A DNA stretch of 64,000 nt from Myxococcota bacterium (GTDB lineage Bacteria > Myxococcota_C > UBA6777), in the NCBI GenBank assembly GCA_023150835.1, contig JAKLKB010000024.1, forward strand, positions 4,534 to 68,533, given 5' to 3'. Below the pieces are notes generated by a model. The model was given only the letters and a program-made list of their open reading frames with translations. It made no database searches and was not told the DNA's origin. A program made the position numbers and the translations under genes. Positions within the stretch are counted from its first letter, which is position 1. Every line of letters begins with the position of its first letter. This document shows, one piece after another, positions 1-64,000 of the stretch.

Positions 1-6
1 ATCCCT

Positions 7-459
7 GTGTGGCAAACCCTTTCGGTGTTGGGATATGCGCGGGCTGCGTCGTCTTCGTGGGCTTTGGTCGGGGCTATCGAGAGTATGCGCCAAGCATACC
101 CACAGACGACCAACACCACGCAAAACACGCTCGAAGCAAAGCCTCAGACGTCTGACGCCATGCAAAGCACGCCCGAAGCCAAGCCCCAGACGCCCGATGG
201 CGACAAAAAAACACCCGACGCCACGATCACAGAAAAGAACAGGCCGAAAGAACATACCAACCAAGTTGCCCGAACCATCGGCCTTTTCAATGTATTATTG
301 CCTTGGTGGGGTTGTGATGCGGAAGGAAAGCCGCCAAGATGCGTGTGGGTGATCACAGAAGATGCGTTGTGCGGCGTGGGCCTGTTGTCTTTGTTTCAAT
401 GCCCGCCTGCTCAAACGATCGATGCCGCAAATTTCTCATCTCGCGGCATCTTGCGATGA
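7..459 (+). CDS. 3' end of a gene that continues upstream of the window; low-complexity Q/T/P/K-rich tail; SSSWALVGAIES resembles a papain-family active-site region with Cys replaced by Ser
   Basis: Frame is open from nt 1; no recognisable domain beyond the short motif. Confidence 0.2.
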   Translation: MWQTLSVLGYARAASSSWALVGAIESMRQAYPQTTNTTQNTLEAKPQTSDAMQSTPEAKPQTPDGDKKTPDATITEKNRPKEHTNQVARTIGLFNVLLPWWGCDAEGKPPRCVWVITEDALCGVGLLSLFQCPPAQTIDAANFSSRGILR

Positions 460-477
460 AAAAAGCTGGATACAGCC

Positions 478-1425
478 GTGAGGAGGGAAGTGATGGAGCG
501 TCGAGAATTTTTCGCCAAAGCAGGCGCGTTGATGATGACTTCGATGGTTGGGGCGTCGATGGATGGGTGTGTTCATCGCGGTGCAGGGGTGGGTGGGTTT
601 GATGTACAAGGTTATCTGTCGCGATTGGACGCGGCGGATCAAAAGATGATGTCGTTGCCATCGGTGTTTCCGAAGGGTGAGAGCCACCAGAAACGCGATG
701 CTTTTGTGCGGCAAGCCTTTTCATCGCTGTTGTTGGTGGGATCGTTGCACGATATCCCCGAAGCGGCACGAAGCCATCCCGCGATCCAAGAGCGCCTGTT
801 GCGTGCGGCTCCTGTGTTGGACAACAGCTTGTTCAAAGCGGCCACGTTGGTCGAGTCCATCCCCGCTGCTCAGCGCAAAGAGATCCAGCGCTTTTTGCAA
901 AAAGAAGAACGCCAAGTCAAAGCGATGCGTTCGTTGATGCTGGATTATGGGGTGCAAGCGGGGGTTGCCAAGTCGCGGTTGATCCACGCGGATCGCTTGA
1001 TGGATCATATCCAATGGCGGATGCAAAAGCAAAATCCGTCGCTGTTGTTGGACACGCACGTCGCCAAGGTCGATCGGGTGGCCGCTTCCTTGGGGATCTC
1101 GGTCGAACAACGCCGAACACAGGGGCAGTTGACTCTCGATCCGCTGAGTGCGTGCCGTGTCTCGTCGCTGCTTGATCCGTTGGCGCAAGAGCCTTCGCGG
1201 GAATCCTTGGAAAGAGACACGCCCCCTGTTCTGGAAGCCCCCAAAAAGAAGCGCGGAAATGTGGGGTTTATCTTGATGGGGATCGGCGGTGCGCTCACCG
1301 TTGGGGGAGTGGTCGCTTCGTTGGTCGGTGGAACCAACGGCATCATCTTTGGCGGAATCTTTGGTTGGACGCCCGGCTCGATCATGTTGTTGATCGGAAT
1401 TCCCTTGGCGATTTTTGGGATTTAA
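478..1425 (+). CDS. Hypothetical exported, membrane-anchored protein; twin-arginine-like N-terminus (MERREFFAKAGA) and a Gly-rich C-terminal TM segment
   Basis: RRxFF motif followed by a hydrophobic stretch; C-terminal GFILMGIGGALTVGGVVASLVGG... hydrophobic segment; likely start at the second Met (nt ~493). Confidence 0.45.
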   Translation: MRREVMERREFFAKAGALMMTSMVGASMDGCVHRGAGVGGFDVQGYLSRLDAADQKMMSLPSVFPKGESHQKRDAFVRQAFSSLLLVGSLHDIPEAARSHPAIQERLLRAAPVLDNSLFKAATLVESIPAAQRKEIQRFLQKEERQVKAMRSLMLDYGVQAGVAKSRLIHADRLMDHIQWRMQKQNPSLLLDTHVAKVDRVAASLGISVEQRRTQGQLTLDPLSACRVSSLLDPLAQEPSRESLERDTPPVLEAPKKKRGNVGFILMGIGGALTVGGVVASLVGGTNGIIFGGIFGWTPGSIMLLIGIPLAIFGI

Positions 1426-1429
1426 GTCA

Positions 1430-1560
1430 TGTTGTGGGGTTTCACCCCGCGCCCCACAAGGGACCGATGGCCCCTTGACCCCGTATTGGCGAAGAGATCA
1501 GCGTTTTTCAGACAGACGACTCTGTTGCTTGAAACCTCGCGAACACGGCTTTTTTGGGAG
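1430..1560. repeat. ~130-bp structured interspersed element (family B), minus orientation
   Basis: Shares the core ...GGGGTCAAGGGGC...GTGTTCGCG...CAAGCGACAGAGC...TTTGAAA with copies at 8195, 16540, 18545, 27225 and 43725. Confidence 0.6.
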
Positions 1561-1616
1561 CATCTGTGTGGCTCAAGCCTATCAGAGAGAGGGTAGACAA
1601 ACGGTGGAGTAACGGG

Positions 1617-2039
1617 ATGATCGGAAAGATGCGAGCGGTGGCTTTGGAAAGAGCAGCGGTGCTCGAAGAGTTGAAGGGCCTGTTGATCGACAATCTACAT
1701 CTTTCACTACAGCCAGATGATATCGACCCTGACGCGGCGTTGTTTGGTTCGGGGCTGGGGTTGGATTCCGTCGATGCGGTGGAGTTGGTGGTTGCTGTCG
1801 AAGATCGTTTTGATCTGGATTTTTCGCGCCAGACAGCACCTTCGGAGCCTTCTTCGGCCAAAGCGAGCGATCAGGCCGAACGGACGGGGGCTTCCGCTGT
1901 GGGAGATGCTTTGAGTGGACGGCAGATCGAACAATCCATGCGGATCTTTATGCGAACGCTCAATGCTCTTGTCGACGTGATCTTGTGGGCACGCGCCCAA
2001 AGCCCGTTGGCGACGCCATCTGCGACTCGTTCTTTGTAG
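1617..2039 (+). CDS. Acyl carrier protein with an unusual ~70-aa C-terminal extension
   Basis: LFGSGLGLDSVDAVELVVAVEDRF matches the ACP phosphopantetheine-attachment helix (DS motif); the ORF is open from 1554, internal Met starts at 1617 or 1629. Confidence 0.55.
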   Translation: MIGKMRAVALERAAVLEELKGLLIDNLHLSLQPDDIDPDAALFGSGLGLDSVDAVELVVAVEDRFDLDFSRQTAPSEPSSAKASDQAERTGASAVGDALSGRQIEQSMRIFMRTLNALVDVILWARAQSPLATPSATRSL

Positions 2040-2075
2040 GCAAAAGAGACAGGCACAGAACAAAAAGACGAAGGA

Positions 2076-3248
2076 GTGCTCGGGATGGTATTGCGCGATC
2101 GGATGCAAGCAGATGTGGCGATCTGGCGAGAGGTCGATGGGGTCGAGGTTCCCGCACGCTACACGACGTTAGAGCAAGAAGTCTCGGCTTTGCGGTTTGG
2201 TGTTGGATTGAGTGATCGCTCGTATGTTTGTGTTCTGCGTTTGCGGGGGGAGGATGCTTACGACCTGTTGGATCGGTGTTGTCCGTGCGCGATGTATCTC
2301 CGCGATGGAGAAGTCCGTCACACGGTGCTTTTGTCGGAACAAGGAACCCCGATCTTGGATCTTTATGTGGGCAACGACGATGAGTCTTTTTTTGTGTTCT
2401 CGGAGGGAAAACCCGCGCAAGAAGTGTTGGCGTATTGGCGCTCGATGATCCCCGAAGGAGCGGATATCCAGATCGAGTCGTGGAATGAAACGCACGCATT
2501 GTTGGGACTCAATGGTCCCTTTGCTTGGGAGTTGCTGGCCGAGTTGGAAGGGCATCAAGTGATCGGGTTTCCATACGCGACCTTCTATCGATCTGAAGAA
2601 GAGAATCTGTTCTTTCGCCTCGGAAAGACGGGCGAGTATGGTTATGATATCTTGGTTCCGCGTGACAAGGTGGCGGCGTATTGGGCGCGTGTGTTCGAGG
2701 TTGGACGCTCTTTTGATATCTGCCCTGTCGGATTCGAGGCGTTGGAACACGCGGGGTTGGAAAACTTCTTTTTTTCGATCCGACGAGAAGGTGCGCTTGG
2801 CCTAACGCCTGTCGAGTTGCAGCTACAATGGCGTGTGTCTTACGAAAAAGACTTCTTGGGCCGTGCCGCTCTCGAAGCCGTCAAGACGAGCGATGCACGT
2901 CGCCGTGTGACGGGGATCCGCAGCGCGCATCCGTTGAGCGAGGGGGCAGCCTTGTACTGCGAAGGGGAGCGCGTTGGAGAAGTGGTGGTTGCGATGCGTT
3001 CGGTCACTTTGGGGGCGTGGATCGGCTTGGGGTTGTTGGCGTTGCCGTGGGCGCAAGCGGGTCTGGCGCTCTCGACCGAACGCGCTAAAAAGGCCGATAT
3101 GTGGACTGTTTCGATGCCCTTTGTTCGCAACTTGAGTATGTTGATCAATCCGCAAAAGCACAGTTATCGGGATGCTGCGTCTTTGGAAACGCTGCGCCGA
3201 TCTTTAAGCCAACCTGATATGTGGGTGGAAACAGCGGATGGAGCGTGA
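2076..3248 (+). CDS. Aminomethyltransferase (GcvT/YgfZ)-fold folate-binding family protein
   Basis: N-terminal LRFGVGLSDRSYVCVLRLRGEDAYDLLDRC resembles the GcvT N-terminus (VGLFDVSHMG..GxDAxxFL); GRAALEA near the C-terminal barrel. Confidence 0.5.
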   Translation: MLGMVLRDRMQADVAIWREVDGVEVPARYTTLEQEVSALRFGVGLSDRSYVCVLRLRGEDAYDLLDRCCPCAMYLRDGEVRHTVLLSEQGTPILDLYVGNDDESFFVFSEGKPAQEVLAYWRSMIPEGADIQIESWNETHALLGLNGPFAWELLAELEGHQVIGFPYATFYRSEEENLFFRLGKTGEYGYDILVPRDKVAAYWARVFEVGRSFDICPVGFEALEHAGLENFFFSIRREGALGLTPVELQLQWRVSYEKDFLGRAALEAVKTSDARRRVTGIRSAHPLSEGAALYCEGERVGEVVVAMRSVTLGAWIGLGLLALPWAQAGLALSTERAKKADMWTVSMPFVRNLSMLINPQKHSYRDAASLETLRRSLSQPDMWVETADGA

Positions 3249-3250
3249 GG

Positions 3251-3997
3251 ATGGGGAAGTTTGACGGACAAGTCGCCGTCGTGACGGGATCTTCACGGGG
3301 GATCGGTCGTGCGATCGCGATGGCGATGGCGGAAGAAGGGGCGTTTGTGTACGTGCATTATCAATCACGCGAAGACAAAGCGCGTGAGACGTTGGCGATG
3401 ATCGAAGAAGCAGGAGGGCAGGGGGCGATCTTTGGCGTAGATGTGCGCGATGCAAAGGCCGTCAACGCCGCCTTTACAGAGATATCGGCGCAGAAGGGGC
3501 CGATCGATATCTTGGTGAATAATGCGGGGATCTGTCGTGATCAGTTTTTTGCGATGATGGAAGAAGAAGATTGGCGCGACGTGTTGGAGGTGAATCTGGG
3601 CGGCGTCTACCATTGCAGCCGTGCGGTGGCGCGTTCGATGATGGCGCGTCGTCAAGGGGTGATCTTGCACGTCGCCTCGGTGGCGGGACTCCACGCAAGC
3701 TCGGGGCAGTCGAACTATGCTGCCTCGAAGGGTGCGATCTTGAGCTTGACGCGCACGATGGCTGCGGAACTCGCCCCCAAAGGTGTGCGTGTCAATGCCC
3801 TTGTTCCCGGTATGATCAACGCAGGCATGGCCGAGCGCATGGATCAGCGTATCGCACGACAAAAGCGCGAGATGATCCCTTTGCGGCGCTTTGGCGAAGC
3901 CCACGAAGTCGCCCGTGTCGCGGTGTTTTTGGCCTCGGAGGATGCCCGTTATATCGTCGGTCAGGCTTTGGTCGTGGATGGTGGCTTAACGCTGTAA
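3251..3997 (+). CDS. Short-chain dehydrogenase/reductase, 3-oxoacyl-ACP reductase (FabG)-like
   Basis: TGSSRGIGRAIA Rossmann motif, NNAG, and the S...YxxxK catalytic triad region (SNYAASKGA). Confidence 0.8.
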   Translation: MGKFDGQVAVVTGSSRGIGRAIAMAMAEEGAFVYVHYQSREDKARETLAMIEEAGGQGAIFGVDVRDAKAVNAAFTEISAQKGPIDILVNNAGICRDQFFAMMEEEDWRDVLEVNLGGVYHCSRAVARSMMARRQGVILHVASVAGLHASSGQSNYAASKGAILSLTRTMAAELAPKGVRVNALVPGMINAGMAERMDQRIARQKREMIPLRRFGEAHEVARVAVFLASEDARYIVGQALVVDGGLTL

Positions 3998-4152
3998 CCG
4001 AAGTCCTCCTCGGATACGAGATCCGCCTGTTGCGTTATCGTAAAGAGGTCGGGACAGACACAGGGGTCTGCCTAATCATAGGGCGTCTATGTACTTTGCT
4101 ACGATCACACATCATTCGGATATCGTCTAAGCCGTTGTTTTGAGAGGTATGG

Positions 4153-5169
4153 GTGATGGAACGTCGCATCTTGTGGGCTTTTCCCGGGCAAGGAACGGAA
4201 GAAGCGGGAATGGGGGTTGCGTTGGCATCGGAGTATCCGCTTGTTCGGGCGTGTTTGGAGCGGGCGTCGGATTGTTTGGGGATGGATGTGCATCGGATGT
4301 TGTTGCGGGGGAATCGGAGGATTGGAGAGACGCAGATCTTGCAGCCAGCGATCACAGCGGTGAGTGTAGGGATTGGGCGGATCTTGGAGGCGCACGGGGT
4401 GGGGCGTGGGTGGACGATCGGACATTCTCTTGGGGAGATGGGAGCGGTGTGGGCGGCGGGTGGATGGGGCTGGTCTGAAGCGATCCATCTGTCGGCGGTG
4501 CGGGGGAGTTGGATGGCGGAGGCGGCTCGACAAGTGGAAGGCGGGATGCTTGCGCTTACGGATACTTCCGAAGAAGTCTGTCAAGAAGCCATCGCGTGGG
4601 GGCGGCAGTTTGGGGCGTTTGGTTTGGCGGCACAAAATGGGCCGAGGCTGTGGACATTGACGGGGGATATCGAAGCGGTCGAAGCTGTCTTGAAGCGTTA
4701 TCCGTCTCGTCGGCTGGTGGCTTCGGGAGCTTGGCATAGTCCTCGGATGGCGGAGGCGGTGGAGCCTTTTCGTGCGGTGATGGAGGAGGCTGTGTGTAAG
4801 CTCTTGGAACGAGGTGTGCGTGACGAGGCGGCAGAGCCTTTTCGTGCGACGGTGGCGCAGGTTCCAAAAGGGCATTGGAAAGCGCATTGGATCGCGAATG
4901 CGACGGGCGATATCTGCTCTGATATCGCAGAAGTCCCGAAGCTGTTGAGTATGCAGCTAACCCAGCCGATCCTGTGGATGCTGTCGATGCAGCATTTGGA
5001 AAAAGAAGAGCTCACCGATATCGTGATCTGCGGCCCACATCGGGTCTTACAGGGGTTGTTGCGCCGTCATCTTCCGCGTGCGCGTGTCCATGCAACCGAG
5101 CATCCGCGCTTGTTGCGTGAAACGCTCGATGCTTTGGGTGATCTGCGTTCGAGAGAGGCTGTTCGATGA
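4153..5169 (+). CDS. FabD-fold acyltransferase (malonyl-CoA:ACP transacylase family)
   Basis: FPGQGTE and GHSLGE active-site motifs; its stop overlaps the next start (ATGA), which suggests translational coupling. Confidence 0.75.
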   Translation: MMERRILWAFPGQGTEEAGMGVALASEYPLVRACLERASDCLGMDVHRMLLRGNRRIGETQILQPAITAVSVGIGRILEAHGVGRGWTIGHSLGEMGAVWAAGGWGWSEAIHLSAVRGSWMAEAARQVEGGMLALTDTSEEVCQEAIAWGRQFGAFGLAAQNGPRLWTLTGDIEAVEAVLKRYPSRRLVASGAWHSPRMAEAVEPFRAVMEEAVCKLLERGVRDEAAEPFRATVAQVPKGHWKAHWIANATGDICSDIAEVPKLLSMQLTQPILWMLSMQHLEKEELTDIVICGPHRVLQGLLRRHLPRARVHATEHPRLLRETLDALGDLRSREAVR

Positions 5170-5798
5170 AGCGAAAAAAAGATGTGTTGTCGTTGGGATC
5201 AGAAGTTGTGCAGTTGTTGGTGCCGCAAAGACGGCCTTTTTTGATGGTGGATCGCGTCGAAGCCTACCAACGTGAGCCTCAAGGGTATGCGATCTGTAGT
5301 CGTTGTTTGTCGATCAACGACCCTTTTTTTGCGGGACACTTTCCTCAAATGGCCGTCTTCCCGGGCGCATTGATGTTGGAGGGGATGTGCCAAACCTCGC
5401 AGATCTTGTGTACGTTAACGATCTATCAGCGCTTCATGGAGGAACAAGGCGACGAGCCCGCGTCTCTGCTCGAAGCCTTGCGCAATCTCGAACGCGGCTT
5501 TCGCCTTGAACCCGGATACCAAGAAGAACAAGCCCGACTGTATCTTGAGCGAACACAGCAGGCCCGACGCAACAACATCGGCATGACCGCAAGCACGCAA
5601 ATGAAGTTCCTACATCCCGTCTTTGCGGGTGAACAGGTGTTTTACACTTCGCGTTTGCAGCGGCAGATGGACGAGATGTGGCGCTTTGAGGTCGAGGCCG
5701 AAGTCAACGAGAAGATCGTCGCCAAAGGCGTGGTCACGTCGATGGTTGTCCAACATCCTGCGGTCTCTTCTCTGTTGGCTGCGGTGCTTCACGGGTGA
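5166..5798 (+). CDS. FabZ/FabA-like hotdog 3-hydroxyacyl-ACP dehydratase with a ~50-aa internal insertion
   Basis: PQRRPFLMVDRV and DPFFAGHFPQMAVFPGALMLEGMCQ match the FabZ signature. Confidence 0.7.
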   Translation: MKRKKDVLSLGSEVVQLLVPQRRPFLMVDRVEAYQREPQGYAICSRCLSINDPFFAGHFPQMAVFPGALMLEGMCQTSQILCTLTIYQRFMEEQGDEPASLLEALRNLERGFRLEPGYQEEQARLYLERTQQARRNNIGMTASTQMKFLHPVFAGEQVFYTSRLQRQMDEMWRFEVEAEVNEKIVAKGVVTSMVVQHPAVSSLLAAVLHG

Positions 5799-5814
5799 GG
5801 GTGTTTTGAGTGCG

Positions 5815-7488
5815 ATGGCGATATCGATCCGAGAGATGGCTCGGAAGGACGGGAGGTTTCGAGTGAAAGAAGAGCGGGAGCGAAGTTATTGGGGATGGGG
5901 CTACGCAGATCAAGTGTTGCCTGAAAAGCTGTTGGCGCGGTTTCAAGGGACGTTGCAGATGGCGTTGGGGTTGGAGGCGTTGCGGCATCGCCAACCGTTG
6001 GGGCTTTCGGCGCTGCGGCTTCGTGTACCGCGCTTTGCATTACCCGCATCGTTGCGGGATATCTGCACGCAGGAAACGCCCGAGCGTGCAAGACACAGCT
6101 ACGGAAAAGCGTTTCGCGATGTGGTGCGCGGGCTGTACGGGCAATTCGACAACCCGCCCGATTATGTGGCCTATCCGCGAAGTGAGGCCGATATCGAGCG
6201 TTTGTTTGCGTTTTGTGGTGCATCCAACGTGGCGCTGATCCCGTTTGGTGGGGGAAGCAGCGTGGTGGGCGGTGTCGAACCTCCCCGAACAGCGGGGTAT
6301 GCGGGGGCGATATCGTGTGATATGCGCTTTTTTGATCGGGTGATACGGGTGGATCGCGAAAGTCGAACCGCAACCATCCAAGCGGGGATCTACGGCCCTG
6401 CCTTGGAGGCGGCCTTGAAGCCGCATGGCTTGACGTTGCGCCATTTTCCCCAAAGCTTCGAGTTTTCCACTTTGGGCGGGTGGATCGCAACCCGCTCTGG
6501 CGGCCATTATGCGACGGTTCAAACCCACATCGACGAATTTGTGCAGTCTGTACGGATGGTGACGCCCAAAGGTGTGTTGGAAACCCGCCCTTTACCCGGA
6601 TCGGGGGCCGGCCCAGAGCCTTCGCGTTGGGTGATCGGCTCCGAAGGGATCTTTGGCATCCTTACCGAAGCCACCATGCGCTTGCAAGATATCCCGCAGT
6701 ATCGGTCCAAAGCGACGGTGTCGTTTGCGTCTGAACCTGCGGGGTTTGCGGCGGTTCGCCAGATCAGCCAATCCGGACTCTCTCCCGCCAACTGTCGGCT
6801 GATCTCTTCGATGGAAGCTTTTAGCATGGGAGCGGGCGATGGTCGCGAGACGATCTTGTTGTTGGGGTTCGAGTCTCACGATCATCCGCAACAGCAGCGA
6901 TTGGAGCGGGCCTTGGCGATCTGCGCACAGCACGACGGCTCGCCCAAAGTCTTGCAAGGTCGGGCCTTGGACGACGAAGAGGGCGATGCTTCGGAGCGTT
7001 GGAAACAGAGCTTTTTGTTGGCTCCGTACCTGCGCGATGCGATGCTTTGTTGTGGGATCTTGCTTGAAACCTTTGAAACCGCCGTCACATGGGATCGTTT
7101 TGCTGCGTTCCATCAAGCCGTGATCGCGGCTGCGACGGATGCTTTGCAAGCACACTGCGGCGGAGGGTTGATCACATGGCGTTTTACGCATGTCTATCCT
7201 GACGGGCCTGCGCCTTATTACTCGGTGGTGGCTCCTGCCCGAGAAGGCCAAGAAGTCGAACAATGGGACGCCATCAAATCCGCTGTCTCTGACGCGATCC
7301 TCGCCTGTGGTGGCACGATTACACACCACCACGCCGTCGGCAAAGATCATCGACCTTGGTATACGCAACAGATATCCCCTCTCTTCGGCGAGATCCTCCA
7401 CCAAGCCAAACGCACCCTCGATCCCGCGTGGATACTCAACCCCGAAGTCCTCCTCCCTCCCGACCCTCCTCACTCACAACGCTCTTGA
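5815..7488 (+). CDS. FAD-linked oxidase of the alkyl-dihydroxyacetone-phosphate synthase (AGPS) family
   Basis: N-terminal YWGWGY (AGPS WNGWGY box); FAD-binding PCMH motifs PFGGGSSVVGG, EFSTLGGWIATRSGG and GSEGIFGILTEATMRL; the ORF is open from 5623, first plausible Met at 5815. Confidence 0.7.
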   Translation: MAISIREMARKDGRFRVKEERERSYWGWGYADQVLPEKLLARFQGTLQMALGLEALRHRQPLGLSALRLRVPRFALPASLRDICTQETPERARHSYGKAFRDVVRGLYGQFDNPPDYVAYPRSEADIERLFAFCGASNVALIPFGGGSSVVGGVEPPRTAGYAGAISCDMRFFDRVIRVDRESRTATIQAGIYGPALEAALKPHGLTLRHFPQSFEFSTLGGWIATRSGGHYATVQTHIDEFVQSVRMVTPKGVLETRPLPGSGAGPEPSRWVIGSEGIFGILTEATMRLQDIPQYRSKATVSFASEPAGFAAVRQISQSGLSPANCRLISSMEAFSMGAGDGRETILLLGFESHDHPQQQRLERALAICAQHDGSPKVLQGRALDDEEGDASERWKQSFLLAPYLRDAMLCCGILLETFETAVTWDRFAAFHQAVIAAATDALQAHCGGGLITWRFTHVYPDGPAPYYSVVAPAREGQEVEQWDAIKSAVSDAILACGGTITHHHAVGKDHRPWYTQQISPLFGEILHQAKRTLDPAWILNPEVLLPPDPPHSQRS

Positions 7489-7629
7489 TGGACGCCTTTG
7501 CTACAAACCCACAACGCTCTTGACGGACGCCTTCGCTACAAACCAAAACGCTCTTGACAAATTCTCCGAACACGACGAACGATCGGTCCGCTGATCTTGT
7601 TTTGCCCTTCGACCGCAAAGGAGTTTGTC

Positions 7630-8064
7630 ATGGAGATCCCCAAGTTTCTACGCGAACGTGCTGTCCAAGCCATCGATTCATTGCTTACCATCCAAGAAGC
7701 CGCCGGCCTGATGCAGATACACAACGTCGGTGCTTTGCTGGTGATCGAAGATGGCCGACTTGTCGGCCTGATCTCGGAACGCGATATCGCTTGCAAAGTC
7801 GCCGCAGAAGGTCGTGATCCAAGCACCACCCTTGTCCAACAAGTTATGACCTCCGAAGTGATCTCCGTCGTCGAAACCGATTCCCTCGAATATGCGATGG
7901 AGCTGATGCAACGCCACCACATCCGTCACCTCCCGATGATGCGCGACGGCCAAGTCCTCGCCATGCTCGGCCTCCGTGACCTCTGTGAACTCCGCGTCAA
8001 GCTCCTTCACAGCGAAAACCGCAATCTCGCTTCCATCGTCGCTCTCCACGATCAAGACGCCTGA
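7630..8064 (+). CDS. CBS-pair domain protein
   Basis: Two CBS-like units (VGALLVIEDGRLVGLISERDI ... IRHLPMMRDGQVLAMLGLRDL). Confidence 0.65.
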   Translation: MEIPKFLRERAVQAIDSLLTIQEAAGLMQIHNVGALLVIEDGRLVGLISERDIACKVAAEGRDPSTTLVQQVMTSEVISVVETDSLEYAMELMQRHHIRHLPMMRDGQVLAMLGLRDLCELRVKLLHSENRNLASIVALHDQDA

Positions 8065-8065
8065 T

Positions 8066-8160
8066 CCCGCCTCTCAAGCCCAACTACACCCCGCCTCTCA
8101 AGCCCAACTACACCCCGCCTCTCAAGCCCAGCCACACCCCGCCTCTCAAACCCAACTAGG
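8066..8160. repeat. 24-bp direct tandem repeat x4 (cgcctctcaagcccaactacaccc) immediately after the CBS gene stop
   Basis: Four near-identical units visible directly in the sequence. Confidence 0.8.
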
Positions 8161-8194
8161 TACTCCTATCCCATCGGATTGACGCGGTTGCTAA

Positions 8195-8340
8195 AAAAAG
8201 CCGTGTTCGCGCTCCTTCAAGCGACAGAGCCGTTGGTTTGAAAGACTTGTGCTCTTTTCGCCCCTCACGGGGTCAAGGGGCGGCAGTCTATGGCGGGGTT
8301 TGGGGCAACGCCCCACAAAAATCATCGAACCGCATCACTC
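8195..8340. repeat. ~130-bp structured interspersed element (family B), plus orientation
   Basis: Same consensus as 1430-1560 and the other copies. Confidence 0.6.
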
Positions 8341-8651
8341 CTCCCCTCATCGAAAAAACACCTTGAGTCCCCTTCTTTTTTCGTTGCGATCTCCGCCGAC
8401 TGTGTAGTTTTCGTAACACTTGTACAAGAAAAAAGATCGTGGTATGACAGCCACGCGTTACGCCGCAATGCCATTCAGTGCGTGACCAAGCAAGAGGAGG
8501 TGCTGGGTTTCGCAAGGATTCTTTTGGACTTGTTTGGTGCGCGTAGCGCTTGAATAACAAGCCATTGAGATGCCTTAGAACACATCATCTTGAGAAAAAC
8601 ATTGAAGAGGCGGAGGTGTCGCTGCGTTTTGCATGAGGGAGTTTTACATCG

Positions 8652-9311
8652 ATGAGGGCGTACGTCATGAGTGGGTATGATCGTTTTTCTGTAGGAGATC
8701 GAGGAAGCCTGTGGGTGGAGTCGCTGGTTTCTCCTTATCGGCGCGAAACCATCGAGGCATTGGGGGATTGTGCGGGAGGGGCTGTATTGGATCTCGCTTG
8801 TGGAGAAGGTGAGAACTTTGATCACTGGCGTTTGGGGTCGAAACATGCGCCCGCATGGGTGATCGGTGTGGACGCCTCGATCCGCAAGCTGCGCGAAGCC
8901 CACCAGCGCGTCCGTCAAGGCGGGTGGAAAAATGCAGTCCTTCTGCAAACCGAAGATTATGCTTTGGAACAGCCGTTGTTTTCGGAGTATTGGCGAAGCG
9001 ATGGTTTTGATGGCGTGGTGTGTACGTTGGGGCTGACGGCTCTCCAAGATTGGGAACAAGTGTTCTCAAGATCTTTTTCCTTATTGAAGCCGGGTGGGCG
9101 ATTCGCGATCTTGGATCGCTATACCAGCAAAGACGAATCCAATCCCGCTTCCGAAGGCACCAGTCCCGCGCCCGATTTTACACGCCGTGTCTGGGAATCC
9201 TTGGAACGTGCTTGCGATGACTTCCAGATGCGCTTTTTGGATGCTTCCCCCCGCGCTCTCGGCGGAAACCTCTATCTCGCTTCGGGAAGACGCAAACTGA
9301 TCGCCCACTAG
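8652..9311 (+). CDS. Class I SAM-dependent methyltransferase
   Basis: VLDLACGEGEN motif I; typical length. Confidence 0.55.
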   Translation: MRAYVMSGYDRFSVGDRGSLWVESLVSPYRRETIEALGDCAGGAVLDLACGEGENFDHWRLGSKHAPAWVIGVDASIRKLREAHQRVRQGGWKNAVLLQTEDYALEQPLFSEYWRSDGFDGVVCTLGLTALQDWEQVFSRSFSLLKPGGRFAILDRYTSKDESNPASEGTSPAPDFTRRVWESLERACDDFQMRFLDASPRALGGNLYLASGRRKLIAH

Positions 9312-9426
9312 ATCGCGCTTGCTTTTTTCTCCAATCGTTCCGCATCGACAGATATCGCCAAAACATCTTGATAGGGCCCGGGTATGGGGTTTTTGTCTAC
9401 TGATCCGCCCGTTGTGTGCGACCTAT

Positions 9427-9575
9427 GTAGGGGCAGCCCCCTGTGGCTGCCCAATAAAAGGGCGTCTGCGTAAAGATGTAGGGGCAGCCCTCTGTGGCTG
9501 CCCAATAAAAGGGCGTCTGTGTAAAGATGTAGGGGCAGCCCCCTGTGGCTGCCCAATAAAAGGGCGTCTACAGCA
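9427..9575. repeat. REP-like family A, three tandem ~57-bp units each containing the hairpin GGGGCAGCCCCCTGTGGCTGCCC
   Basis: Direct reading; the same unit occurs inverted at 19628-19770. Confidence 0.85.
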
Positions 9576-9617
9576 GATCGCACCTACCCTTCCCTATCAA
9601 AAGAAGGAGGCGTTTCG

Positions 9618-10316
9618 ATGCGTTTGTTTGTATTCGTGAGTTTGTTTGGCCTTTTGCTTGCCAAGGTGGAGATGTGTTCGACCCATCCATCGCTACCCGC
9701 TGAAGTGCGTGCGGAAACACCCGCCCAAGAAGACAAGTATGCGATCCCACCGCTGCCGCGTGTTCCAAACGGCGCAGAAGTGGCGATCTTTGCGGGCGGA
9801 TGCTTTTGGTGCGTCCAACCTCCTTTTGACAAACAAAAAGGCGTGCTTGCCACAAGCGTCGGATTCACGGGCGGCAGCGAAAAGAACCCCACCTACAAAG
9901 ACGTTGCCTACGGGCGAACCAGCCACACCGAAGCCTTGTTTGTGGTGTACGATCCAAAGCAGGTCACTTACGAAAAACTCTTGGATATCTTTTGGCGACA
10001 GATCCAACCCAACCAAAAAAACGGCCAATTTGCCGATATCGGGACGCAATATCGAACGGGGATTTTTTATACAAACGCGGCCCAACGCCGCGCCGCTGAA
10101 GCCTCGAAAAAAGCCATCGCTGCGAGCGGTTGCTTTCTTGCCGATATCGCCGTCGAGATCTCCAAGGCCACCCCGTTTTATCCCGCAGAAAATTACCATC
10201 AAAAGTATTATCAAAAAAATCCTTCACATTATCTGCGCTACAAGATCGGCTCGGGGCGAGCAGGTTATCTCGCCGCTCGCTGGACAGAAAAAGGCTGTCG
10301 CCCCCTCCCCAAATAA
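9618..10316 (+). CDS. msrA: Peptide methionine sulfoxide reductase MsrA (exported)
   Basis: GCFWC active site; N-terminal signal peptide. Confidence 0.8.
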   Translation: MRLFVFVSLFGLLLAKVEMCSTHPSLPAEVRAETPAQEDKYAIPPLPRVPNGAEVAIFAGGCFWCVQPPFDKQKGVLATSVGFTGGSEKNPTYKDVAYGRTSHTEALFVVYDPKQVTYEKLLDIFWRQIQPNQKNGQFADIGTQYRTGIFYTNAAQRRAAEASKKAIAASGCFLADIAVEISKATPFYPAENYHQKYYQKNPSHYLRYKIGSGRAGYLAARWTEKGCRPLPK

Positions 10317-10486
10317 GCACAGCGTCGGCGCTCGTTTCGACAGATGGGGCGTTTCTTTGGGGTGATACGATATCCTGATGTTGCGAGATCGAGTTCGGGG
10401 ATGCTCGCGAATCGATCAAGTCCAATCATCGGGGGTTTATACCGATCCGCTTGATCATGTATTGAGCGGATTTCGTAGGATGTCGT

Positions 10487-12763
10487 TCAGCGCTTGGCAG
10501 GTTGTGGCAAAGCCCGATGTTCCGAATGGGTGGCTGGGTCTGCGGCTTTGGCTACCACAAGCCGCTTGAGAGCCAACGCCGCGCTAACGCGTACTTCGTT
10601 ATCTGTGTCCTCAAGAACCTCCTTCAACGCGGAAAGCACTTCTTTGGAACCCACCCCCACCTCGCCCAAGGCTTTTGCTGCGTTCTTGCGAACCAAACCA
10701 TCTACGTCGCTGAGGGCGAAGATCAGCGCAGGGATCGCCGCACGAGCTTCTCCCTTCATCTTGCCCAGCGCCACGGCTGTATCGTGGCGCAGTTTGTTCT
10801 CCGCGTCCTTGAGGAACCGAACCAAGGTCGGGATCGCTACACGAGCTTCCACACCTATCCCACCCAATGCCTGCACAGCATTTCTGCGAACCTCCCCGCC
10901 CTTGCGTCGAAGAGTTGAAAGAAGCAACGGCACCGCCGCCACCCCCATCTTCCCCAAGGCCCACACGATATCTCGGTGAACCCAACTTTCCCCGTCCTCA
11001 AGCCCCCGAATCAAGGCTGGAATCGCTTCTTTGGCTCCCACTCCCATCTTCCCCAAGGCCAAGGCCGCTCCCTTACGAGCGAAACTCTTTTTGTATTTGA
11101 GCGTCCGAATCAAGGCTGGGAGCGCGGCTTTTGCTTTTCCTCCCATCTTACCCAAAGCTAGGGCCGCATGATAGGAGACGACGCCATCTTTATCCTTGAG
11201 AGTTCGAATCAAGGCAGGGATCGCAGAAGTGGCCTCAACGCTCATTTCCCCCAAGGCTTCGGCCACATCCTTACGAACCCCGCTATCCTTGTCTTTGAGT
11301 AACCGAATCAATGTAGGGATCGCGGCTTTGGCTTCCGCCCCCATCTTCCCCAAAGCCCTTGCCGCGCTCCTGCGAACCCAGTAATCCCCATCACCGAGCG
11401 CCCGAATCAAGGCCGAGAGCGCAGCACGAGCCTCCGCTCCCATCCCAACTAACGCCTTCGCTGCATTCCAACGAACATCGCTATCCGTGTCTTGTAGGGC
11501 TGCGATCAACGTCGGAACCGCCAACCCGCCGATCATTCCTAACGCCGATGCCGCGTACAAGCGAACGAAGCGATCTCTGTCCTTGATCGCCTGAGCCAGA
11601 GCAGGGATCGCCACATGGGCCTCCCTTCCGATCCTTCCCAACGCCTGTGATGCACTCAAACGAACGTTGTTATCCTTGTCTTGGAGAGCCTGAATCAGCG
11701 CAGGGAGCGCCGATCGAGCCTTCCTTCTCATACCCCCCAACGCAAAGATCGCAGCGTCACGAACATCGCTCTCCGTCTCGTTCAGCAGTCGCAACAGCAA
11801 CGGCATCGCTGCATCGGCCTCTGCCTCCACCCCGATTTGCCCCAACGCAAAGGCTGCTTTTTTTTGGACATCCTTCTCTTTGTCTTGGAGAGCACGGAGC
11901 AGGGCTGGAATGGCTGCCTTCGCTCTTGCTTTCATCTCGCCTAGAGCCTCCGCTGCACCAACACGAACCTTTTTGTCCTTGTGTTGGAGGGCCTTGATCA
12001 GCGGCGCAACCGCTTCCTCGCCCATCAAACCCAAGGCCCAAACACCTCCCCTGTGATCGTCGCTGTTTGGGCTTTGAAGGAGTTCGATCAACAGCGGTAT
12101 CATCCACTCGCCCATCTTCCGCAAGGCCAAGGCTCCACGAACGCGGATCTCGCGATGCTTTCCTCTAATTTGATCAAGGAGGACAGGCAGCGCACCTTTG
12201 GCCGCCACACCCATCTTCGCTAACGCCTCCGCTGCCTCCAAGCCCACGTCGCGTTCTGGATCATCAAGAGCCGTGATCAGGGATGGGATCGCCTTCGTTC
12301 CTATTCGGCCCAAAGCATAGACCGCGCCCTTACGGACCAGACGTTCATGGTTCTTGAGTGATTCGACCAAGACAGGGAGTGCCGCATCTGCCGACTCTCC
12401 CATCAAACCCAAGGCCCACACAACACGAGCGCGAACCTCCCCGTCTTTGTCCTTGACTGCTTGAACGAGCGCTGGGAACGCTGCACGAGCCTTCGGCCCG
12501 ATCTTTCCCAACGCCCATGCTGCATACGAACGCACAGAGCGATCCCTGTCCTTGAGCGCCCGAATCAGCGCTGGGATCGCCGCTTTCGCCTCTTTTCCCA
12601 TCCTCCCCAAGGCCCACGCTGCGTTTACGCGGGCTGAACTCTTCTTGCTCTGAAGTTGTTTTTGTAGGCCGATAATTCGGTCGGTATTGCCCGCGTGAAC
12701 TTTGGGGGAGAGGATAGTCAAGAGCCAGACAGCCACAAAAATTCGCCATCCTTGCTCCTGCAT
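10487..12763 (-). CDS. Secreted HEAT-repeat (PBS-lyase type) protein, ~20 repeats
   Basis: Repeating VRxxAAxALGxIG units; signal peptide begins at the internal Met (MQEQGWRIFVAVWLLTIL); the ORF is open to 12880. Confidence 0.6.
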   Translation of the reverse strand: MQEQGWRIFVAVWLLTILSPKVHAGNTDRIIGLQKQLQSKKSSARVNAAWALGRMGKEAKAAIPALIRALKDRDRSVRSYAAWALGKIGPKARAAFPALVQAVKDKDGEVRARVVWALGLMGESADAALPVLVESLKNHERLVRKGAVYALGRIGTKAIPSLITALDDPERDVGLEAAEALAKMGVAAKGALPVLLDQIRGKHREIRVRGALALRKMGEWMIPLLIELLQSPNSDDHRGGVWALGLMGEEAVAPLIKALQHKDKKVRVGAAEALGEMKARAKAAIPALLRALQDKEKDVQKKAAFALGQIGVEAEADAAMPLLLRLLNETESDVRDAAIFALGGMRRKARSALPALIQALQDKDNNVRLSASQALGRIGREAHVAIPALAQAIKDRDRFVRLYAASALGMIGGLAVPTLIAALQDTDSDVRWNAAKALVGMGAEARAALSALIRALGDGDYWVRRSAARALGKMGAEAKAAIPTLIRLLKDKDSGVRKDVAEALGEMSVEATSAIPALIRTLKDKDGVVSYHAALALGKMGGKAKAALPALIRTLKYKKSFARKGAALALGKMGVGAKEAIPALIRGLEDGESWVHRDIVWALGKMGVAAVPLLLSTLRRKGGEVRRNAVQALGGIGVEARVAIPTLVRFLKDAENKLRHDTAVALGKMKGEARAAIPALIFALSDVDGLVRKNAAKALGEVGVGSKEVLSALKEVLEDTDNEVRVSAALALKRLVVAKAADPATHSEHRALPQPAKR

Positions 12764-12861
12764 CCTCTTCCATCGTCTCGTAAAAATCCGATGCGTCGTG
12801 CTTTCCATCGAATGTTTCTCCTTTGGTAGGCGAACCCTGATTAGAAACCTCACGGCTTGGC

Positions 12862-14550
12862 CTAAATCGGTGTGATCCAAAGGGCAGAAGTGGGATGGTG
12901 GCCTTCAACGATATCGCGGGTGAGCGTCAGGGTGCGGATGCCTTCTCGCGAAGGGATCTCATAGAGGATATCGAGCATGAGCTCTTCGAGGATCATGCGC
13001 AATCCGCGTGCGCCGACTTTTTGGCGCAAGGCTTTTTCCGCGATGGCATCAAGGGCTGCCGGTTCAAAGACAAGCTGGACGCCTTCAAAGGACAACATCT
13101 GCTTGTATTGGGCGACGAGGCTGTTTTTGGGTTCCGTCAAGATCCGCACCAGCGCCGCATGATCGAGCGGATCGAGTGTTGCGCATACAGGCAACCGCCC
13201 GATCAACTCGGGCAACATCCCGTAGCGAACGAGGTCTTCGGGCAAGACTTGTCGGAGTAGATCGTCGGTGGATACGACCGATGCAAGCAGATCGCCGATC
13301 GCTTGTTCTTGCCCTGCAAGGCGGCGAGCGATGATCTCTTCAATGCCTACGAAGGCTCCACCACAGATGAAAAGGATGTTGGATGTATCGATCTGTACGC
13401 CCTCATCGCCTGATTGGCTGCGCCCCCGTGTACCCGGCAGGATGGCGCTTGTACCTTCGAGCAGTTTGAGCAGAGATTGTTGGACGCCTTCACCGGAGAT
13501 ATCCCGTGTGGCCGAAGCGGAGGGCTTTCGAGCGATCTTGTCGATCTCGTCGATGTAGAGGATCCCCCGTTCGGTTCTTTGCTTGTCGCCTTCTGCCGCT
13601 TGGTAAAGCCGCGTCAACATCTGTTCGACATCTTGGCCGACGTAGCCCGCTTCGGTCAGCGATGTCGCGTCGGCCATCGCAAACGGAACATGCAGACTGC
13701 GCGCAAGAGATTGTGCCAACAGCGTCTTTCCTGTGCCGCTTGGCCCGATCAACAGCACATTCGATTTGTGCAGTTCAACCCCGTAAGCAGGGCGCTTTTG
13801 CATGTATTCCACACGGTGATAATGGCTGTACACGGCCACCGCAAGTTTCTTTTTGGCCTGTTCTTGGGCGATTACATACCGATCCAGAAACTCCTTGATG
13901 GCGCGTGGGGTCGGAGCGTAGCCACAAGGGCGCTTTGGCAACGGAGGCGCGGAACGCACAGACGAAGAAGGCTCCTCGTGTATCGGTTGCGAAAGCGGCG
14001 TAGGCTCCTCGTGTATCGGTTGCGAAAGCGGCGTAGGCTCCTCGTGTATCGGTTGCGAAAGCGGCGTAGGCTCCGCGTGCATCGGTTGCGAAAGCGGCGT
14101 AGGCTCCGCGTGTATCGGTTGCGAAGGCGGCGTAGGCTCCGCGTGTATCGGTTGCGAAGGCGGCGTAGGCTCCGCGTGTATCGGTTGCGAAGGGGAGGGA
14201 TGGAGGGGGGGGCCATCGTCGGGGGTCAAAGAGCGAAGGGTGAGCGGGTGGTTGTCCGCATCTTGCGCGATGAAGGGTTGGATCGATCGGGCTTCGGAAG
14301 ATGCAGGAAAATGCACGCGTCGATGAGGGGCGATATCCTTCAATGTTCGGAGCCTTTCGTTTGGGTGGGGTGGTGGGCGATTTGATCCGTTGCCGATCCC
14401 GAATGTACGACAGTAGGTGGTTTGAGCCGAGTGTACGACAGTGGGCGATTTGAGCCGTTGTCGAACCCGATCGTACGATAGTGGGTGGTTTGGGCCGTTG
14501 TCGAACCCGATCGTACGATAGTGGGTGGTTTGGGCCGTTGTCGAACCCAA
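12862..14550 (-). CDS. ClpX-like AAA+ unfoldase paralog lacking the N-terminal zinc-binding domain; its N-terminus is encoded by tandem DNA repeats (true start uncertain)
   Basis: IKEFLDRYVIAQEQAKK, Walker [27 protein letters not shown] and the sensor-2 region align with the ClpX at 42313; the CxxC zinc-binding domain is absent; 8x EPTPLSQPIHE (33-bp units) precede the ATPase domain. Confidence 0.6.
   Translation of the reverse strand: MGSTTAQTTHYRTIGFDNGPNHPLSYDRVRQRLKSPTVVHSAQTTYCRTFGIGNGSNRPPPHPNERLRTLKDIAPHRRVHFPASSEARSIQPFIAQDADNHPLTLRSLTPDDGPPLHPSPSQPIHAEPTPPSQPIHAEPTPPSQPIHAEPTPLSQPMHAEPTPLSQPIHEEPTPLSQPIHEEPTPLSQPIHEEPSSSVRSAPPLPKRPCGYAPTPRAIKEFLDRYVIAQEQAKKKLAVAVYSHYHRVEYMQKRPAYGVELHKSNVLLIGPSGTGKTLLAQSLARSLHVPFAMADATSLTEAGYVGQDVEQMLTRLYQAAEGDKQRTERGILYIDEIDKIARKPSASATRDISGEGVQQSLLKLLEGTSAILPGTRGRSQSGDEGVQIDTSNILFICGGAFVGIEEIIARRLAGQEQAIGDLLASVVSTDDLLRQVLPEDLVRYGMLPELIGRLPVCATLDPLDHAALVRILTEPKNSLVAQYKQMLSFEGVQLVFEPAALDAIAEKALRQKVGARGLRMILEELMLDILYEIPSREGIRTLTLTRDIVEGHHPTSALWITPI
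14395..14545. repeat. ~45-bp tandem repeat (ccgttgtcgaacccgatcgtacgatagtgggtggtttggg) x3 at the 5' end of the ClpX-like ORF
   Basis: Direct reading. Confidence 0.7.
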
Positions 14551-14552
14551 GG

Positions 14553-16031
14553 CTACAACATCAGCGGCGACAAGACAGGGACGGTGTGGGGTTGTTCGGG
14601 GGGGCCGCCTGTGACGTAGAGCAAGAATTCCCCTTCGGTGGAGATGTGGTGTTTTTGGGCGAGGGTGGCGGTCAGTTGATAAGGGTCGTCAAATTGTTCG
14701 GGTGAGACCTGTGTGGTTTGGACGCCCCAACACAACGCAAGACGGCGACAGATCGCGGGATCGGTTGCGGCGGCAAGGATGGGAGCGGCGGGGCGTTCAC
14801 AAGAGATCATCACAGCGGTTTGTCCTGTGTGGGCGGGGACGATGATCGCACGAACGGAAAGCTCGCGAGAGAGTTGTGCGGTTCCACGGGCGATGGCTTC
14901 GCTGATCTGGAGGTCGCGGGTTTTTTGGCTGGTGGCGGGGGTGGGGTGCTTGACAAGGTCGCCGAACTGGCTTTGTTGCCATTGATGCCCTTCGACCATA
15001 CGCAGCACACGGCCCATCGTCTGGACGGTTTCGATGGGGTAGAGTCCCGAGGCGGTTTCTGCGGACAACATCACCGCGTCGGAACCCGCCATCGCAGCGG
15101 CTGCAACGTCCGTCACTTCAGCACGAGTCGGGCGAGGGCTTTGGATCATCGACTCCATCATCTGTGTTGCGACGATGACTTGGCGGTTGGCTTCGATGGC
15201 TAGGCGGATCATGCCTTCTTGGAGTAGGGGGACTTCTTCGGCGGGCATCTCTACGCCCAGATCGCCGCGTGCGATCATGATGCCTTGCGAAACTTCGAGG
15301 ATCGGACCGAGGTTTTTGACCGCCTCAGGCTTTTCGATCTTGGCGATAATCGGGATATCCACCCCTTCTTCTTTTAATAGAGCTTGCAGATCAAAGATAT
15401 CTTCAGGGCGGCGAACAAATGACAACGCAAAGTAATCCACCCCCAGCCGAGCCGCAAAACGAGCATCTTCTCGATCTTTTTCTGTGAGCGCTGGCGTAGA
15501 AAGCGAAACTCCCGGAAGATTCAACCCTTTGCGATTGGTCAACCTCCCTCCCACCCGCACCACGCAATGGATCTCGGTCCCTTCGACCTCGCGGACTTCC
15601 AGCATCATCTTTCCGTCGTCCAACAGCATCTTGTCGCCCCGCCCAACATCTCCCGCAAGTGCCGCATACTCCGAAGGAATCAGCCCTCTTTCACCTTCAA
15701 CGGGCCGCACCGTCACAGTCACCGCTTCGCCTTTTATCAGATCGATCCCCCCCTCTACAAAATGCCCAACGCGGATCTTGGGACCGCACAGATCCGCCAA
15801 GATCGCAACATGGCAGCCTTTTTGCGCGCTGATCTCTCGGATCCGATGCAACACTTCGGCGTGCTGTTCGTGCGTTCCATGCGAAAAGTTCAGGCGAAAC
15901 ACATCCACCCCCGCCTCCACAAGCTCCGCAAGGACCGCTGCTTCGCGGGATGACGGACCGACCGTTGCGATGATCTTGGTGCGGCGATGGATCAACGCTG
16001 TGCGCGATAAATCGAGTGCAAGAGGTCTCAT
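14553..16031 (-). CDS. pyk: Pyruvate kinase
   Basis: RRTKIIATVGPSS, FRLNFSHG and MVARGDLGVE motifs; true start at MRPLALDL (16031); the ORF extension to 16457 merely translates REP copies. Confidence 0.85.
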   Translation of the reverse strand: MRPLALDLSRTALIHRRTKIIATVGPSSREAAVLAELVEAGVDVFRLNFSHGTHEQHAEVLHRIREISAQKGCHVAILADLCGPKIRVGHFVEGGIDLIKGEAVTVTVRPVEGERGLIPSEYAALAGDVGRGDKMLLDDGKMMLEVREVEGTEIHCVVRVGGRLTNRKGLNLPGVSLSTPALTEKDREDARFAARLGVDYFALSFVRRPEDIFDLQALLKEEGVDIPIIAKIEKPEAVKNLGPILEVSQGIMIARGDLGVEMPAEEVPLLQEGMIRLAIEANRQVIVATQMMESMIQSPRPTRAEVTDVAAAAMAGSDAVMLSAETASGLYPIETVQTMGRVLRMVEGHQWQQSQFGDLVKHPTPATSQKTRDLQISEAIARGTAQLSRELSVRAIIVPAHTGQTAVMISCERPAAPILAAATDPAICRRLALCWGVQTTQVSPEQFDDPYQLTATLAQKHHISTEGEFLLYVTGGPPEQPHTVPVLSPLML

Positions 16032-16080
16032 CCGAATGACTCCTTTGGTTGAAGAGGCCAACCGTTGATAAGGCGCGTAT

Positions 16081-16510
16081 GGGGGCCTGCCCCTACGAAA
16101 CACCGTGTGATTTCCAATACGTAGGGGCAACCATGTGTGGTTGCCCTGTTGCTGGGGTTCGTTCAAAACGTGTGATTCCCAACACGTAGGGGCAACCCCC
16201 TGTGGTTGCCCTGTTGTTGGGGTTCGTTCAAAACAGACGGCGATGAAGAGGTCACCGACGCAACAGATCGAGGGCAGGCACACCTGTCTGCCCCTACGAA
16301 GCACCGTGCGATTTCCAATACGTAGGGGCAACCATGTGTGGCTGCCCTGTTGTTGGGGTTCGTTCAAAACAGACGGCGATGAAGAGGTCACCGACGCAAC
16401 AGATCGAGGGCAGGCACACCTGTCTGCCCCTACGAAACACCGTGCGATTTCCAACACGTAGGGGCAACCAGGTGTGGCTGCCCTGTTGTTGGGGTTCGTT
16501 CAAAACAGAT
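16081..16510. repeat. REP-like family A variant array (~3 units of ~130 bp, each with two hairpins: GGGGCAACCnnnnnGGTTGCCC and GGGCAGGCACACCTGTCTGCCC)
   Basis: Direct reading. Confidence 0.8.
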
Positions 16511-16539
16511 TCCTCGACCCTCCGGTGTTTCCGCCTTAA

Positions 16540-16685
16540 CAAGGCGCGTATGGGGTCTCACCCCACGCCCCACCATAGAGCTTTGCCCCCTTGACCCCGT
16601 ATCGGCGAAGCGAGCATCGTTCTTCACACAAACGACTCGGTCGCTTGAAACAGCGCGAACACGGGGGTTTTACCCCACCGCGTGA
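16540..16685. repeat. Family B ~130-bp element, minus orientation
   Basis: Consensus match. Confidence 0.6.
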
Positions 16686-16723
16686 CACTTATCCAACACA
16701 GGAAATGAGGACGGGAATCTGAT

Positions 16724-17170
16724 ATGGCGATCTACTTTTACGCAACACGCGGAAAATACGGCTGTTTCTCCAACTTTTCGCGTCACCCGATCCAGATCGA
16801 CGGAAAGGTCTGGCCCACAACCGAACACTACTTCCAATCACAGAAGTTCGCTGGAACCGCGTATGTCGAGCGCATCCGCCAAGCCAAGACGCCCACCGAA
16901 GCCAAAAAACTCGCGTGGAAAAGTACAGCTCCTTTCCGCGCAGATTGGGATGCGATCCGTGACGAAGTGATGCGGCGTGCCGTGTTTTGCAAGTTTTCCT
17001 CCCACCCCGATCTGCGCGAGATCTTGTTGTCCACAGGTGACGAAGTGCTGATCGAAAATGCGCCCGAGGATGCTTATTGGGGCTGTGGAGCCGATGGCAA
17101 CGGTGAAAACCGACTCGGCAAGATCTTGATGGAAGTTCGTGAAGCACTACGCGCCGAAACCATCGACTGA
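16724..17170 (+). CDS. NADAR (YbiA/DUF1768) domain protein
   Basis: FYGFSNFS-type N-terminus (RGKYGCFSNFS), TEHYFQSQKF, and EDAYWGCGADGNGENRLGKILMEVR C-terminus. Confidence 0.7.
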   Translation: MAIYFYATRGKYGCFSNFSRHPIQIDGKVWPTTEHYFQSQKFAGTAYVERIRQAKTPTEAKKLAWKSTAPFRADWDAIRDEVMRRAVFCKFSSHPDLREILLSTGDEVLIENAPEDAYWGCGADGNGENRLGKILMEVREALRAETID

Positions 17171-17300
17171 TACGAAATCCGCAGGGCGCGTGACCGCAAA
17201 ACGTAGGGGCAGAACCCCGTATCTAACACTCAGTTAGAACCCCGTACTTGCCCAACGATAGGGCGTCTTCATCGTTTCGAGCAGGGTTTTTGCGCCAAGT

Positions 17301-18158
17301 CTAGGGGGCGGAGAAGCGGACTTTTGCGCCCCAAGACCAATCGTTGTGGTAGCCTGCGATCGGGCGGAAGGTCGCACGGGGAAGATGTTTGGCGAGGTTT
17401 TGGGCATGCTCGAAAGGGATCACTTCGTCTCGTTGCGCGGCAAATATCTCGATCGGACCGCGATAATCTCGAAGTGATGCGATATTGTCCCAATCATCGC
17501 GCAACAACCAGCGCACAGGCAAAAACGGCAAGCGTCGTGCGGCCACGTCTGCAAGCCGATCATACGGCACCACCAGCGTGATCTTGTCCGGCGGAGGCGA
17601 TTGCGCCGCAAGGAAGGAGGCTGCGCCGCTACCGATCGATTCGCCCACCACACAGATCGGGTGTTTGGGATAAGTGCTGCGCAACAGCTTGTAAGCTTCG
17701 ATCGCGGCTTGATCAAAGGCGGTGCGTGAGGGACTTCCTTTGCGTTGACCATAGCCGGGATATTCGAGCAAGTAGACCGTGTCTTCCGCAGGAAACGAGG
17801 GCATCGCATACACCCGATCTGCTGCTTGGCCTGCATTGCCGTGCATCATCAACCAGATCGCTTTTGGGGCGGGGCGTTGACGCACAAACCCGATCACCTC
17901 TTCGCCGTTCTTCCAAGGCATCAGCGCGTGGGTTTGGGTGTGGTGCGATGGGAAAAACAACAGCTTTCGTTGAATTGCGGTGATCATCAGCAACAAAGCT
18001 CCATACACACCGACCGTCACAATGAGACTGCGAACAAGCCAATGTTTGGTTTGAGGGGACTGCACAGACGACTCTTGCATGGGTGTTCCCTTGGGTTGGG
18101 AGCGTTGGTGGAACAAGTGCGATGGTTCTTTGATGGGGCGCGACGCCATACTCCGCAA
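17301..18158 (-). CDS. Membrane-anchored alpha/beta-hydrolase
   Basis: HGNAG oxyanion region, GESIG nucleophile elbow, N-terminal TM helix. Confidence 0.6.
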   Translation of the reverse strand: MRSMASRPIKEPSHLFHQRSQPKGTPMQESSVQSPQTKHWLVRSLIVTVGVYGALLLMITAIQRKLLFFPSHHTQTHALMPWKNGEEVIGFVRQRPAPKAIWLMMHGNAGQAADRVYAMPSFPAEDTVYLLEYPGYGQRKGSPSRTAFDQAAIEAYKLLRSTYPKHPICVVGESIGSGAASFLAAQSPPPDKITLVVPYDRLADVAARRLPFLPVRWLLRDDWDNIASLRDYRGPIEIFAAQRDEVIPFEHAQNLAKHLPRATFRPIAGYHNDWSWGAKVRFSAP

Positions 18159-18302
18159 GGTCTTCTTTTGTGGGAAGTGCTCTTTTACAGAGAGCTACGC
18201 CCTTAATCCCCCCTCGCCTCCGCAGCGCAGCGTCGCGGGGAGAGGGGCAGGGGGTGAGGGGTAAGAAGAGCGCGAATCCTCTTTTGATCAGGCTGCTTCT
18301 TG

Positions 18303-18520
18303 GCAAAGTAGGATGCGAGCATCCTCTCAGGTACGTTCCTTCGTGCAAAGTAGGATGCGGGCGTCCTCTCAAGCACGTTCCTTCGTGCAAAGAAGGATGC
18401 GGGCATCCTCTCAGGTACGTTCCTTCGTGCAAAGTAGGACGTGGGCATCCTCTCAGGTACGTTCCTTCGTGCAAAGTAGGACGTGGGCATCCTCCCGAGT
18501 ACATTCCTTGCCTACAAGCC
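18303..18520. repeat. 42-bp tandem repeat x5, each unit containing the hairpin GGATGC-GA-GCATCC
   Basis: Direct reading; unit variants retain or wobble-pair the stem. Confidence 0.8.
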
Positions 18521-18544
18521 AAACAGCACGGACTTGTAGGCAAA

Positions 18545-18680
18545 AACCCCGTGTTCGTGCTGCTTCAAGCGAGAGAGTCGTTGGTTTGAAACCCCTGTGC
18601 TCTGTTCGCCAACAAGGGGTCAAGGGGCGATAGTCCCTTGCGGGGTGTGGGGCAGCGCCCCATCAACACTATCCAACCAC
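18545..18680. repeat. Family B ~130-bp element, plus orientation
   Basis: Consensus match. Confidence 0.6.
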
Positions 18681-18715
18681 GTAAGTCCGATACACACAAA
18701 GAAAAAAACAGTGCG

Positions 18716-19537
18716 TTATGGGGTGGGTTTGTTGGGAGTTGTGGGGGGGGGCTGCGTGGGGTTGCGTTCGGGGTTGATCTTGGGGAAGAGTTCTTCGGCG
18801 TTGGGTGGGCTGCCGAGCAGGAAGCGTCCTAAGTCGGCGATGGTGTTGTAGTGTTGGCTCCAAAGCGTAAAGCTGCGCCACCAAAGATCGCGGGGGCTAT
18901 TTTGGGCGGGGGCTTTGCCGTCGTCGGAGAGCAAGACGATCAATTCGTGGGCTTCTTGTTGTGCTTTTTTGATCTGGGCTTCTTGGAGATAGGGGATCGC
19001 GAAGGCTTGTGTGGGGTATTGGAGGAAGAGATCGCCCCACCACAGGACGTCTTCGGCATCGTCGCGAGAGCCTGTGCCTTTGGTGATCTTCTCGATCTGT
19101 TTTTGGAAGGCGTCACGTTGTTCTTGGGAGAAGATGGTTTCGTCGAAGAAGAGTGCTTGTGCCCAGCGGGTGAAGCGGCGGTCGTGAGATCGGACGATCT
19201 GGCTGAGTTCTTGGCGTCGTGCGAGCTGCTTGGGGGTCCAAGGCTTTTCTTGATCGAGATCGGCTTTGTAGTACACAAAGGTACATTCAGGAAGCTGATT
19301 CCATGCGCGCTCGTATTCTTGGAGGGTGTCGCCGTGGAAGCGGCGTTTGGCTTCGGCTTGGAGGGGATGGAAGTTTTGCAGCGTTTGCCGAGTGAGAGCG
19401 AGCGCACGGGTTCGTGAAACGCGAGGCCGCAAACGTTCTTTTTCTTGGATCTGGGCGAGTTTTGCTTGGTAGCGAGAGGACAGTTCAGAGAGGGTTTCGT
19501 CGTTGGGAAGGGGCAAGAATTCGTCTTGCAAAGTCAT
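18716..19537 (-). CDS. Hypothetical protein
   Basis: Long ORF; probable start at MTLQDEF (19537); the upstream part of the ORF translates REP sequence. Confidence 0.4.
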   Translation of the reverse strand: MTLQDEFLPLPNDETLSELSSRYQAKLAQIQEKERLRPRVSRTRALALTRQTLQNFHPLQAEAKRRFHGDTLQEYERAWNQLPECTFVYYKADLDQEKPWTPKQLARRQELSQIVRSHDRRFTRWAQALFFDETIFSQEQRDAFQKQIEKITKGTGSRDDAEDVLWWGDLFLQYPTQAFAIPYLQEAQIKKAQQEAHELIVLLSDDGKAPAQNSPRDLWWRSFTLWSQHYNTIADLGRFLLGSPPNAEELFPKINPERNPTQPPPTTPNKPTP

Positions 19538-19627
19538 CGATCCGACTCCTTTCGTGGTTTGGGTTTGTTTGACAAGGACGGCAACCATTAAGACGAAATC
19601 TTTGGTTGAAGTCAATCCCATAGGTAA

Positions 19628-19770
19628 TAGGGCAGCCACAGGGGGCTGCCCCTACATCTTTACGCAGACGCCCTGTAATAGGGCAGCCACAGGGGGCTGC
19701 CCCTACATCTTTACGCAGACGCCCTGTAATAGGGCAGCCACAGGGGGCTGCCCCTACATCTTTACGCAGA
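19628..19770. repeat. REP-like family A, three tandem 57-bp units (inverted relative to 9427-9575)
   Basis: Reverse complement of the 9427 unit. Confidence 0.85.
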
Positions 19771-20009
19771 CAACGGGCGGATCTCGTATGAGGCTCCCTT
19801 TTGTGCTTTGCGAAGTGTGAGACTCCCTTCTGTCGTTTTCCGTGTTTTCCGTGTTTTTCGTGGACTTGTCTTGTGGGGAGGAGAGGGATGGGGCTAAGAT
19901 AGGGACACACCTTGCCGAAGTGAGGTTGTTGTTGAGGTCGTCTGTGTCGTCGAACAGGACAGGCCCGTTGACGGAAAGCCTGTTCTCCATCCCAACCGAT
20001 TGAGGCGTT

Positions 20010-23000
20010 ATGTACAACCATCTTCCAATCTACCAAGCCCCGTATCCGAAAGATATCTTGCGTTCGCCTGATCCGCATGTGTTTTTTGCTTCGTTTGATT
20101 TCTTGCTTGAAAGCGACCCGAGCTTTGGCGGTTTGGGGGCATCGTTGACGATGCTTCACGCGATGATGACGAGGCCCCAGTATCTCGTTTTAGTCAAAAA
20201 GCTCCCGCTGGCATCGCAGGATCCGAAAGCTTTTTTGGCGTATGTTGTTTGTGTGCTGTACGACGCCGAGAGGGTGGAGGCGTTGCCATCGGAGGTTGCA
20301 GAAGGCTTCGCCCGATTTCTTTCCAAAGCGGAGGGGGGCGCGCTTGAGCGGGCAGCGGAACGCTTGGCGCGTTATTTGTTGATCTTTGGGCCTCAACAAC
20401 TGGTGTCGGGCCATTCGGCCTTTTCGCAGCGTTTGGGGCTGTTGCGCGAAGCGTTGTTGGTATGGATCGGGACTTTTCCTGTGGAACACCCGCCAGACGA
20501 TCAAGCGATCCGGGATCAGTTGTGGGCGATCGTGCCGCATTATTTTCCTGAGCATTTTCCGCATCTCTTCCCAAAAAACGAGCGTGTCGAGGATACGGAT
20601 TCGTGGAAAGATACGTTGGTGACGGGGGTGGATCTGCGGGGCAGACTTTCGACCTCTGTTGAACCGCCAGCCTCCTTTGAACCCCTTGAACGGCCAGCCC
20701 CGCTTGATCCGCTTGATCCGCTTGCATGGAGAGGGGAGCGATGGGAGCGTTTGAGCGCAGCGGAAGACGATTTGGATACAACGATCACGACGGGAGGATG
20801 GACCGTTGGGGAGGCATCCGACGAAGGAGCCATGTTTGGGGAGAGTCCTGACGAAGACAAGCCGAGCGGTGCGGTGCTTCCTGTGTTGTCCCGTTCGCCT
20901 GTCGTGAAGCCCGAAGCCGAAATACGCGAGGCGGGCTACGGTTTGCGCCGAGGTCAGCCGTTGGTGGAGGAACGCCCAGCGGATGCACAAAAATCCGAAG
21001 ATTGGGGAGAGGACAGCGATGATCTCCGTGTGGATGAGCTTGTTGAGTACGACGAGGAAGAAGCGGAGGAGACCTCAGAGGCCGTTCCTGCCGATGAAGT
21101 GATTCTTACGGGTCTGCCGAAACCTGCCCCGCGCCCTGCCGACGATATCCTGAGCCGCTCGATGCCTTCTGGTGCGAAACCCAAGCCCGCTCCGCCGCCT
21201 TCGTATGAAGTGGGACGTTTGAGTTTGGAATCCAAGCCCGTTCCCCCCTCTGTTGTCGAGAAGCCGCCGTTGCCCGAAGAACCTCCGTCGATGCAGCCGT
21301 TTGATTACACCAGTACGACGCGAGCGGGGGTGCTTCCTCCGACGACCTTCCCCATCCCACCCGGTGCGCCGCCGCTTCCACCGCAAACTTCGGCAGCGCC
21401 GCTTCCACCGCAAACTTCGGCAGCGCCGCCTCCCCCCCCGAAAACCTCGCAGTTGCCCCCTGCTCCGCAGAAACCCTCGGCAGCGCCGGCAGCACGTGGA
21501 GGAGTCGCACCTGTCCCGATGCGTTTCGAGCGTGACGAACACACCGTGCTATCAAGCACAGGTCAATTCGATGCTTTTCAAGGCACACCAGTGGAGGATC
21601 GTTCGACGACAACGAAGACGGAAACCGCGAAGGCCCCGCCGCTTCCCTCTGGGGGAGCGCCCGCTGCTCCGTTCGGTGGACTTCCTGCCAGCACACCACC
21701 GCTTGAACCTTCGGGATATGCGGCCCCGATGCCTCCCACCTCCCGCTCTTCGGGATATGCGGCTCCGATGCCTCCCCCTCCGCCACCTCCTCCGATCTCT
21801 TCGGCAGATGCGGCTCCGCCCGCTGTGTCTGCACCTGCTGGACCACCTGCCTTTCGTGGACCCGCAGCACCCGCGCCTGCGCCCGCAGCACTCGCGCCTG
21901 CGCCCGCAGCACCCGCGCCTGCGCCCGCAGCACCCGCACCTGCGCCCGCAGCACCCGCACCCGCACCTGCGCCTGCGTCCGATGCACCTGCCTCTGTCGC
22001 AGCGCCTGCACCCGCAGCACCTGCGAGACGGAGTGGTGGGGCGGCTCCGTCGTTGGGCAAAGGGGCGTCTTCTTTGGGTCCACAAAGCGGAGAAGTCGCA
22101 CCAGAACTGGACGATTCGAGGGACTTGGGCGGAATATCCGATCGTGAACGCAACCGCGCTCCGATGAGAGCAGCGGCGAAGCGCAGCGACGAAGCTCGCG
22201 GTGAGGCCTCGTCCAAAGATGGAGCAAAGCGTAGCGACGAAGCTTTGTTGAAAGACGCGCTGTCGACGGAGGAGGGTGCGGGAACGGGCTTTGAAGAAAA
22301 AGCGAAAAAGAAAAGAAAGGCCGCAGACAAGTACTCCGAAGAGATGGAGAAAGAGCAAGCCGAGGCACCTCGCCCCGTAGAAGAGGGCGGCGAACAAGAG
22401 ATCACGCGCAGCCAACAAGAGCTTCGCCTTGAAGAACAAAAGGCGACACTCAGCGAGCAAGACGGCCAACAAAAGCTGATCCGCAGAGAACGAGAGATCG
22501 AGCGAGCGCCCGCCAAAGAAGCCAAAGCGGAATTCGCGCAGCTTCCCGATGAAGAAGTCGCTTCTTCCGTTCTCGAAGAAGATGCTCCGTCGATGAAAGC
22601 GGATCTGGCGCAGTTTTCCGATGGAGAAGCGGCCTCTCCCGTTCTCGAAGAAGCGAGAGAGCCGAGGGCGCCCGACAAAAAATCTCTTTCGGGTGCTGCG
22701 GGTGGAGACGCCGATCTTGGCCCATCTGCGGAAGTTTCTGAACCATCGCCGATGCGTTCGTCCTTGCCGATGCCGCCAGCCCCGTCGATGCCGCCAGCCG
22801 AGATACCTCCGATCGCGTTGGGAAAAGCTCCCTATCCCCAACAAGCTCCGATCGAGGCTCCTGCGCGTTCCAAGTCAGCGTTTTCTGCGTTGGGTCGGAT
22901 CATCTCGACGATCTTGATGTTCCCATTGATCGTGTTGGCTGCGCCGTTTGCGGCGTTGTACTGGGTGGGAAAGCAGATCAAACGTGGCGTGGGATGGATG

Positions 23001-24215
23001 TTTTCACGCAGTCGGGCAGCGTTGGAGAAGAAAGCCCAAGAAAAGGGCGTCAAACTGTACGAGTTGTTTTTGAGTGAAGAAGCCACAAAGCCCGGGCCGA
23101 TCGAACGAACCATCGCACAATCGAAAGTGCTATTGCGTGTGGTCTCGGCGTTTTTTGGGTTGTGGACGGTGGCGCTGTTGTGCTTTGTGGATGCGGTGTT
23201 GTCGGTGTTTACGCAATATGCGCACAAGCTGTTGGGTTATTGGAAGACGTTGAAATCCAAAGGCAAGACCTTTTTGCGCAAACGCAATCGCACGCTGCAT
23301 CAAGGAATGGCCGAAGATCTGATGAAGTTGCGTTTGCAGCTTTCGCAGCTACTGCTGATGCCGGGGTTTTCGCCGCAAGAATGTGCGGCGTCGATCTCGA
23401 AAGAAGAACTCAAAGCGTTGGTGCTTTCGCCAACATTTCCGTTGCATCAAGTCCTTGAAGCGCGATGCCGCCTCGATGAAGTGAAGACCGATATCGGAGG
23501 GCTTTCGAGCTTTCATCTCCAGACATTTCTGAAAAAAGCGGTAAAAGGTGGGATCTTGCAGGTTGGCGAAAAGATCCTTGATCTGTTTAAGCACATCGTC
23601 CCCAATCCTTTTTTGTTTGTGCGTGGGTGGAAGGATCTGTATCTGATGTGGCGTTATATGCGCTATTCTCGGCGCGAGTTGCTTGAGATGTATGCGCGTC
23701 TTGTGGATGACTTTCAGACCTTGCTTGCGATGTCGCTTGAATCCGCCAACGCCAAAGACGCCGAAAAGGATGTCGCCCCCGAAACCATCGAACCTGTCTT
23801 GATGGCGCTGTTTCCGTATGAAGAAGCGTTGTTTGAGCGGCTGGGTTTGCAGAGAAACAGCTTGTTGCAAAAAAGCGAGATGAACCAGCGTCTTGCTGTC
23901 GAAGCGACACAGCGGGATATGCAGCGGTTGTTGCAGGTGATGTGTCTTGCAGGGCGCTTTTTGTTGCCGCAGCGTTGGTCGCGGGCTGAACTGCTGCTCG
24001 AATACCAAGCGATGTCCGCCAACAACCGTTTTTCGCCGCAAGTTGCCCTCGAAGTCGAGGCTTGGCTCGATCAAGAAGTCAAGCAGATCATCGACTCCAC
24101 CAAGATCCTCGCCCCCCATGAAGAATTCGAAGCACAGCTCCAAGAAGAGGCCCTCCGAAAGTCTCGACAACGCGCCCTGCGTAAGATCGTCAAACAACGT
24201 GGCTTTTGGGTCTGA
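20010..24215 (+). CDS. Giant (1401 aa) hypothetical membrane protein: N-terminal globular region, long Pro/Ala-rich and charged low-complexity middle, two TM helices, ~400-aa C-terminal domain
   Basis: Single uninterrupted ORF; PAPAPAA 18-bp DNA repeats at 21890-21990; hydrophobic segments near residues 960-1060. Confidence 0.6.
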   Translation: MYNHLPIYQAPYPKDILRSPDPHVFFASFDFLLESDPSFGGLGASLTMLHAMMTRPQYLVLVKKLPLASQDPKAFLAYVVCVLYDAERVEALPSEVAEGFARFLSKAEGGALERAAERLARYLLIFGPQQLVSGHSAFSQRLGLLREALLVWIGTFPVEHPPDDQAIRDQLWAIVPHYFPEHFPHLFPKNERVEDTDSWKDTLVTGVDLRGRLSTSVEPPASFEPLERPAPLDPLDPLAWRGERWERLSAAEDDLDTTITTGGWTVGEASDEGAMFGESPDEDKPSGAVLPVLSRSPVVKPEAEIREAGYGLRRGQPLVEERPADAQKSEDWGEDSDDLRVDELVEYDEEEAEETSEAVPADEVILTGLPKPAPRPADDILSRSMPSGAKPKPAPPPSYEVGRLSLESKPVPPSVVEKPPLPEEPPSMQPFDYTSTTRAGVLPPTTFPIPPGAPPLPPQTSAAPLPPQTSAAPPPPPKTSQLPPAPQKPSAAPAARGGVAPVPMRFERDEHTVLSSTGQFDAFQGTPVEDRSTTTKTETAKAPPLPSGGAPAAPFGGLPASTPPLEPSGYAAPMPPTSRSSGYAAPMPPPPPPPPISSADAAPPAVSAPAGPPAFRGPAAPAPAPAALAPAPAAPAPAPAAPAPAPAAPAPAPAPASDAPASVAAPAPAAPARRSGGAAPSLGKGASSLGPQSGEVAPELDDSRDLGGISDRERNRAPMRAAAKRSDEARGEASSKDGAKRSDEALLKDALSTEEGAGTGFEEKAKKKRKAADKYSEEMEKEQAEAPRPVEEGGEQEITRSQQELRLEEQKATLSEQDGQQKLIRREREIERAPAKEAKAEFAQLPDEEVASSVLEEDAPSMKADLAQFSDGEAASPVLEEAREPRAPDKKSLSGAAGGDADLGPSAEVSEPSPMRSSLPMPPAPSMPPAEIPPIALGKAPYPQQAPIEAPARSKSAFSALGRIISTILMFPLIVLAAPFAALYWVGKQIKRGVGWMFSRSRAALEKKAQEKGVKLYELFLSEEATKPGPIERTIAQSKVLLRVVSAFFGLWTVALLCFVDAVLSVFTQYAHKLLGYWKTLKSKGKTFLRKRNRTLHQGMAEDLMKLRLQLSQLLLMPGFSPQECAASISKEELKALVLSPTFPLHQVLEARCRLDEVKTDIGGLSSFHLQTFLKKAVKGGILQVGEKILDLFKHIVPNPFLFVRGWKDLYLMWRYMRYSRRELLEMYARLVDDFQTLLAMSLESANAKDAEKDVAPETIEPVLMALFPYEEALFERLGLQRNSLLQKSEMNQRLAVEATQRDMQRLLQVMCLAGRFLLPQRWSRAELLLEYQAMSANNRFSPQVALEVEAWLDQEVKQIIDSTKILAPHEEFEAQLQEEALRKSRQRALRKIVKQRGFWV

Positions 24216-24228
24216 TTCTGCTTAGGGG

Positions 24229-24306
24229 TTATACGAGATCCGCCCGCTGCGTGATCGTAAAAAAGTAGGGGCAGCCCCCTGTGGCTGCCCAAGCACAGGG
24301 CGTCTT
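24229..24306. repeat. REP-like family A single copy with its conserved 5' flank (TACGAGATCCGCC...GTGATCGTAAA)
   Basis: Matches 51032-51112. Confidence 0.75.
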
Positions 24307-24328
24307 CGCGCTCTCCTTCGATCACAGA

Positions 24329-24877
24329 TCACTTGGATATCGTATTATCGTCGGAGGGTGGGGGATTGCGGGGGAGGATTTGGTAGCCACAGCCTTTGAG
24401 AAGGTGGGGGCGGCTGGTGAATTCGATGCGGGGCCATTGGCGGCAGATGGCGGGCCGAAGGGGATATTGCCCGCAGCGTCCGTCTTTTTGGAGGTATCGG
24501 CAACTCATGACTTTGACGACTTCGCCGTTGGGGCCTTCGGCATCGAAGCCGCGAGAATAAAAGCCGTGTATATCTGTATGCCACCACAGCCAGAACGCCC
24601 GAAACCAAGGCCATTTGTCCAAGATCGGAGGCCATTGCATCAGGATGTAGTGGCAGCAATGACCGCGTTGTTTGCAGCCGCCTGTGATCTTGTAAGGGGG
24701 AGGGGAGAGGGTTTGGATGATTTTTTGGACGACCAGATCGAGCAGCATAAAAGGCAGGACAAGGGCTTTGAGAGCGAAGCGAAGGGGCGCGGGGGTGCGT
24801 TGTGGGGGGATGCCTTCGGGTGGAGGGCCGGGCTGTTGAGAGGATTCGGTGCGCCAGTGATGCGAACGGGCAGGCAT
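24329..24877 (-). CDS. YkgJ-family (CxxCxxCC) putative Fe-S/zinc cluster protein
   Basis: GGCKQRGHCC ... DGRCGQYPLRPAICRQWP. Confidence 0.5.
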   Translation of the reverse strand: MPARSHHWRTESSQQPGPPPEGIPPQRTPAPLRFALKALVLPFMLLDLVVQKIIQTLSPPPYKITGGCKQRGHCCHYILMQWPPILDKWPWFRAFWLWWHTDIHGFYSRGFDAEGPNGEVVKVMSCRYLQKDGRCGQYPLRPAICRQWPRIEFTSRPHLLKGCGYQILPRNPPPSDDNTISK

Positions 24878-25119
24878 GGGGGTTCCTTTACAGGGGCGGT
24901 TGGTGGGGCAGAAGATCGCTCATCGATCTTTTAATTTTTCAAAATGGAGCAAGCATAGCAAAAAGGCGTCTGTGTCGGGTTGGCTTGTGAAAGAGTGCGT
25001 AGTAAGCTGCCGATACAGCGCGACGAAGGCTTGCTTGTTTGGGGCGTCTGGGTTCGTTTTGTGCGAGTCTTTTGGCTTGTGAAAGAAGATCTTCTGCGTA
25101 CCCCACTTGATGCGCTCCT

Positions 25120-25425
25120 TTAGGATACAACGAGGCGTTCGAGGTGTGCTTGTTCTTGGAGTTCGGCTTCCGTTTTGAAGTGGATATAGGGCCACGCATC
25201 CAAAAAGAAGGGCTGCCATATTTCTTCGATCTTTTGCCGTAGGGTTGTGCGTGTTTGCTTGGATTGTGCGTTGGTGGTGGCTTTGAGGACGATCCAAAGC
25301 CACAACGCATGGTCGCCTGTCGAGTCAAGCGCGTATTCGTACTGGATTTCTTTGACTGCGTTGGTAGGCATCGCTTGTTGGATCTCTTTGAGCGCTTTCT
25401 CTAAGGAATTTTTTTGTTTTGGCAT
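25120..25425 (-). CDS. Small hypothetical protein (101 aa), co-directional with and downstream of gspN
   Basis: ORF only. Confidence 0.3.
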   Translation of the reverse strand: MPKQKNSLEKALKEIQQAMPTNAVKEIQYEYALDSTGDHALWLWIVLKATTNAQSKQTRTTLRQKIEEIWQPFFLDAWPYIHFKTEAELQEQAHLERLVVS

Positions 25426-25533
25426 GAAAACCTCTCTGTTAACTAGTATTTACTCCGATCTCGGTCCGAGAAGACATGGGTTCGAGCAAGTTAGAGCAGC
25501 GGGTGCGTTTTGTCACGGTGGCTTGGGGGCCGT

Positions 25534-26556
25534 TTAGCGGGGAGTGAAGCGAGGTTGGCCGTAGAAAGGGAAGTAGACGTTGTAAGTAATGTATCCATCG
25601 GGCTTGGGGGTGGGTAAGGCCCCGAGTCCGACTTTGAGGAGAGAGTCGGGTTTGAGGGAGTTGATGAAGTCTTTTTCGATCTTGAAGCGGATATCGCCGC
25701 GAAAGATGCTGTAGCGGAAGTTGGGGTTGAGTTGGATCTTGCCTGTCACTTGGAGGTCGATATCGCCGCCAAATGCGCGAACATTGGAGAGATCGGCGAT
25801 AGCTTTTTCCATTTTGATCTCGATATTGAGGGTGCCGAGGTTGAGGCGTGGGACGGGGAGTTCACCCATCTGGCCGGCGGGGAAGTAGCCCGGGCCGATC
25901 GAGAAGTTGCGGATCGTGAGTTTGATCTTGCCGGTGCTACGGTTGAGATCGATGGCGTTGGGAGGTGGGCGAAAGGTGGGGCGTTTGTTTTTGCCTTGTG
26001 GAGCGGGGGCGTTGGTGGGAGGGAGTAGATCGAGGTTGATATCGCCGCGAACGGCACCGAATACAGGGGCAAAAAGGATCTCAAGCAGCGGCTTGGCGTC
26101 GGGGTTTTTGAGCATCTTTCCGCTGGTGGGGCCGAGAAGGGCGAGTTGTAAGCCGTCGAGGTTGGCTTGGACGGAGATCTCGTTTTTTCGGGAGCGAGAG
26201 AACGAGCCGTTGAGTTCGCCGCTGGCGATCTCGGCAAAGAAGGAAGCCGAGAGACTGCCCCAGAGTAAGGGGAAGATGGAGAGTCGAGCGCGGACTTGCG
26301 GGATCTGAACTTCGGCGATGCCCTTGGGGACGAGACGTTGGAGGTTGAGGTCTTGGATGTGTACGCCCGTGAGGTAATAGGGGCGAAGGTCGTTCATTTG
26401 GATGCGGGTTTGGGTGGCGCGTTGGACGGGAACGGAAAAAGCGTCAAAAAGCCGTCTGTAGGGGAAAGTTTGGTAGAGGAAGAACAGAAAGGAAAAGAAA
26501 GCGAGGGCAGCATAAGCTGTCCAACGGAGGAGCTTTTGGAGACGTTCTCTTTGCAT
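25534..26556 (-). CDS. gspN: Type II secretion system protein N-like
   Basis: Position after gspM; N-terminal TM helix; beta-rich periplasmic body. Confidence 0.45.
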   Translation of the reverse strand: MQRERLQKLLRWTAYAALAFFSFLFFLYQTFPYRRLFDAFSVPVQRATQTRIQMNDLRPYYLTGVHIQDLNLQRLVPKGIAEVQIPQVRARLSIFPLLWGSLSASFFAEIASGELNGSFSRSRKNEISVQANLDGLQLALLGPTSGKMLKNPDAKPLLEILFAPVFGAVRGDINLDLLPPTNAPAPQGKNKRPTFRPPPNAIDLNRSTGKIKLTIRNFSIGPGYFPAGQMGELPVPRLNLGTLNIEIKMEKAIADLSNVRAFGGDIDLQVTGKIQLNPNFRYSIFRGDIRFKIEKDFINSLKPDSLLKVGLGALPTPKPDGYITYNVYFPFYGQPRFTPR

Positions 26557-26563
26557 GACGGCC

Positions 26564-27139
26564 TCAGTTTTGGGCGAGATCGTAAGTGGAGACAGTGGCG
26601 TTAAAGTCGGGCTTTGCGGGTTCAGAGAAGTTGGGACTCATGCGAAGCTCGCGGACTTTGACGATCTGGCCGGAGTTTTCGATGCCATCGAGAAAGCGAG
26701 CCAGAGCGCCCAGATCGGCAGCGGTGATACTGATACGGACGGAGCGTTCGCGTAGGCGAGAGGCGTTGGGGGCGGCGGAAGGTGCATCGGAGACGGGATT
26801 CATGGAGGAGATATTGATGCTGTGTTTTTGGCTGAGTTGATCGAGAAAGGTGATGAGGTTGAGGCGTCCGGCTTGTTTGATGCGCTGTTCGAGGCGTTCG
26901 ACTTTGCGTTTGGCGACTTCAAAGCGGCTTTGGAGTTGGGCGATCTGAGCCAGTTGTTTGACGAGTTCTTGGTTGCTGCTTTCGCGGCTTTTGAAGCTAC
27001 CGCCGATCACAAGGTCGCCGATGTAAAGGAGCAAGAGCAGGCCGACGACACCGATGATCAGGGCCAAGACACGATCACGCGGAGATTGTTGTTCGAGATA
27101 AGCGGTGACTTGATCAACCTTTTCTTCAAAGAAAGCCAT
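26564..27139 (-). CDS. gspM: Type II secretion system protein M-like
   Basis: Single TM helix plus coiled-coil; position in the operon. Confidence 0.5.
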   Translation of the reverse strand: MAFFEEKVDQVTAYLEQQSPRDRVLALIIGVVGLLLLLYIGDLVIGGSFKSRESSNQELVKQLAQIAQLQSRFEVAKRKVERLEQRIKQAGRLNLITFLDQLSQKHSINISSMNPVSDAPSAAPNASRLRERSVRISITAADLGALARFLDGIENSGQIVKVRELRMSPNFSEPAKPDFNATVSTYDLAQN

Positions 27140-27224
27140 AATGCTTGCATTCCTTGTGGTATAGGGCAGTTTGCAGGTGTCTCAGCAGTCAAGGGGGCTG
27201 CATTGTTCGGTCGAGGTTGTGGGG

Positions 27225-27345
27225 CTTTGCCCAACGCCCCGCGCCCTTAGCGCGGCTGCCTTGACCCCGTATTGGCGCGGTGTTCCTTGGTTTTTCAATC
27301 GAACAGCCTTGCCGCTTGAAGTGGCGCGAACACGGGGGGTTTTGT
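27225..27345. repeat. Family B ~130-bp element inside the T2SS operon, in the gspL-gspM intergenic gap
   Basis: Consensus match. Confidence 0.6.
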
Positions 27346-27360
27346 CCACAGCCCATTGTT

Positions 27361-28989
27361 TCAGCAGTCAAGGGGGCTGCGCAGGCGGAATTCGTATTTG
27401 TTTTGTTTGCCAGCGGCGCGTTGGACGACACCTTCGGGCATCTTGGCGAAACATTTGTATTCTTTGAGATTTTGTTGGATCTGTGAAGCCGCAGCATACG
27501 AATCGGTTTCGCCTTCAAGCTCGAAGTTTCGGGCGTTGATGTTGAGGCGTGTGATCTCGATCTTGAGCTTTTTGTCTTTGGCGAGGCGAGAGACGCGGTC
27601 GTAGATCTCGAGGAACATATCATAAGCGCTAATGGTAGGGATGACGGCTTGTTCGCCGGTGCCTTTGGCTTTTTGGATCTCTTCGAGCATGATGTTGATG
27701 CAGCGGGTGGGATCGGAGATGGGCTGTCCAAGGATCTGCTGACAGCGGCGTTCGACTTCACGTTGGAGTTGTGTGTTTTCTTTGGAGAGTGCGTAAAAGC
27801 CGGTAAAGACGGAGGTCATCAGCAAGACCAACAAGATGGCGGAGCCGATCACAAGGCTAGGGATGCGATCTTTGAGGAATTGGAGATCGCCTTTGTAGGC
27901 GAATTCACGTGTGCGGAAGTTGATCTGGGCAAATCGAGAGCGAGAAAGGCCGCGAAGGGCGAGAGCAAGGGCTTTATGGAGTGGGGCGTCTTGTTGGGGC
28001 CAAGCCAAGCCTTCGGCGGTGGGGATGTGTTTGGGTTGGAGCGGTAAGACGCGGAGATTGAGGCGCTGGGCGAGAAATGTAGCGATGCCTCGGAGCATGG
28101 CTCCGCCGCCTGTGATGTAGAGGGTTTGGAGTTGCTGGCTTGCGCGGCGTTGGAGGGCCGCAAAGGAGCGGCGAAGTTCGGTGAGGATGGGAGTAAAAGC
28201 GCGTTGGACGGATTGGGTTTCGGGGGAGTCGATAGCGCCGGGTGGAGCGGCGAGATCGATCTGATTCCATAGCGTCTCGTGGGCTTGGTGTGGATGGATC
28301 TGGTGGGTGGTGATGAGGGCTTGGCGAAGTTGGCGGGTGCCGCGTTGGATCGAGCGGACAAGCTCGGCGCGAACGGGTTCTTTGGGATCTTGGGGGTAGC
28401 GGCGGAACAGGGTGAGTGTGGTGTGTCGGAAACCAAGGTCGAGGACACCCCATGTTTCTTCGTCAGGTCCGGGTTCACAATCGGGAAAGAGATGGGTGTA
28501 AGGCAGTCCGTCAAGCATCAAGACGCGGGGATCGACAGCGGCTTCTTGGAGGCTGCGGAGGTAGGAGCCGACTTCTTCGATGGGGGCGTTGCCGACGAGT
28601 ACACGGGAGCCTTCTTTGGTGGATTCGATGAATTGGTAGTCATAGATCAGGTCTTCGATCTCGAAGGGCGACATCTCATCGAGTTGGAAGCTGAGGACTT
28701 GCTCGATCTTTGCGGTGTCAGAAAAGGGCAGATCGATCACGGCGCTTGCGCCGATGGATCCCGGGAGAGAGGTGATGATCTGTTCGACAGGTCCGATGGT
28801 TTGGAGCGTTTGTGCGATCGCTTGTTTGCGAGCGTTTTGGATGGATTCGGCCTCGGTTTCGGGGCCGTCGTCGAGGGGTATCGCTTCGAGGTGGTAGGCT
28901 TCGACGTTGTATTGACGGCCCGTCTGTTGAAGAACCACAGCTTTGATGGAAGCCTTACCGATATCGAGTCCGAGGATGCGTTGGGCCAT
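27361..28989 (-). CDS. gspL: Type II secretion system protein L (actin-like cytoplasmic domain plus TM)
   Basis: MAQRILGLDIGKASIKAVVL PilM/GspL-type N-terminus; internal TM helix. Confidence 0.6.
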   Translation of the reverse strand: MAQRILGLDIGKASIKAVVLQQTGRQYNVEAYHLEAIPLDDGPETEAESIQNARKQAIAQTLQTIGPVEQIITSLPGSIGASAVIDLPFSDTAKIEQVLSFQLDEMSPFEIEDLIYDYQFIESTKEGSRVLVGNAPIEEVGSYLRSLQEAAVDPRVLMLDGLPYTHLFPDCEPGPDEETWGVLDLGFRHTTLTLFRRYPQDPKEPVRAELVRSIQRGTRQLRQALITTHQIHPHQAHETLWNQIDLAAPPGAIDSPETQSVQRAFTPILTELRRSFAALQRRASQQLQTLYITGGGAMLRGIATFLAQRLNLRVLPLQPKHIPTAEGLAWPQQDAPLHKALALALRGLSRSRFAQINFRTREFAYKGDLQFLKDRIPSLVIGSAILLVLLMTSVFTGFYALSKENTQLQREVERRCQQILGQPISDPTRCINIMLEEIQKAKGTGEQAVIPTISAYDMFLEIYDRVSRLAKDKKLKIEITRLNINARNFELEGETDSYAAASQIQQNLKEYKCFAKMPEGVVQRAAGKQNKYEFRLRSPLDC

Positions 28990-29019
28990 AGGAGATTCCT
29001 TACAAGCGAGAGCATGGGG

Positions 29020-30798
29020 CTATTGGAGTTGCCAGAAGTAGACTTTGCGAGCGCCGCGAGGCTCCATAAAGATCACGGCTTGGATGCGGCGTTGGACACG
29101 ACCGACTTGTCCGACGGCTTCGACGCGAAAGAGGTCGGTGTCGGTGGTGAGGGTGATACCTGTATTGCGGTTCATTGTAAAGCGCGGAAGCTGTTGAGGG
29201 TTGATCTGCTGCTGCATGTTGGTGGCCCCGAGTCCTTGGGTGAGGTTGGAGGGGAGGACGTTGGGATTTTCGCACCAGTTGAAGAAAGCGTTGTCGTCCT
29301 CGAAGCCGAGGTAGTTTCGCCATGTCTCCATTGCTTGGACGAATTGGAGGAAGGCAGGTTGTAGAAAGATGCTTCGATCGAAGGGGGGTTTGGGGACACC
29401 GTGAGCCATGACAAGACCGCGCAGGATGTTGATGTCGGCTTGTTGGATGTTGATCCGCAAGGGGCCGTAAACGGTGAAGAGATGGCCGAAGGTTTGGAAG
29501 AAGATATCGTCCACGCCGTAGATCAAGCGAAGCTCTTTGACCGAGTCGAGATAAGAGTTTTTGGTGTAATAGCCTTTTTCATCGTAGCGGTATTTGGAGT
29601 CTTCGGTGTTGCTGTCTTCGCCAGCGACGCGGTTGTCTGGGTCGATCCAGTCTTGTATGGCGGAGATCTGTTCTTGTCGTGTGATGCGAGTGCCGTCGGC
29701 GCGAGGGTTTTCAAACAGGGGATTGTAGCGTGGTGGGGCAAAGATGGCTTCTAATTGTTTGCGCAAGACCAAGGCTTCACGGGCGCTGTAGAAGTGGTTG
29801 AGATTGAGTTTGGCGCTTTCATCGGTGAGCGTTGCGGAAAAGCGGCCACTAAAATCTCCGAAGGGATAGAGTTGGCCTTGGTCGGTGGTACGGCCTTTGT
29901 CTTTGTCTTCGTCTTTGTTGCGTTTGGCTCGACCAAAAGCACCGCCCGCGATGGACTTGATTAGGTCGGAGTTGACGGGGACGATGCTCCAAAGCTGAAA
30001 GCGATTGAGCAACATGGCGAGTTCGGGGCGTCCACCAAGCATCTGTTTGATGCCTGCTTTGAAGGTGGACTTGATCTTGCGGAACTTGTGTTCAAAGGAC
30101 AGCAAGAGGTGGGTGAATTCGAGGGAGGATCGGGCGAGGTATTCGGCACGCAAGGCATCACGGGAGTTTGCGGCCATTTGAAGTTGGACACGCGCATCGA
30201 ATTGGAGTTCGAGCGTCAGGGAGGTGGCGAGCATCAACAAGCTGAGAACAAGCAAAAGAGCGAGGCCTCGGCTGCGCTTGGCTTGCAAGCCGATCGGCGC
30301 GGAGGGGATCGTGGTTGGGGTGGTGTTGTCGTCATAGGCGGAGGGATGGGGTGTGGAAAGACGGGGGAGAGTGGTTGAAGTGGCCGAAGTGGCGGAGGGA
30401 TGAGTGAGCGTGGTCGAAGTGGCCGAAGTGGCGGAGGGATGAGTGAGCGTGGTCGAAGTGGCGGAGTGATGGGGCGTTGTCGCACGAGCGATGTTGCGAA
30501 GGCGAGGCGAAGGAGCGATGGGGATGCCCCAGAGATGGGTGCGGCGGCGTGGTGGGCGCGTTGTGGAGGCGGAAGCTGTAGGGAGAACGGTGTTTGTTGT
30601 GGAGGCGGAAGCTGTAGGGAGAAAGGCGGTTGTTGTGGAGGCGGAAGCTGTAGGGAGAACGGTGTTTGTTATCGAGGCGGAAGCTGTAGGGAGAACGGTG
30701 TTTGTTATCGAGGCGGAAGCTGTAGGGAGAACGGTGTTTGTTGTGGAGGCGGATATCGTGGGTGGGTGGGTGGGGGAGGTGTATTTGTTTTGGGGCAT
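29020..30798 (-). CDS. gspK: Type II secretion minor pseudopilin K; the mature-like N-terminus KRSRGLALLLVL suggests the true start is near 30288 (TTG), with the upstream part encoded by tandem repeats
   Basis: GspK-like RGxALLxVL N-terminus and large periplasmic body. Confidence 0.6.
   Translation of the reverse strand: MPQNKYTSPTHPPTISASTTNTVLPTASASITNTVLPTASASITNTVLPTASASTTTAFLPTASASTTNTVLPTASASTTRPPRRRTHLWGIPIAPSPRLRNIARATTPHHSATSTTLTHPSATSATSTTLTHPSATSATSTTLPRLSTPHPSAYDDNTTPTTIPSAPIGLQAKRSRGLALLLVLSLLMLATSLTLELQFDARVQLQMAANSRDALRAEYLARSSLEFTHLLLSFEHKFRKIKSTFKAGIKQMLGGRPELAMLLNRFQLWSIVPVNSDLIKSIAGGAFGRAKRNKDEDKDKGRTTDQGQLYPFGDFSGRFSATLTDESAKLNLNHFYSAREALVLRKQLEAIFAPPRYNPLFENPRADGTRITRQEQISAIQDWIDPDNRVAGEDSNTEDSKYRYDEKGYYTKNSYLDSVKELRLIYGVDDIFFQTFGHLFTVYGPLRINIQQADINILRGLVMAHGVPKPPFDRSIFLQPAFLQFVQAMETWRNYLGFEDDNAFFNWCENPNVLPSNLTQGLGATNMQQQINPQQLPRFTMNRNTGITLTTDTDLFRVEAVGQVGRVQRRIQAVIFMEPRGARKVYFWQLQ
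30300..30790. repeat. Two tandem-repeat blocks (~39-bp x3 at 30360-30480; 36-bp x6 at 30560-30780) upstream of, or within the 5' end of, gspK
   Basis: Direct reading. Confidence 0.75.
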
Positions 30799-30813
30799 GG
30801 TGTGGGCCTCGTT

Positions 30814-31581
30814 TTATTGGCGTTGAAGTGCGCCTTGCATCACGACGCGGGTACGGGTGAGGAAGGTGGTTTCTTCGCCGCTGGGGTCGGCGACGGTGAG
30901 TTTGATCTCGATGAGGGAGGGCATGATCACACGTCCGACGTTGTTTCCGATGCGTCCGCCGAACTCGACTTTTGTGGTGTCCCAGTTGTCGATCCAGTCA
31001 TTTTTGCGTTTGTCCCAAAAGCGGAAGGTCAAGCGTTTGACGCGCTCAAGCATGACATAAGCGACACCGCCGCGTTCGGGTTCGTGGTTGATGACGGGGT
31101 TGACGCGGCGCAGGAGCAGGTGGACTTTGGGGTCTTTGGGGCTGGGTTTGCCGTAATACTCGACGATGGCTTGGTCGGACTCACGGGCATTTCGGACCAT
31201 GCGGACATGGGAGAAGGTGGAGAACAAGAGTCGGCTGACGGGGGCGTCGGGAGTGCTGCGAACGAGGGTGAGGGGGATGCGGCTGAGGTCGGTGACGGCG
31301 CTCCCGGGGATGCTGACATAGGTCATGGCGATCTCACGGGCCATACGGTCGAGGACGACGCGAGCGCCGTGGTAGCGGTCGTTGATCTCGCCGATGGTTT
31401 CGCGGGCATTTTGAGTGCGAGCGATCACGCCGATGGTCGCGACGCCAAGCATACCGATCAGAAAGACGCTGATCATGATCTCCAACAAAGTCATCCCGGC
31501 TTGGGCGCGATAGAGTCGGAGGGATGGCCGAGATCGGTGAGGGATCAAGGGGTGGATTGTTGGTTGTTTTTGTCGGGGCAT
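30814..31581 (-). CDS. gspJ: Type II secretion pseudopilin J
   Basis: Prepilin-type N-terminus ...G|MTLLEIMISVFLIG. Confidence 0.6.
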   Translation of the reverse strand: MPRQKQPTIHPLIPHRSRPSLRLYRAQAGMTLLEIMISVFLIGMLGVATIGVIARTQNARETIGEINDRYHGARVVLDRMAREIAMTYVSIPGSAVTDLSRIPLTLVRSTPDAPVSRLLFSTFSHVRMVRNARESDQAIVEYYGKPSPKDPKVHLLLRRVNPVINHEPERGGVAYVMLERVKRLTFRFWDKRKNDWIDNWDTTKVEFGGRIGNNVGRVIMPSLIEIKLTVADPSGEETTFLTRTRVVMQGALQRQ

Positions 31582-32207
31582 GTTCCGGGATTCCCTGTCT
31601 GCTCGTCAAAGCAGAAAAAGTGTGTGACCACACGGACATCTTGGTTTTGTTTGCCATCTTGCCATTTGACGACGACTTCGAGTTCGCGGAGGGCTTCTTG
31701 GAGTTGCTCGAAGATCACCTTCATTTGGGACTGGATCATGCCGGAAAAGGGGCCGAGCATACCTGCGATACCGGAGGGATCGGCATTTTGCATCGGTACA
31801 CCGAGGCTTCCCATCAGAGAAGAGGCTTGTTTGGCTTTGGCTTCGGGGTCGTCGTCGGGACTGCCGCCAAGTCCGGGGATATCGTTGGGGGTGGCGAACT
31901 CCACGCGCTTGATGCAGTAGCGCCAAGTGAAGCGGCGAAACTCTTTGCCTTCTTTTTCGAAGTCCCCGTCTTTGCAGGAGCTTTTGGAGAGTCCAAAGTT
32001 GGTGCGTCCATCTTCGATCTCTTGGATCAGTTCGGCCATGCGAGCGCGGGCAAGCTGTGTGGCGGAGGTGAGATCGCGTGCGTAGACGGTCATCAAGGAG
32101 CTTCCGCCTTGGGAGTCAAGGATCACCATCATGCCCATCGAAAGGATCGCGACGGCGATCATGACTTCGAGGAGGGAGAAGCCCGCTTGTTTACTTGCGG
32201 ATATCAT
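31545..32207 (-). CDS. gspI: Type II secretion pseudopilin I
   Basis: MISASKQAG|FSLLEVMIAVAIL prepilin leader. Confidence 0.6.
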   Translation of the reverse strand: MISASKQAGFSLLEVMIAVAILSMGMMVILDSQGGSSLMTVYARDLTSATQLARARMAELIQEIEDGRTNFGLSKSSCKDGDFEKEGKEFRRFTWRYCIKRVEFATPNDIPGLGGSPDDDPEAKAKQASSLMGSLGVPMQNADPSGIAGMLGPFSGMIQSQMKVIFEQLQEALRELEVVVKWQDGKQNQDVRVVTHFFCFDEQTGNPGTCPDKNNQQSTP

Positions 32208-32910
32208 CGTCGTCTCCTTTGTTCATGCGTGCGTAGGAGTCGCGCAGATCGAGTTTTTTGTTGTGGACGGTGACGTGACCCGTCAGGGGTTTGACTTCGA
32301 GGGAAAAGACGGTTTTGCCGGAGTCTTGGAGGTAGATCACGGCGCGTTCGCAGTATCCGAGTGGAAAGCAGTGGAGATAGACGTAGCGGGGGCCTTGTTT
32401 TTTGGAGTACGGCTCTTTTTGGTGGGCGACATAGATCGACTCAAAGGACACGTCGGTGGGGAGTTTTCGGGTTTTAAGCAAGCTACCATTGAATTCGGCG
32501 AAGGTGGCTTTTTTGACTTCGAGAGAGATGGGGGGTTCTTCGCCCCAAAAGCTTTGTTGGACGGTGGGAGTGGGCGTTTGTTGTTTGGCCTCGTCTTGGC
32601 GCTTTTTTTCGGCGTCGTCTTCTTTCTTTTTGGCCTGTCTTGCGGTGGATTGCTCGCTATCGATCAGGCATTCGCCATCGGTGGAGGCTTCGACTTTGTA
32701 GGTGTCTTTGTGGAGGTCGAAGACAAGGCGCATACACAAGCCTTTGAGGGTGGCTTGGTGGTGGAGGTAGCGCAGGGTGCCAGAGAGTTTGGTGGAGGCT
32801 TCGCGGAGGCGCATGTGCGTTAGGTTGTTGTAGGCAGGGATAGAGACGCCCATGATCAAGCCGATGATGACGAGGGTGATCATGATCTCCATGAGTGTCA
32901 TCCCACGCAT
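32191..32910 (-). CDS. gspH: Type II secretion pseudopilin H
   Basis: MRG|MTLMEIMITLVIIGL prepilin leader at the internal Met. Confidence 0.6.
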   Translation of the reverse strand: MRGMTLMEIMITLVIIGLIMGVSIPAYNNLTHMRLREASTKLSGTLRYLHHQATLKGLCMRLVFDLHKDTYKVEASTDGECLIDSEQSTARQAKKKEDDAEKKRQDEAKQQTPTPTVQQSFWGEEPPISLEVKKATFAEFNGSLLKTRKLPTDVSFESIYVAHQKEPYSKKQGPRYVYLHCFPLGYCERAVIYLQDSGKTVFSLEVKPLTGHVTVHNKKLDLRDSYARMNKGDDDDIRK

Positions 32911-33004
32911 CGTCCGAAGAGATGGTCGAAGTGTGTTTGGAAGAAGTGTGGGCTGTTGCATGGGGCGTCCTTGGGTGCGGAGGTTTGGAGTGAAGGGAGG
33001 CGGA

Positions 33005-33451
33005 TCACTCTTTTTCGCAGCGGATATCTTTGGTGTTGTACTCGGTGCCACCTTCTTTTCCATCGGAGCCGAGGGAAAGCACGTCGGGGGAGTTGGGGTT
33101 GGTGAGGCTCGGGTTGCGGTAGAAGTAGTCGAAGTTCCAAGGATCTTTGGGGATCTTGCGACCAGCCCACGTTCCCGAAGTGACGAGGGCGTTGAGTCCT
33201 TCGCTGTTGGAGGGGTACGATCCTTTTTTCAAACGGTAGAGTTGAAGGGCTTTTTCGATGTTGCAGACTTGGGAGCGTGCGATCTCGATCTTGCTTTCTT
33301 CAAAGTAGCGGATCAAGCGGACACCTGCGAGGGTTCCGATCAATCCGATGATCACAACAACAACCATGATCTCGATCAAGGTCATCCCGCGCTGTGTGCG
33401 GCGTTTTTGGAGGTTTTGGGGTTGGGGCTTTGGCATGGGCATCGGTTTCAT
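33005..33451 (-). CDS. gspG: Type II secretion major pseudopilin G
   Basis: QRG|MTLIEIMVVVVIIGLIG and the conserved GspG body (GSYPSNSEGLNAL, PKDPWNFDYFYR). Confidence 0.75.
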   Translation of the reverse strand: MKPMPMPKPQPQNLQKRRTQRGMTLIEIMVVVVIIGLIGTLAGVRLIRYFEESKIEIARSQVCNIEKALQLYRLKKGSYPSNSEGLNALVTSGTWAGRKIPKDPWNFDYFYRNPSLTNPNSPDVLSLGSDGKEGGTEYNTKDIRCEKE

Positions 33452-33656
33452 TCGAGGAGCGCTCCTTTCGGAAGGTTGGACTCGCACGGTGTGGCGAGGT
33501 TCGCCGAGGTCGGCATATCGGAGGACATAGGCCAAAGGGCTGAACGGTGTGGAGGATCAGCCTCGGATGGCGTATTTGAGAACAGGGACCAAATGGCCGA
33601 TGTATGGGGCTGCTCATCCATGTGTGGGGATGGTCAGCCATGTGTGTTGTGGTCGA

Positions 33657-34925
33657 TCATCCACGTATGGCGTTATTGAGCTGCATAATGGGCATCATGA
33701 TACTCATGATGATAAAGCCGACGACAACGGCCATGGCGACGAGGATCAAAGGTTCGAGCAAAGAAGTGAGTTGTTGGACACGGGTTTCGACTTGGGATTC
33801 GTAGGCGACGGCGACGTGACCGAGCATCTCTTCGAGGTGTCCGCTGCGTTCGCCGATGGTGATCATATGCCCGACGATCGGGTCAAATTCGCCGCTGCGT
33901 TTGAGAGGGACAGCGAGGGATTCGCCTTCGCGGACGTTGTCACGGGCGTCTTCGATGACTTTGGCGAGGACGGTGTTTCCGACGATGGTCTTGACGATAT
34001 CCATCGCGGCAAGCATCGGAACACCGGAGGAAAGCAAGGTGGCCATGGTACTGGCAAAGCGGGAAGTGGCGACCATGCGGACAAGGCCACCAAAGATCGG
34101 GACACGCAAGACAAATCGGTCATAAGCGGCGATGCCTTTATCGGTCTTGAGGTAGCGTCGTAAGGAGTAGATGCCAAAGCCGATCAAGGGAAAGACGATA
34201 AACCAGTACGAGCTCATCAGGTTGCTGACGGTGATCAGGGCTTGGGTGTAGACGGGGAGTGTGGCGTTGATATCTTCGAATAGCTTGGTGATCTTGGGGA
34301 CGACGAAGGTCATCAGGATGATGACGATCAAGACGCCAACGCCCGACATGACGGCAGGATAGACGAGAGCGCCCGAGACTTGGCGGCGCAGAGCCATCTG
34401 TTTTTCGTTGAATTCGGCGAGGCGATAGAGGACTTTTTCGAGAGCGCCAGCGGATTCACCAGCGCGGACCATGTTGACATAGAGGTTATCGAAGGCAGCG
34501 GGATGTTCTCGCAAGGCTTCGGCGAGTGGGGTGCCTTCGTTGACGCGCTCTTTGATCTGGGAAAGGATGCGTTTGAATTTTTCGTTGTCGGTCTGATCGG
34601 TGAGTGCGGTCAGGCTTTCGACGAGGGGGATGCCTGCGTTGGTCAGGGTCGCAAGTTGCCGAGTGAAGAGGGCGATCTCTTGGAGGGTGACGCGCTGGAA
34701 ATACTTGGCGAAGTCGATCTCTTTGTTGAGCAGGCCATCGGATTTTTTTTCATTGCCGACCAGCTTCTTTTTGTCGACGGTGCCCGCTTTGCTTTCGTAG
34801 AGGTCGGTAAGAAAGATGCCTTCTTTGCGCAAGAGGGTTTTGAGCATACGGGGGTTGTCGGCTTCTTTGACGCCCTTGACCGTCTTTCCTTGCTGATTCA
34901 GTCCTTTGTACTCATAAGCGGGCAT
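33657..34925 (-). CDS. gspF: Type II secretion inner-membrane platform protein F
   Basis: Two GspF repeats; three TM segments. Confidence 0.8.
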   Translation of the reverse strand: MPAYEYKGLNQQGKTVKGVKEADNPRMLKTLLRKEGIFLTDLYESKAGTVDKKKLVGNEKKSDGLLNKEIDFAKYFQRVTLQEIALFTRQLATLTNAGIPLVESLTALTDQTDNEKFKRILSQIKERVNEGTPLAEALREHPAAFDNLYVNMVRAGESAGALEKVLYRLAEFNEKQMALRRQVSGALVYPAVMSGVGVLIVIILMTFVVPKITKLFEDINATLPVYTQALITVSNLMSSYWFIVFPLIGFGIYSLRRYLKTDKGIAAYDRFVLRVPIFGGLVRMVATSRFASTMATLLSSGVPMLAAMDIVKTIVGNTVLAKVIEDARDNVREGESLAVPLKRSGEFDPIVGHMITIGERSGHLEEMLGHVAVAYESQVETRVQQLTSLLEPLILVAMAVVVGFIIMSIMMPIMQLNNAIRG

Positions 34926-35008
34926 AATCCAAACCTTTGTGATGGCGAGGAGATCGTTTTGTCGCCTTTGTGTGTGCGCAGGTCACGGGAGATCGGGTGG
35001 TTTTGAGA

Positions 35009-36802
35009 TCAGTCGCGGTCTTCGGAGGTGACGCGGCTGATCTCTTCGATGCTGGTGATGCCTTGGAGAACTTTGCGAGCGCCGTCATCGCGGAGGGTGA
35101 GCATACCTTTTTGGACGGCGACTTGTTTGATGCGGCCGGAGGGTTCGCTGCGCATGACAAGAGAGCGGATATCGTCATCCATGAGCAAGAGTTCGTAGAT
35201 GCCTGAACGACCGCGATATCCTTTGTGGTTACATTCAGAGCATCCGTTTTCTTTGGGCTGATAGACGGTGTGGTGAGCGAGATCTTGGGGTCGGATGCCG
35301 ATCTGTGCAAGCTCCGAAGGAGTGGGGGTGTAAGGTTGTCGACAATGCTTGCAGAGTCGGCGCACGAGACGTTGAGCGAGGACACCGATGACAGCGGAGG
35401 AAACGAGGAAGGGTTCGATCTGCATATCGATCAGTCGGGTGAAGGCGGTGGCGGCGTCGTTGGTGTGGAGGGTGGTAAAGACCAAGTGTCCTGTGAGAGA
35501 GGCTTGGATGGCGATCTCGGCGGTTTCGCGGTCACGGGTTTCACCGATCAAGATGACATCGGGGTCTTGGCGCAAGAAGGCGCGTAGTCCTGTGGCGAAG
35601 GTGAGTCCGATCTTGCTGCTGACTTGCATCTGTCCGATGCCTTGGAGTTGGTATTCGACGGGATCTTCGACGGTGAGGATGTTTTTGTCGGGGGAGTTGA
35701 TCTTGCTGAGCGCAGAATAGAGGGTGGTGGTTTTTCCTGAGCCGGTGGGGCCTGTGACGAGGATGATGCCGTGGCTGCGGTAGAGCAGGCGTTCAAAGCC
35801 TTCGCGCATATCTTCGGAGAAGCCGATCTGATCGAGGTCAAGGAGGACGTTGGATTTGTCGAGGAGTCGGAGGACAGCGCGTTCACCGTGTCCGGTGGGG
35901 ATGGTGGAGACACGCAGGTCGATATCTTTGCCTGCGCTTTTGAGGCGGATGCGTCCGTCTTGAGGGAGGCGTTTTTCGGCGATATCGAGTTTTGCCATGA
36001 TCTTGATACGGGCGGCGATATGGGCTTGTGCGCGTTTGGGGACGGAGGCGACTTCTTGGAGAACGCCATCGATGCGAAAGCGGACTTTGACTTCTTTTTC
36101 AAAGGGTTCGATATGGATATCGGAGGCTTTTTCTTTGATGGCGCGGTAGATCAGGGTGTTGACGAGGCGGATCACAGGGGCTTCGTCATCGGATGCGTCC
36201 AAGAGGTCCATCGCTTCGTCAAGATCGTCAAGTTCGTCTTTTTGTTTTCCGACGTCTTCGAGTTCTTCTTGAGCGCCGTCAAGTCCGAAGTTTCCACGTG
36301 CGATATCGTAGGCTTGGTTGATGACGTTGAGGAGTTTTTGTTTGGGGTAAAGCAGGGGGATGGGTTCGGCGTGGAAAAGAAGCTGGATCTGGTCGAAGGT
36401 TTCGAGGTCATAGGGGTCAGCGCAGGCGAGGGTGATACAGCCGTCTTCGAGTGAAAGAGGGAGGACACAGGCTTGTTTCGCGAAGGCGATGGAGATGCGT
36501 TCAAGTAGCGAAACGTCGATTTGTCGGGGATCGATGTGTGTGGCGTAGGGGATATCGAGTTGTTCGCTGCGAGCGATCAAGAGTTCTTCTTCGGAGACGG
36601 CTTTGAGGGAGATCAAGATATCTTCGAGAGGCTCGCCGCGTTCGAGGACGAGGGCTTCGGCTTGGGCGAGCTTTTCGGGGTCGAGCACTCCACGACGCAC
36701 AAGGATCAGCTCGAAGGGGAGGTTGACGAGCGCGCCCATCGGAAGGGAAGACATCTGCGTGTGTTCGCCGAAAGAAGAGGGGGTTTGCGATGTCGAAGTC
36801 AT
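35009..36802 (-). CDS. gspE: Type II secretion ATPase E
   Basis: Walker [13 protein letters not shown], Asp box, His box, tetracysteine motif. Confidence 0.85.
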   Translation of the reverse strand: MTSTSQTPSSFGEHTQMSSLPMGALVNLPFELILVRRGVLDPEKLAQAEALVLERGEPLEDILISLKAVSEEELLIARSEQLDIPYATHIDPRQIDVSLLERISIAFAKQACVLPLSLEDGCITLACADPYDLETFDQIQLLFHAEPIPLLYPKQKLLNVINQAYDIARGNFGLDGAQEELEDVGKQKDELDDLDEAMDLLDASDDEAPVIRLVNTLIYRAIKEKASDIHIEPFEKEVKVRFRIDGVLQEVASVPKRAQAHIAARIKIMAKLDIAEKRLPQDGRIRLKSAGKDIDLRVSTIPTGHGERAVLRLLDKSNVLLDLDQIGFSEDMREGFERLLYRSHGIILVTGPTGSGKTTTLYSALSKINSPDKNILTVEDPVEYQLQGIGQMQVSSKIGLTFATGLRAFLRQDPDVILIGETRDRETAEIAIQASLTGHLVFTTLHTNDAATAFTRLIDMQIEPFLVSSAVIGVLAQRLVRRLCKHCRQPYTPTPSELAQIGIRPQDLAHHTVYQPKENGCSECNHKGYRGRSGIYELLLMDDDIRSLVMRSEPSGRIKQVAVQKGMLTLRDDGARKVLQGITSIEEISRVTSEDRD

Positions 36803-36852
36803 GGGGGCTCCTTTGTAAGCAACGGAGAAAGATATCCACGAGTGCAGCAGCG

Positions 36853-39366
36853 TTAAGGGGCTGTGGTCTTGGGTGAAGAGTTTGCGTTGTTTTTCTTTTC
36901 GTTGTTGTCGTTTTGAGCGGGGGAGAGGCCTTTGTTTTGCATCTCTTTGGCATCGGCATCGGCTTGTTTGAGACGGGCATCGACGCGCTCAAAGATGCCG
37001 GGTACACGGTCTTCACGGACATAAGGTTTGACGTTTGCGCGGGTGTAGGCGTAAAACCGCTCAAGGAACTGTTGTCGTTCTTCCATTTTTTTGCGAAAGA
37101 TCTCGCGGAAGTCGTGCATACTGGTGATGACGTAGGGGGTCATAAAGACGAGTAGATTGCGCTTTTCGACGACGCGGTTTTGGACGCGAAACAGCGCGCC
37201 AAGTAGCGGGATATCGCCGAGTACAGGGACTTTGGAAGAGCCGTTGGTGAGTTTGTCGCGGATCAGGCCACCGATGACGATGGTTTGTCGGTCTTTGGCG
37301 AGGACAACGGTTTTGATCTTGCGCTTTGCGGTGGTGGGTCCGAGTTCGGGGTCTTGGGCGGCGAGTTCGGTGAGTTCTTGTTCAAAGTCGATGCGGATGT
37401 AGGAACCTGCGTCGATCTGGGGTTTGAGTTTGAGTGTGAGAGCGACGTCTTGGCGTTGGATGTTTCGGATGGCTGGGACGCCAGCGACGCCACCTGTAAA
37501 GGTGGTTCCTGCGATGAAAGGGACGTTTTGGCCGACTTGGAGGGTGGCTTCTTCGTTGGCGGTGGTGAGGATGTGTGGGGTCGAGATCACGTCGACATCG
37601 CTGTTGCTTTGGAGGGCGCGTAGGAGGACGCTAAAAGAAGGGAGGCCGATGGCGCTATTGCCAAAGAGTCCGGCAGTTCCGGGGACTTGAGCGCCTTGGA
37701 GTCCAAAGGCAAGGCCGGTGAGGGCGGAGGGGTCGAGGACGAGGCTGTTTTGCCCGCCGAGTTGTGTACCGAGCAGGCCGACGGTGGGTTGGGCGGTATC
37801 GCCTGTGAGGTTGTTTCCGAGGCTAAAGGTCAGTCCGAGATCGCGACTTTTGTCGACGCTGACTTCGAGGATGACGATCTCGACGAAGACTTGTTTGCGA
37901 GCGATATCAAGTTGTTGGATGATGCGGCTAAGGCTTTCATAATCGCGGCGACTGGCAACGATCACAAGGGAGTTGGTGGCTTTGTCGGCGGTGATCTTGA
38001 CTTCGCCTTCAAAGAGCTCGGAGGCTTTCTTTTGTCCGATAGAACGGCGGGGAGTGCGTGCGCGGTTGGCGGTGCCTTGGGTGAGTTGGGAGAGCGTTTG
38101 AGCGAGTTCGTCAGCGGTGGCGAACTTGAGGTTGTAGACGCGGATCTGTCCGTCGTCAGGGATGGCGATATCGAGGTCGTTGACGAGTTTGGTGACGCGC
38201 TTGAGTGCGCGGGGATTGCAGAGGACGATGATCTGGTTGGTGCGTTCGTCGGCGACGATCTTGGTGATGCGGTTGGGATCGCCAGAGTCGTCGGCGGAAG
38301 TTGCGGGAGAGACGGGGCTTGAGGGTCTGGGAGAGCGGATGGTTCGGACGATGCGAACGGGGCGGATGTGGGCGGGTTGAGCGCCGACTTGGAAGAGTTG
38401 TTGGACGCGAGAGGCGATCTCTTGGGCTTGGGCATAGCGGACTTGGAGGATGTAGAGTTGGTCTTTGGTGGCGGCTTGTTCGATATCAAGAGAGCGCAGT
38501 AGCGCAACAACACGCCGGATGTTGGGGCCGTAGTCGGTGATGATCAGAACGTTGCTTCCTTGGTAGGGGAAGACAGAGCCAGCGGTGACGAGTTGGCGGA
38601 TCAGGCCGGAGATCTGGTTGGGATCGAGGAACTTGAGTCGATAAAGATAAGTGACCATCTCGTCGCGGGTGGGGACAGATCGGAGGTTTTCGTTGGTGAT
38701 GGTGGTGATGGGGCTTTGTCGGGCGGTGGTGTCGGGGATGATCTTCCAGAAGCGGCCTACACGCAGGGCGATCATTTGATTTTCGCGCAGGGCGGTAAAG
38801 AAGGCTCGGTAGGCATCGCTGAGAGGGACCTTGGATGGGGAGATGATGTGGAGCGGGCGGCCTCGGACTCTGTCGCTGACGATAAAGTTTTGGCAGGTTT
38901 GTTTGGCGATCAGTTTCACGACATCAAGAACAGAACCGGCCTTTAAGTTGAATGCGACTGGGTGTTTCCATTTGGGTTTTAGGCAGTTGTCGTCGCTGGT
39001 TACGCGGGTGGTTCCGGCGTTGTCGTTGCCGCCGAAGAGCGGAGAGGGGGCAGGTCCACCGAGGCGGAGGTTGCCGGGGCGAAAGCGGCGAGGGCGGCGG
39101 GGCTTGCGTTGTGCAACGCGGTATCGGCGAGGTGTGAGCGCAGAGCGATATCGTTGTGTGAGGGGGGGGTTGCGTGGAGTGTTGGTAGAGCGTGGGTGAG
39201 GCAAGGGAGCGCCGAGGGCCGAGGGAGAGCCGATCCCTGATAAGCCGACGGAGAGGCAAAAGGACACCGCGATCCAACGGGTGAAGGGGCGAGTGAAAAG
39301 TTGAGGGAGAACACGAGCGATAAACATCCGATCTCTCTTTTCTCGGGGTTGGTGTCTTCTCGGCAA
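36853..39366 (-). CDS. gspD: Type II secretion secretin D
   Basis: N0-N3 domains plus C-terminal secretin domain; signal peptide. Confidence 0.85.
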   Translation of the reverse strand: MPRRHQPREKRDRMFIARVLPQLFTRPFTRWIAVSFCLSVGLSGIGSPSALGAPLPHPRSTNTPRNPPLTQRYRSALTPRRYRVAQRKPRRPRRFRPGNLRLGGPAPSPLFGGNDNAGTTRVTSDDNCLKPKWKHPVAFNLKAGSVLDVVKLIAKQTCQNFIVSDRVRGRPLHIISPSKVPLSDAYRAFFTALRENQMIALRVGRFWKIIPDTTARQSPITTITNENLRSVPTRDEMVTYLYRLKFLDPNQISGLIRQLVTAGSVFPYQGSNVLIITDYGPNIRRVVALLRSLDIEQAATKDQLYILQVRYAQAQEIASRVQQLFQVGAQPAHIRPVRIVRTIRSPRPSSPVSPATSADDSGDPNRITKIVADERTNQIIVLCNPRALKRVTKLVNDLDIAIPDDGQIRVYNLKFATADELAQTLSQLTQGTANRARTPRRSIGQKKASELFEGEVKITADKATNSLVIVASRRDYESLSRIIQQLDIARKQVFVEIVILEVSVDKSRDLGLTFSLGNNLTGDTAQPTVGLLGTQLGGQNSLVLDPSALTGLAFGLQGAQVPGTAGLFGNSAIGLPSFSVLLRALQSNSDVDVISTPHILTTANEEATLQVGQNVPFIAGTTFTGGVAGVPAIRNIQRQDVALTLKLKPQIDAGSYIRIDFEQELTELAAQDPELGPTTAKRKIKTVVLAKDRQTIVIGGLIRDKLTNGSSKVPVLGDIPLLGALFRVQNRVVEKRNLLVFMTPYVITSMHDFREIFRKKMEERQQFLERFYAYTRANVKPYVREDRVPGIFERVDARLKQADADAKEMQNKGLSPAQNDNNEKKNNANSSPKTTAP

Positions 39367-39372
39367 AGGGGC

Positions 39373-40335
39373 TTATTCTTTGATCTCGTAGCGCATATCC
39401 ACGACTTTTCCGCCGCGTTGGACGGAGACGTTCAACGAGGAAGCGGACATCAGGTTGCTGTAGGCTTCGAGGGCTTTTTGGGGGCTGTTGAACTGGTAGC
39501 CGTTGATCTGGCGGATCACGTCGTCGTTCTTGATACCGATCTTTTCGTAGAGTGATCCGGGTCGGATGCTGTAAATGCGAAAGCCAACGGGCTGTCCTTT
39601 TTCAAAGAACGGAACGATCGCGGCTTTGGAGGCGAGGAGGTCGAGTCGTTCGGTGACTTTGGAGATAAAGTCGCGGGGGATCTGGTAGCGGCCATTTTCG
39701 ACTTGTCGGACTTTGCTGGTGTCAAAGTCGGTATCGCGGAGTTTTCGGTATGTATTGTAGTAGTTGTCTTGGTAGTTGTTGCCGAGCTGTCCGGCTTTTT
39801 TACCGATTTCGATAAATTCGAGTCGGCCTGAGCCGCGATCGACTTTGAGGAAGCGCGGTTCGATCTTGCAGATGCGGATGCCTTTGTAGACCTCGTCCGT
39901 TCGGACGACGATCACTTGTCGATCGATCGCGTCGTAGAGGGCGGCGACGCTGAGTGTTGGATCTGTTGCGGCGACGGTGCCTTTGAGTTCGAGAGGAAGG
40001 GTTTTGGATTCGCGGTATCCGCCAGCGGGACAGGTCGCTGTTTTGGGATCGTTGGGTTTTTCTTTCATTTTGTCTGGTTCTTGGCGTGGGGGGGGCGGTT
40101 GGAGGGGGGCTTGGTTGGGATCGAACAGGTTGGCTTGGTTGAGGACGGCGAATTGGGCGGTCTTCTTTTGAAGAGGCGACTCCATCGGGCCGTCGGAGAC
40201 GACGATGTAAGGGATGGCAGGGGGAAGGGAGGCGCGTACGGCTTGGCTGACGGTCGCAGCGAGAAAGTAGCTGCTGCTCAAGACAAAGAGCAGCTTAAAG
40301 CTCCAAAAGTGTGTCTTAAACAACAGTTCAAACAT
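39373..40335 (-). CDS. gspC: Type II secretion protein C (TM plus PDZ domain)
   Basis: C-terminal PDZ (GFRIYSIRPGSLYEKIGIKNDDVIRQINGY); first gene of the operon. Confidence 0.55.
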   Translation of the reverse strand: MFELLFKTHFWSFKLLFVLSSSYFLAATVSQAVRASLPPAIPYIVVSDGPMESPLQKKTAQFAVLNQANLFDPNQAPLQPPPPRQEPDKMKEKPNDPKTATCPAGGYRESKTLPLELKGTVAATDPTLSVAALYDAIDRQVIVVRTDEVYKGIRICKIEPRFLKVDRGSGRLEFIEIGKKAGQLGNNYQDNYYNTYRKLRDTDFDTSKVRQVENGRYQIPRDFISKVTERLDLLASKAAIVPFFEKGQPVGFRIYSIRPGSLYEKIGIKNDDVIRQINGYQFNSPQKALEAYSNLMSASSLNVSVQRGGKVVDMRYEIKE

Positions 40336-40461
40336 CTTTCACCTCGGACGGTAGGGGAGATTCGGCGAACAAGCCTCTCACTTGAGAGCAGCGAAGGGAC
40401 AATGCCTTCGGCTTGGCTGCTTTTTGGGAAGGCCGCGCACCAAGCAAGAAAACGGCGTCTG

Positions 40462-40476
40462 GCAAAAAGCAAGCCA
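40462..40476 (-). promoter_or_regulatory. Candidate sigma-54 (-24/-12) promoter for the gsp operon: minus strand reads TGGCTT-GCTTT-TTGC
   Basis: GG-N10-GC spacing is exact; ~125 nt upstream of the gspC start; an NtrC-type activator is encoded immediately upstream. Confidence 0.35.
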
Positions 40477-40650
40477 ATCACAAGATACAAGTGATTTTTG
40501 TTGTGTGTTCCAGAGAGAGAAAGCGAGGCGTGGTGGTGATGTGGAGGCCACAGCGCTGGCGCGGTCTGTTTTCTGGAGGGCGCGGCGTAGCATAGGATGC
40601 CTTGGGGCGGGATGCAAATGTTTGACATCTTGTCAACGTGGTGGGGAGGG

Positions 40651-42138
40651 CTATGGCAAAGAAGCATCTGGAGCGTCGTTGGGGTGGATGGGCCGTTCGG
40701 TGCCTTCGGAACCGTCGATTGGTAGGGGTTTTTCGTCTTCGGTTTTTTCATCTTCGGGTTTTTTGTCGCTCTCTTTGTCGCCGTCTTGAAAGGCTTCAAT
40801 CTTGCGATAGATGGTGCGGGTGGCGACGCCAAGGAGTTGGGCGGTGAGTTTTTTGTCGCCCTCAGTGCGGCGGAGAGTTTCGCTGATGACGTGGCGTTCG
40901 ATCTCATCGAGCGGAGTCCCAAAGGGGATAATAAAGTAGTTCCCATCGGTGTTGGTTTGATGGACTTCGGGCGGGAGATCGGAGGGTTTGATGTGTGTGC
41001 TGGGAGCGAGGACGACAGCGCGTTCGATCACATTTTCGAGTTGGCGGACGTTGCCGGGCCAAGCGTATTGCTTGAGGATCTCGATGGTTTCTTTTTCGAG
41101 ATGCAAAAGGGGCTTGCGGTTTTTTTGGGCGTATTTGTCGAGGAAATGTTGAGCGAGCAGGGGGATATCGTCGGGGCGTTCGCGCAGAGGGGGGATATGG
41201 ATCTCGATCACATGGAGTCGATAGTAGAGGTCTTCGCGAAAACGGCCTTGTTTGACTTCTTGGCGGAGGTTTTTGTTGGTTGCGGCGATCAGGCGGATAT
41301 CGATGGGGGTGGAGAGTGTACCGCCGAGCCGCTCAATCCGACGGCTTTGGAGGACACGCAGAAGCTTAACTTGTACGCTGGGCACGATCTCGCCGATCTC
41401 ATCGAGGAAAAGGGTTCCTGCGTGGGCCAGCTCAAATCGACCGGGCTTTGCGTTGTTTGCGCCCGTGAATGCGCCTTTTTCGTAGCCAAAGAGTTCGCTA
41501 TCAAGGAGGGTTTCAGGAAAGGCCGCGCAGTTGAGGGCGATGAACTTTTGATGGCCTCGGTGACTCAGGCGATGGATCTCGCGGGCGATGAGTTCTTTTC
41601 CTGTGCCGGACTCGCCTTGGATCAAGACGGTTGCGTCGGTGGGAGCGGCTTGTTTGACGATATCCATCGTGCGTCGGAGGGCTGGGCTTTGGCCGACGAT
41701 CAAGGGGGTTTCTTCGATATCTTGGAGGCGTTGTCGGAGATGTTGGTTTTCTTGGAGCAAAGAGGAGCGGTCAAGGGCTTTTTCGACGAGTTTGAGGATA
41801 TCGCGGCGTTTGAGTGGTTTGGTGATAAAGTCGTACGCGCCTTGTTTGATCGCTTCGACAGCGCGCTCGATGCTGCCGTAGGCGGTCATGGTGATAACTT
41901 CGGTGTGTGTGGAGATAGCTTTGATCGCTTTGAGCAAGGATAGCCCGTCCATTTGGGGCATCATGATATCGCACAACACCACATCGATCGGATGTTGGCG
42001 AACGAGATCCAAGCCTTCTCTCCCGTTTGCTGCGGTGAGTACGTTGTAGCCTTCGCGTTGAAAGATACGGCTCAACGATTCGACGTTTCCGGGTTCGTCA
42101 TCGACGATTAGGACGGTGTAGCTGTGTGCGTTTTGCAA
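40651..42138 (-). CDS. Sigma-54-dependent response regulator (NtrC family: REC, AAA+ sigma-54 activator, HTH) with an acidic C-terminal tail
   Basis: Receiver D-box, GESGTGKE Walker A, GAFTGA loop, ESELFGYEKGAFTGA. Confidence 0.8.
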   Translation of the reverse strand: MQNAHSYTVLIVDDEPGNVESLSRIFQREGYNVLTAANGREGLDLVRQHPIDVVLCDIMMPQMDGLSLLKAIKAISTHTEVITMTAYGSIERAVEAIKQGAYDFITKPLKRRDILKLVEKALDRSSLLQENQHLRQRLQDIEETPLIVGQSPALRRTMDIVKQAAPTDATVLIQGESGTGKELIAREIHRLSHRGHQKFIALNCAAFPETLLDSELFGYEKGAFTGANNAKPGRFELAHAGTLFLDEIGEIVPSVQVKLLRVLQSRRIERLGGTLSTPIDIRLIAATNKNLRQEVKQGRFREDLYYRLHVIEIHIPPLRERPDDIPLLAQHFLDKYAQKNRKPLLHLEKETIEILKQYAWPGNVRQLENVIERAVVLAPSTHIKPSDLPPEVHQTNTDGNYFIIPFGTPLDEIERHVISETLRRTEGDKKLTAQLLGVATRTIYRKIEAFQDGDKESDKKPEDEKTEDEKPLPIDGSEGTERPIHPNDAPDASLP

Positions 42139-42312
42139 GGGGTCCTCGCGATTGTTTTTGGAGAGATTTGCGCTTTTTCTCAGAGATCAGGCATCCTAAG
42201 GATGGATCGTGCTTGACAAGCACGGTGGAAAGACCGAAAACCACAAGATCGACGCTGTTTCCCGTTTTGATCTTTTCATCTGATCGGGCAAACCCGATCC
42301 ATTGAGGCTCCG

Positions 42313-43563
42313 ATGTCCAAACAGAAAGGCCAATCGAACAAGCGACTTAGCTGTTCGTTTTGTCACAAGAACCAACATGAAGTACGAAAGCTGATCGCTG
42401 GACCCAACGTATACATCTGCGATGAGTGTGTGCAACTGTGCAACGACATCATCGCCAACGCATTTGACCCCGAAGAAGCACGCCCGTCACTGGATATCCC
42501 CAAGCCGATCGAGATCAAAGAATTTTTGGATCAGTACGTCATTGGTCAAGATCTTGCGAAAAAAGTCCTGTCTGTCGCGGTGTATAACCATTACAAGCGG
42601 GTCGAATGCCGGCCTCGTACGGGGGAAGTCGAACTTCAAAAGTCGAATATCTTGTTGGTGGGACCGACAGGTTCAGGGAAAACGTTGCTTGCACAAAGCC
42701 TCGCACGTTTTCTGGACGTGCCTTTTGCGATGGCCGATGCAACGACCTTGACCGAGGCCGGTTATGTCGGCGAAGACGTCGAGAATGTGTTGGTGAGCCT
42801 ATTACAAGCCTCGGATTACAAGCTGGAGCGAGCCGAGCGAGGCATCGTATACATCGACGAGATCGACAAGATCGCTCGAAAAAGTGAATCCGCTTCGATC
42901 ACTCGCGATGTTTCTGGCGAAGGCGTTCAACAAGCCTTGTTGCGGATGCTGGAGGGGACGGTTGCCAATGTCCCCGCCAAAGGGGGCCGCAAACATCCCC
43001 ACCAAGAGTTTATCCAGCTCGACACCACGAATATCTTGTTTGTGGTGGGCGGAGCTTTTCACGGCATCGAGAAGATGATCGAAAAGCGGATCGCAGGAAG
43101 TCAGATCGGATTCCATGCGACTGTCCGTAGCAAGAAAGACTTTCGACTGGGTGAGCTTCTGCATCAAAGCGAACCCGAGGACCTAATTAAGTTTGGTTTG
43201 ATCCCCGAGTTTGTTGGACGCTTGCCTGTGGTGGCCACGATGGATGATCTCGACGAAGCCTCTTTGCTTCGTATCCTCAAAGAGCCTAAAAATGCGCTGG
43301 TTCGGCAGTACGAAAAACTCTTTATGATGGAAGGCGTCGCGCTACACTTCACCGAAGAAGCGCTCAAGGCGATCGCCAAAAAATGCATGGAACGCCAAAG
43401 CGGCGCACGCGGCTTGCGCGCCATCATGGAATCCGTCATGCTCGACGTGATGTACGATCTCCCCTCCCTTGAAGGCGTCAAAGAGTGCATCATCGACGCC
43501 GACGTCGTTCTCCATAGCGCCCCACCCACCATGATCTACAAAGAACACAAAAAATCCGCTTGA
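42313..43563 (+). CDS. clpX: ATP-dependent Clp protease ATP-binding subunit ClpX (canonical, with zinc-binding domain)
   Basis: CSFCHK...CDEC zinc-binding domain, [18 protein letters not shown]. Confidence 0.9.
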
Positions 43564-43724
43564 ACGTTGCCGAACGCTTTGCTCTGTGGGAGAGCTTTGC
43601 TCTGTGAAAGAGCCTTGCTCTCCCCCTCGCGGCAGCAGCGAGGCTTTGCGATTTTTTGGATCTTGGGTAAAAAGGTGGGAGAACGCAGAAGAAACGGAGG
43701 TGGGAGTGGCGCGGTGGGGAAAAA

Positions 43725-43860
43725 CCCCCGTGTTCGCGGTGCTTCAAGCGACAGAGCTTTTCGGGTGAAAAACGTTGTTCTCTTCGCCGATACGGGGTCA
43801 AGGGGGCTGGGACCCCTTGCGGGGTATGGGGCAGCGCCCCATCAGAGCGATGGTGGCCTA
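43725..43860. repeat. Family B ~130-bp element between the convergent genes clpX and rpsI
   Basis: Consensus match. Confidence 0.6.
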
Positions 43861-43931
43861 TCCGAGCGATGATAGCGCACCATCCGAACGGGGTAGGGCT
43901 TGATCCAATCGAGCGATCGCGTTTGAGAGGA

Positions 43932-44546
43932 TTAACGCTTGGAGTACTGGAAGCGTTTGCGGGCTGCGGGGCGACCGTATTTTTTACGTTCTTTGACGCG
44001 GGCATCGCGGGTGAGGAGTCCAGCGCGTTTGAGGGCGAGGCGGATCGGGCCGCTGTTGACGTTGCCGGCTTCGTCGAGCTTGCCGTATTGGGGATTTTTG
44101 GCGAGTTCGAAACGGGCCAAAGCACGTGCGATGCCGTGACGGATGGCACCTGCTTGACCGCTGTGACCGCCGCCGCTGACGTTGACGAACACATCGAATT
44201 GTTCGAGCATTTTGGCGGCTTCAAAGGGTTGTTGCACGATCATACGGAGGGTTTGACGGCCAAAGTACTCGTCGAGTGGGGTGTAGCGGAAGGCTTTTTT
44301 GCCGGTGCGAGCGGTGCGGGGGACGCCGAATTCGCCCTCTTGGAGTTTGGGGGAGAAGATGGCTTTTTCTTCGACGGTTTCGCCGCTACGGGGATCGGTG
44401 TAAGAGACAGTAAGATCGGCGCTTTTGGGCATGACGCGCCATTTGCGGATATGGATCTTGCCCGAGCCGGGGACAAGGATCACGCGAGCCACGGAGGTTT
44501 TGCGTTTTCCGGTGGCTTGCCAACGCTCGCCTTTTACGATCATCAT
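43932..44546 (-). CDS. rpsI: 30S ribosomal protein S9, unusually long (204 aa) because of two internal insertions
   Basis: [10 protein letters not shown]..., [33 protein letters not shown]...SKR. Confidence 0.8.
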
Positions 44547-44561
44547 GACGGTGTACTCCTA

Positions 44562-45002
44562 TTAGCCTTTGATTTCAAGATTTTGAGGTTGTTGCGCTTG
44601 GTGAGGATGCTCGGGGCCGGTATAGACTTTGAGTTTGCGGATCATCTGGCGCCCGATCGAGTTTTTGGGGAGCATCCCTTTGATGGCGAGGAGGAGCACG
44701 TCTTCGGGTTTGGTTTCGAGCATTTGGCGTGCGGTGCGTGTGCGGAGTCCACCCGGGCGACCCGTGTGTTTGCGGTACAGTTTGCGGTCGAGTTTGCGGC
44801 CCGTCAGTTTGAGGTGTTCGACGTTGATCACGACGACAAAGTCGCCGCAGTCGATAAAGGGAGTGAACTCGGGTTTATTTTTGCCCCGTAGGACAGAAGC
44901 GATATGAGCGGCGGCGCGTCCGAGGACTTGGTCTTTCATATCGACGACATACCACTTGCGCTCTTGTTGCGCGTTTTGTTCGTTCGGCATAAACGTTTTC
45001 AT
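44562..45002 (-). CDS. rplM: 50S ribosomal protein L13
   Basis: MKTF...KWYVVDMKDQVLGRAA...; start at the Met matching the L13 N-terminus. Confidence 0.85.
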   Translation of the reverse strand: MKTFMPNEQNAQQERKWYVVDMKDQVLGRAAAHIASVLRGKNKPEFTPFIDCGDFVVVINVEHLKLTGRKLDRKLYRKHTGRPGGLRTRTARQMLETKPEDVLLLAIKGMLPKNSIGRQMIRKLKVYTGPEHPHQAQQPQNLEIKG

Positions 45003-45506
45003 GTTAAAAACCTGTGTTCTTGTGCTTGTCTGCGCCAAATTTTCGAGGTTCGTTCGCCGCGAAGGACGGACGTTACCCAAAAGGAATCGGTTGTAGGACA
45101 GGCATTTGGCTAAGGGATAGAGAAAAGAGGCTTCCGTCCTTTGGGTCAGGAAGGGTGCGAAAACAGAACGTGATCTTGTTTGAACCGAGCGAGAGAGGTC
45201 ACCAGCGTCTCAAAGTGGTGTAACGGGGCTTCGAGGCGGGATCGATTCGATCTCGCGAGCGTTGCTTTGGGGGGAGGTGATCGCGTTGGCGGTGAAAAGG
45301 CTCGCCAAACACCTGTTTTCAAAGCGAGGGAAGGTTCTAACCGAAAGCATCGATCTTGTCAAGACGATTTGCGAAGTTATTGCAGTTTATGGACAAAGAT
45401 CGCGTAAAGGATGATAAAAACGCTCAGAGATCCGAGCCAAAGCATCAAGAAACCGGTGGGGTCTTTACGTGGCGCGGTGGTGGTGGTTTGATGGGCGTCC
45501 GTTTTT

Positions 45507-46298
45507 TTGGGGGTGCTACTCAAGGCGAGACTCCTTTGTGGTACGTTTGTGCGTTGTGCGTGTCAGCGGGTATGGCAAAGACGCGCTTGGACAAAGATGG
45601 GAGATCATGTGTTTTTGGTTCGTCTTGTCAAGTGTGGTGTTGTTTTTTGGCAGGTGTGGTGGGGTGTGGCGTGGGTGTGGCTTGTTGGTGCGGGCTGTGT
45701 TCCGCGAGTACGCTTGCCCGAGCCTAGGCCCTTTGTGGAAGATCGAAATAGCGGCGATGCGGCGTATCGTGCGTTGTTGTCGCGTGGTTATGCGCAGGCT
45801 CAAGCGGAGGCTTGGGAGCAGGTTGCGGCGTGTTGGGATGTTCGTGGAGCGTGGGGAAAGTTGTTGTACCAAGTGGAGTTGATATCGGGGCAGATCCCGC
45901 GTTGTCGTTTGGTGCGGATGACGTTGCATTATCAAGAGCACCGTCCGACGGCGAGTTGGAGGCGGTTGTTTGCGTTGCAACGCGATCGCTTGTTTACGGC
46001 GCAAGATGCGTACACTTTTTCGGCGCAAGTCGCACAAGAGCGAAAGGTCTTGCGTCGGCAGTGCGCAGAGGCGTGTCCGTTTGCTTTGCCTGCCTACATC
46101 GGAGCGTATCGAGGGCCGATGATGTGGCTGATGACGCGAGAACAATCCGAGCTACCGCCCGATACTCGCACTCCCCCACTGCCGCGCAGCGTACCACCGC
46201 AGCGCAGCGCACCACCGCAGCGCAGCGTACCACCGCAGCGCAGCGTACCGCCACCGCGTGATCTGCCCACCACTCGGCAGGTTCGGCCTTCGCCGTAA
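45507..46298 (+). CDS. Hypothetical protein with a C-terminal PQRSVPPQRS 18-bp-unit tandem repeat
   Basis: ORF; coding strand chosen over the Arg-rich antisense ORF. Confidence 0.3.
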   Translation: MGVLLKARLLCGTFVRCACQRVWQRRAWTKMGDHVFLVRLVKCGVVFWQVWWGVAWVWLVGAGCVPRVRLPEPRPFVEDRNSGDAAYRALLSRGYAQAQAEAWEQVAACWDVRGAWGKLLYQVELISGQIPRCRLVRMTLHYQEHRPTASWRRLFALQRDRLFTAQDAYTFSAQVAQERKVLRRQCAEACPFALPAYIGAYRGPMMWLMTREQSELPPDTRTPPLPRSVPPQRSAPPQRSVPPQRSVPPPRDLPTTRQVRPSP

Positions 46299-46318
46299 AC
46301 AACCAAGAGGATCGTGAT

Positions 46319-47599
46319 GTGAAAGATCAAAACAAACGAAACAAGCCAAGGAAGCGGGATTCTCACACGGGTATCACGGCACTTGCGCAAGGCGGAGGGC
46401 ATCGGCACTCGAAAGAGGTCGAGGCGTTTTCTTCGCAGACGAGCGCACAGGGGCAGGCTGCTGTGGTCGGCGAGAGAGTGATGACGTCGGTCGGTGAGGC
46501 CCACGTCGCGCAGGTCGAGGGCCATCTTGTGTTGGACCCGAAAGAACACGGTGGGGGGGATATCCATCCGTTGAATGATCCGCAGGACGTGCGGTTTTAT
46601 GGGATCGCCTATTGTTCGGCTTGGATAGAGGAGCGGGCATTTGAGGACGAAGGAGCTTTTTTTGCGTGGAAGCAAGAACTGAGCAAGCGTGCGCCGAGCG
46701 AAGAGGTGATCTTTTGGTTTAACATCAACGACAACATGGACAAGGAGATGCTTGCGCGTGTGCAGCGGCGTTTTGATCTGCATCCTTTGGTACGCGAAGA
46801 TATCTCGGATGTGCGCCAACGCCCGAAGTTCGAGGAGTACGAGCAAAGCTTATATATCTTGTTGAAGATGTTGACGTACAGCGAAACGAAAGAGGCGATG
46901 GAACGCGAGCAGATCAGCATCTTTTGGGGGCGGGATTGGGTGTTGACGATCCAAGAGCGCGAGGGGGATGTGTTTCAGCATCTGCGCCGCCGTTTGCGCG
47001 AAGGGATCGGGCTTTTGCGCAAAAAAGGCTCGGATTATCTGGTGTACGGTTTGTTTAGTGCGATCTTGGATCAGTACTTTGTGGTCTTGGATCGTTTGAA
47101 CGATCGGATCGAAGAGTTGGAAGATGCGTTGTTGGAACAGACGGGGCATCGGGAGCTTTTAGAAGATCTGTATCTGTTGCGCCGCCAGTTGATGCGTGTT
47201 CGCAAGGCGGTGTGGCCGGTGCGTGAGATCGTGCGCGGGATGCAGGAGTGCGAGAGTCCCATCATCCAAGAAGCGATGTCTGCGTATCTGCGGAATCTCT
47301 TGGATGAGTCGATGCAGATTGGGGATATGGTCGAAAACGCTCGTGAATTGGCAGCGAGCTTAATGGATCTGCACTTGTCTACGGTGAATGCGCGGATGGG
47401 AGTGGCGATGCGTTGGTTGGCGATGGTGTCGTTGACCTTCGTTCCGCTGAATTTGATCGCGGCGATCTATGGGATGAACTTTAAGTATATGCCTGAGTTG
47501 CAGTGGAGATACGGATATTTTGGGATCTTGGGTTTGATGGTGTTCATCGCGTCGGGTTTGACGTGGTTGTTTTATTCGAGGGGGTGGTTTCGCTCTTGA
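46319..47599 (+). CDS. corA: CorA-family Mg2+/Co2+ transporter
   Basis: YGMNF (GMN) motif followed by two C-terminal TM helices; start may be the internal Met near 46481. Confidence 0.75.
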   Translation: MKDQNKRNKPRKRDSHTGITALAQGGGHRHSKEVEAFSSQTSAQGQAAVVGERVMTSVGEAHVAQVEGHLVLDPKEHGGGDIHPLNDPQDVRFYGIAYCSAWIEERAFEDEGAFFAWKQELSKRAPSEEVIFWFNINDNMDKEMLARVQRRFDLHPLVREDISDVRQRPKFEEYEQSLYILLKMLTYSETKEAMEREQISIFWGRDWVLTIQEREGDVFQHLRRRLREGIGLLRKKGSDYLVYGLFSAILDQYFVVLDRLNDRIEELEDALLEQTGHRELLEDLYLLRRQLMRVRKAVWPVREIVRGMQECESPIIQEAMSAYLRNLLDESMQIGDMVENARELAASLMDLHLSTVNARMGVAMRWLAMVSLTFVPLNLIAAIYGMNFKYMPELQWRYGYFGILGLMVFIASGLTWLFYSRGWFRS

Positions 47600-49398
47600 A
47601 GCAGGTATGGGCGTTGTCGAGCGTGCGTTGGTGGCGAGACGTGGCGGGTGGACGTGTCGAGATCGTCTTGAGCGAATGGGGCGGAGAAGCCTTGGAAGAG
47701 GAGGACGTGATCTCTTTGAGGGAAGGCATGATCTTGTGTGGAGGACCGATCCCTTCGGAAGAATCGACATCGTATGGGTTGATCTACGATGGCCGAGAGG
47801 CTCCGTTGGCGATCGCATCGGTGCAATTGCAGGAGCAGCGTGATTATGTGCTGGAGGTCTTGTGGGAGGGGGAGGGCGAGGCTCCGCAGTTTGCGTGTTT
47901 TCCGCAGTTTTCGTCTGCGGTCTTTCATGCGCATCGGACTCGTCGCAAGGGCGTGATCGCGGGGGGAAAGTTGAACTTTCGGGATTATGTGGGAGGGGCT
48001 TGGTTTGAGGTGGATTGGGGCGGTCGGGCGATGTGGCGGGAATCGGTCGAGGTGCGCTCGAAAAAGTTGGATTATTTGCAGGAGTATGTGGTGTTGATGG
48101 AGGACTTGGCTGCACAGGCAACAGCGCTGTTGTTTCAAGTCAAAAGCCCCGTGTATGCGGTCTTTCAACAAGCCCGTGCGGGTCGTGCGCGGGCGGGCTT
48201 AGAACACTTTTTGTTGCTGCGCCATGTGTTGCTCGATCCTTCGATGGATGCGGCTTTTTGGGAGATCGCGCAATCGCCCATCCAAGCCCTTCGCCAAGAA
48301 CAGCGTTGGCGACCTACTGCACAGGTCTCTTCAATCGATCCGCGCTCTTGGTTGCGAGGGTTGCACAAAGGTGGCGTGTATCGGTCTTTTCCAGAGAATG
48401 CGGCGACGGGCGCTAACGATCGATGCCTCGAACCTCGCCGAAAACTGGGGCATCACGGAACATCGGAGCGTCACGATATCTTGCCGACTCAAGTCGTGCC
48501 GGCGCGGTTGCCTGTTTGGGCCAAGACGTGGACTTCGGATACCTCGGAAAACCGCTTTGTGTTGTGGCTGCTCGATTCGTTGTCGCGGATATTGGAGGAG
48601 ATGAGACAGGTGTTTCGTCGGGCTGGGGAAGTCGGTTATGTGGGGGAGTTGGAGCGGTTGGGTCGTTTGTGTGAAGTGTGGCGTACGCGATTGCCCTTTG
48701 CAGGGGAGGTTCCGTCGGAGTGGCCGCGTGTGTTTCCATTTGCGCATCTGCGGGGGCGGGCAGGTTATCGCGAGGTGCTGGCTTGTTCGGAGCGGATGTC
48801 TTCGATCTTGCAGCTTTCATGGGAAGAGGGGGCGCAAGCGATCGCAGGGCCGCTGCGGGATATGGCGAAACTTTACGAATACTGGGCTTTTTTTGAGATA
48901 TGGCGGGCATTGAACAAGATCGCAACGCCGACGGGACCTGTGTTTCCACAGACGGTCGAGGAATCACAGGGGCTTGTGTTGCGGCTCAAGCGCGGCGCGG
49001 ACAGTGCGCTGCATTTTGTCTCTGGGGACTTGGTGTTGGTGTTGTACTACCAACTGCGTTTTGAGGTGGGAGGCGGGATCTTACAATCATACTCTGTGCC
49101 GATGACACCCGACTTTTCGATCGTGTTGCGGCGGAAAGAACAGGTGTTGGGCGTTTTGTGTTTTGATGCAAAGTATCGGCCTGAAGGGTCGCTCGAAAAG
49201 ATGCACGCCTATCGGGACGCGTTGCGGGGTGCGTTGGGGGTTTATTTGCTGTACCCGGGAGATCCCCAAGAACCTGTGATCTTTACGCAAGATCCGAATC
49301 GTCCGCTGTTGGGGGTTGGCGCATTCCCCTTGCGTCCGCAACCCTCGGCTCGCCAATGGCTTCCTGCCTTTTTGTCGGTGATCTTGGAACAAGTTTAG
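47503..49398 (+). CDS. Large hypothetical protein whose C-terminal region carries a candidate PD-(D/E)xK nuclease motif (start uncertain, probably ~47600-47730)
   Basis: ...PDFSIVL...VLCFDAKYR...; the ORF's 5' end overlaps the corA 3' end in another frame. Confidence 0.45.
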   Translation: MEIRIFWDLGFDGVHRVGFDVVVLFEGVVSLLKQVWALSSVRWWRDVAGGRVEIVLSEWGGEALEEEDVISLREGMILCGGPIPSEESTSYGLIYDGREAPLAIASVQLQEQRDYVLEVLWEGEGEAPQFACFPQFSSAVFHAHRTRRKGVIAGGKLNFRDYVGGAWFEVDWGGRAMWRESVEVRSKKLDYLQEYVVLMEDLAAQATALLFQVKSPVYAVFQQARAGRARAGLEHFLLLRHVLLDPSMDAAFWEIAQSPIQALRQEQRWRPTAQVSSIDPRSWLRGLHKGGVYRSFPENAATGANDRCLEPRRKLGHHGTSERHDILPTQVVPARLPVWAKTWTSDTSENRFVLWLLDSLSRILEEMRQVFRRAGEVGYVGELERLGRLCEVWRTRLPFAGEVPSEWPRVFPFAHLRGRAGYREVLACSERMSSILQLSWEEGAQAIAGPLRDMAKLYEYWAFFEIWRALNKIATPTGPVFPQTVEESQGLVLRLKRGADSALHFVSGDLVLVLYYQLRFEVGGGILQSYSVPMTPDFSIVLRRKEQVLGVLCFDAKYRPEGSLEKMHAYRDALRGALGVYLLYPGDPQEPVIFTQDPNRPLLGVGAFPLRPQPSARQWLPAFLSVILEQV

Positions 49399-49600
49399 GC
49401 GTTGCAAGGGGATGAGCGTGGCTTGGATTGACAGATTTGATTTTTCGCTTGTATGTACATCGTACCATCCGAGAGATAGGCAGGTTTGGTTTTGTCCTGC
49501 GAGGCTTGACCTGTTGCTTGGAGCTTGGCAGGCAGAGCGCTGTCGCCCGTGATGCAGGCCAAGGGGCTTGACCCGTTGAGCGGAGCTTGGGAGGCGTTGG

Positions 49601-50932
49601 ATGATCAAATGGTTCGCGCTATTGGGATGTTCGGTGATCGCCTTTGCGTTGTTGGGGGGGGCTTATGCGTATTGGCGGGCCAATCCACCGCTGCCCGTCG
49701 AGGCCGAACGCTACAAGAAGGTGAGTTTGTTTGTGCCGCCCAACCCGCCTTCTTCCGCCGAGATGGAAGAGTACCTTCGACAGAGCGGTGATATGGAGAT
49801 GCGCAATATGCGCAACCTCGATCACATCCGCACCAAGATCCAATCGGGGCGTTGGCCTGCTGAGATGGAGTTGTTGTCGTGGGTTCAAGCCACCGATCTA
49901 GATCTCAAACGCTTTGAAGCGGCCTTGCGTTCGAAGGGCTGTTTTCCGCAAGAAAAAACCACACGCAGCGCGAGCGAACAGGGCGATACGCGGCGTTTTC
50001 GGTACTCGCGCTTTGTCTGGGGGGTCGAGTTGATCACGTACCAATCGTTGCTGTTTTTTCGGCGTGGTGCGGCTCCAGAGGCGATCAAACGGCTGGAGAT
50101 GTTGCACGAGAACTTGTTGCGCTACGAGATGGCGTGTGGGGCTTCGCTGTTGGTGGTCAATGTGATCTCGGCTTCTGTACAGGTGTTTTTGGATGGCGTG
50201 CTGTTTTCGCTGCGGGCTGATGGACTGACGCAAGAAGAGCATGGGCGTCTGTTGGATATCTTGTTTGCGTGGGCGACGCGCCCGCCGTTGTCTTTTGCGA
50301 TGGCGCTGCGTCAAGAAGCCCATCAGGCCAAGAAGATCATCGATCTCTTTCGCCAACAGATCAAAAACAAGATCCAACAAGCACAGCACGACGAGCAGGC
50401 GATCCCGAAAGAGGTCGGCGATGAATTTATGGATCAAATCCATGTCATTGATTTTGCCCAAACCAAGGACTTGATCGAACAAAAGTATCGTTGCTTGGTC
50501 GCCAAAGTCGAGCAACCTTTGTCGCCTGATACCTTTCAACCTTGTCCTGTCGAGCGTTATCTCCGTCGGCTGCGCAAGAAAAAGAAAGGGGAGATGTTGC
50601 TGATGTTGCGCCGCAACGTCGTGGGGCATTTTTTGCTGGCGCAGATGACGCCACGTTATCGGACGTATCTGTTGAACTGGTATGCGTCGAGATGTCGGGC
50701 CGCAGCGCATCTGGCGTTGTGGTATCGGTCTTTGAGAGCGCAGGACAAAAAGCTCGCTCCTTCGCGTTATTTGTTTGAGCCAGAGAATCCTTACACGCGG
50801 GAGCCTTTTGGCGCTTCGCTGGAACAGGTGTGCGCCTTGCCTTTGTGGATCGCGCAGGTGTATCCACAGGCCGAAGGGATCGCCGAGCGCAGCCGCCCAC
50901 CGCTACCTGCGCGATTAAAGCGCGTCGAATAG
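49601..50932 (+). CDS. Hypothetical N-terminally membrane-anchored protein
   Basis: N-terminal TM (WFALLGCSVIAFALLGGAYAYW); no recognisable motif. Confidence 0.4.
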   Translation: MIKWFALLGCSVIAFALLGGAYAYWRANPPLPVEAERYKKVSLFVPPNPPSSAEMEEYLRQSGDMEMRNMRNLDHIRTKIQSGRWPAEMELLSWVQATDLDLKRFEAALRSKGCFPQEKTTRSASEQGDTRRFRYSRFVWGVELITYQSLLFFRRGAAPEAIKRLEMLHENLLRYEMACGASLLVVNVISASVQVFLDGVLFSLRADGLTQEEHGRLLDILFAWATRPPLSFAMALRQEAHQAKKIIDLFRQQIKNKIQQAQHDEQAIPKEVGDEFMDQIHVIDFAQTKDLIEQKYRCLVAKVEQPLSPDTFQPCPVERYLRRLRKKKKGEMLLMLRRNVVGHFLLAQMTPRYRTYLLNWYASRCRAAAHLALWYRSLRAQDKKLAPSRYLFEPENPYTREPFGASLEQVCALPLWIAQVYPQAEGIAERSRPPLPARLKRVE

Positions 50933-51031
50933 AAGGGGCTTGGCGACGATGTTCTCTCTTGTGGGGGTTGGGCGCTGGTCTTGGCTGTGTTAGGGTCGCC
51001 TTCTTTGTTTGTGTGCATGGGCTACACGATT

Positions 51032-51112
51032 ATACGAGATCCGCCTGTTGTGTGATCGTAAAGATGTAGGGGCCGACCCCTGTGTCTGCCCAAGAATAGG
51101 GCGTCTACATAC
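51032..51112. repeat. REP-like family A single copy (variant GGGGCCGACCCCTGTGTCTGCCC) with the conserved flank
   Basis: Matches 24229-24306. Confidence 0.7.
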
Positions 51113-51176
51113 TCTCCTTTGTGTACACATTACTCGGAGATTGTATAACGCGTTCATTTGGAAAAAGGAGCTTTGG

Positions 51177-51869
51177 ATGTTTGGCTACACACGGTGGTTG
51201 ATCGGTCTGATCGGTTTGGGGGGCGGTTGGTTTGGGGCCGCCGCAACAGTTCACGCGGATGAGTTGAGTTTGCGTATCAAAGTCCCTTCGGGCATCTCGG
51301 ATCGGGGTGGGATGCAAAAATTACTCACCAAGGAGTTGCGCAAAAACTTGCTTGAGCAGGGGTTTGTGATCCGACCAAGCGCCAAGTTTTTGTTGGCGAT
51401 TACCGCTGATGTCGAAGAATCGGGCGGAGAAAGCGACCCACCTTCGTGTGTGGTTGCCTTGCGCTTGCAGATGGTGTTGATGCCCCAAAATCGAGAAGTG
51501 TTTACAGCCTCTGCCAACGGGCGTTCGGGCTTTAATCGCCCCACCCCGATGGATCGCGCAAAACGCATGACTTTGCGTACACAATCCACCGCTTACGCTG
51601 CGCGCTCTTTGATCAAGCCCTTGCGCGGTTATATGGAACAAGTCAAAGAAAAGATGAGTAGTCTTGAAAAAGGCCAAGTCCTCGGTCGTGCCTTGGGTAA
51701 ACCCGGACGGCGCTCGGCAGGTGGCACAGGCAGCGCCTCCGCAACCCCCGCACGGCCCGGAAAGCCCTTGCCGGGACGTCCACCCCTCCGAAAGCTCCTC
51801 CCTGCCGGCATGGACAACGACGGCAACAAACCTCCCCTCGCGATCGATTCTGAACCCTCCAAGCCTTGA
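51177..51869 (+). CDS. Secreted hypothetical protein with a Gly/Pro/Arg-rich C-terminus
   Basis: AAAAAGGAG RBS 6 nt upstream of the ATG; signal peptide MFGYTRWLIGLIGLGGGWFGAAATVHA. Confidence 0.45.
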   Translation: MFGYTRWLIGLIGLGGGWFGAAATVHADELSLRIKVPSGISDRGGMQKLLTKELRKNLLEQGFVIRPSAKFLLAITADVEESGGESDPPSCVVALRLQMVLMPQNREVFTASANGRSGFNRPTPMDRAKRMTLRTQSTAYAARSLIKPLRGYMEQVKEKMSSLEKGQVLGRALGKPGRRSAGGTGSASATPARPGKPLPGRPPLRKLLPAGMDNDGNKPPLAIDSEPSKP

Positions 51870-51879
51870 GCTTCTTTGG

Positions 51880-53736
51880 TTAGGGCTTTGCGGGGGCGGA
51901 TTTTCTCGGCGGGGCAGGCTTTGTGGCGAAGGGGAAGGGCAGTTCAAAAGCTTTCTTTTCGGTGACTTTTTTGCGGAGAAGGCTGATGCGTTGGATCAGC
52001 AGGCTCGGCGAAACAACGGCGATGTTGATATTGCCCGAGTCTTCGCCATCTGCGCCATTAAACACACCATCGTCGTTGCCTGTCGCCACGATCCCGCGCA
52101 TGAGTTGCATCGCATCCATCCGCAGGGTCAGCCCTTTGAGGGGCTTTTCTTGGCCCGTTTGTACATCGATCTGGAGCACTTCGTCGGGATTGGCGCTGTA
52201 AAGTGTGCCGCTGACTTGGCTGTAGCCGCTGAAACGCTTGAGGATATAAGCGTACCGCTGGCCTTGTTGTTTGGCTTGTTCGAGCAGTTGTTTGCGCAAC
52301 ACGCTCAAGGGAAAGGCGCGCTTGCTTTTGACAAAGGTGGTTCCGGGGCGGCTAATCGGTTGTTCACCAAAGGCGGCGCGTCCATGCCCGTTCGAGCGCT
52401 TGCGATCCTTGTAGGGTTTTCGGGACATATAGAGCTCTTTGAGTACGCCGTCTTGGATCATCGTAAGAGGGCGCGCCTTTACCCACTCGTCGTCGTAGAG
52501 ATAGTGGCTGTTGAGGGGGGTTTTTCCCCAGTAGGTCTGTGTGGGATCGTCGATCACGCTCAAAAATGACGGGATGATCGGCTTACCCAGTTTCTTTTCA
52601 AAAAATCGCGCATCATTCGGTCGCAAGAATCGGCCTGTTGAAAGCCGCGCCATCAAGATATCGAAAAACATCGCGCCACTCAACATCGGGTCCACGATCG
52701 CTGGGCCTTCGTCTGGATCGCCTTCTTCGCTTTGAACGCGGCGCTTGAGTTCTGCCAAGATCTCGTCGTAGGTGGCTTGAAGCTGCTGTTCTGTCGGTAG
52801 CTCCGCCTCGGTGCGCACAAAGCCGTTGCGCGAAGCGGTGAAGTATTCGTTGTTTTTGCCCAGATACGCCAGTGATATCGACCACAAAAGGCCGTAGTGA
52901 CGCAGCAACACACGCGAGCCATCGTTGCCCACGCCCAACAGAACGTTGTCTTCTCCGTCGATATGTACTTTGCTTTCGATCACACGGGGGTTTTGGCGCT
53001 GCGATCCCGAGATGCGGCGCACGATGCCTTTCCATTTCTTTTTGTCGAATTGCAGCAGCGGATCGAGCGGCGCTTCGTAGCGTGTCGGCGGCTCTTTGGT
53101 CAAGTCGCCCGCTTTGTCGAGTTGTTTGGGCTTGATGCTTCGGACGTAGCGTTTGCGCCAATAACGTGCGGTCGATACGCGGTAGGCGTGATCGGTTTGT
53201 TGCCACAGCAGCTTTTTCAGATTTGGGGCCGATGTATCCGTAAAGATCACATCACCCGAAGGCAGCAGCGTTCGGGTAATGCTCCAATCATATCCGTCCG
53301 AACCCGTCTGATCGAAGGCGTGATCGCCCACACGCATCTCTACACGCACTTGATGCGAAGGCTTGTTTCGGTTGTCGGCTGTGTTGGTCAGCACGCCCTC
53401 CGCTGCATGGATCACCAAACCCCGACGCTGAAGCATCCGATAACGCAGCGAGTACACTTTGGGGATCGCCCGCTTCGCGAAAAACCCCATGTAGCGCTTT
53501 TGTTCGCTCTCCATCAGATCCAACAGTTGCTTGGTTTGGGCTTTTCGTTGTGCAAGATCAACGTATGGCTTCGGCTTTTTGGCCTTGGATGCGGCCTTGG
53601 GGGTCTCTGCCTTCGGGGCGGCTCGGTGGCTCGGGCGGGAAGCGGGGGTGGCTTGCGTGGGTTGGCTGATCAGCACACCAGCCAAGCCGAGAAGCAGAAA
53701 AACACTGCGCGCTGCGCTCTTGCGTCGCTTCAACAT
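51880..53736 (-). CDS. Secreted TldD/PmbA (peptidase U62)-family-like protein
   Basis: SNGHGRAAFGEQPISRPGTTFV resembles the TldD NGRRESYAHxPMPRMTNT box; C-terminal Gly-rich GNDDGVFNGADGEDSGN; signal peptide at the internal Met. Confidence 0.4.
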   Translation of the reverse strand: MLKRRKSAARSVFLLLGLAGVLISQPTQATPASRPSHRAAPKAETPKAASKAKKPKPYVDLAQRKAQTKQLLDLMESEQKRYMGFFAKRAIPKVYSLRYRMLQRRGLVIHAAEGVLTNTADNRNKPSHQVRVEMRVGDHAFDQTGSDGYDWSITRTLLPSGDVIFTDTSAPNLKKLLWQQTDHAYRVSTARYWRKRYVRSIKPKQLDKAGDLTKEPPTRYEAPLDPLLQFDKKKWKGIVRRISGSQRQNPRVIESKVHIDGEDNVLLGVGNDGSRVLLRHYGLLWSISLAYLGKNNEYFTASRNGFVRTEAELPTEQQLQATYDEILAELKRRVQSEEGDPDEGPAIVDPMLSGAMFFDILMARLSTGRFLRPNDARFFEKKLGKPIIPSFLSVIDDPTQTYWGKTPLNSHYLYDDEWVKARPLTMIQDGVLKELYMSRKPYKDRKRSNGHGRAAFGEQPISRPGTTFVKSKRAFPLSVLRKQLLEQAKQQGQRYAYILKRFSGYSQVSGTLYSANPDEVLQIDVQTGQEKPLKGLTLRMDAMQLMRGIVATGNDDGVFNGADGEDSGNINIAVVSPSLLIQRISLLRKKVTEKKAFELPFPFATKPAPPRKSAPAKP

Positions 53737-53939
53737 GCGGACTCCTGTCGATTGTGGGTCTTGTCGTCGCATTGATCCTAGGAAAAGGCCGATATCGCGG
53801 GAAACCATAAGCAGACATCTTTTCGGCTTGCGTTTGCAGAGTCCTACGCAGCGCCTCCGATGTCAAGGTGGGGGTGATGCCGCCTCAGAAGGGCGACAGA
53901 CACGGCTTTTGCGAACTCCTCAGGTGTCAAGACGGATGT

Positions 53940-54065
53940 GATACGATATCCAGTTGATGTGTGATCGCGATGTTGATGCGATCCGCTGTAATTGCCCTAT
54001 TGGGGGGCAGCCACAGGGGGCTGCATTTGAGGGCAGCCACAGGGGGCTGCCCCTACGTTTTATGA
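53940..54065. repeat. REP-like family A, two partial inverted hairpin copies
   Basis: GGGCAGCCACAGGGGGCTGC x2. Confidence 0.7.
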
Positions 54066-54088
54066 CCGCGCTGTGGGCGGATTTCGTA

Positions 54089-54469
54089 TCACTTCGGCGT
54101 ATAAACGCAGGTCTTGGCGTTGATCATGACCTGATATTCGGCCTGACAGGTGATTACTGCACCTTCGTCAGCGCGGCGGATGCACAACAGCTTGGCGTCT
54201 TGATCGGGGTTTCCGTTCCCCGCCGGTACTTGATCGCAACACTCGCGCAACGCCACGCAACATTGGCTGTTGTCCGAACCTGCATCCGCTTCGGGGTTGC
54301 TTGGTACAGGCCGACAACGCGGATCATACGGGTCTTGGCAGCCCATCGACACCCAACAGCCCACAAACACACTCCATAAACCCCAAAAGATCATCCCGCG
54401 CAGCGCTCCAAACTTACGCATCAAAAACCTCCATCGCTTGTCGTGCAGCATCCTGTTGATTCTGTACAC
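54089..54469 (-). CDS. Small Cys-rich secreted protein/lipoprotein
   Basis: Signal peptide plus 10 Cys; preferred over the antisense ORF 53954-54379. Confidence 0.3.
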   Translation of the reverse strand: MYRINRMLHDKRWRFLMRKFGALRGMIFWGLWSVFVGCWVSMGCQDPYDPRCRPVPSNPEADAGSDNSQCCVALRECCDQVPAGNGNPDQDAKLLCIRRADEGAVITCQAEYQVMINAKTCVYTPK

Positions 54470-54531
54470 ACAAGCACCTCAAACGCACGGACTTTTTTCG
54501 GGACTGTTGCCTCTTGTGATCGCAAAGACCT

Positions 54532-55623
54532 ATGATGCCGCGACACGCGGCCCAAAAGGGCCATCTTGAGTTTAGAAAAGAAAGGTACACGATCTTGAGT
54601 GCCACAAAAACCTCCGTTCCATCGAGTCGAAACGCAGTCCACCTGAGCGTTGTCTCCGCAGATACCGACCCTTCCACTCACTCGCACGAAAGCGAAGATG
54701 CGCCCCTTGATCTGCGCGAACTCGTCGATGCTTTGTGGGTCGCAGATCGCTGCACCCAAAGCCCTCTTCCTTACACCCATCCTGCCGTGCGCGGTGTCGC
54801 TTTGCCTTCCCGACAAGCCGTCTTTGAGATGATGGATCTGATGCTCGCCGTGTTTTTCCCCGGCCACTTTGGGCGCTCTGATCTGTCCGAGTCGACCATG
54901 CCTTTTTATCTTGGCTCCACCCTCGATCGCCTGCTCCAGCTTTTACAAGAACAGATGAAACGCGGCTTGTACTTTGTGTGTTCCCACCACGACCAAGAAA
55001 CCTTGTGCGCTTGTGACGGCAAAGCCGAACACTTGACACGGCGTTTTGCTCGCCAACTCCCCACCATCCGACGCTTTCTTTGCTCTGATGTCCACGCTGC
55101 CTACATCGGCGATCCTGCCGCCTTGTCCAGCGATGAAGTGATCTTCTGTTATCCCGGACTCTTCGCCATCGCACACCAACGTGTCGCACACCAATTCTAC
55201 CAAATGGGCGTCCCCATCTTGCCCCGCATGATCACCGAACGCGCACACTCCCTGACAGGGATCGATATCCATCCCGGGGCCTCCATCGCCGAAGGGCTGT
55301 TTATCGATCACGGAACGGGCGTTGTCATCGGTGAAACTGCTGTCATCGGAAAGCGTGTCCGCCTCTATCAAGGTGTCACCCTCGGCGCAAAAAGTTTCCC
55401 CCTCGACGAACACGGCAACCCCATCAAAGGCGTCAAACGACACCCCAACCTCGAAGACGAAGTTATCGTCTACTCTGGCGCCACCATCCTCGGTGATATC
55501 ACCATCGGCGCTGGTTCCGTCATCGGCGGAAACGTCTGGGTCACCCACAGCGTCCCTCCCCACAGCCGTATCACCCAATCTTCCCATCGTTCCGAGTTGT
55601 TTGAGTCGGGTGGCGGCATCTGA
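54532..55623 (+). CDS. cysE: Serine O-acetyltransferase with an N-terminal extension
   Basis: Left-handed beta-helix hexapeptide repeats (GIDIHPGASIAEGLFIDHGTGVVIGETAVIG...). Confidence 0.7.
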   Translation: MMPRHAAQKGHLEFRKERYTILSATKTSVPSSRNAVHLSVVSADTDPSTHSHESEDAPLDLRELVDALWVADRCTQSPLPYTHPAVRGVALPSRQAVFEMMDLMLAVFFPGHFGRSDLSESTMPFYLGSTLDRLLQLLQEQMKRGLYFVCSHHDQETLCACDGKAEHLTRRFARQLPTIRRFLCSDVHAAYIGDPAALSSDEVIFCYPGLFAIAHQRVAHQFYQMGVPILPRMITERAHSLTGIDIHPGASIAEGLFIDHGTGVVIGETAVIGKRVRLYQGVTLGAKSFPLDEHGNPIKGVKRHPNLEDEVIVYSGATILGDITIGAGSVIGGNVWVTHSVPPHSRITQSSHRSELFESGGGI

Positions 55624-55719
55624 TACAAAACCATCGCTCACGAAAAGCACGCAAAAGAGGGATATGGGGCAGTGTCCTGCAAGACCAAGGAAAGAGGAGG
55701 AGGAGGGAGATGCGAAATC

Positions 55720-56075
55720 CGCTTATCGTGTGCGTCAAAATGTAGGGGCAGCCCCCTGTGGCTGCCCGACCACAGGGCGTCTACAGCGGATCGCTCCTAT
55801 CCTTCGAACACACATTTCTAGGATATCGCATGATCCGAAATCCGCCTATCGTGTGCAATATGTAGGGGCAGCCCTCTGTGGCTGCCCGACCACAGGGCGT
55901 CTACAGCGGATCGCTCCTATCCTTCGAACACACATTTCTAGGATATCGCATGATCCGAAATCCGCCTATCGTGTGCGCCAATATGTAGGGGCAGCCCTCT
56001 GTGGCTGCCCGACCACAGGGCGTCTACAGCGGATCGCTCCTATCCTTCGAATACACATTTCTAGGATATCGCATG
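55720..56075. repeat. REP-like family A array, three ~120-bp units
   Basis: Direct reading. Confidence 0.85.
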
Positions 56076-56078
56076 AGA

Positions 56079-57968
56079 TCAGCTATGGCGGGAGGTGTGT
56101 TCAAAGACTTCGAGTTTGAATTCGCCGATGGGGTCTTCGGAGAGTTCGAGGATGCTGTGGTAGCTGAGATGATCGGATTTGAGTTCGGGTTCTTCGGGGA
56201 GTTGTCGAGCGACTTCGTAGGCGAAGTGTTCGAGTTTTTGTTCGTCGGTATCGGGGGAACTGATGGCGAGGATACCGTTGAAGGGGGCGAAGATACGGAC
56301 GCGATCACCGAAGCGGATCTTGAGTTTGGACAGAGCGCCTTTGAGCAGGGCGGGGTGAGCGGCGATGGAGGCGGCGTCACGGCCCATCAGAGCGACCATT
56401 TGGATACCACGCAAGAAAGAGCGGCGGGTGGTGTAGCGCAGTTTGTAGTGGTGTAGGGCAAGATCGCGTTGGAACAGGGCTTCGGCGCGATCGATATCGC
56501 CGTTGACCATGCGCAGACCGTAGATGGTGTCGTGTTCGCATTCGTCGGTAAAGATCTCGAATAGGCCATCTTTGCGTTCGCGAAACAAGAAGGCTTCGGG
56601 TTCTTGCATCATCTCGGCATAGCAAGATTGGAAGCGTTCGCGGGACATCAAGCGTTTGCCGACGTAGCGCAGAGATTCCGAGGTCTTGTTCGAGACCAAC
56701 CAACTCACCAGCCGCGAAAGGGCTTGATCGTCGGTCGGGTCGATATGATCGGCGATATGAGCGAAGGTCAATAACTCCAACGGATTTTCGTTGCGAAACA
56801 CCATCAGCTTGCCAAAGTCAGCCCATTGTGTCGAAAAGCCGGGTGGAAGCCGATTGAGGAAGCGTTCGTAGACGCGCTCTTCTTTTTGTAGGGCTTTGAC
56901 GATGCGTTCCATCGTGAGCCAGATCTGATCGCTGATCAGCCGGCCTTTGTAGATGGCGAGCAGTTGGAGCAATTCGAGTGGTGGAAAGCGACGAGATAAC
57001 CCCGTTGTGGTGCTGATCCACCACGCGGGTTCGCTGTCGTCTTGGCCGTAGACTTCGTTGATCTCGACTTGGAAGTGCGCCGCTGCGTTTGCAAAGTGTT
57101 GCATCGCGAGGCTGTCGATGGAAAACACGATGGCTTGGAGTTTTCCTTCGCGCAGAGACTCCGCAAGGCGTGGGTCGAGCCAGTCCGCATAGATGCCGTG
57201 ATCGAGGCCCACCGCTTTGCGTTGATCGAGCGGCCAGCGGTCGATCCCGACGAGGCGACGGCGAGGGATGCTTTCTTTTTGAAAGAACTGCCAAAAGTCT
57301 TCGCTTGCGAGTTCGCGCATTTGACATTCAACTTGTACGCTGTCCTTTTCTTGGGTCGCAAACAAGAAATGTCCTTCATCCACGCGCAAGAACGCCGCTC
57401 CGTGTTCTTCGGCATCCAACAGCACTTGTCGCCATGATGAACGCACCGAAAGAACCCGCCCGATCTCTTCGAGGCAAAGCGCATCATCTAAAAAGATCGG
57501 CGCTGTATCGGGTGGACGGGTGCGGAAGTAGTCTGGATGATCGCGGAAAAATTGGATCGGATCGGGTGTCGCATCAAAACGAAAGCGGATGCGTTGGACT
57601 TCGCCTTGATCGAAGGTGAAGTCGCACAAGATACATCCCGAATGATCGGGCATTCCGACACCGAGCACTGCGCGGCGGGCATCATTGGGTGATGAGGCAC
57701 GACCGCACTTGGTGCAATGAGTGTCGATGTGCCGCGTGATCTGGTGGATCTCTTCGATCAGCTTCTCGGGTTGCAGATCATCGATCTCGATCTGCCGTCG
57801 TGATGGATAGTAATAGCTATGTTCGCAGGTGCATTGCATCACAACGTAAAATACATACGAAACAAAATACGGCTGCTCGGGGCTTGGGATGATCGAGGAT
57901 GGTTGGGCCATATCGTGATCCTCTTTGGGCAAAGGAGGGACGGGGGACGCATCGGACTTCAACACCAT
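56079..57968 (-). CDS. Hypothetical 610-629-aa protein with N-terminal Cys pairs (CTCEH...CTKCG; C..C)
   Basis: Long ORF; AAGAGGA RBS before the Met at 57911. Confidence 0.5.
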   Translation of the reverse strand: MVLKSDASPVPPLPKEDHDMAQPSSIIPSPEQPYFVSYVFYVVMQCTCEHSYYYPSRRQIEIDDLQPEKLIEEIHQITRHIDTHCTKCGRASSPNDARRAVLGVGMPDHSGCILCDFTFDQGEVQRIRFRFDATPDPIQFFRDHPDYFRTRPPDTAPIFLDDALCLEEIGRVLSVRSSWRQVLLDAEEHGAAFLRVDEGHFLFATQEKDSVQVECQMRELASEDFWQFFQKESIPRRRLVGIDRWPLDQRKAVGLDHGIYADWLDPRLAESLREGKLQAIVFSIDSLAMQHFANAAAHFQVEINEVYGQDDSEPAWWISTTTGLSRRFPPLELLQLLAIYKGRLISDQIWLTMERIVKALQKEERVYERFLNRLPPGFSTQWADFGKLMVFRNENPLELLTFAHIADHIDPTDDQALSRLVSWLVSNKTSESLRYVGKRLMSRERFQSCYAEMMQEPEAFLFRERKDGLFEIFTDECEHDTIYGLRMVNGDIDRAEALFQRDLALHHYKLRYTTRRSFLRGIQMVALMGRDAASIAAHPALLKGALSKLKIRFGDRVRIFAPFNGILAISSPDTDEQKLEHFAYEVARQLPEEPELKSDHLSYHSILELSEDPIGEFKLEVFEHTSRHS

Positions 57969-58147
57969 CTTAGAAGCAGGCCGTAGGATCGCAAATTTTT
58001 CACCCTTCTGCTTTTCGTAAAACGACAGGGTTGTTTTCTTGGATGGTGCGCTGCCCTAAACCCCACGCCCTTTGTTCGGCCCCCTAGACCCCGCATTGGC
58101 GAAGGGTGAATACACAGTCGATTGTTCGTACAGGTGGAATCTTTGCA

Positions 58148-60352
58148 TCATTCGGGGTATTGGACTTTGGCAGGGGTTGAGATCGAGTCCGAGGAGCCAT
58201 CTCCGAGAAAGCCGTTGCCTCGGTATCCCCAGCAGTGAGTCGTGTTGTTTTTCAACACGGCGCAAGTGTGGAATTTGCCAGCGGAGATCTGCTGAACATC
58301 GGACAAGGAGGCGAGCTTGGTGGGGCTGTTGAGGAGGGGGGTTGATCCCTCGCTGGCTTGATTTTGGTCGTTTTTGCCCCAGCAATAGGCTGTGCCATCT
58401 TTGACAACGGCGCACGTGTGTTCGTTTCCGCCCGATACCTGCACGACACCGGTCAAGTTTGGAACTTGGACGAGTTTGCGTGGCTCCGTGTCAGCTTTGC
58501 CGAGTTGTCCTGAAGAGTTGTCTCCCCAACAGGTGACCGTTCCGTCTTGGCGGACTGCGCAGGTGTGCGCAGTCCCAGAGGAGATCTGTTTGACGTTTTC
58601 GATGCCTTGGATTTTTTTCGGGGCTTCACCACAAGAAACGAAACTGTCGCAGAATTTCTGCATGGCCTGTCCTTCACGGTTCTCTCCCCAACAATACACA
58701 CTTCCATTGTTATCAAGAGCGCAGGTGTGTTTCGAACCAGCCGAGATTTGCAGGATGTTGTTGAGATAAGGCACACGGACGGGGTGAGCGATGTGTGGGT
58801 TGATGTGTACGGTGTCGGGTTCGAGCCCGATGCCGAGCCGCATATCGGACTGAGCGCCCCAACAAGCCACATATCCGTCGTTGAGGACAGCGCAAGTATG
58901 TTGGCCGCCTGTTGATATCTGTTTGACGTTCGCGAGCTGGACGACAGGTATGGGGGCCAAGCGCTTTTCTTGCGTGTTGTCTCCAAGTTGTCCAAATTCG
59001 TTATCCCCCCAACAATGGGCCGTTCCGTCGTTGAGGACAGCGCAGGTTTGAGCCGCACCTACGGAGACTTGTTTCACGTTGGCGAGAGTCGCGACTTGTG
59101 TGGGGGCTCCTCCCTGTTGTGATGTGCTGCCGAGTTGCCCAAAATCGTTGTTTCCCCAGCAGTGTGCGGTGTTGTCTTCGAGAACGGCGCAAGAGTGAGA
59201 GGAGCCAGCGGAGACGCTTTTGGTCTTTGTAGAAAGTTGCGCTTGGATCGGCTTTTTAGCGTTTTGGTGGGTGCCGTTGCCCAATTTCCCTAAACCGACT
59301 TCTCCCCAACATCGGGTGGTTCCGTCTTTGAGTGCGACGCAGGTATAACAGCCTCCTGCGGAGGCGTATTGCACTTCGGACAGCTCACCGATCTGCACAG
59401 GGCTTGTTTGATGGCGGGACGAGGTGCGATCAAGCTGCTTACAGGTGTTGTCTCCCCAGCAATGGAGGCTTCCGTCTTCGAGCGTGGCGCAGGTGTGATG
59501 ATGACGAGTGGAGATGTGTTTGGCGTTGGCGATGCCTTTGACTTGGACGGGGGTTGTGCGGTTTTCGGTGGTGCCGTCTCCAAGCTCTCCTTCTGTATTG
59601 AGTCCCCAGCATCGGACGGTACCGTCTTGGAGTAGCGCGCAGGTGTGCGCATGGCCGATCTCGATCTGCTTGGCGTTTGTGAGGCCCTTGACTTGGACGG
59701 GGGTTGTGCGGCTTTCGGTGGTGCCGTCCCCAAGCTCTCCATACGAATTGCCTCCCCAGCATCGGGCCGTTCCATCGTTGAGCAGCGCGCAGGTCTGGTA
59801 GTTGGCAGCGAAGATCTGCTTGATGTCGGTGATGCCTTTGACTTGGACGGGGGTTGTGCGGCTTTCGGTGGTGCCGTCCCCAAGCTCTCCTTGACTGTTG
59901 TGCCCCCAGCATTGGGCCGTTCCGTCTTGGAGTAGCGCGCAGGTGTGCCAGTAGCCTGTGGATATCTGCTGGACGTTCTTCAACGGCTGGATCAGCACAG
60001 GTTTGGTGTCGGAACCCTTTGAGTTCTCGCCTGTGTAACCGTGAATTCCCCAACAGAAGACTGTTCCGTCTTGGAGCAGCGCGCAAGTGTACCGGTAGTT
60101 TAAAGATATCTGCTTGACTTTGGACAGACCTTTGATTTCCACAGGGGTGCTTCGGTTCTCTTTCGTTCCATCCCCCAATTGTCCATCCGAGTTGTTGCCC
60201 CAACAGTACACGCTTTCGTTGGAAAGTATCGCGCAAGTGTGTACCATTCCTGCGGAGATCTGCATGGTGGTTGGTGCATGAGAACAAGCAGGCAAGAGCG
60301 CACCAAGGGCGAACGCGCAGAAGATAGATCGCCACGAGAGTTTTTCGATCAT
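58148..60352 (-). CDS. RCC1-repeat beta-propeller lipoprotein (~13 repeats)
   Basis: Lipobox LLPAC; repeating CWGxNxxGQLGDGT units. Confidence 0.75.
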   Translation of the reverse strand: MIEKLSWRSIFCAFALGALLPACSHAPTTMQISAGMVHTCAILSNESVYCWGNNSDGQLGDGTKENRSTPVEIKGLSKVKQISLNYRYTCALLQDGTVFCWGIHGYTGENSKGSDTKPVLIQPLKNVQQISTGYWHTCALLQDGTAQCWGHNSQGELGDGTTESRTTPVQVKGITDIKQIFAANYQTCALLNDGTARCWGGNSYGELGDGTTESRTTPVQVKGLTNAKQIEIGHAHTCALLQDGTVRCWGLNTEGELGDGTTENRTTPVQVKGIANAKHISTRHHHTCATLEDGSLHCWGDNTCKQLDRTSSRHQTSPVQIGELSEVQYASAGGCYTCVALKDGTTRCWGEVGLGKLGNGTHQNAKKPIQAQLSTKTKSVSAGSSHSCAVLEDNTAHCWGNNDFGQLGSTSQQGGAPTQVATLANVKQVSVGAAQTCAVLNDGTAHCWGDNEFGQLGDNTQEKRLAPIPVVQLANVKQISTGGQHTCAVLNDGYVACWGAQSDMRLGIGLEPDTVHINPHIAHPVRVPYLNNILQISAGSKHTCALDNNGSVYCWGENREGQAMQKFCDSFVSCGEAPKKIQGIENVKQISSGTAHTCAVRQDGTVTCWGDNSSGQLGKADTEPRKLVQVPNLTGVVQVSGGNEHTCAVVKDGTAYCWGKNDQNQASEGSTPLLNSPTKLASLSDVQQISAGKFHTCAVLKNNTTHCWGYRGNGFLGDGSSDSISTPAKVQYPE

Positions 60353-61052
60353 AACGAACCTCCGGGTTGTTAGGCGTGAGGCCCAACATGGGCCGATATC
60401 CACGCATGAAGTTTCTAGGTTTTCCCTGTTTTATGGGCTTCGATGTAAGGCAAGTCCTCAAATCCCCAGACTTTCAAACGCAGAAGTCATGTTTCGCCTT
60501 TTTAGAAAAGTAGCGTTAAAAAGTCTTTGTTTTTGATGGCAGTCGTGCTATAAATCAAAAGGCGTGCCAGATAGCCTTGAGCGACGGGTTGGAGGGCGAA
60601 ACTTCAAGCGGAAAGGCCAATAGAGAAGGGCGTGGCGTGGGGGGGGATTGCTTGGGATGGGTGGGCAGAAGCTGGTTTCGATAGGCGCAAGCCTGCTCCG
60701 ATCAGGCGAGAGCAGGCTCCCACAGGCGAACGGCTGCTCCATCTGGAGTGGTGTGGTATCCGTCAAGCGCGAGATCGAAGTGATCAGGGCAGGCTCCCTC
60801 GTGGCTCCACCAAAACAGAATCGCAGCACGCGAACGCACCGATAGGTTGAGCGCACTTCTTTCGGATCTCGTGTTGGTTTGTCGATTTTCTCGAAGGCGG
60901 TTGTTTCTTTCGCTTTTTTCTTGTACGCTCCCCTCCATCTTTTTTTGCAACCCTGTCTTTGCTCCCTGATGGCCCATACAAGATCCTGCCCGCAAGCCGC
61001 GACCGCGTAGGGGCTGTCCCCATCACTCAACGAAAACACTTTGGAGGTTCCG

Positions 61053-61754
61053 ATGGCTCTCCCTAAATCCAACGCGCCGACCCAACAATACTATCGCTCT
61101 GGCATCCACCTTGAGGCCATGCTCGATCTCGAAGATTGCACACGCGATCTGCTGCCCTCGATCGCTACCCACAACGAACACTTCGCCTCTCTGCTTGCCC
61201 AAGACGATAAACTCCAAGCTCTTTCCATCAAAGCCTATGCTCGCCTTCTTTGGGCAGACAACCATCTCGATAACCTCGTCCGTGATCTCTCCGCTGATCT
61301 CAAAAAGATCGATCGCCATCAACCCACCCTCCGCGCCCACGAACGCTTTTTCCCCGAAGGCGGCTTTGCCGGCGTCATCCAACCCTCTGGACGCGCTGTC
61401 TCCTCAGAGATCGACACCCTGCGCAAGCGGTTCCCCGTCCTCGATGACCTTTGCTCCCAAGCCCCTGAACTCGCCGCGCATCTCCAAAGCCTCGAAGCCG
61501 CTTGCAAAACCGCCGAAGCCGCTCTCGCTGCCGTCACTCGCCTCGATCAACAACGCGCCCAACTCAGCGTCGAGGCCGACATTCTTCGCAACGCATGGCG
61601 CACCGCTGCCTACCAGATCGAAGGCGAACTCAATCGTCGATTCCCCGGTCGCAAAGATATCGTCCGTGATTTCTTCTACTCCCCTTCGTCTGAATCCTCC
61701 ACCGCCACCGCTTCCGATGCTCCCACACCGCCTTCTCCCAACCAACCTTCCTGA
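61053..61754 (+). CDS. Hypothetical alpha-helical protein
   Basis: GGAGG RBS 7 nt upstream of the ATG. Confidence 0.45.
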   Translation: MALPKSNAPTQQYYRSGIHLEAMLDLEDCTRDLLPSIATHNEHFASLLAQDDKLQALSIKAYARLLWADNHLDNLVRDLSADLKKIDRHQPTLRAHERFFPEGGFAGVIQPSGRAVSSEIDTLRKRFPVLDDLCSQAPELAAHLQSLEAACKTAEAALAAVTRLDQQRAQLSVEADILRNAWRTAAYQIEGELNRRFPGRKDIVRDFFYSPSSESSTATASDAPTPPSPNQPS

Positions 61755-61813
61755 ACCTCGTACGCCCTCGCTGCCTCGGAATTCTTCGTTCTCCCGCACA
61801 AAAGCTCTCCTCC

Positions 61814-61990
61814 CACTCGGGCAAAAGCCGTTCGTGCGCTTCAACGAAGTTTTCCCGCTCGGGCAAAAGCCGTTCGTGCGCTTCAACGAAGTTTTCCCGC
61901 TCGGGCAAAAGCCGTTCGTGCGCTTCAACGAAGTTTTCCCGCTCGGGCAAAAGCCGTTCGTGCGCTTCAACGAAGTTTTCCGCTCGAACA
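61814..61990. repeat. 42-bp tandem repeat x~4.3 (ctcgggcaaaagccgttcgtgcgcttcaacgaagttttcccg)
   Basis: Direct reading. Confidence 0.8.
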
Positions 61991-62139
61991 AAGGCCGTCC
62001 GTCTACCCGACCCCGCTAGGCTCCGCGAGAAACCGAAAACCGTCTCGCAACCCAAGCGATACGAAATCCGAAAGATGTGTGATCAAGGCGCGTATGGGGT
62101 GGAACCCCACAAAAACCATCGAACCGCGTAAGTCCGATG

Positions 62140-62472
62140 CTATTTGTTTTGGAGAGCGCAGCCAGCGCGGGGGCTGATGTAACGGGCGGTAGAGGAATTC
62201 CAGAGCATAAGGGCGGTGGCGGTGGCGGTGACGGATTTGGTGGGGGTGTCGATGTGGATGCGGCTGTAGGGGAGGACTTGTCGGACGTAGCGTTTGCAAT
62301 CTTCTTCGGGTCGTCGGGTGACAAAGAGGCAGGAGCAAGTGTTTTGGGCGTACCAAGCGGAGTTGAGTTCGGCGAGGTTGCGGAGGTTGCGGCGATTTTG
62401 GAAGAGCCAAAAGCCCGTGAGAAGGAGAAAGAAGAACAGGACGGTGGCGAGCCACTTGAGGATGCGTTTCAT
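62140..62472 (-). CDS. Small hypothetical membrane protein
   Basis: N-terminal TM helix; ORF only. Confidence 0.25.
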   Translation of the reverse strand: MKRILKWLATVLFFFLLLTGFWLFQNRRNLRNLAELNSAWYAQNTCSCLFVTRRPEEDCKRYVRQVLPYSRIHIDTPTKSVTATATALMLWNSSTARYISPRAGCALQNK

Positions 62473-62490
62473 CGGCGGTTTGCTCCGTGT

Positions 62491-63972
62491 TTAGGGTCGT
62501 TGGGATGCGGGTTGGAGGGGGACTTGGGGCGGTGTTTTGGAGGGAGGGTTGTTGGGAGCGGGGGTGGGGGGAGAGCGACGGGCTTCGAGATCAGGCTTTC
62601 CTGTGGGGGAGGGAGGGAGTTTGGTTTGGACGGCGTTGAAGAGAAGCTCTAAGAAGCGTTCTTCTTTGAAGGTGTCGTCGCGGTTGTCGGAGGTGAGGAC
62701 GACGACGAGATCGTGGGAAGGGAAAGCGTAGATGCGCTGGCCCCAATGGCCGCTTGCGCGGAGCATATCGCGGGGGGCTTTGGGAAAGCGAGGGGGGACG
62801 TTGTTTTCGGGGCGCCCGACGTTGAGCCACCAATGCGCGCCGTATTCGCCTTTTTCGTCTGCGGGTGGAACGGTGGCGGTGAAAGCGACCCATCCTTCGG
62901 GCAAGAGGCGCTTGTTTTCCCACAGGCCGTCGTTGAGGTAGAGGTAGCCGAACTTGGCCAACTGGCGGGGCGATGCGTAGAGATAAGAGGAACCGACGAC
63001 GTTGTTGGAGCCGTCGCGTTGCCAAGTGACGTTTTTCATGCCGATGCGATCGAAGAGATGGGTCCACATCCATGTGTCCATGTTTTGGCCTTTAAGGGCG
63101 GAGCGCAAGACGGCGACGGCGAGATTGCTGGTGCCGCTGGAATAGTACCAATGGGAGCCGGGCTGGAAGCGCATGGGTTGTTGGGCGGCAAAGGCTCCCA
63201 TATCTTTGCGGCCTTCGCTGTAGAGCATGGCCAAGACAGAAGAATCGAAGAAAGAGGCTTCGTAGCCTTCGCGCCAAAAGAGGCCGGGGGTCATTTGGAG
63301 GAGATGGCGGATCGTGATGGTTTTGTGTTGTCCGCGATCCAAGGGCTTGTAGAGGGTGGAGGCGGGCTGATCGAGCGAAAGCAGTCCTTGTTGCTTGGCG
63401 ATACCGTAGAGGGCGTTGACGAAGCTTTTGCTGACAGACCAAGCGAGATGGGGGCGATCTTTGTCAAAGCCACGAGCGTATTTTTCAAACGCGAGATAGC
63501 CGCCTTTGACGATCACCAAGCCGTCGGTACGGATGCCTTTGCGATCTTGGTCGTTGCCTGTACGGGCAAAGGTGTATTGATCGAGTGCTGCGAGGGCTTT
63601 GGCGTTGATGCCGAGGTCTTCGGGCTTTTTGGTTTGCCATTGTTGGGTCGGCCAGTAGGTGCGGTTGCGTACGACGGGAGAATAGGCGGTGATGGCTTGG
63701 CCCAAGGTCTTGAGGCCGACGGGGAGGGGGTTGGGTTCGGGCTGTTTACAGGCGATGAGCCAAGGAAGGCAAAGCAAGCAAAGAAGGGGTGTAAGGTGAG
63801 AGGGCAGGGTGAGGGGAGTGGTTTTGAGGGAGGCATAGGGTCGGTAGATGCGGAAGAAAGCGAAGAGAGCGCGTGCGGCGAAGAAGAAGCCAGCAAGTTG
63901 AAGGAATCGCGGAAGCAAGGGGCGAAGGGAGTCACGGGGGGCGCCTGCGTCTTGGAGGGTGACGTGGAGCAT
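62491..63972 (-). CDS. Beta-lactamase-family serine hydrolase (lipoprotein-like N-terminus)
   Basis: SVSK (SxxK) nucleophile motif; YSS (YxN-like) region; size. Confidence 0.6.
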   Translation of the reverse strand: MLHVTLQDAGAPRDSLRPLLPRFLQLAGFFFAARALFAFFRIYRPYASLKTTPLTLPSHLTPLLCLLCLPWLIACKQPEPNPLPVGLKTLGQAITAYSPVVRNRTYWPTQQWQTKKPEDLGINAKALAALDQYTFARTGNDQDRKGIRTDGLVIVKGGYLAFEKYARGFDKDRPHLAWSVSKSFVNALYGIAKQQGLLSLDQPASTLYKPLDRGQHKTITIRHLLQMTPGLFWREGYEASFFDSSVLAMLYSEGRKDMGAFAAQQPMRFQPGSHWYYSSGTSNLAVAVLRSALKGQNMDTWMWTHLFDRIGMKNVTWQRDGSNNVVGSSYLYASPRQLAKFGYLYLNDGLWENKRLLPEGWVAFTATVPPADEKGEYGAHWWLNVGRPENNVPPRFPKAPRDMLRASGHWGQRIYAFPSHDLVVVLTSDNRDDTFKEERFLELLFNAVQTKLPPSPTGKPDLEARRSPPTPAPNNPPSKTPPQVPLQPASQRP

Positions 63973-64000
63973 GGTCTCAAGCCAAAGGCCAAGGGTCCAA

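Follow-up and report, generated by a model that had tools for sequence, protein, structure and literature searches.

A probable miniature transposon family with a conserved hairpin-rich core in intergenic gaps of an uncultured Myxococcota lineage

Family B copies and their neighbouring genes

The window, as the whole 64-kb stretch of DNA analysed here is called, carries six full copies of a dispersed repeat, family B. A covariance model trained on 45 family B copies places all six at the positions and on the strands of the original prediction, with scores of 116–136 bits (E ≤ 1.6e-32), and the mean column identity in their alignment is 74%. The family B copies in the window are all intergenic. 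Copy 1 (1422–1580, core 1422–1560, minus strand, 129.5 bits) consists of the core and a degenerate remnant of the 5′ inverted repeat, and is placed antisense between an open reading frame at 478–1425 and gcvT at 2076–3248, both on the plus strand. Its 3′ inverted repeat is lacking through a 30-nt gap against the orthologous copy (L059 4247–4385) of the metagenome-assembled genome KLAP109, a relative with about 92% identity, which keeps the 3′ repeat AGCTGCGCAAGTCCTAT. Copy 2 (8174–8343, core 8189–8328, plus strand) is full length at 170 nt, with the 5′ repeat TCGGATTGACGCGGTTG at 8174–8190 and the 3′ repeat GAACCGCATCACTCCTC at 8327–8343, and sits, in the sense direction, between a CBS-domain gene (7597–8064) and a methyltransferase gene (8652–9311). 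Copy 3 (16520–16691, core 16538–16676, minus strand), between the divergent genes pyk (minus) and NADAR (plus), has the 5′ repeat TAAGTGTCACGCGGTGG at 16691–16675 and a degenerate 3′ end. Copy 4 (18529–18690, core 18537–18675, plus strand), with a partial 5′ repeat CGGACTTGTAGGC at 18529–18541 and the 3′ repeat CAACCACGTAAGTCCGA at 18674–18690, is antisense to both neighbours, 17301–18158 and 18716–19639, each on the minus strand. Copy 6 (43701–43870, core 43716–43854, plus strand) is located between the convergent genes clpX (plus) and rpsI (minus); its 5′ repeat at 43701–43717, TGGGAGTGGCGCGGTGG, is degenerate and its 3′ end has decayed.

Copy 5 (27178–27380, core 27207–27347, minus strand) lies in the type II secretion system (T2SS) operon, where it sits in the 221-nt gap between a GspL-like gene (27361–28989) and the GspM gene (26564–27139) in the orientation of the operon, just as had been predicted. 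The outer halves of both its inverted repeats are missing. On either side of it stands a 24-nt direct repeat, GCAGCCCCCTTGACTGCTGA(A/G)ACA, at 27380–27357 and at 27201–27178; the former contains the gspL stop codon (27363–27361). This direct repeat is significant both in the window and in the ortholog (L024 3483–3622). In another relative (L064), the gspL–gspM gap is only 36 nt long and contains no family B copy. Family B accounts for the 221-nt gap. The copy is an old insertion common to two species. Its sense strand has no U-tract after the last hairpin, and nothing points to regulation of the secretion operon by family B.

Three partial copies had also been proposed, near 16055, 58040 and 62080; the latter two are real and degraded, and the first, with 6 bits and an E-value of 1.4, lacks support. 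The element at 58031–58149 (minus strand, 20.5 bits, E = 9e-5) has a recognisable 3′ half only, as its alignment to the intact ortholog L039 1442–1581 shows; this copy is degraded in the window only. Its 5′ half was lost at the site of about 2.9 kb of DNA that includes an RCC1-repeat gene (58148–60403), where KLAP109 holds only the element. The other is a chimeric remnant at 62056–62137 (plus strand; covariance model match at 62065–62122, E = 2e-5, running on into the 3′ inverted repeat). Its 5′ part belongs to another repeat family (GCGATACGAAATCCG...), and the rest comprises the terminal hairpin, the tail and the 3′ inverted repeat of family B, GAACCGCGTAAGTCCGA, at 62121–62137. A search with the 17-mer of the original prediction, allowing up to 3 mismatches, gives 6 matches in the window against 0.28 expected; five are family B copies, and the sixth, at 23727, is unrelated. 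A periodicity of about 8 kb had been suggested, and the actual spacings of 6.8, 8.3, 2.0, 8.7 and 16.5 kb do not bear it out.

Terminal repeats, target duplications and turnover

The predicted unit of about 130 bp is real as a conserved core, and the whole element is longer, with a consensus of about 168 nt bounded by 17-nt terminal inverted repeats, TAGGAsTyACGCAGTkG. This consensus derives from 23 copies in which both repeats are kept. One end is kept in many more, and recognisable repeats are present in only about a third of the copies, having decayed in the rest. The repeats are less conserved than the core, the opposite of what is typical of a miniature inverted-repeat element (MITE). The spacing of inverted-repeat pairs falls into two sharp classes, 150–175 bp (25 pairs) and 100–125 bp (9 pairs), and the same ends also bound a sibling element of 116 bp with a different cargo. 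Family B is non-coding: no three-base periodicity of variable and invariant positions is seen by eye, and indels are frequent.

Identical flanks of 5–7 nt directly abut TAGG...CCTA in 6 of the 33 well-bounded elements, against about 0.03 expected by chance; it is in the best-preserved copies that they are seen. These duplications are TCCTTA, TTTGATA, TGAGA, TCTTA, TACTGA and TCTAAA, and the length of the target duplication is variable, ranging over 4–7 bp. A single TCTAAA stands at 54571–54576 of the window, and in the same place KLAP109 has a filled site, where a 116-bp element that shares the family's ends stands between two TCTAAA. This clean pair of empty and filled sites concerns the sibling element rather than family B. 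The target duplications, together with a sibling that carries different cargo, show that the ends are transposon ends.

Copy 2 is absent from the orthologous spacer of the relative L061; the whole insert, which consists of a 24-mer array and the element, has on its two sides a diverged duplication, of about 24 nt or more, of the end of the CBS gene. The orthologous L061 spacer at copy 3 has no family B and is occupied instead by another element that shares these inverted repeats, and in the empty-site comparison the spacers of copies 3 and 4 do not align with L061. Long duplications (at least 24 nt) of the end of the upstream gene flank two copies in the window, and a staggered cut of 5–7 bp fails to explain them. 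Long target duplications of 20–65 nt are not a general property of the family: in a scan of ±110 nt around 62 copies, the gsp copy and its ortholog were the only ones with a clearly significant direct repeat. One case (L008) was marginal, and a seeming 50-nt duplication at L059 3560 fell short of significance.

KLAP109 and its likely source metagenome contain about 60 more family B copies in 308 kb, and further copies are present in the metagenome Ga0154020 and the contig WBZL01174122. A search of 62 kb from relatives just a little more distant, with pyruvate kinases 91%, 82% and 71% identical, found no copy, and L061 has none although it is syntenic with the stretch of the window that carries copies 2–4. 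KLAP109 has a copy at L059 3560–3699 that the window lacks. The ortholog of copy 6 in L190 (4691–4820) is present in degraded form, and L190 has a second, inverted copy (4311–4448) whose core is missing from the window. Only two orthologous pairs were compared; core identity is 84% in one and 92% in the other, and the spacers next to them reach 89% and 94%, respectively. Orthologous copies thus diverge at the same pace as the DNA around them, and bases of the invariant blocks have been lost. From one of these genomes to another, family B copies have appeared, disappeared or decayed.

A search through 1.16 Mb of DNA of the lineage turned up neither an autonomous element nor a transposase bearing these ends; the only inverted-repeat pairs 0.3–6 kb apart there are formed by two MITE copies. 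A BLASTN search of the consensus against plasmids gave nothing meaningful.

Fold of the core and its strand symmetry

The conserved part of the core, about 125 nt long, comprises three hairpins joined by nearly invariant linkers. The first has a long variable stem and the fixed apical loop GGTTTGAAAAAC, the second has the form AAGGGnGC...GCnCCCTT, and the third, terminal hairpin has the form GGGGY-NNN-RCCCC. A G-quadruplex reading of the four GGGG tracts was set aside since the hairpins already explain these tracts, as was an IHF site in the conserved loop, which does not fit the IHF consensus; both judgements come from the sequence alone. The structure that RNAalifold derived as a consensus, from 6 and from 45 copies, was incomplete and had weak support, and therefore the helices were built by hand and tested. 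Double-sided changes in paired cells number 65, compared with 30.4 ± 5 in shuffles, and none of 500 shuffles reaches the observed value. Paired columns are tightly coupled, and the separate hairpins vary independently of each other. In addition, core consensus positions 105 and 119 form a long-range covarying pair of the Watson–Crick type. The internal hairpins of the original prediction are thus real and covarying.

The strand specificity that had been attributed to the structure did not hold up. Folding of a full copy gives z = −4.33 on each strand, and G·U is about as frequent as A·C in the three hairpins (46 vs 34, 21 vs 21 and 7 vs 5). The structure of family B is under selection, yet it is not strand-specific. 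The strong, position-specific conservation of the core and the tertiary-like covarying pair imply some function for the fold.

Signals of RNA function or transcriptional control were sought in several ways. The Rfam scan proposed with the original prediction matched no family when run at the gathering threshold over the whole window; no credible match appeared at E ≤ 10 around copy 6 (43650–43900) or at E ≤ 0.1 in three KLAP109-type loci with intact copies, and an ARAGORN search for tRNA yielded nothing. Neither promoter-like (sigma-70-like) nor terminator-like sites were found in the four copies scanned (window 1–20000), which speaks against a promoter cargo. An intrinsic terminator or attenuator, which would need a GC-rich hairpin with a U-tract right behind it on the transcribed strand, was rejected; on the sense strand ACAA... 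follows the terminal hairpin. On the reverse strand a T-run occurs only after the long-range stem; the scan finds no site for a terminator of this kind, which is also unsupported because the orientation is random, including inside co-directional gene pairs.

Mobility, rival readings and known systems

Family B is best explained as a MITE about 168 bp long, a non-autonomous DNA transposon that is moved by a trans-acting transposase and whose copies are passengers, a reading to which we give a probability of roughly three in four. The MITE alternative of the original prediction has gained from the inverted repeats, the target duplications, the high copy number in a narrow lineage, the presence/absence differences and the random orientation. 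Small size (below about 500 bp), lack of coding capacity, terminal inverted repeats, target-site duplication and dispersed, polymorphic copies are features of a MITE, and family B has these; a cognate autonomous element or transposase would be a further one, and none turned up in the 1.16 Mb. Also weighing against the reading are the decay of the ends in most copies, the variable length of the target duplication, an empty and filled pair that belongs to the sibling element, the long duplications at two window copies, and the strong conservation of the core. Literature searches on myxobacterial MITEs found no description, and family B is judged a new MITE family. Since it litters the intergenic gaps of a single uncultured Myxococcota lineage, it is selfish DNA of an ordinary kind, though unusually rich in hairpins. 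A transposase supplied in trans would recognise the 17-nt ends and insert the element into A/T-rich sites between genes, duplicating 5–7 bp of target, and the same ends would mobilise at least one other cargo, the 116-bp element. The fold may be required in cis for the propagation of active copies, through binding of the transposase or a host factor or at a single-stranded DNA stage, with no host function, and inserted copies, including the one between gspL and gspM, would be tolerated passengers that later decay. Transposition, and not regulation of the host, is probably what the folded core is needed for.

The other alternative of the original prediction was an RNA, as an attenuator or mRNA-processing site inside the operon or as a family of small-RNA genes. 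On this reading the core would be a structured RNA that acts in cis or a dispersed small RNA, and the inverted repeats would only form its closing stem. The hairpins covary, 53 of 64 cores fold with lower RNA energy on the forward strand, the pair 105–119 would fit a tertiary contact within one single-stranded molecule, and in some copies the sequence of the outer stem varies while its complementarity is kept. However, z-scores that are alike on both strands, nearly equal use of G·U and A·C, and the lack of any Rfam match and, in the scanned copies, of promoter-like or terminator-like sites are not what such an RNA would be expected to show. Relative to the flanking genes, 18 copies are sense, 18 antisense, 8 between convergent and 8 between divergent genes, with no preference. 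With the drift of orthologous copies at the pace of their flanks, the shedding of invariant bases, the copy destroyed in the window, and ends marked as those of a transposon by target duplications and a sibling of different cargo, this explanation is improbable. Even less probable is a DNA element domesticated by the host, serving as a platform for nucleoid proteins or gyrase in the manner of BIME/RIP or as a bidirectional barrier to transcription or replication. The near invariance of the linker blocks and of the apical loop would suit such a role, as would the mostly intergenic location (all but about seven of 68 copies are clear of called genes) and the position of the 3′ end, which is nearer gene boundaries than the 5′ end (median 49 vs 120 nt, p = 0.0016). 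Close relatives nevertheless have the same spacers without copies, copies are lost or degraded without replacement, the two orthologous pairs show no conservation in place, and orientation and spacer type fit random expectation.

A further alternative concerns the mode of movement. REP/REPIN-like or IS200/IS605-like elements move as single-stranded DNA hairpins by a Y1 (HUH) transposase such as RAYT, and selection on structure that is equal on both strands is what DNA hairpins would produce. The same genomes are full of REP-like units, in which GTAG is followed by a GGGCAGCC...GGCTGCCC hairpin, and a relative has a TnpB (IS605 OrfB) gene, though at a locus without family B. REPINs and IS200/IS605 elements, however, have neither terminal inverted repeats nor target duplications, both of which family B shows; no conserved GTAG-type tetranucleotide abuts its hairpins, and an unsystematic look noticed no RAYT or TnpA gene adjoining any copy. 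Such a mode of movement is therefore unlikely. A slightly less doubtful idea, still tentative, is that the core is no mere filler and forms a compact folded single-stranded module, built from the three covarying hairpins and a covarying contact that links the base following hairpin C to the middle of the terminal triloop, with the fold either mechanistically required for mobility or belonging to a mobile structured non-coding RNA carried on transposon ends. In the former case, family B would be a MITE that transposes via a structured single-stranded DNA or RNA intermediate or cofactor, for example with a hairpin-binding or RNA-guided transposase.

The value of family B as a MITE is mainly practical and descriptive. 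It explains inflated spacers in this Myxococcota lineage and is a marker of very recent genome dynamics between genomes of about 92% identity. Short-read contigs with an identical clpX stop about 85 nt beyond its stop codon, and these breaks are probably due to family B. Less ordinary are a fold more conserved than the ends, hairpin modules that are independent while their pairs are coupled, and ends shared by different cargos. If the fold is necessary for transposition, family B would be a useful natural system for structure-dependent mobilisation.

Among known systems, the Correia elements (CREE/NEMIS) of Neisseria are non-coding elements of about 100–160 bp with terminal inverted repeats and hundreds of copies. 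They are mostly intergenic, lie in either orientation and sometimes inside operons, and give a transcript that is a long hairpin; no autonomous partner is known for them. Their inverted repeats measure 26 bp and the target duplication is TA; they contain an IHF site, and promoter, terminator and RNase III effects have been documented. Family B resembles them in its small size, lack of coding capacity, inverted-repeat ends, intergenic location in both orientations and operon copy, but differs in having no sequence similarity, 17-nt repeats, 5–7-bp duplications, a conserved multi-hairpin core and neither promoter nor terminator signals in the four copies examined. Like the Tn3-derived TIME, which has a duplication of about 5 bp, family B is non-autonomous and has transposon-type inverted repeats, its ends bound more than one cargo, and a pair of copies can enclose other DNA. 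Tn3-family inverted repeats are about 38 bp long and start with GGGG, whereas the 17-nt ends of family B start with TAGG and its duplications are 4–7 bp; no Tn3-type transposase was found, and family B was not placed among the TIMEs. The ends may resemble Tn3 in part (ACGC..AGTGGAA), and a likeness to Tn3 or IS26 is too weak to use. ERIC/IRU and RUP/BOX are likewise imperfect palindromes of about 100–130 bp in transcribed intergenic regions and in both orientations, but they have other sequences and occur in other taxa, and family B is set apart by its clear transposon ends and its turnover between genomes of about 92% identity. With REP/BIME/REPIN, family B shares short intergenic palindromes, compensatory changes on two strands, a mosaic of hairpins and linkers, and narrow lineages. 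REPINs, in contrast, are defined by a 20–40-nt palindrome with a conserved tetranucleotide adjacent to the hairpin and a linked RAYT gene, without inverted repeats or duplications, and membership of family B in REP/REPIN was rejected given its inverted repeats, its target duplications and the lack of a GTAG-type motif. The other repeat family of the window (family A, GTAG plus a hairpin) fits the description of REP far better than family B does.

Copies in the window and their fold

The six full copies of family B, an interspersed repeat with a core of about 130 nt inside an element of about 168 nt, lie at the positions and on the strands of the original prediction, and a covariance model trained on 45 copies recovers exactly these, with scores of 116–136 bits. 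Their mean column identity in the alignment is 74%. Gene context assigned by Pfam and a self-trained ORF scorer places copy 1 (1422–1560, minus strand) and copy 4 (18537–18675, plus strand) antisense to both neighbouring genes, copy 2 (8189–8328, plus strand) sense to both, copy 3 (16538–16676, minus strand) between divergent pyk and NADAR, and copy 6 (43716–43854, plus strand) between convergent clpX and rpsI, with no co-oriented gene downstream. Copy 5 (27207–27347, minus strand) lies in sense orientation within the 221-nt gspL–gspM gap, as had been proposed, and the adjacent GspL-like gene encodes PilM_2/PilN domains (Pfam). Among the partial copies predicted, two weak ones at 58031–58149 and 62065–62122 are detected by the covariance model, and the one near 16055 is not supported (E = 1.4). 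The inter-copy distances of 6.8, 8.3, 2.0, 8.7 and 16.5 kb are not periodic and do not support the suggested 8-kb periodicity.

A hand-built structure of the family B hairpins is paired in 84% of cells. Covariation across copies is present, with 65 double-sided changes compared with 30.4 ± 5 in column shuffles, none of 500 shuffles reaching the observed number, and sliding the hairpin partners by 1–3 columns gives a far lower score. The hairpins are real. Paired columns are almost perfectly coupled (C–G 27 versus T–A 17 in the terminal hairpin; A–T 27 versus G–C 12 at the base of the long hairpin), and dimorphic sites of different hairpins are statistically independent. Tight coupling within hairpins together with independence between them speaks for selection on pairing and against plain inheritance of subfamilies. 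The strand-specific structure originally suggested is not borne out, because G·U and A·C mismatches number 46 versus 34, 21 versus 21 and 7 versus 5 in the three hairpins; for one intact copy, the folding z-score is −4.33 on both strands. Across 95 distinct cores, Watson–Crick covariation (C–G 41, T–A 42, other 12) links the base that follows hairpin C (TTG[C/T]GGGG) to the central base of the terminal triloop, and the closing pair between these two bases is independent of both. Coupling interleaved in this way suggests that the two bases touch physically or that mutation there is templated. The cargo fold of family B is apparently three-dimensional and is unusually constrained.

Transposon ends and classification

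Family B opens with a 5' repeat (TAGGAsTyACGCAGTkG), which is followed by an A-run, then by the core and an A/C-rich tail, and it closes with that 17-mer in reverse complement; 23 copies with both ends yield a 168-nt consensus. Distances between paired inverted repeats fall into two classes, 150–175 bp, corresponding to family B, and 100–125 bp, corresponding to a different element with family B ends and unrelated cargo. The elements with such ends but unrelated cargo are mostly 114–119 bp long, and short ones occur in L039 of the relative MAG KLAP109 (5658–5773), in L061, a locus of another relative (1618–1731, 6206–6320 and 16355–16470), and in L074 (4372–4487); one of 172 bp with yet another cargo lies at L061 9698–9869. 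L061 carries elements with family B ends, yet no family B copy. Identical sequences of 5–7 nt abut both ends in 6 of 33 well-bounded elements. One of these, an element with unrelated cargo, has a perfect empty site with a single TCTAAA at window 54571–54576, where the window reads ...TTTTCTAAACTCAAG... and its filled counterpart in KLAP109 reads ...TTTTCTAAA[TAGGACTT...AAGTCCTA]TCTAAACTCAAG.... The 17-nt repeats are transposon ends, and the target duplication is short and somewhat variable. Conservation is lower in the inverted repeats than in the core, and many copies have tandem amplification of the tail that separates the terminal hairpin from the 3' repeat. Gene boundaries lie nearer to the 3' end (49 nt) than to the 5' end (120 nt) of family B (p = 0.0016).

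Of five defining features of MITEs, family B shows four, in agreement with the original reading of it as a MITE. The remaining feature, a cognate autonomous element, was not seen in 1.16 Mb of lineage DNA, in which no transposase with ends matching family B was found. Family B behaves as Correia elements, TIMEs and other bacterial MITEs do, and differs by definition from REP/REPIN sequences and from Tn3-derived TIMEs. It fits neither any Rfam family nor, in the four copies scanned, the definition of an intrinsic terminator. Literature searches found no published description of family B, nor did a search of plasmid records find a similar sequence.

Distribution, turnover and relation to the host

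Scanning one genome per species for an exact pattern gave at least 60 loci. Among the matches listed, 45 belong to KLAP109 and those outside KLAP109 are single chance matches. KLAP109 is about 92% identical to the window across three orthologous stretches and contains about 60 full copies in 308 kb of its loci by the covariance model. In a metagenome collection, true copies occur only in sample Ga0154020, whose contigs resemble KLAP109, and in one WBZL01 contig, among the matches listed. Two copies lie between clpX and rpsI in L190, which comes from a relative picked via ClpX (99% identity). L061, L062 and L064, from relatives picked by pyruvate kinase amino-acid identity (91%, 82% and 71%), have no copy across 62 kb, and L061 is syntenic with window ~2000–19600. 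Therefore, family B is limited to a very narrow lineage among the matches listed, this range being a lower bound. All five Logan short-read contigs whose ClpX is identical to that of the window (L185–L189) stop ~60–86 nt past the stop codon of clpX, which fits assembly breakage in the repeat-rich spacer downstream. A TnpB (OrfB_IS605/Cas12f-like) gene lies near pyk at L062 12484–13662, and family B is absent from the L062 DNA covered.

Copies 1 and 5 are common to the window and KLAP109, indicating that they are older than the split between the two. The copy at L059 3560–3699 in KLAP109 is missing from the window, and the copy at window 58031, intact in KLAP109, is half destroyed in the window by about 2.9 kb carrying an RCC1-repeat gene, which KLAP109 lacks there. 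This segment encodes a 751-aa protein with 13 RCC1 repeats (58148–60403; Pfam E = 1e-121). In L190, an inverted copy adjoins clpX, and the window keeps only its tandemly repeated tail. Copies differ pairwise by ~26% on average, far above ortholog differences, indicating that their diversity arose among source elements before insertion.

A small-RNA family and an attenuator within the gsp operon had also been proposed. The covarying hairpins agree with selection on a fold. On the mRNA strand of copy 5, the last hairpin is followed by ACAACC... without a U-tract, and attenuation there has no support; an effect of this copy on RNA processing is conceivable but unlikely. No Rfam family and no tRNA-like fold coincides with the copies, nor does any promoter-like or terminator-like site in the four copies scanned (window 1–20000). 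The 52 copies with both neighbours called comprise 18 sense, 18 antisense, 8 convergent and 8 divergent ones, which equals the expectation for random insertion into spacers. In two pairs of orthologous copies the cores share 84% and 92% identity, which is not above the 89% and 94% of the adjoining spacers, and the core differences fall in otherwise invariant blocks. The fold is probably constrained within the active-element lineage, where it would be needed for propagation, and once inserted it would be neutral to the host.

In copy 5, the outer half of each inverted repeat is missing, and a 24-nt direct repeat borders the copy, with the last codons and stop codon of gspL in its upstream member. 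The same arrangement is present in KLAP109 (L024), and so copy 5 is an old, stably tolerated insertion; the gspL–gspM gap of L064 is 36 nt. Copy 2, like copy 5, has a long duplicated gene end on its flanks, and a general scan of copies did not find long flanking repeats as a rule. The acyltransferase and FabA genes overlap at window 5090–5250 and are parted in L061 (16230–16600) by a ~200-bp insert of a REP-like unit and a family B-ended element. By eye, the insert seems to lie between diverged duplicates of the junction of the two genes, an apparent further case of long duplication accompanying insertion at a tight gene junction.

Other repeats and local features

In family A, the other interspersed repeat of the window, a ~130-bp element with its own inverted ends (GATACGAnATCCG...) contains REP-like units, frequently in tandem, in which GTAG precedes the hairpin GGGCAGCC...GGCTGCCC. 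Family A occurs at 4011–4142, 9425–9577, 17167–17272, 19627–19794, 24228–24359, 51029–51160, 53935–54024 and 55709–56076. The copies at 4007–4129 and 24233–24346 are missing from the orthologous KLAP109 loci, indicating that family A is mobile too. At 62056–62137, a chimera joins a family A 5' part (GCGATACGAAATCCG...) to family B's 3' hairpin, tail and inverted repeat.

Intergenic tandem arrays adjoin repeat elements at 8042–8182 (24-mer ×5, terminating in the 3'-inverted-repeat-like CCAACTAGGTACTCCTA), 16087–16506 (136-nt units) and 18261–18512 (42-mer ×6), as does the array at 43580–43650, the amplified tail of the copy still present in L190. The array at 61769–61978 (42-mer ×5) has no adjoining element among those examined and may lie within coding sequence. 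Tandem repeats of 33 nt at 13936–14232 (predicted coding ORF 12862–14550) and of 36 nt at 30524–30789 (predicted coding, GspK-like ORF 29020–30798) probably encode repetitive low-complexity protein segments. About 600 bp at 24906–25515, including a 101-aa ORF (25120–25425), are missing from L024. A 797-aa ORF of 99-nt (33-aa) repeats occupies 10487–12880, at a site where syntenic L061 apparently has no gene.

Follow-up and report, generated by a model that had tools for sequence, protein, structure and literature searches.

We found that six genes in a 64,000-nt stretch of Myxococcota DNA (hereafter, the window) probably form the distal part of a longer operon, one with eight genes or more. 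In order, the operon encodes a ketosynthase fused to a CLF-like domain (KS-CLF), a Tat-signal lipoprotein, an ACP, a GcvT-like homologue of T-protein, a reductase (KR), an acyltransferase (AT), a dehydratase (DH) and a homologue of alkyl-DHAP synthase (AGPS). The first seven genes constitute a conserved, uncharacterised type II FAS/PKS-like cassette, whereas AGPS is a lineage-specific addition and not an integral part of it.

Operon layout and distribution of the cassette

Profile searches with Pfam and NCBIfam confirmed the first-pass annotation in describing positions 1617–7488 as six co-directional, closely spaced genes with the domains of Table 1, and all six were intact. The AT and DH genes overlap by 4 nt, and only 2 nt separate the GcvT-like gene from KR and 16 nt separate DH from AGPS. 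The same annotation had called the set ‘KS-less’, which proved incorrect. Frame 1 of window bases 1–459 shared 71% identity across 150 aa with the C-terminus of a 943-aa double-KS protein in locus L001, and KS-CLF is complete (819–943 aa) at the equivalent position in L001, L009, L091 and L092. The missing KS was thus an artefact, because the KS-CLF gene runs past the left edge of the window. Between the KS-CLF and ACP genes sits the Tat-lipoprotein gene, which the annotation had overlooked.

Table 1. Genes of the operon in the window, with supporting matches.
Gene	Position	Strand	Basis
KS-CLF, 3' end	1..459	+	frame-1 translation; 5' part outside window
Tat-signal lipoprotein	493..1425	+	RREFF twin-arginine motif, then Cys
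ACP, 140 aa	1617..2039	+	PP-binding 2e-8
GcvT-like	2076..3248	+	GCV_T 2.6e-38 plus GCV_T_C
FabG-type 3-oxoacyl-ACP reductase (KR)	3251..3997	+	TIGR01830 3.6e-82; NF009466 251 bits
FabD-type malonyl-CoA:ACP transacylase (AT)	4153..5169	+	TIGR00128 2.6e-42
FabZ-type 3-hydroxyacyl-ACP dehydratase (DH)	5166..5798	+	NF000582 2.8e-28
AGPS homologue	5815..7488	+	2uuu 2.6e-70; 4bby 2.2e-56

The combination of Tat-lipoprotein, KS-CLF, ACP and GcvT-like genes, mostly with KR, AT and DH, was found in 80 genome loci spanning Myxococcota, Fibrobacterota, Gemmatimonadota, Poribacteria, KSB1 and Acidobacteriota. The GcvT-like gene is the signature gene of the cassette. KS was present in 63 of 64 loci, ACP in 62 and the Tat-lipoprotein in 59, and in 62/64 loci the ACP gene lay directly upstream of the GcvT-like gene. 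We then considered the 54 other cassette loci having enough downstream sequence. None contained AGPS; KR was present in 39 of them, AT in 34, DH in 39 and a beta-propeller gene in 37. A literature search found neither the cassette nor a matching described locus, in agreement with the earlier claim that this gene set fits no known system.

Family assignments and active sites of the cassette proteins

Catalytic motifs were intact in KS, KR, AT and DH. The N-terminal domain of full-length KS-CLF is FabF-like, with a Cys224/His357/His393 triad that was read in the L001 orthologue, as the window holds the C-terminus alone; the second KS-like half is without both His residues (GH to GY). With NF009466, an NCBIfam model for a FabG subfamily, the KR scored 251 bits and so cleared the threshold of 222. 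For the AT, the best solved-structure matches were malonyl-CoA:ACP transacylases without exception, and the PGQG, GHSLGE, VRG and GAWHS motifs were present. The DH keeps the GHFP His and the EG..Q Glu, and the insertion of ~50 aa reported by the first-pass annotation is real, being a trait common to cassette DHs (184–230 aa long). The ACP carries the serine motif GLDSVD and a long insertion ahead of its last helix. All elements of type II FAS/PKS elongation were therefore present: a Cys-His-His KS, a Ser-bearing carrier, a malonyl transferase, a KR and a DH. The gene tables of five loci (L001, L006, L007, L091 and L092) listed neither an enoyl reductase (FabI/FabK/FabV or MDR-type) nor a thioesterase, and the operon itself has no enoyl reductase.

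The Tat-lipoprotein represents an orphan family and belongs to the core of the cassette. It had no match in Pfam or NCBIfam and ends in a Gly-rich membrane segment. Its start at ATG 493 agrees with the 310-aa homologue P0215, with GTG 478 as an alternative. A 340-aa protein upstream of KS in Sorangium belongs to the same family, for which a set of 1.84 billion representatives contained 355 clusters at the 50% identity level.

The GcvT-like protein fell far below the GcvT equivalog cut-offs (TIGR00528, 98 bits against 236; NF001567, 124 bits against 300). Its predicted model (pLDDT 92) nevertheless showed the full three-domain T-protein fold, with TM scores of 0.77–0.85 and Foldseek E values of 1e-33 to 3e-32 against T-proteins 1woo and 1yx2. 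We compared it with Thermotoga maritima T-protein at Asp96, Asn112 and Arg227, which we take to be functional residues. The Asp96 equivalent was kept in 33 of 34 GcvT-like sequences and the TGE motif was conserved; the Asn112 position was Glu or Asp in 32/34, and the Arg227 position was Leu. Family-specific features were the invariant residues W252 and R253 and a C-terminal extension. Iba57, a GcvT-fold protein, works without folate (PMC9551070). This and the replacement of Asn112 and Arg227 both count against folate dependence of the GcvT-like protein, which is at most putative.

Comparison with known systems placed the cassette near several of them. Homologues with intact active sites exist for all components of housekeeping type II FAS (FabD, FabF, FabG, FabZ, AcpP) except enoyl reductase. 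In contrast to that system, the cassette has a fusion of KS with a CLF-like domain, the 50-aa insertion in its DH and an ACP of 140 aa, and all of its homologues score below NCBIfam equivalog cut-offs (FabZ 99 versus 113 bits, FabD 145 versus 261, ACP 34 versus 70). Like the cassette, aryl-polyene and flexirubin clusters have an ACP of their own, a KS paired with a CLF-like partner, a KR of FabG type and a DH of FabZ type, they lack an enoyl reductase, and their envelope-directed accessory proteins are similar. Flexirubin FlxB was among the best NCBIfam matches of the KR (246 bits), and the DH had faint ApeI-like matches. The cassette differs from those clusters in its fused KS and CLF and its invariant T-protein homologue and Tat-lipoprotein, and the five gene tables named above contained none of the aryl-polyene accessory set (ApeH-type adenylating or ammonia-lyase-type starter enzyme, LolA/MMPL export, lipid acyltransferase, glycosyltransferase).

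The anammox ‘ladderane’ cluster consists of amxACP, amxFabZ, two FabF homologues, a phytoene-dehydrogenase-like enzyme and a B12 radical SAM enzyme. It resembles the cassette in its dedicated ACP, variant FabZ and two KS-type domains, and amxFabZ structures were among the best solved-structure matches of the DH; a CrtI-family enzyme occurred in 14 of 47 cassette loci. Both gene sets are conserved and the products of both are unproven. Unlike the anammox cluster, the cassette is without radical SAM, has the T-protein homologue and Tat-lipoprotein, and was found in no anammox taxa. With the GcvT/H-protein pair the cassette shares the T-protein fold, the catalytic Asp, the TGE motif and a gene adjoining that of a swinging-arm carrier. 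However, the cassette carrier is a phosphopantetheinyl ACP and not a lipoyl H-protein, and its neighbourhood lacks GcvH and GcvP: the same five gene tables contained no GCV_H or GDC-P domain.

The AGPS homologue

The last gene encodes a flavoenzyme with PCMH-type FAD-binding (PF01565, 2.2e-31) and FAD-oxidase C-terminal (PF02913, 1.1e-37) domains. Its placement with AGPS rather than with GlcD or D-lactate dehydrogenase, as first annotated, was upheld. It scored 241 bits against Dictyostelium AGPS (2uuu) and 195 bits against guinea pig AGPS (4bby), compared with 90 bits (1e-24) for D-lactate dehydrogenase and 87 bits for glycolate oxidase, and with the GlcD model TIGR00387 it reached 102 bits where the cut-off is 568. 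Residues Arg328, Thr458, Tyr468 and His504–506 aligned with Arg419, Thr568, Tyr578 and His615–617 of AGPS. In guinea-pig numbering, we take Arg419, Tyr578, the His615–His617 loop and Thr568 to be the catalytic residues. Among 62 bacterial AGPS homologues, 59 had the N-terminal WGWG[YWF] motif and all had HHH. From its sequence, the flavoenzyme is predicted to be a catalytically intact alkyl-DHAP synthase.

Experiments have implicated the AGPS of Myxococcus xanthus (MXAN_1676) in the synthesis of ether lipids (bioRxiv 10.1101/2025.10.10.681575). The M. xanthus operon MXAN_1674–1676 and the eukaryotic AGPS-FAR-GNPAT pathway have in common with the window an AGPS carrying the catalytic residues, and M. 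xanthus likewise belongs to the Myxococcota, among which ether lipids are known to be made with AGPS. In M. xanthus, however, AGPS is accompanied by a FAR-GNPAT fusion and a protein of NAD-epimerase type, whereas in the window it lies behind the type II FAS/PKS-like cassette. No FAR, GNPAT/DHAP acyltransferase or PEDS1 was detected among the genes of the 64-kb window (NAD_binding_4/Sterile, PlsB/PlsC-type and TMEM189/CarF domains), and none of these domains was found within 10 kb in L001 or L092.

Linkage of AGPS to the cassette and the proposed pathway

AGPS followed DH in one Myxococcota clade only (the window, L001, L092 and L090), with DH–AGPS gaps of 6–16 nt in the four loci. Between the window and L092, identity was 78% for AGPS, 80% for KR, 74% for DH, 62% for the GcvT-like protein and 52% for AT. 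AGPS identity is within the range of KR and DH and above that of the GcvT-like protein and AT, and we therefore concluded that it was inherited vertically with the operon. In the syntenic relative L091, AGPS was deleted down to a remnant of about 100 bp (98 nt), whereas all seven cassette genes were intact; thus, the coupling is not obligatory. The first-pass annotation had made co-conservation of its six genes a test of its own proposal. Five of them are co-conserved across phyla; AGPS is confined to the one clade and was lost in the syntenic L091.

These observations bear on several explanations. It is possible, though we give it less than even weight, that AGPS has no biochemical relation to the cassette, landed behind the DH gene, borrows the operon promoter and makes ordinary myxobacterial ether lipids, while the cassette makes something unrelated, for instance an envelope polyene or a pigment. 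This would agree with the absence of AGPS from the 54 other cassettes and of cassette genes from 84 loci around other bacterial AGPS genes (bar unspecific SDR matches in 20), and with the L091 deletion that left the cassette untouched. The slot 3' of DH is also variable, holding a beta-propeller gene in most loci and SelO in L010, and the accessory genes at other loci are of natural-product type (CrtI-like, halogenase-like, DUF1702, AMP-ligase). Against it, the linkage has been kept across a clade diverged to 62% GcvT identity with such short gaps, and AGPS is conserved like KR and DH, which exceeds what a transient insertion would give.

The original proposal, a self-contained KS-less module for alkylglycerols or plasmalogen precursors, in which the SDR is an acyl/alkyl-DHAP reductase and the acyltransferase acylates DHAP, is largely refuted, and we now regard it as barely credible. 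Its AGPS is genuine, and SDRs do occur near AGPS in the 20 of 84 loci just mentioned. However, a KS exists, AGPS does not share the conservation of the other five genes, and the FAR and DHAP acyltransferase (PlsB/GNPAT-type) that AGPS needs are absent from the 64 kb, so that the pathway is not self-contained. Moreover, because the KR and AT bear the signatures of FabG and FabD and recur in cassettes lacking AGPS, they are a ketoreductase and a malonyl transferase rather than an alkyl-DHAP reductase and a DHAP acyltransferase. We also think it very improbable that AGPS applies its mechanism to a cassette-derived substrate, for example by swapping the acyl of acyl-DHAP for a hydroxylated cassette product, so that a new kind of ether lipid would form with no classical fatty alcohol involved. 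The tight operon linkage, the position of AGPS in this clade, where other lineages have the beta-propeller gene, and the lack of a nearby FAR gene would fit this idea, but no cassette step yields a primary alcohol. The full set of canonical catalytic residues and the 55–62% identity to free-standing bacterial homologues argue instead for the canonical reaction.

We propose the following pathway for the cassette itself. The FabD-type enzyme would charge the dedicated ACP with malonate, and condensation would be carried out by the KS half of the KS-CLF fusion. The FabG-type KR and then the FabZ-type DH would convert the product to a 3-hydroxy and then an enoyl chain. Because no enoyl reductase or thioesterase is encoded, the product would be an unsaturated or polyene-like ACP-bound chain, or else a short specialised chain, although housekeeping FabI could reduce it in trans. 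In the least certain step, the T-protein homologue, a constant neighbour of the ACP, most likely acts on a carrier-bound intermediate, with the ACP arm replacing the lipoyl arm of H-protein; it may perform folate-linked one-carbon chemistry. The Tat-lipoprotein, and the beta-propeller protein of most other lineages, point to a probable destination in the envelope. In the ancestor of the one Myxococcota clade, AGPS would have joined the operon at its 3' end. Like the M. xanthus enzyme, it presumably forms alkyl-DHAP by combining acyl-DHAP with a fatty alcohol, served by a reductase and an acyltransferase whose genes would lie elsewhere. Its linkage to the cassette, both stable and translationally tight, suggests that two membrane-lipid functions are expressed together, and AGPS may incorporate the cassette-derived chain.

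Taken to its full extent, the proposal is that a T-protein homologue was recruited to an ACP in place of H-protein for folate-dependent one-carbon or aminomethyl chemistry on a tethered fatty-acyl or polyketide chain, which a co-transcribed AGPS would ether-link to glycerol in this clade. We consider this conjunction unlikely on present evidence. If true, it would mean a new class of envelope lipid in ~250 species of six or more phyla.

Gene content of the operon

The first-pass annotation had described six co-directional genes at 1617–7488. Open reading frames were listed and translated, then scanned against Pfam and NCBIfam; all six genes were intact and the earlier domain calls were correct. 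The AT and DH genes overlapped by 4 nt, and gaps of 2 nt and 16 nt separated the T-protein homologue from KR and DH from the flavoenzyme, respectively.

Features of the operon and of the surrounding window
Feature	Position (strand)	Evidence or remarks
KS-CLF, C-terminus	1–459 (frame 1)	71% identity over 150 aa to the 943-aa protein of L001
Tat-lipoprotein	493–1425	twin-arginine signal then Cys; Gly-rich C-terminal membrane segment
Inverted repeat	1431–1460	GC-rich (TGTGGGG ... CCCCACA); in the 191-bp Tat-lipoprotein/ACP gene gap
ACP	1617–2039	PP-binding 2e-8; GLDSVD serine motif
T-protein homologue (GcvT-like)	2076–3248	GCV_T 2.6e-38 and GCV_T_C
SDR (KR)	3251–3997	above NCBIfam FabG subfamily model (251 bits; cut-off 222)
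Acyltransferase (AT)	4153–5169	fabD TIGR00128 2.6e-42
Dehydratase (DH)	5166–5798	FabZ 2.8e-28
Flavoenzyme (AGPS)	5815–7488	FAD_binding_4 and FAD-oxidase_C
35-bp tandem repeat	7475–7558	2.4 copies, 92% matches; spans AGPS stop codon and gap before CBS-domain gene
CBS-pair protein, UbiE-type methyltransferase, MsrA	7597–10316	after the operon
HEAT-repeat protein	10487–12880 (-)	797 aa
Type II secretion/pilus-like cluster	26564–40335 (-)	complete: secretin, GspE, GspF, pseudopilins, PilM-like, GspM

The gene set had also been described as lacking a ketosynthase (KS), which comparison with the closest relative contradicted. In that locus (L001, GCA_963852895.1; AGPS 96% identical), the ACP gene was directly preceded by two genes, the first for a protein of 943 aa bearing two ketosynthase-type domains and the second for a 310-aa protein. 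The window begins within the C-terminus of the same KS gene, which continues past its left end. The apparent absence of a KS is an artefact of the window edge; such an edge can produce a false 'missing enzyme' anomaly. The N-terminal half of the KS protein was FabF-like, with Cys224, His357 and His393. The second half aligned weakly with ketosynthases and was missing both histidines, and is therefore chain-length-factor-like (hence KS-CLF).

The Tat-lipoprotein gene had been passed over in the first reading, and its product matched nothing in Pfam or NCBIfam. This 315-aa protein belonged to the same family as a Sorangium "340-aa unknown", and 1.84 billion representatives contained 355 clusters of that family at 50% identity; an AlphaFold model from three sequences was unusable (pLDDT 39). 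In the window's clade, a 234–295-aa protein with no Pfam match was encoded directly 5' of the KS-CLF gene (L001, 389–1567; L092, 6535–7275; L091, 4787–5491), and this may be a further operon member located left of the window.

An Rfam scan of the window found nothing, and promoter and terminator scans gave background levels only. The inverted repeat upstream of the ACP gene could form an intra-operon hairpin; the terminator scan passed over it because it has no T-run.

An ether-lipid reading would make the SDR and acyltransferase an alkyl-DHAP reductase and a DHAP acyltransferase. We rejected these identities because the two proteins carried FabG and FabD signatures, respectively, and were conserved in cassettes that lack AGPS; they are a ketoreductase and a malonyl transferase. 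Assignment to the cispentacin enzymes (AmcB/E/F/G) was likewise discarded, as all NCBIfam matches were below cut-off and weaker than the FabF/FabZ matches.

Distribution of the cassette and its T-protein homologue

The T-protein homologue formed a distinct family, whose close relatives numbered ~90 in a set of 5.8 billion proteins. Scanning one genome per species gave 250 loci that encode it. The 80 best of these belonged to Myxococcota (including Sorangium cellulosum So ce56 (NC_010162, at ~4.687–4.695 Mb), Polyangium, Archangium, Kofleriaceae and Anaeromyxobacteraceae), Fibrobacterota, Gemmatimonadota, Poribacteria, KSB1 and Acidobacteriota. The window's own lineage is a Myxococcota MAG lineage (L009, 94% identity). 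We searched the fetched loci with all operon proteins by tblastn, counting only loci with enough flank. KS-CLF was found in 63/64, ACP in 62/64 and the Tat-lipoprotein in 59/64; KR and DH were each present in 39/54, a PD40 beta-propeller protein in 37/54, AT in 34/54, and AGPS in none of 54. Judged from gene content, the cassette appears to be conserved in ~250 species-level genomes of at least six phyla, with the T-protein homologue and a predicted Tat-exported lipoprotein as invariant partners. A search of the literature for a description of this cassette found nothing relevant.

A CrtI-family desaturase gene accompanied the cassette in 14 of 47 loci, and subsets of loci carried an AMP-ligase, a ferritin-like di-iron protein, or an FAD halogenase-like protein with DUF1702. 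Six variant cassettes (L012 and L070, at 10.7–14 kb; L018, L030, L036, L074) had KS, ACP and the GcvT-like gene followed by AMP-ligase and/or CrtI-family genes in place of KR/AT/DH. This suggests that one kind of substrate, unsaturated and bound to the ACP, is reached by either of two routes. The halogenase-like gene lay 5' of the cassette in 7/7 loci, beside a DUF1702 gene in the five from Poribacteria/KSB1 (L063, L068, L072, L073, L083); the other two (L053, L060) were Gemmatimonadota. This arrangement hints at a halogenated product in these three groups. Two apparent fusions in the protein database, GcvT-KR (P0200) and ACP-GcvT (P0214), encountered together with locus L008, were discarded as Rosetta-stone evidence: their Arg-rich out-of-frame linkers mark them as artefacts of a frameshifted long-read metagenome contig.

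An AlphaFold model of the T-protein homologue (34-sequence alignment, pLDDT 92) was nearer to bona fide T-proteins (TM 0.79–0.85, 24–26% identity) than to DmdA, LigM or YgfZ/Iba57. The Asp that corresponds to catalytic Asp96 in the T-protein of Thermotoga maritima was kept in 33/34 sequences and an R-x-G-x-T-G-E motif was conserved. T. maritima Asn112 was replaced by Glu or Asp in 32/34, and Arg227 by Leu; W252 and R253 were invariant and, like a conserved extension at the C-terminus, specific to the family. Folate use is plausible; Iba57 is an example of a T-protein fold that works without folate (PMC9551070). The constant position of the gene beside the ACP gene suggests that the ACP may play for this protein the part that the H-protein plays for GcvT.

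The AGPS gene and its linkage to the cassette

Against all solved structures, the flavoenzyme matched Dictyostelium alkyl-DHAP synthase (AGPS) best (2uuu, 2.6e-70, 241 bits), then guinea-pig AGPS (4bby, 2.2e-56), with D-lactate dehydrogenase and glycolate oxidase next at ~1e-24. Its Arg328, Thr458, Tyr468 and His504–506 aligned with 4bby Arg419, Thr568, Tyr578 and His615–617, which we take from the AGPS structural literature to be functional residues. Among 62 bacterial homologues, HHH was present in 62 and the N-terminal WGWG[YWF] box in 59, a comparison made within bacteria. The N-terminal 102 aa alone found no AGPS match among solved structures. On these alignments the earlier assignment to AGPS, not to GlcD/D-LDH, holds, and the flavoenzyme is a predicted AGPS. 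AGPS has been reported to carry poor phylogenetic signal (bioRxiv 10.1101/2025.10.10.681575).

AGPS lay directly after the dehydratase gene in the window and in three further loci, namely L001, L092 (GCA_020633035.1) and a short contig, L090. The contig of L009, of the same lineage as L001, stops inside the DH gene. The DH-AGPS gap was 6–16 nt in all AGPS-linked loci. Identities between L092 and the window were 62% (T-protein homologue), 52% (AT), 80% (KR), 74% (DH) and 78% (AGPS). L092 is thus quite divergent, yet its AGPS is conserved to the level of KR and DH, so AGPS has long been inherited with the operon under constraint. L091 (GCA_964267905.1; T-protein homologue 82% identical) is closer to the window and was fully syntenic on both sides, yet lacked AGPS. 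A 98-nt stretch separating the DH and CBS genes of L091, 82% identical to window 7400–7496, still codes for the AGPS C-terminal peptide; the loss is a secondary deletion, and all seven cassette genes were left intact. In the next outgroup (L010; T-protein homologue 54%), a SelO gene occupied the AGPS slot.

Co-conservation of all six genes, expected under the first-pass annotation, broke down at AGPS from both directions: none of the 54 other cassettes counted had it, and no KS, ACP, GcvT-like, AT, DH or Tat-lipoprotein gene was found at 84 loci with other bacterial AGPS homologues (50–62% identity). The sole cassette-type gene there was an unspecific SDR (20/84); further neighbours encoded an alpha/beta-hydrolase, an enoyl-CoA hydratase or a GMC oxidoreductase. 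When JGI metagenomes were scanned with AGPS, no member of the window's clade was recovered (best match 59% identical).

Free-standing bacterial AGPS genes (L002, L094, L098, L104, L114, L117 and others) came from Chloroflexota, Bacteroidota and unbinned metagenome contigs. Small TPR proteins and a B12 radical-SAM gene also recurred among their neighbours, and FAR or GNPAT was never found beside them. What AGPS does physiologically in bacteria other than Myxococcus seems not to have been explored.

Every unit of the tandem repeat at the AGPS stop codon includes CTCTTGAC, a sequence similar to a -35 element. Only one copy is present in L091, and the repeat thus appears to be a duplicated promoter-like element. 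The gene order that follows (CBS-pair protein, UbiE-type methyltransferase, MsrA) was kept in L001, L091 and L092 and was absent at cassettes of other lineages.

Predicted product and the ether-lipid question

The most plausible reading of the region is that it forms the distal part of an operon for an orphan type II FAS/PKS-like cassette, comprising KS-CLF, ACP, MAT, KR and DH without ER or TE. From this observed anatomy and distribution we infer that the chain made by the cassette would be unsaturated and ACP-bound, that the T-protein homologue would modify it, and that the product would go to the envelope; a canonical AGPS has been added to the operon in one Myxococcota clade. The closest described systems are aryl-polyene/flexirubin clusters and the anammox "ladderane" cluster. 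The latter combines its own dedicated ACP with a variant form of FabZ, a pair of KS homologues and an enzyme resembling phytoene desaturase (PMC10139942), and the cassette resembles it in all four, the last through its occasional CrtI-family gene. In neither case does the cassette carry the accessory set that defines the cluster.

The AGPS reaction requires both acyl-DHAP and an alcohol with a long chain. Among the other large ORFs of the window (64 kb), Pfam identified a type II secretion cluster, ClpX, pyruvate kinase, proteins with HEAT and RCC1 repeats and others, and no FAR, PlsB/PlsC-type acyltransferase or CarF/PEDS1; L001 and L092 had none of these three within 10 kb either. In M. xanthus, by comparison, the AGPS gene MXAN_1676, experimentally implicated in ether-lipid synthesis, adjoins a FAR-GNPAT fusion (bioRxiv 10.1101/2025.10.10.681575), whereas the window has none. 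The earlier observations thus largely stood, but the reading as a self-contained ether-lipid pathway is not supported: a KS is present, FAR and a PlsB/PlsC-type acyltransferase were not found in the window, and AGPS is not co-conserved.

A functional coupling of AGPS to the cassette strikes us as possible but less likely than not. If real, it could consist in membrane-lipid co-regulation, or in ether-linking of a cassette-derived chain once a FAR encoded elsewhere has reduced it. Alternatively, AGPS would be a long-tolerated passenger, biochemically unrelated to the cassette whose operon it shares; here the deletion in L091 and the AGPS-less cassettes of other lineages have to be set beside the retention of AGPS in divergent L092.

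The cassette is widely conserved and, to judge from the searchable literature, hitherto undescribed. Its linkage to AGPS, seen in a single myxobacterial clade, is among the few functional clues and hints at a membrane-lipid product. The pairing of an ACP with a T-protein homologue would be a new combination of one-carbon and carrier-protein chemistry.

Follow-up and report, generated by a model that had tools for sequence, protein, structure and literature searches.

ClpX is the textbook example of an AAA+ protease motor, and what it does in bacteria independently of ClpP has been little explored. The IGF loops of ClpX form its contacts with ClpP in cryo-EM structures (PMC7112952), and exchanging one residue of the IGF tripeptide suffices to abolish ClpXP proteolysis, with ATPase activity retained (PMC12211083). 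M. xanthus has three clpX genes that show transcriptional cross-compensation (Wan et al. 2024, PMC11423568). One of their products, ClpX3 (MXAN_2743, WP_026113955.1), is dispensable, transcribed at a low level and induced in stationary phase, and its deletion leads to heat sensitivity at 36 °C (PMC11423568).

Here we describe a clpX paralog from a Myxococcota bacterium, which lies on the same 64-kb stretch of DNA (the window) as a canonical clpX (Table 1). M. xanthus ClpX3 is its nearest studied analogue, the comparison being made through the published description and the primer-derived termini. Like the paralog, ClpX3 is an extra, isolated myxobacterial copy that is not next to clpP, and it lacks both the N-terminal Cys-rich domain and the RKH motif (PMC11423568). 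Unlike the paralog, it has 356 aa and no N-terminal extension, with 43.5% identity to E. coli ClpX; its termini, as given by the primers only, place MESSAR at the start, LLTPRE at the junction and TQLDV at the end, and the P-C-x-x-A-P-x-P motif of the paralog's clade is not visible there. The IGF loop of ClpX3 is not mentioned in PMC11423568.

With the canonical ClpX of E. coli and N. meningitidis, the paralog shares the AAA+ fold family, Walker A and B, GYVG, the pore-2 region, the Arg finger and sensor 2. It departs from them in having no zinc-binding domain, an IGD loop that is 3 residues shorter, RSQ in place of RKH, no linkage to clpP and a 136-aa N-terminal extension that is predicted to be disordered.

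Table 1. Features of the paralog locus and of the canonical clpX, in positions of the window
Feature	Position	Strand	Details
Most probable CDS of the ClpX paralog	12862..14343	(-)	493 aa + stop; TTG start 14343-14341
ClpX-type AAA+ module, large + small domains	12865..13902	(-)	Pfam AAA_2 1.7e-30, ClpB_D2-small 4.7e-10
Sensor 2	12997-13014	(-)	GARGLR
Arg finger	13186-13200	(-)	GRLPV
IGF-loop equivalent	13285..13305	(-)	QAIGDLL, tripeptide I-G-D; alignment to E. coli ClpX (8e91) and canonical ClpX
RKH-loop equivalent	13405..13425	(-)	GRSQSGD, RKH -> RSQ; alignment, GGRKHP vs RGRSQS
Walker B	13540-13563	(-)	ILYIDEID
GYVG pore-1	13636-13647	(-)	Within TEAGYVG at residues 230-236
Walker A	13723-13746	(-)	GPSGTGKT
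Junction motif, clade-specific	13903..13935	(-)	KRPCGYAPTPR, invariant P-C-x-x-A-P-x-P; clade alignments
Acidic Pro/Ser/Glu/His-rich linker	13936..14220	(-)	Residues 42-136; predicted disordered
33-bp tandem repeat	13969..14191	(-)	6.8 copies, in frame (11 codons/unit); TRF 97% matches, score 404
Conserved N-terminal head motif	14221..14343	(-)	Residues 1-41 (MKDIAPHRRVHFPASSEARSIQPFIAQDADNHPLTLRSLTP); codon-level conservation vs L002
Shine-Dalgarno-like GAAAGG	14353..14358	(-)	9 nt upstream of TTG start
40-bp repeat in pyk-clpX spacer	14373..14548	(-)	2.9 good copies (14433-14548) + one degenerate from 14373; TRF
Pyruvate kinase gene (pyk)	14553..16031	(-)	Directly upstream; conserved neighbour
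Canonical clpX of the window	42313..43563	(+)	Zinc finger, RKH and IGF all present

A second ClpX-family ATPase gene

By the evidence of its sequence, the locus is a genuine, selected, full-length second ClpX-family AAA+ ATPase gene. The C-terminal ~360 aa of its product are 56% identical to the canonical ClpX of the window (E=6e-135), which bears out the earlier note's description of a well-conserved AAA+ module, and they match ClpX entries in the PDB (8e91, 6sfw and 6vfs) with E-values of 4e-116 to 5e-110. The protein (P0001) also scores above the NCBIfam ClpX equivalog cut-offs, with 489.6 bits for NF003745 (cut-off 359) and 471.8 bits for TIGR00382 (cut-off 370.75); these matches span only model positions 58–403 and 59–409, respectively, so the zinc-finger part of each model is left unmatched. 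All ATPase and translocation motifs are intact. Within the clade to which the paralog belongs, Walker A, Walker B, the Arg finger and sensor 2 are invariant save for two Walker A positions (GSSGTGKT in P0005, and Thr or Ser at the fifth residue), and the pore-1 loop reads GY[V/I/M/T]G. Across the first 150 AAA+ codons, the window and its relative L002 differ by 54 synonymous versus 17 non-synonymous codon changes, a pattern of purifying selection.

Two other family assignments were considered and rejected. HslU resembles the paralog in being a sister AAA+ family with no zinc finger and gives a partial match (1e-44), but the score against TIGR00390 is 191 bits against a cut-off of 362.45 and the I-domain insertion is missing. 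PADLOC, queried for an anti-phage defence ATPase, returned generic AAA+ P-loop matches only (IetA, 7.8e-10, ~90 residues).

Zinc finger, ClpP-docking loop and RKH loop

The earlier note had stated that the canonical clpX at 42313 encodes a zinc-binding domain and that the paralog does not, and both statements hold. The zf-C4_ClpX domain (PF06689) lies at residues 13–48 of the canonical protein (5.3e-19). In the maximal 562-aa ORF of the paralog, Pfam gave no PF06689 match at E<=0.01 and found AAA_2, AAA and ClpB_D2-small only. A zinc finger encoded by an exon-like ORF further upstream, which the note had named as a way for its reading to fail, was not found either: the pyk gene reaches to 14553, and the spacer has no CxxC pair in any frame.

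Alignment of the two ClpX proteins, a check that the note had proposed together with a search for an IGF or LGF loop, gave a clear result. The E. coli segment GIGFGATV and the QIGFHATV of the window's canonical copy align to QAIGDLL, so the docking tripeptide is missing, and RKH is missing too. The tripeptide pattern [ILMV]G[FY] was found in the loop of 0 of the 11 clade members by motif scan, compared with 29 of 30 comparison ClpX proteins (27 by regular expression, plus P0203 and P0225 by eye), P0188 being the sole exception. Neither the zinc finger nor the IGF motif is present in any of the 11 clade members, and the window's subclade lacks RKH as well, reading RSQ; the distant members P0006–P0010 and L005 are the only ones to keep RKH or KKH. 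In place of the tripeptide, the loop is conserved as [I/L]-G-[D/Q]-L-L in P0001–P0005 and reads L-G-L in P0007, and no tripeptide-like motif at all was seen in P0006, P0008–P0010 and L005.

The earlier note had expected altered adaptor and substrate specificity. Since both the IGF tripeptide and RKH are missing, the main consequence is more probably that the paralog has no canonical partnership with ClpP at all.

The loss of three ClpX hallmarks (zinc finger, IGF and RKH) is also what a decaying clpX duplicate would display, and the weak TTG start and the very low transcription of M. xanthus clpX3 (PMC11423568) would fit such decay. We nevertheless regard a pseudogene as extremely improbable. 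At least 11 sequences have an intact full-length ORF with invariant catalytic motifs, synonymous changes exceed non-synonymous ones, the clade is old and monophyletic, and synteny with pyk is kept. The earlier note had itself raised pseudogene status, and the intact ORF in several genomes, together with the 54 synonymous and 17 non-synonymous changes, speaks against it.

Start of the coding sequence and the upstream spacer

An open frame of 562 aa, reported earlier as the ORF 12862–14550, does exist on the minus strand, but the likely coding sequence stops short of its upstream end: the paralog most probably starts at TTG 14343. Translation of 12862–14343 equals the NCBI protein P0001 save for the initiator residue. 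Although TTG is a weak start, its use is suggested by comparison of three aligned loci (the window, L001 and L002), in which the codon and the 13 bases that follow it are identical. The region ACGAAAGG, which contains GAAAGG, is invariant across the same loci, and we infer that GAAAGG is the ribosome-binding site of this start. Upstream of GAAAGG, the alignment breaks down, with indels of 5 nt and 22 nt.

Use of the maximal ORF, with translation from TTG 14550 through the 40-bp repeats, is highly improbable, even with the frame open from 14550 and with gene callers having placed long upstream starts in L001 and L002. The indels upstream of GAAAGG argue against it, as does the absence of the 40-bp repeat from the orthologous loci L001, L002 and L004. 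Because a period of 40 bp is not divisible by 3, each copy is read in another frame, and the copies yield three different peptide readings. GC content by codon position is flat upstream (0.55/0.57/0.58), compared with 0.65/0.42/0.63 in the AAA+ part. Finally, TTG 14550 lies 3 nt past the pyk stop, and a ribosome-binding site for it would not fit outside pyk. The first 207 nt of the ORF as originally claimed, which hold the 40-bp repeat, are thus most likely intergenic and untranslated, lying upstream of TTG 14343. What had been taken for a second repeat of three 45-bp units is this repeat, whose period is 40 bp and which is present in 2.9 copies plus a degenerate one.

Within the window, the 40-bp repeat occurs at this site only. 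The RNA fold of the spacer that carries it is no better than those of shuffled sequences (z=-0.07), a promoter and terminator scan gave counts close to those of shuffles, and Rfam gave no match on the whole window.

A conserved head motif and a repeat-encoded linker

The N-terminal extension that follows TTG 14343 has three parts: a head motif, a linker and a junction. The earlier note had described it as repeats alone; it begins instead with the conserved 41-aa head motif. In this segment, the differences between the window and L002 fall 6/7/23 by codon position, with 14 synonymous and 11 non-synonymous codon changes, which points to codon-level selection on the head motif in the closest relatives. 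Its core, PAS..E...QP[FL][IL]AQ[DE]A, is visible in P0004 too.

The linker behind the head motif is indeed repeat-encoded, as the note had proposed, with in-frame tandem repeats that differ among related genomes: 33-bp units in 6.8 copies in the window, 33-bp units in 2.5 copies plus 24-bp units in 2.2 copies in L001, and units of 15, 30 and 45 bp in L002. The 33-bp array of the window encodes EPTP[P/L]SQP[I/M]H[A/E], with units in register at 33-nt spacing, and the unit was not found elsewhere in the window. It had been counted as eight copies of EPTPLSQPIHE; the in-frame 33-bp array stands, with seven SQP[I/M]H and six EPTP rather than eight. Likewise, of the Pro/Thr-rich composition claimed before, proline is borne out (30.5%) and threonine is not (merely 6.3%), the other main residues being Ser (12.6%), Glu (10.5%) and His (8.4%). 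The linker is acidic, with 12 D+E against 1 K+R and with 8 His in ~95 aa. Its sequence is not conserved among orthologs and the repeats are unrelated, yet the total length of the extension is similar in the window and its closest relatives (136, 128 and 135 aa). AF2 assigns residues 1–140, which include head and linker, a pLDDT below 50 with no predicted secondary structure; this is weak evidence for disorder, as the model is poor overall (mean pLDDT 56.6, from a 12-sequence alignment). With that mean pLDDT, the model is also unsuited to a fold search, for which the sequence similarity to ClpX in any case left no need.

At the junction with the AAA+ module, all clade sequences that were aligned (A3 and A4) share P-C-x-x-A-P-x-P without variation, and L005 has it too; in canonical ClpX, this position is not a Cys.

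In the distant clade members, the N-terminal extension is nearly absent, and P0005–P0010 have zero to ~25 residues ahead of the PC..AP.P junction. The paralog of the window might likewise be made as the AAA+ module alone, from a start near the KRPC junction (TTG 13941 or GTG 13959), which would yield a product of ~357 aa, similar to P0005, behind a 5′ leader that happens to be open. In the alignment, TTG 13941 does fall on Leu2 of P0005, and there is no upstream ATG save one within a repeat unit. We consider this quite improbable, on several grounds. First, the 41 codons past TTG 14343 show the codon-position bias and the synonymous changes given above. Second, despite the turnover of the repeats, ~400 nt of frame stay open in four genomes, every linker repeat has a period divisible by 3, and the extension length is conserved at 128–136 aa. 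Third, no Shine-Dalgarno-like sequence precedes 13941 or 13959.

Distribution of the clade

The paralog is one of 11 sequences that form a small clade, monophyletic in 200 of 200 neighbour-joining bootstraps, whose members come from uncultured Myxococcota ('Deltaproteobacteria' MAGs). An exhaustive profile search ranked no other ClpX cluster lacking both the zinc-binding domain and IGF near this clade. Searching 5.8 billion proteins with a profile of the 67-aa clade-specific segment A3 returned short fragments (71–118 aa) only and no known clade members. In genome contigs, the same segment led to L004 (the P0002 species) and L005 as the new clade loci among the matches listed, and the matches listed for the pattern AK[KR]KL[AS]VAV were dominated by canonical ClpX of Acidobacteria. 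In metagenome contigs, an exact-match DNA pattern covering the region of the conserved start gave 0 matches, and the subclade segment A5 gave a best match of 54% identity, with canonical ClpX throughout among the matches listed and no further strains in which to compare the repeat copy number.

Proposed function

The reading that we prefer, and hold to be somewhat probable, is that the paralog works as an unfoldase without ClpP and carries, on a tether, an N-terminal motif for recognition. The protein would assemble as a hexameric unfoldase and translocase. It would be unable to dock ClpP by the canonical route and would hence act as a remodelling or unfolding chaperone independently of ClpP. 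The head motif on its flexible tether would take over the role of the zinc finger in recruiting a partner, adaptor or substrate; with almost no extension in the distant members, this part of the idea is limited to P0001–P0004. Unfolding or remodelling without delivery to ClpP is the mode of the ClpP-independent activities described for engineered IGF-mutant ClpX in firmicutes and for mitochondrial ClpX without ClpP (PMC12211083). Those cases concern the canonical protein (with its zinc finger in bacteria), either serving in a second mode or carrying laboratory mutations, whereas the loss in the paralog is natural, fixed in a clade and joined to a new N-terminus. Mitochondrial CLPX itself is a distant match to the paralog (282 bits).

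Alternatively, the paralog could still be a partner of ClpP, either by docking non-canonically through the IGDLL loop or by forming mixed hexamers with canonical ClpX, in which fewer IGF loops and zinc fingers would tune the activity or specificity of ClpXP. Mixed rings are conceivable because the AAA+ module is 56% identical to that of the co-resident canonical ClpX; the conserved [I/L]G[D/Q]LL loop of P0001–P0005, the LGL of P0007 and the cross-compensation among the three clpX genes of M. xanthus (PMC11423568) would also fit. We think a ClpP partnership unlikely, however. It would place Asp or Gln at the position that inserts into the hydrophobic cleft of ClpP, five members of the clade (P0006, P0008–P0010 and L005) have nothing resembling the tripeptide, single IGF substitutions abolish ClpXP function (PMC12211083), and no clade member is clpP-linked.

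For the ClpP-independent reading, we tentatively suggest a 'fishing-line' design, a possibility that we rate well below the general reading: a free-standing unfoldase whose zinc-finger adaptor domain is replaced by a short linear motif on a disordered tether, the sequence of which turns over by repeat expansion and contraction while its length is held at ~130 residues. If true, an AAA+ motor would here recruit its partner or client in a new way. A natural clade in which the loss of the ClpP-docking tripeptide, of the zinc finger and, in the window's subclade, of RKH is fixed and the motor is kept lends itself directly to studying what a lone ClpX ring does, and how specificity can be rebuilt when a short motif sits on a disordered tether. 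The clade also flags an annotation problem. It is also worth asking whether ClpX3 of M. xanthus, which has a known heat-stress phenotype, possesses an IGF loop.

Genomic neighbourhood

The earlier note was right that neither clpX copy has an adjacent clpP. None was detected anywhere in the 64 kb by motif regular expression or by tblastn with an approximate E. coli ClpP sequence (best E 1.6), no clpP was found beside clade members at other loci, and no hslV was found near the paralog. Because the window's canonical clpX also lacks an adjacent clpP, the tig-clpP-clpX adjacency is not strictly defining.

Among the neighbours examined, pyk is the sole conserved one, and no other hints at a client. 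A HEAT-repeat neighbour was considered as a functional partner and rejected: it lies downstream in the window and probably in L001 and L004, but is missing from L002, L003 and the distant members. The order of pyk followed by the clpX paralog is kept in L001, L002 and L004; in L003, an IS605/TnpB-containing insertion separates the two genes, and pyk is ~6 kb upstream of the paralog.

A ClpX-type motor without ClpP-docking loops

The AAA+ module of the second ClpX-type protein aligns with the canonical ClpX of the window at 56% identity (paralog open-frame residues 203–558, canonical residues 53–409; BLASTP E = 6e-135). Both proteins match the Pfam models AAA_2, AAA and ClpB_D2-small, ClpX family models place the paralog within ClpX, and its module is collinear with ClpX from E. 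coli (PDB 8e91, E = 3e-113) and L. monocytogenes (6sfw, E = 4e-116). Walker A (GPSGTGKT), pore-1 (GYVG), Walker B (ILYIDEID), the pore-2 region (TRDISGEGVQQ), the arginine finger (GRLPV) and sensor 2 (GARGLR) are intact. The protein is a ClpX-derived AAA+ motor under selection, its ATPase and pore loops preserved; that the gene is a pseudogene is scarcely credible.

Judged from its sequence, the paralog fails three hallmarks of ClpX as a ClpP-activating subunit: the zinc finger, the IGF loop and the RKH loop. Between the two window ClpX proteins, the C4 zinc finger PF06689 is matched in the canonical copy only (5.3e-19), and no zinc-finger-like CxxC pair occurs in any frame from pyk, the pyruvate kinase gene directly upstream, to the AAA+ module. 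The second ClpX without a zinc-binding domain described in the earlier note is thus borne out, and a finger hidden in an unrecognised upstream ORF, which the note had entertained, is not found. The RKH loop reads GRSQSGD. The ClpP-docking IGF loop reads QAIGDLL, three residues shorter than its counterparts in E. coli (GIGFGATV) and the canonical copy (QIGFHATV).

Motifs were scanned in 11 clade members and, for comparison, in 30 diverse ClpX, 27 of them with a zinc finger. The IGF-loop tripeptide [ILMV]-G-[FY] was present in 0 of 11 clade members (P0007 has LGL) and in 29 of 30 comparison sequences, 27 by regular expression and two missed by it, P0203 (IGY) and P0225 (IGF), read by eye. The sole exception, P0188 from the representative library, keeps the zinc finger and lacks both the tripeptide and RKH (GGGKTP); it may mark an intermediate stage in the series of losses. 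ClpX docks into ClpP clefts via IGF loops (PMC7112952), and one tripeptide substitution abolishes ClpXP proteolysis with the ATPase still functional (PMC12211083). As the earlier note had it, no clpP adjoins either clpX copy; none lies anywhere in the 64-kb window or is linked to any clade member.

We consider it probable that the paralog would assemble as a hexameric unfoldase that does not deliver substrates to ClpP and remodels proteins as a stand-alone chaperone, with a head motif on a disordered tether acting as the recruitment element in the zinc finger's place. Docking to ClpP by a non-canonical route, or in mixed rings with canonical ClpX, whose window copy retains the tripeptide, is unlikely.

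Neither clpP nor tig precedes the canonical clpX; its divergently oriented upstream neighbour is a sigma-54-dependent response regulator. Another clpX, beside clpP, may exist elsewhere in the source genome, on the model of M. xanthus with its three clpX genes.

Start codon and spacer repeat

The core of the earlier observation is real, and its description is partly wrong. The frame taken there as coding is indeed open, up to a TTG 3 nt past the pyk stop, but its first stretch, 14344–14550, does not look coding. The array within it, described before as three 45-bp units, has a period of 40 bp, which is not divisible by 3 and gives its copies differing translations. It is missing at the orthologous loci L001 and L002 and at L004, a further locus of the P0002 species, and is confined to one place in the window; GC by codon position is flat across the stretch (0.55/0.57/0.58, versus 0.65/0.42/0.63 in the AAA+ part). 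Together these features argue against translation, and a 562-aa form is very improbable. Because the repeat is absent from the orthologous loci, we regard it as a recent local expansion. Every full unit in the pyk–clpX spacer (14373–14548) carries a weak sigma-70-like pair (TCGACA-18-TATCGT), and the units could be extra promoters ahead of the paralog.

The orthologous loci compared were L001 (P0002, 86% identical), L002 (P0003, 71%) and L003 (P0004). In the DNA alignment, ACGAAAGG, 9 nt and TTGAAGGATATCGC are essentially invariant, and gaps of 5 and 22 nt upstream of ACGAAAGG set L002 apart. Over the first 41 codons from TTG 14343, the window and L002 differ at 6, 7 and 23 sites in codon positions 1, 2 and 3 (14 of the changed codons are synonymous, 11 non-synonymous), a pattern expected of translated sequence. 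We conclude that the coding sequence probably starts there; the 493-aa product is NCBI record P0001 ('Myxococcota bacterium' MAG). In-frame start-like codons also lie further downstream, and production of a short isoform only is improbable.

Coordinates of features in the window, with orthologous features where given
Feature	Position	Strand	Details
Paralog, maximal frame	12862–14550	−	562 aa, TTG
Paralog, probable CDS	12862–14343	−	493 aa
In-frame start-like codons	14550, 14343, 14316, 14229, 14082, 13959, 13941	−	TTG, TTG, GTG, TTG, ATG (within repeat unit), GTG, TTG; all such codons upstream of AAA+ module
33-bp array	13969–14191		6.8 copies, 97% matches, score 404; Tandem Repeats Finder
40-bp array	14433–14548		2.9 copies; Tandem Repeats Finder; degenerate extra copy from 14373
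TTG-to-KRPC extension	13936–14343	−	136 aa
Same, L001	8046–8430		128 aa
Same, L002	8190–8595		135 aa
HEAT-repeat gene	10487–12808	−	~773 aa; 17 HEAT_2 stretches, E 2e-185
136-bp repeat	16087–16506; weak copies 55856–56010		at least 3 units; just upstream of pyk
Response regulator	40651–42138	−	sigma-54-dependent
Canonical clpX	42313–43563	+	416 aa
L003 insertion	1808–7182		GCA_020633035.1; about 6 kb, between pyk and paralog

Head motif and repeat linker

Sequence comparison shows that the protein, besides lacking zinc finger, IGF and RKH, opens with a conserved head motif, continues with a linker of variable repeats and reaches the motor through a P-C-x-x-A-P-x-P junction that is invariant. 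Residues 1–41 (MKDIAPHRRVHFPASSEARSIQPFIAQDADNHPLTLRSLTP) are kept in P0002 and P0003, and their core, PAS..E...QP[F/L][I/L]AQ[D/E]A, is still recognisable in P0004. The linker (residues 42–136) is 30.5% Pro, 12.6% Ser, 10.5% Glu, 8.4% His and 6.3% Thr, with 12 acidic residues and 1 basic. Its 33-bp array, about seven copies rather than the eight claimed, encodes seven SQP[I/M]H units. The orthologs differ in the repeats found here: L001 has 2.5 copies of a homologous 33-bp unit plus 2.2 of a 24-bp unit, in L002 units of 15/30/45 bp encode SVDSP-like repeats, and L003 has no repeats and a shorter extension. All linker periods in the window, L001 and L002 are multiples of 3. The near-constant length of the extension up to the KRPC junction in these three genomes, reached with unrelated repeat units, hints at selection on length, not sequence. 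AlphaFold2 gives residues 1–140 pLDDT <50 and no secondary structure, in a model that is weak as a whole (mean pLDDT 56.6).

A small clade and its nearest relatives

In the first protein search, ten zinc-finger-less sequences (P0001–P0010), 60–100% identical over the AAA+ module, ranked above thousands of canonical ClpX. L005, a protein of 418 aa whose long insert has no IGF, came from a genome scan. A neighbour-joining tree (40 sequences, 10 of them paralogs; 352 columns) recovered the clade in 200/200 bootstraps and the subclade P0001–P0005 in 196/200. P0188 and ClpX of Thermoanaerobaculia stand closest to the clade, closer than the window's canonical copy, so a recent duplication of the resident gene is rejected. 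An exhaustive profile search of 1.84 billion representatives returned the P0002 cluster as the only clade representative, among canonical ClpX, fragments and P0186; the clade is therefore small and rare.

P0186, the top match to the clade profile (729 bits over 3 stretches), is a 1238-aa chain of three tandem ClpX-like AAA+ modules. With zinc finger, IGF and RKH all absent, it resembles a naturally occurring version of the engineered single-chain ClpX trimers.

Among studied proteins, M. xanthus ClpX3 comes closest (MXAN_2743; 356 aa, 43.5% identical to E. coli ClpX). It likewise lacks the N-terminal domain and RKH, and its gene is isolated in the genome, with weak transcription that is induced in stationary phase; deleting the gene makes cells heat-sensitive, and the IGF loop goes unmentioned in the paper (PMC11423568). 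Unlike the paralog clade, ClpX3 shows no P-C-x-x-A-P-x-P at its AAA+ junction (LLTPRE; start MESSAR...), and on these termini, known from primer sequences only, it may be a separate lineage. The ClpP-independent mode predicted for the paralog is that of engineered IGF mutants and of mitochondrial ClpX. The paralog is a variation on a known theme; the novelty lies in a natural ClpX lineage that lacks the ClpP-docking motif and has a repeat-encoded, predicted disordered N-terminus bearing a conserved head motif.

Genomic neighbourhood

The order pyk then paralog is kept in L001, L002 and L004, and is broken in L003 by an insertion carrying IS605/TnpB (Cas12f-like TNB), TetR, GntR and aminotransferase genes. 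Distant clade members stand alone, flanked by K+-channel and thioredoxin-like genes. Directly downstream of the paralog, on the same strand, lies a gene for a protein that begins with a hydrophobic segment and consists almost wholly of HEAT repeats. L001 and L004 probably have this gene too; it is missing in L002, L003 and distant members, and was rejected as a conserved neighbour. The 136-bp repeat has no Rfam match; a GGGGCAACC...GGTTGCCCC hairpin and a stem resembling a terminator recur in every unit.
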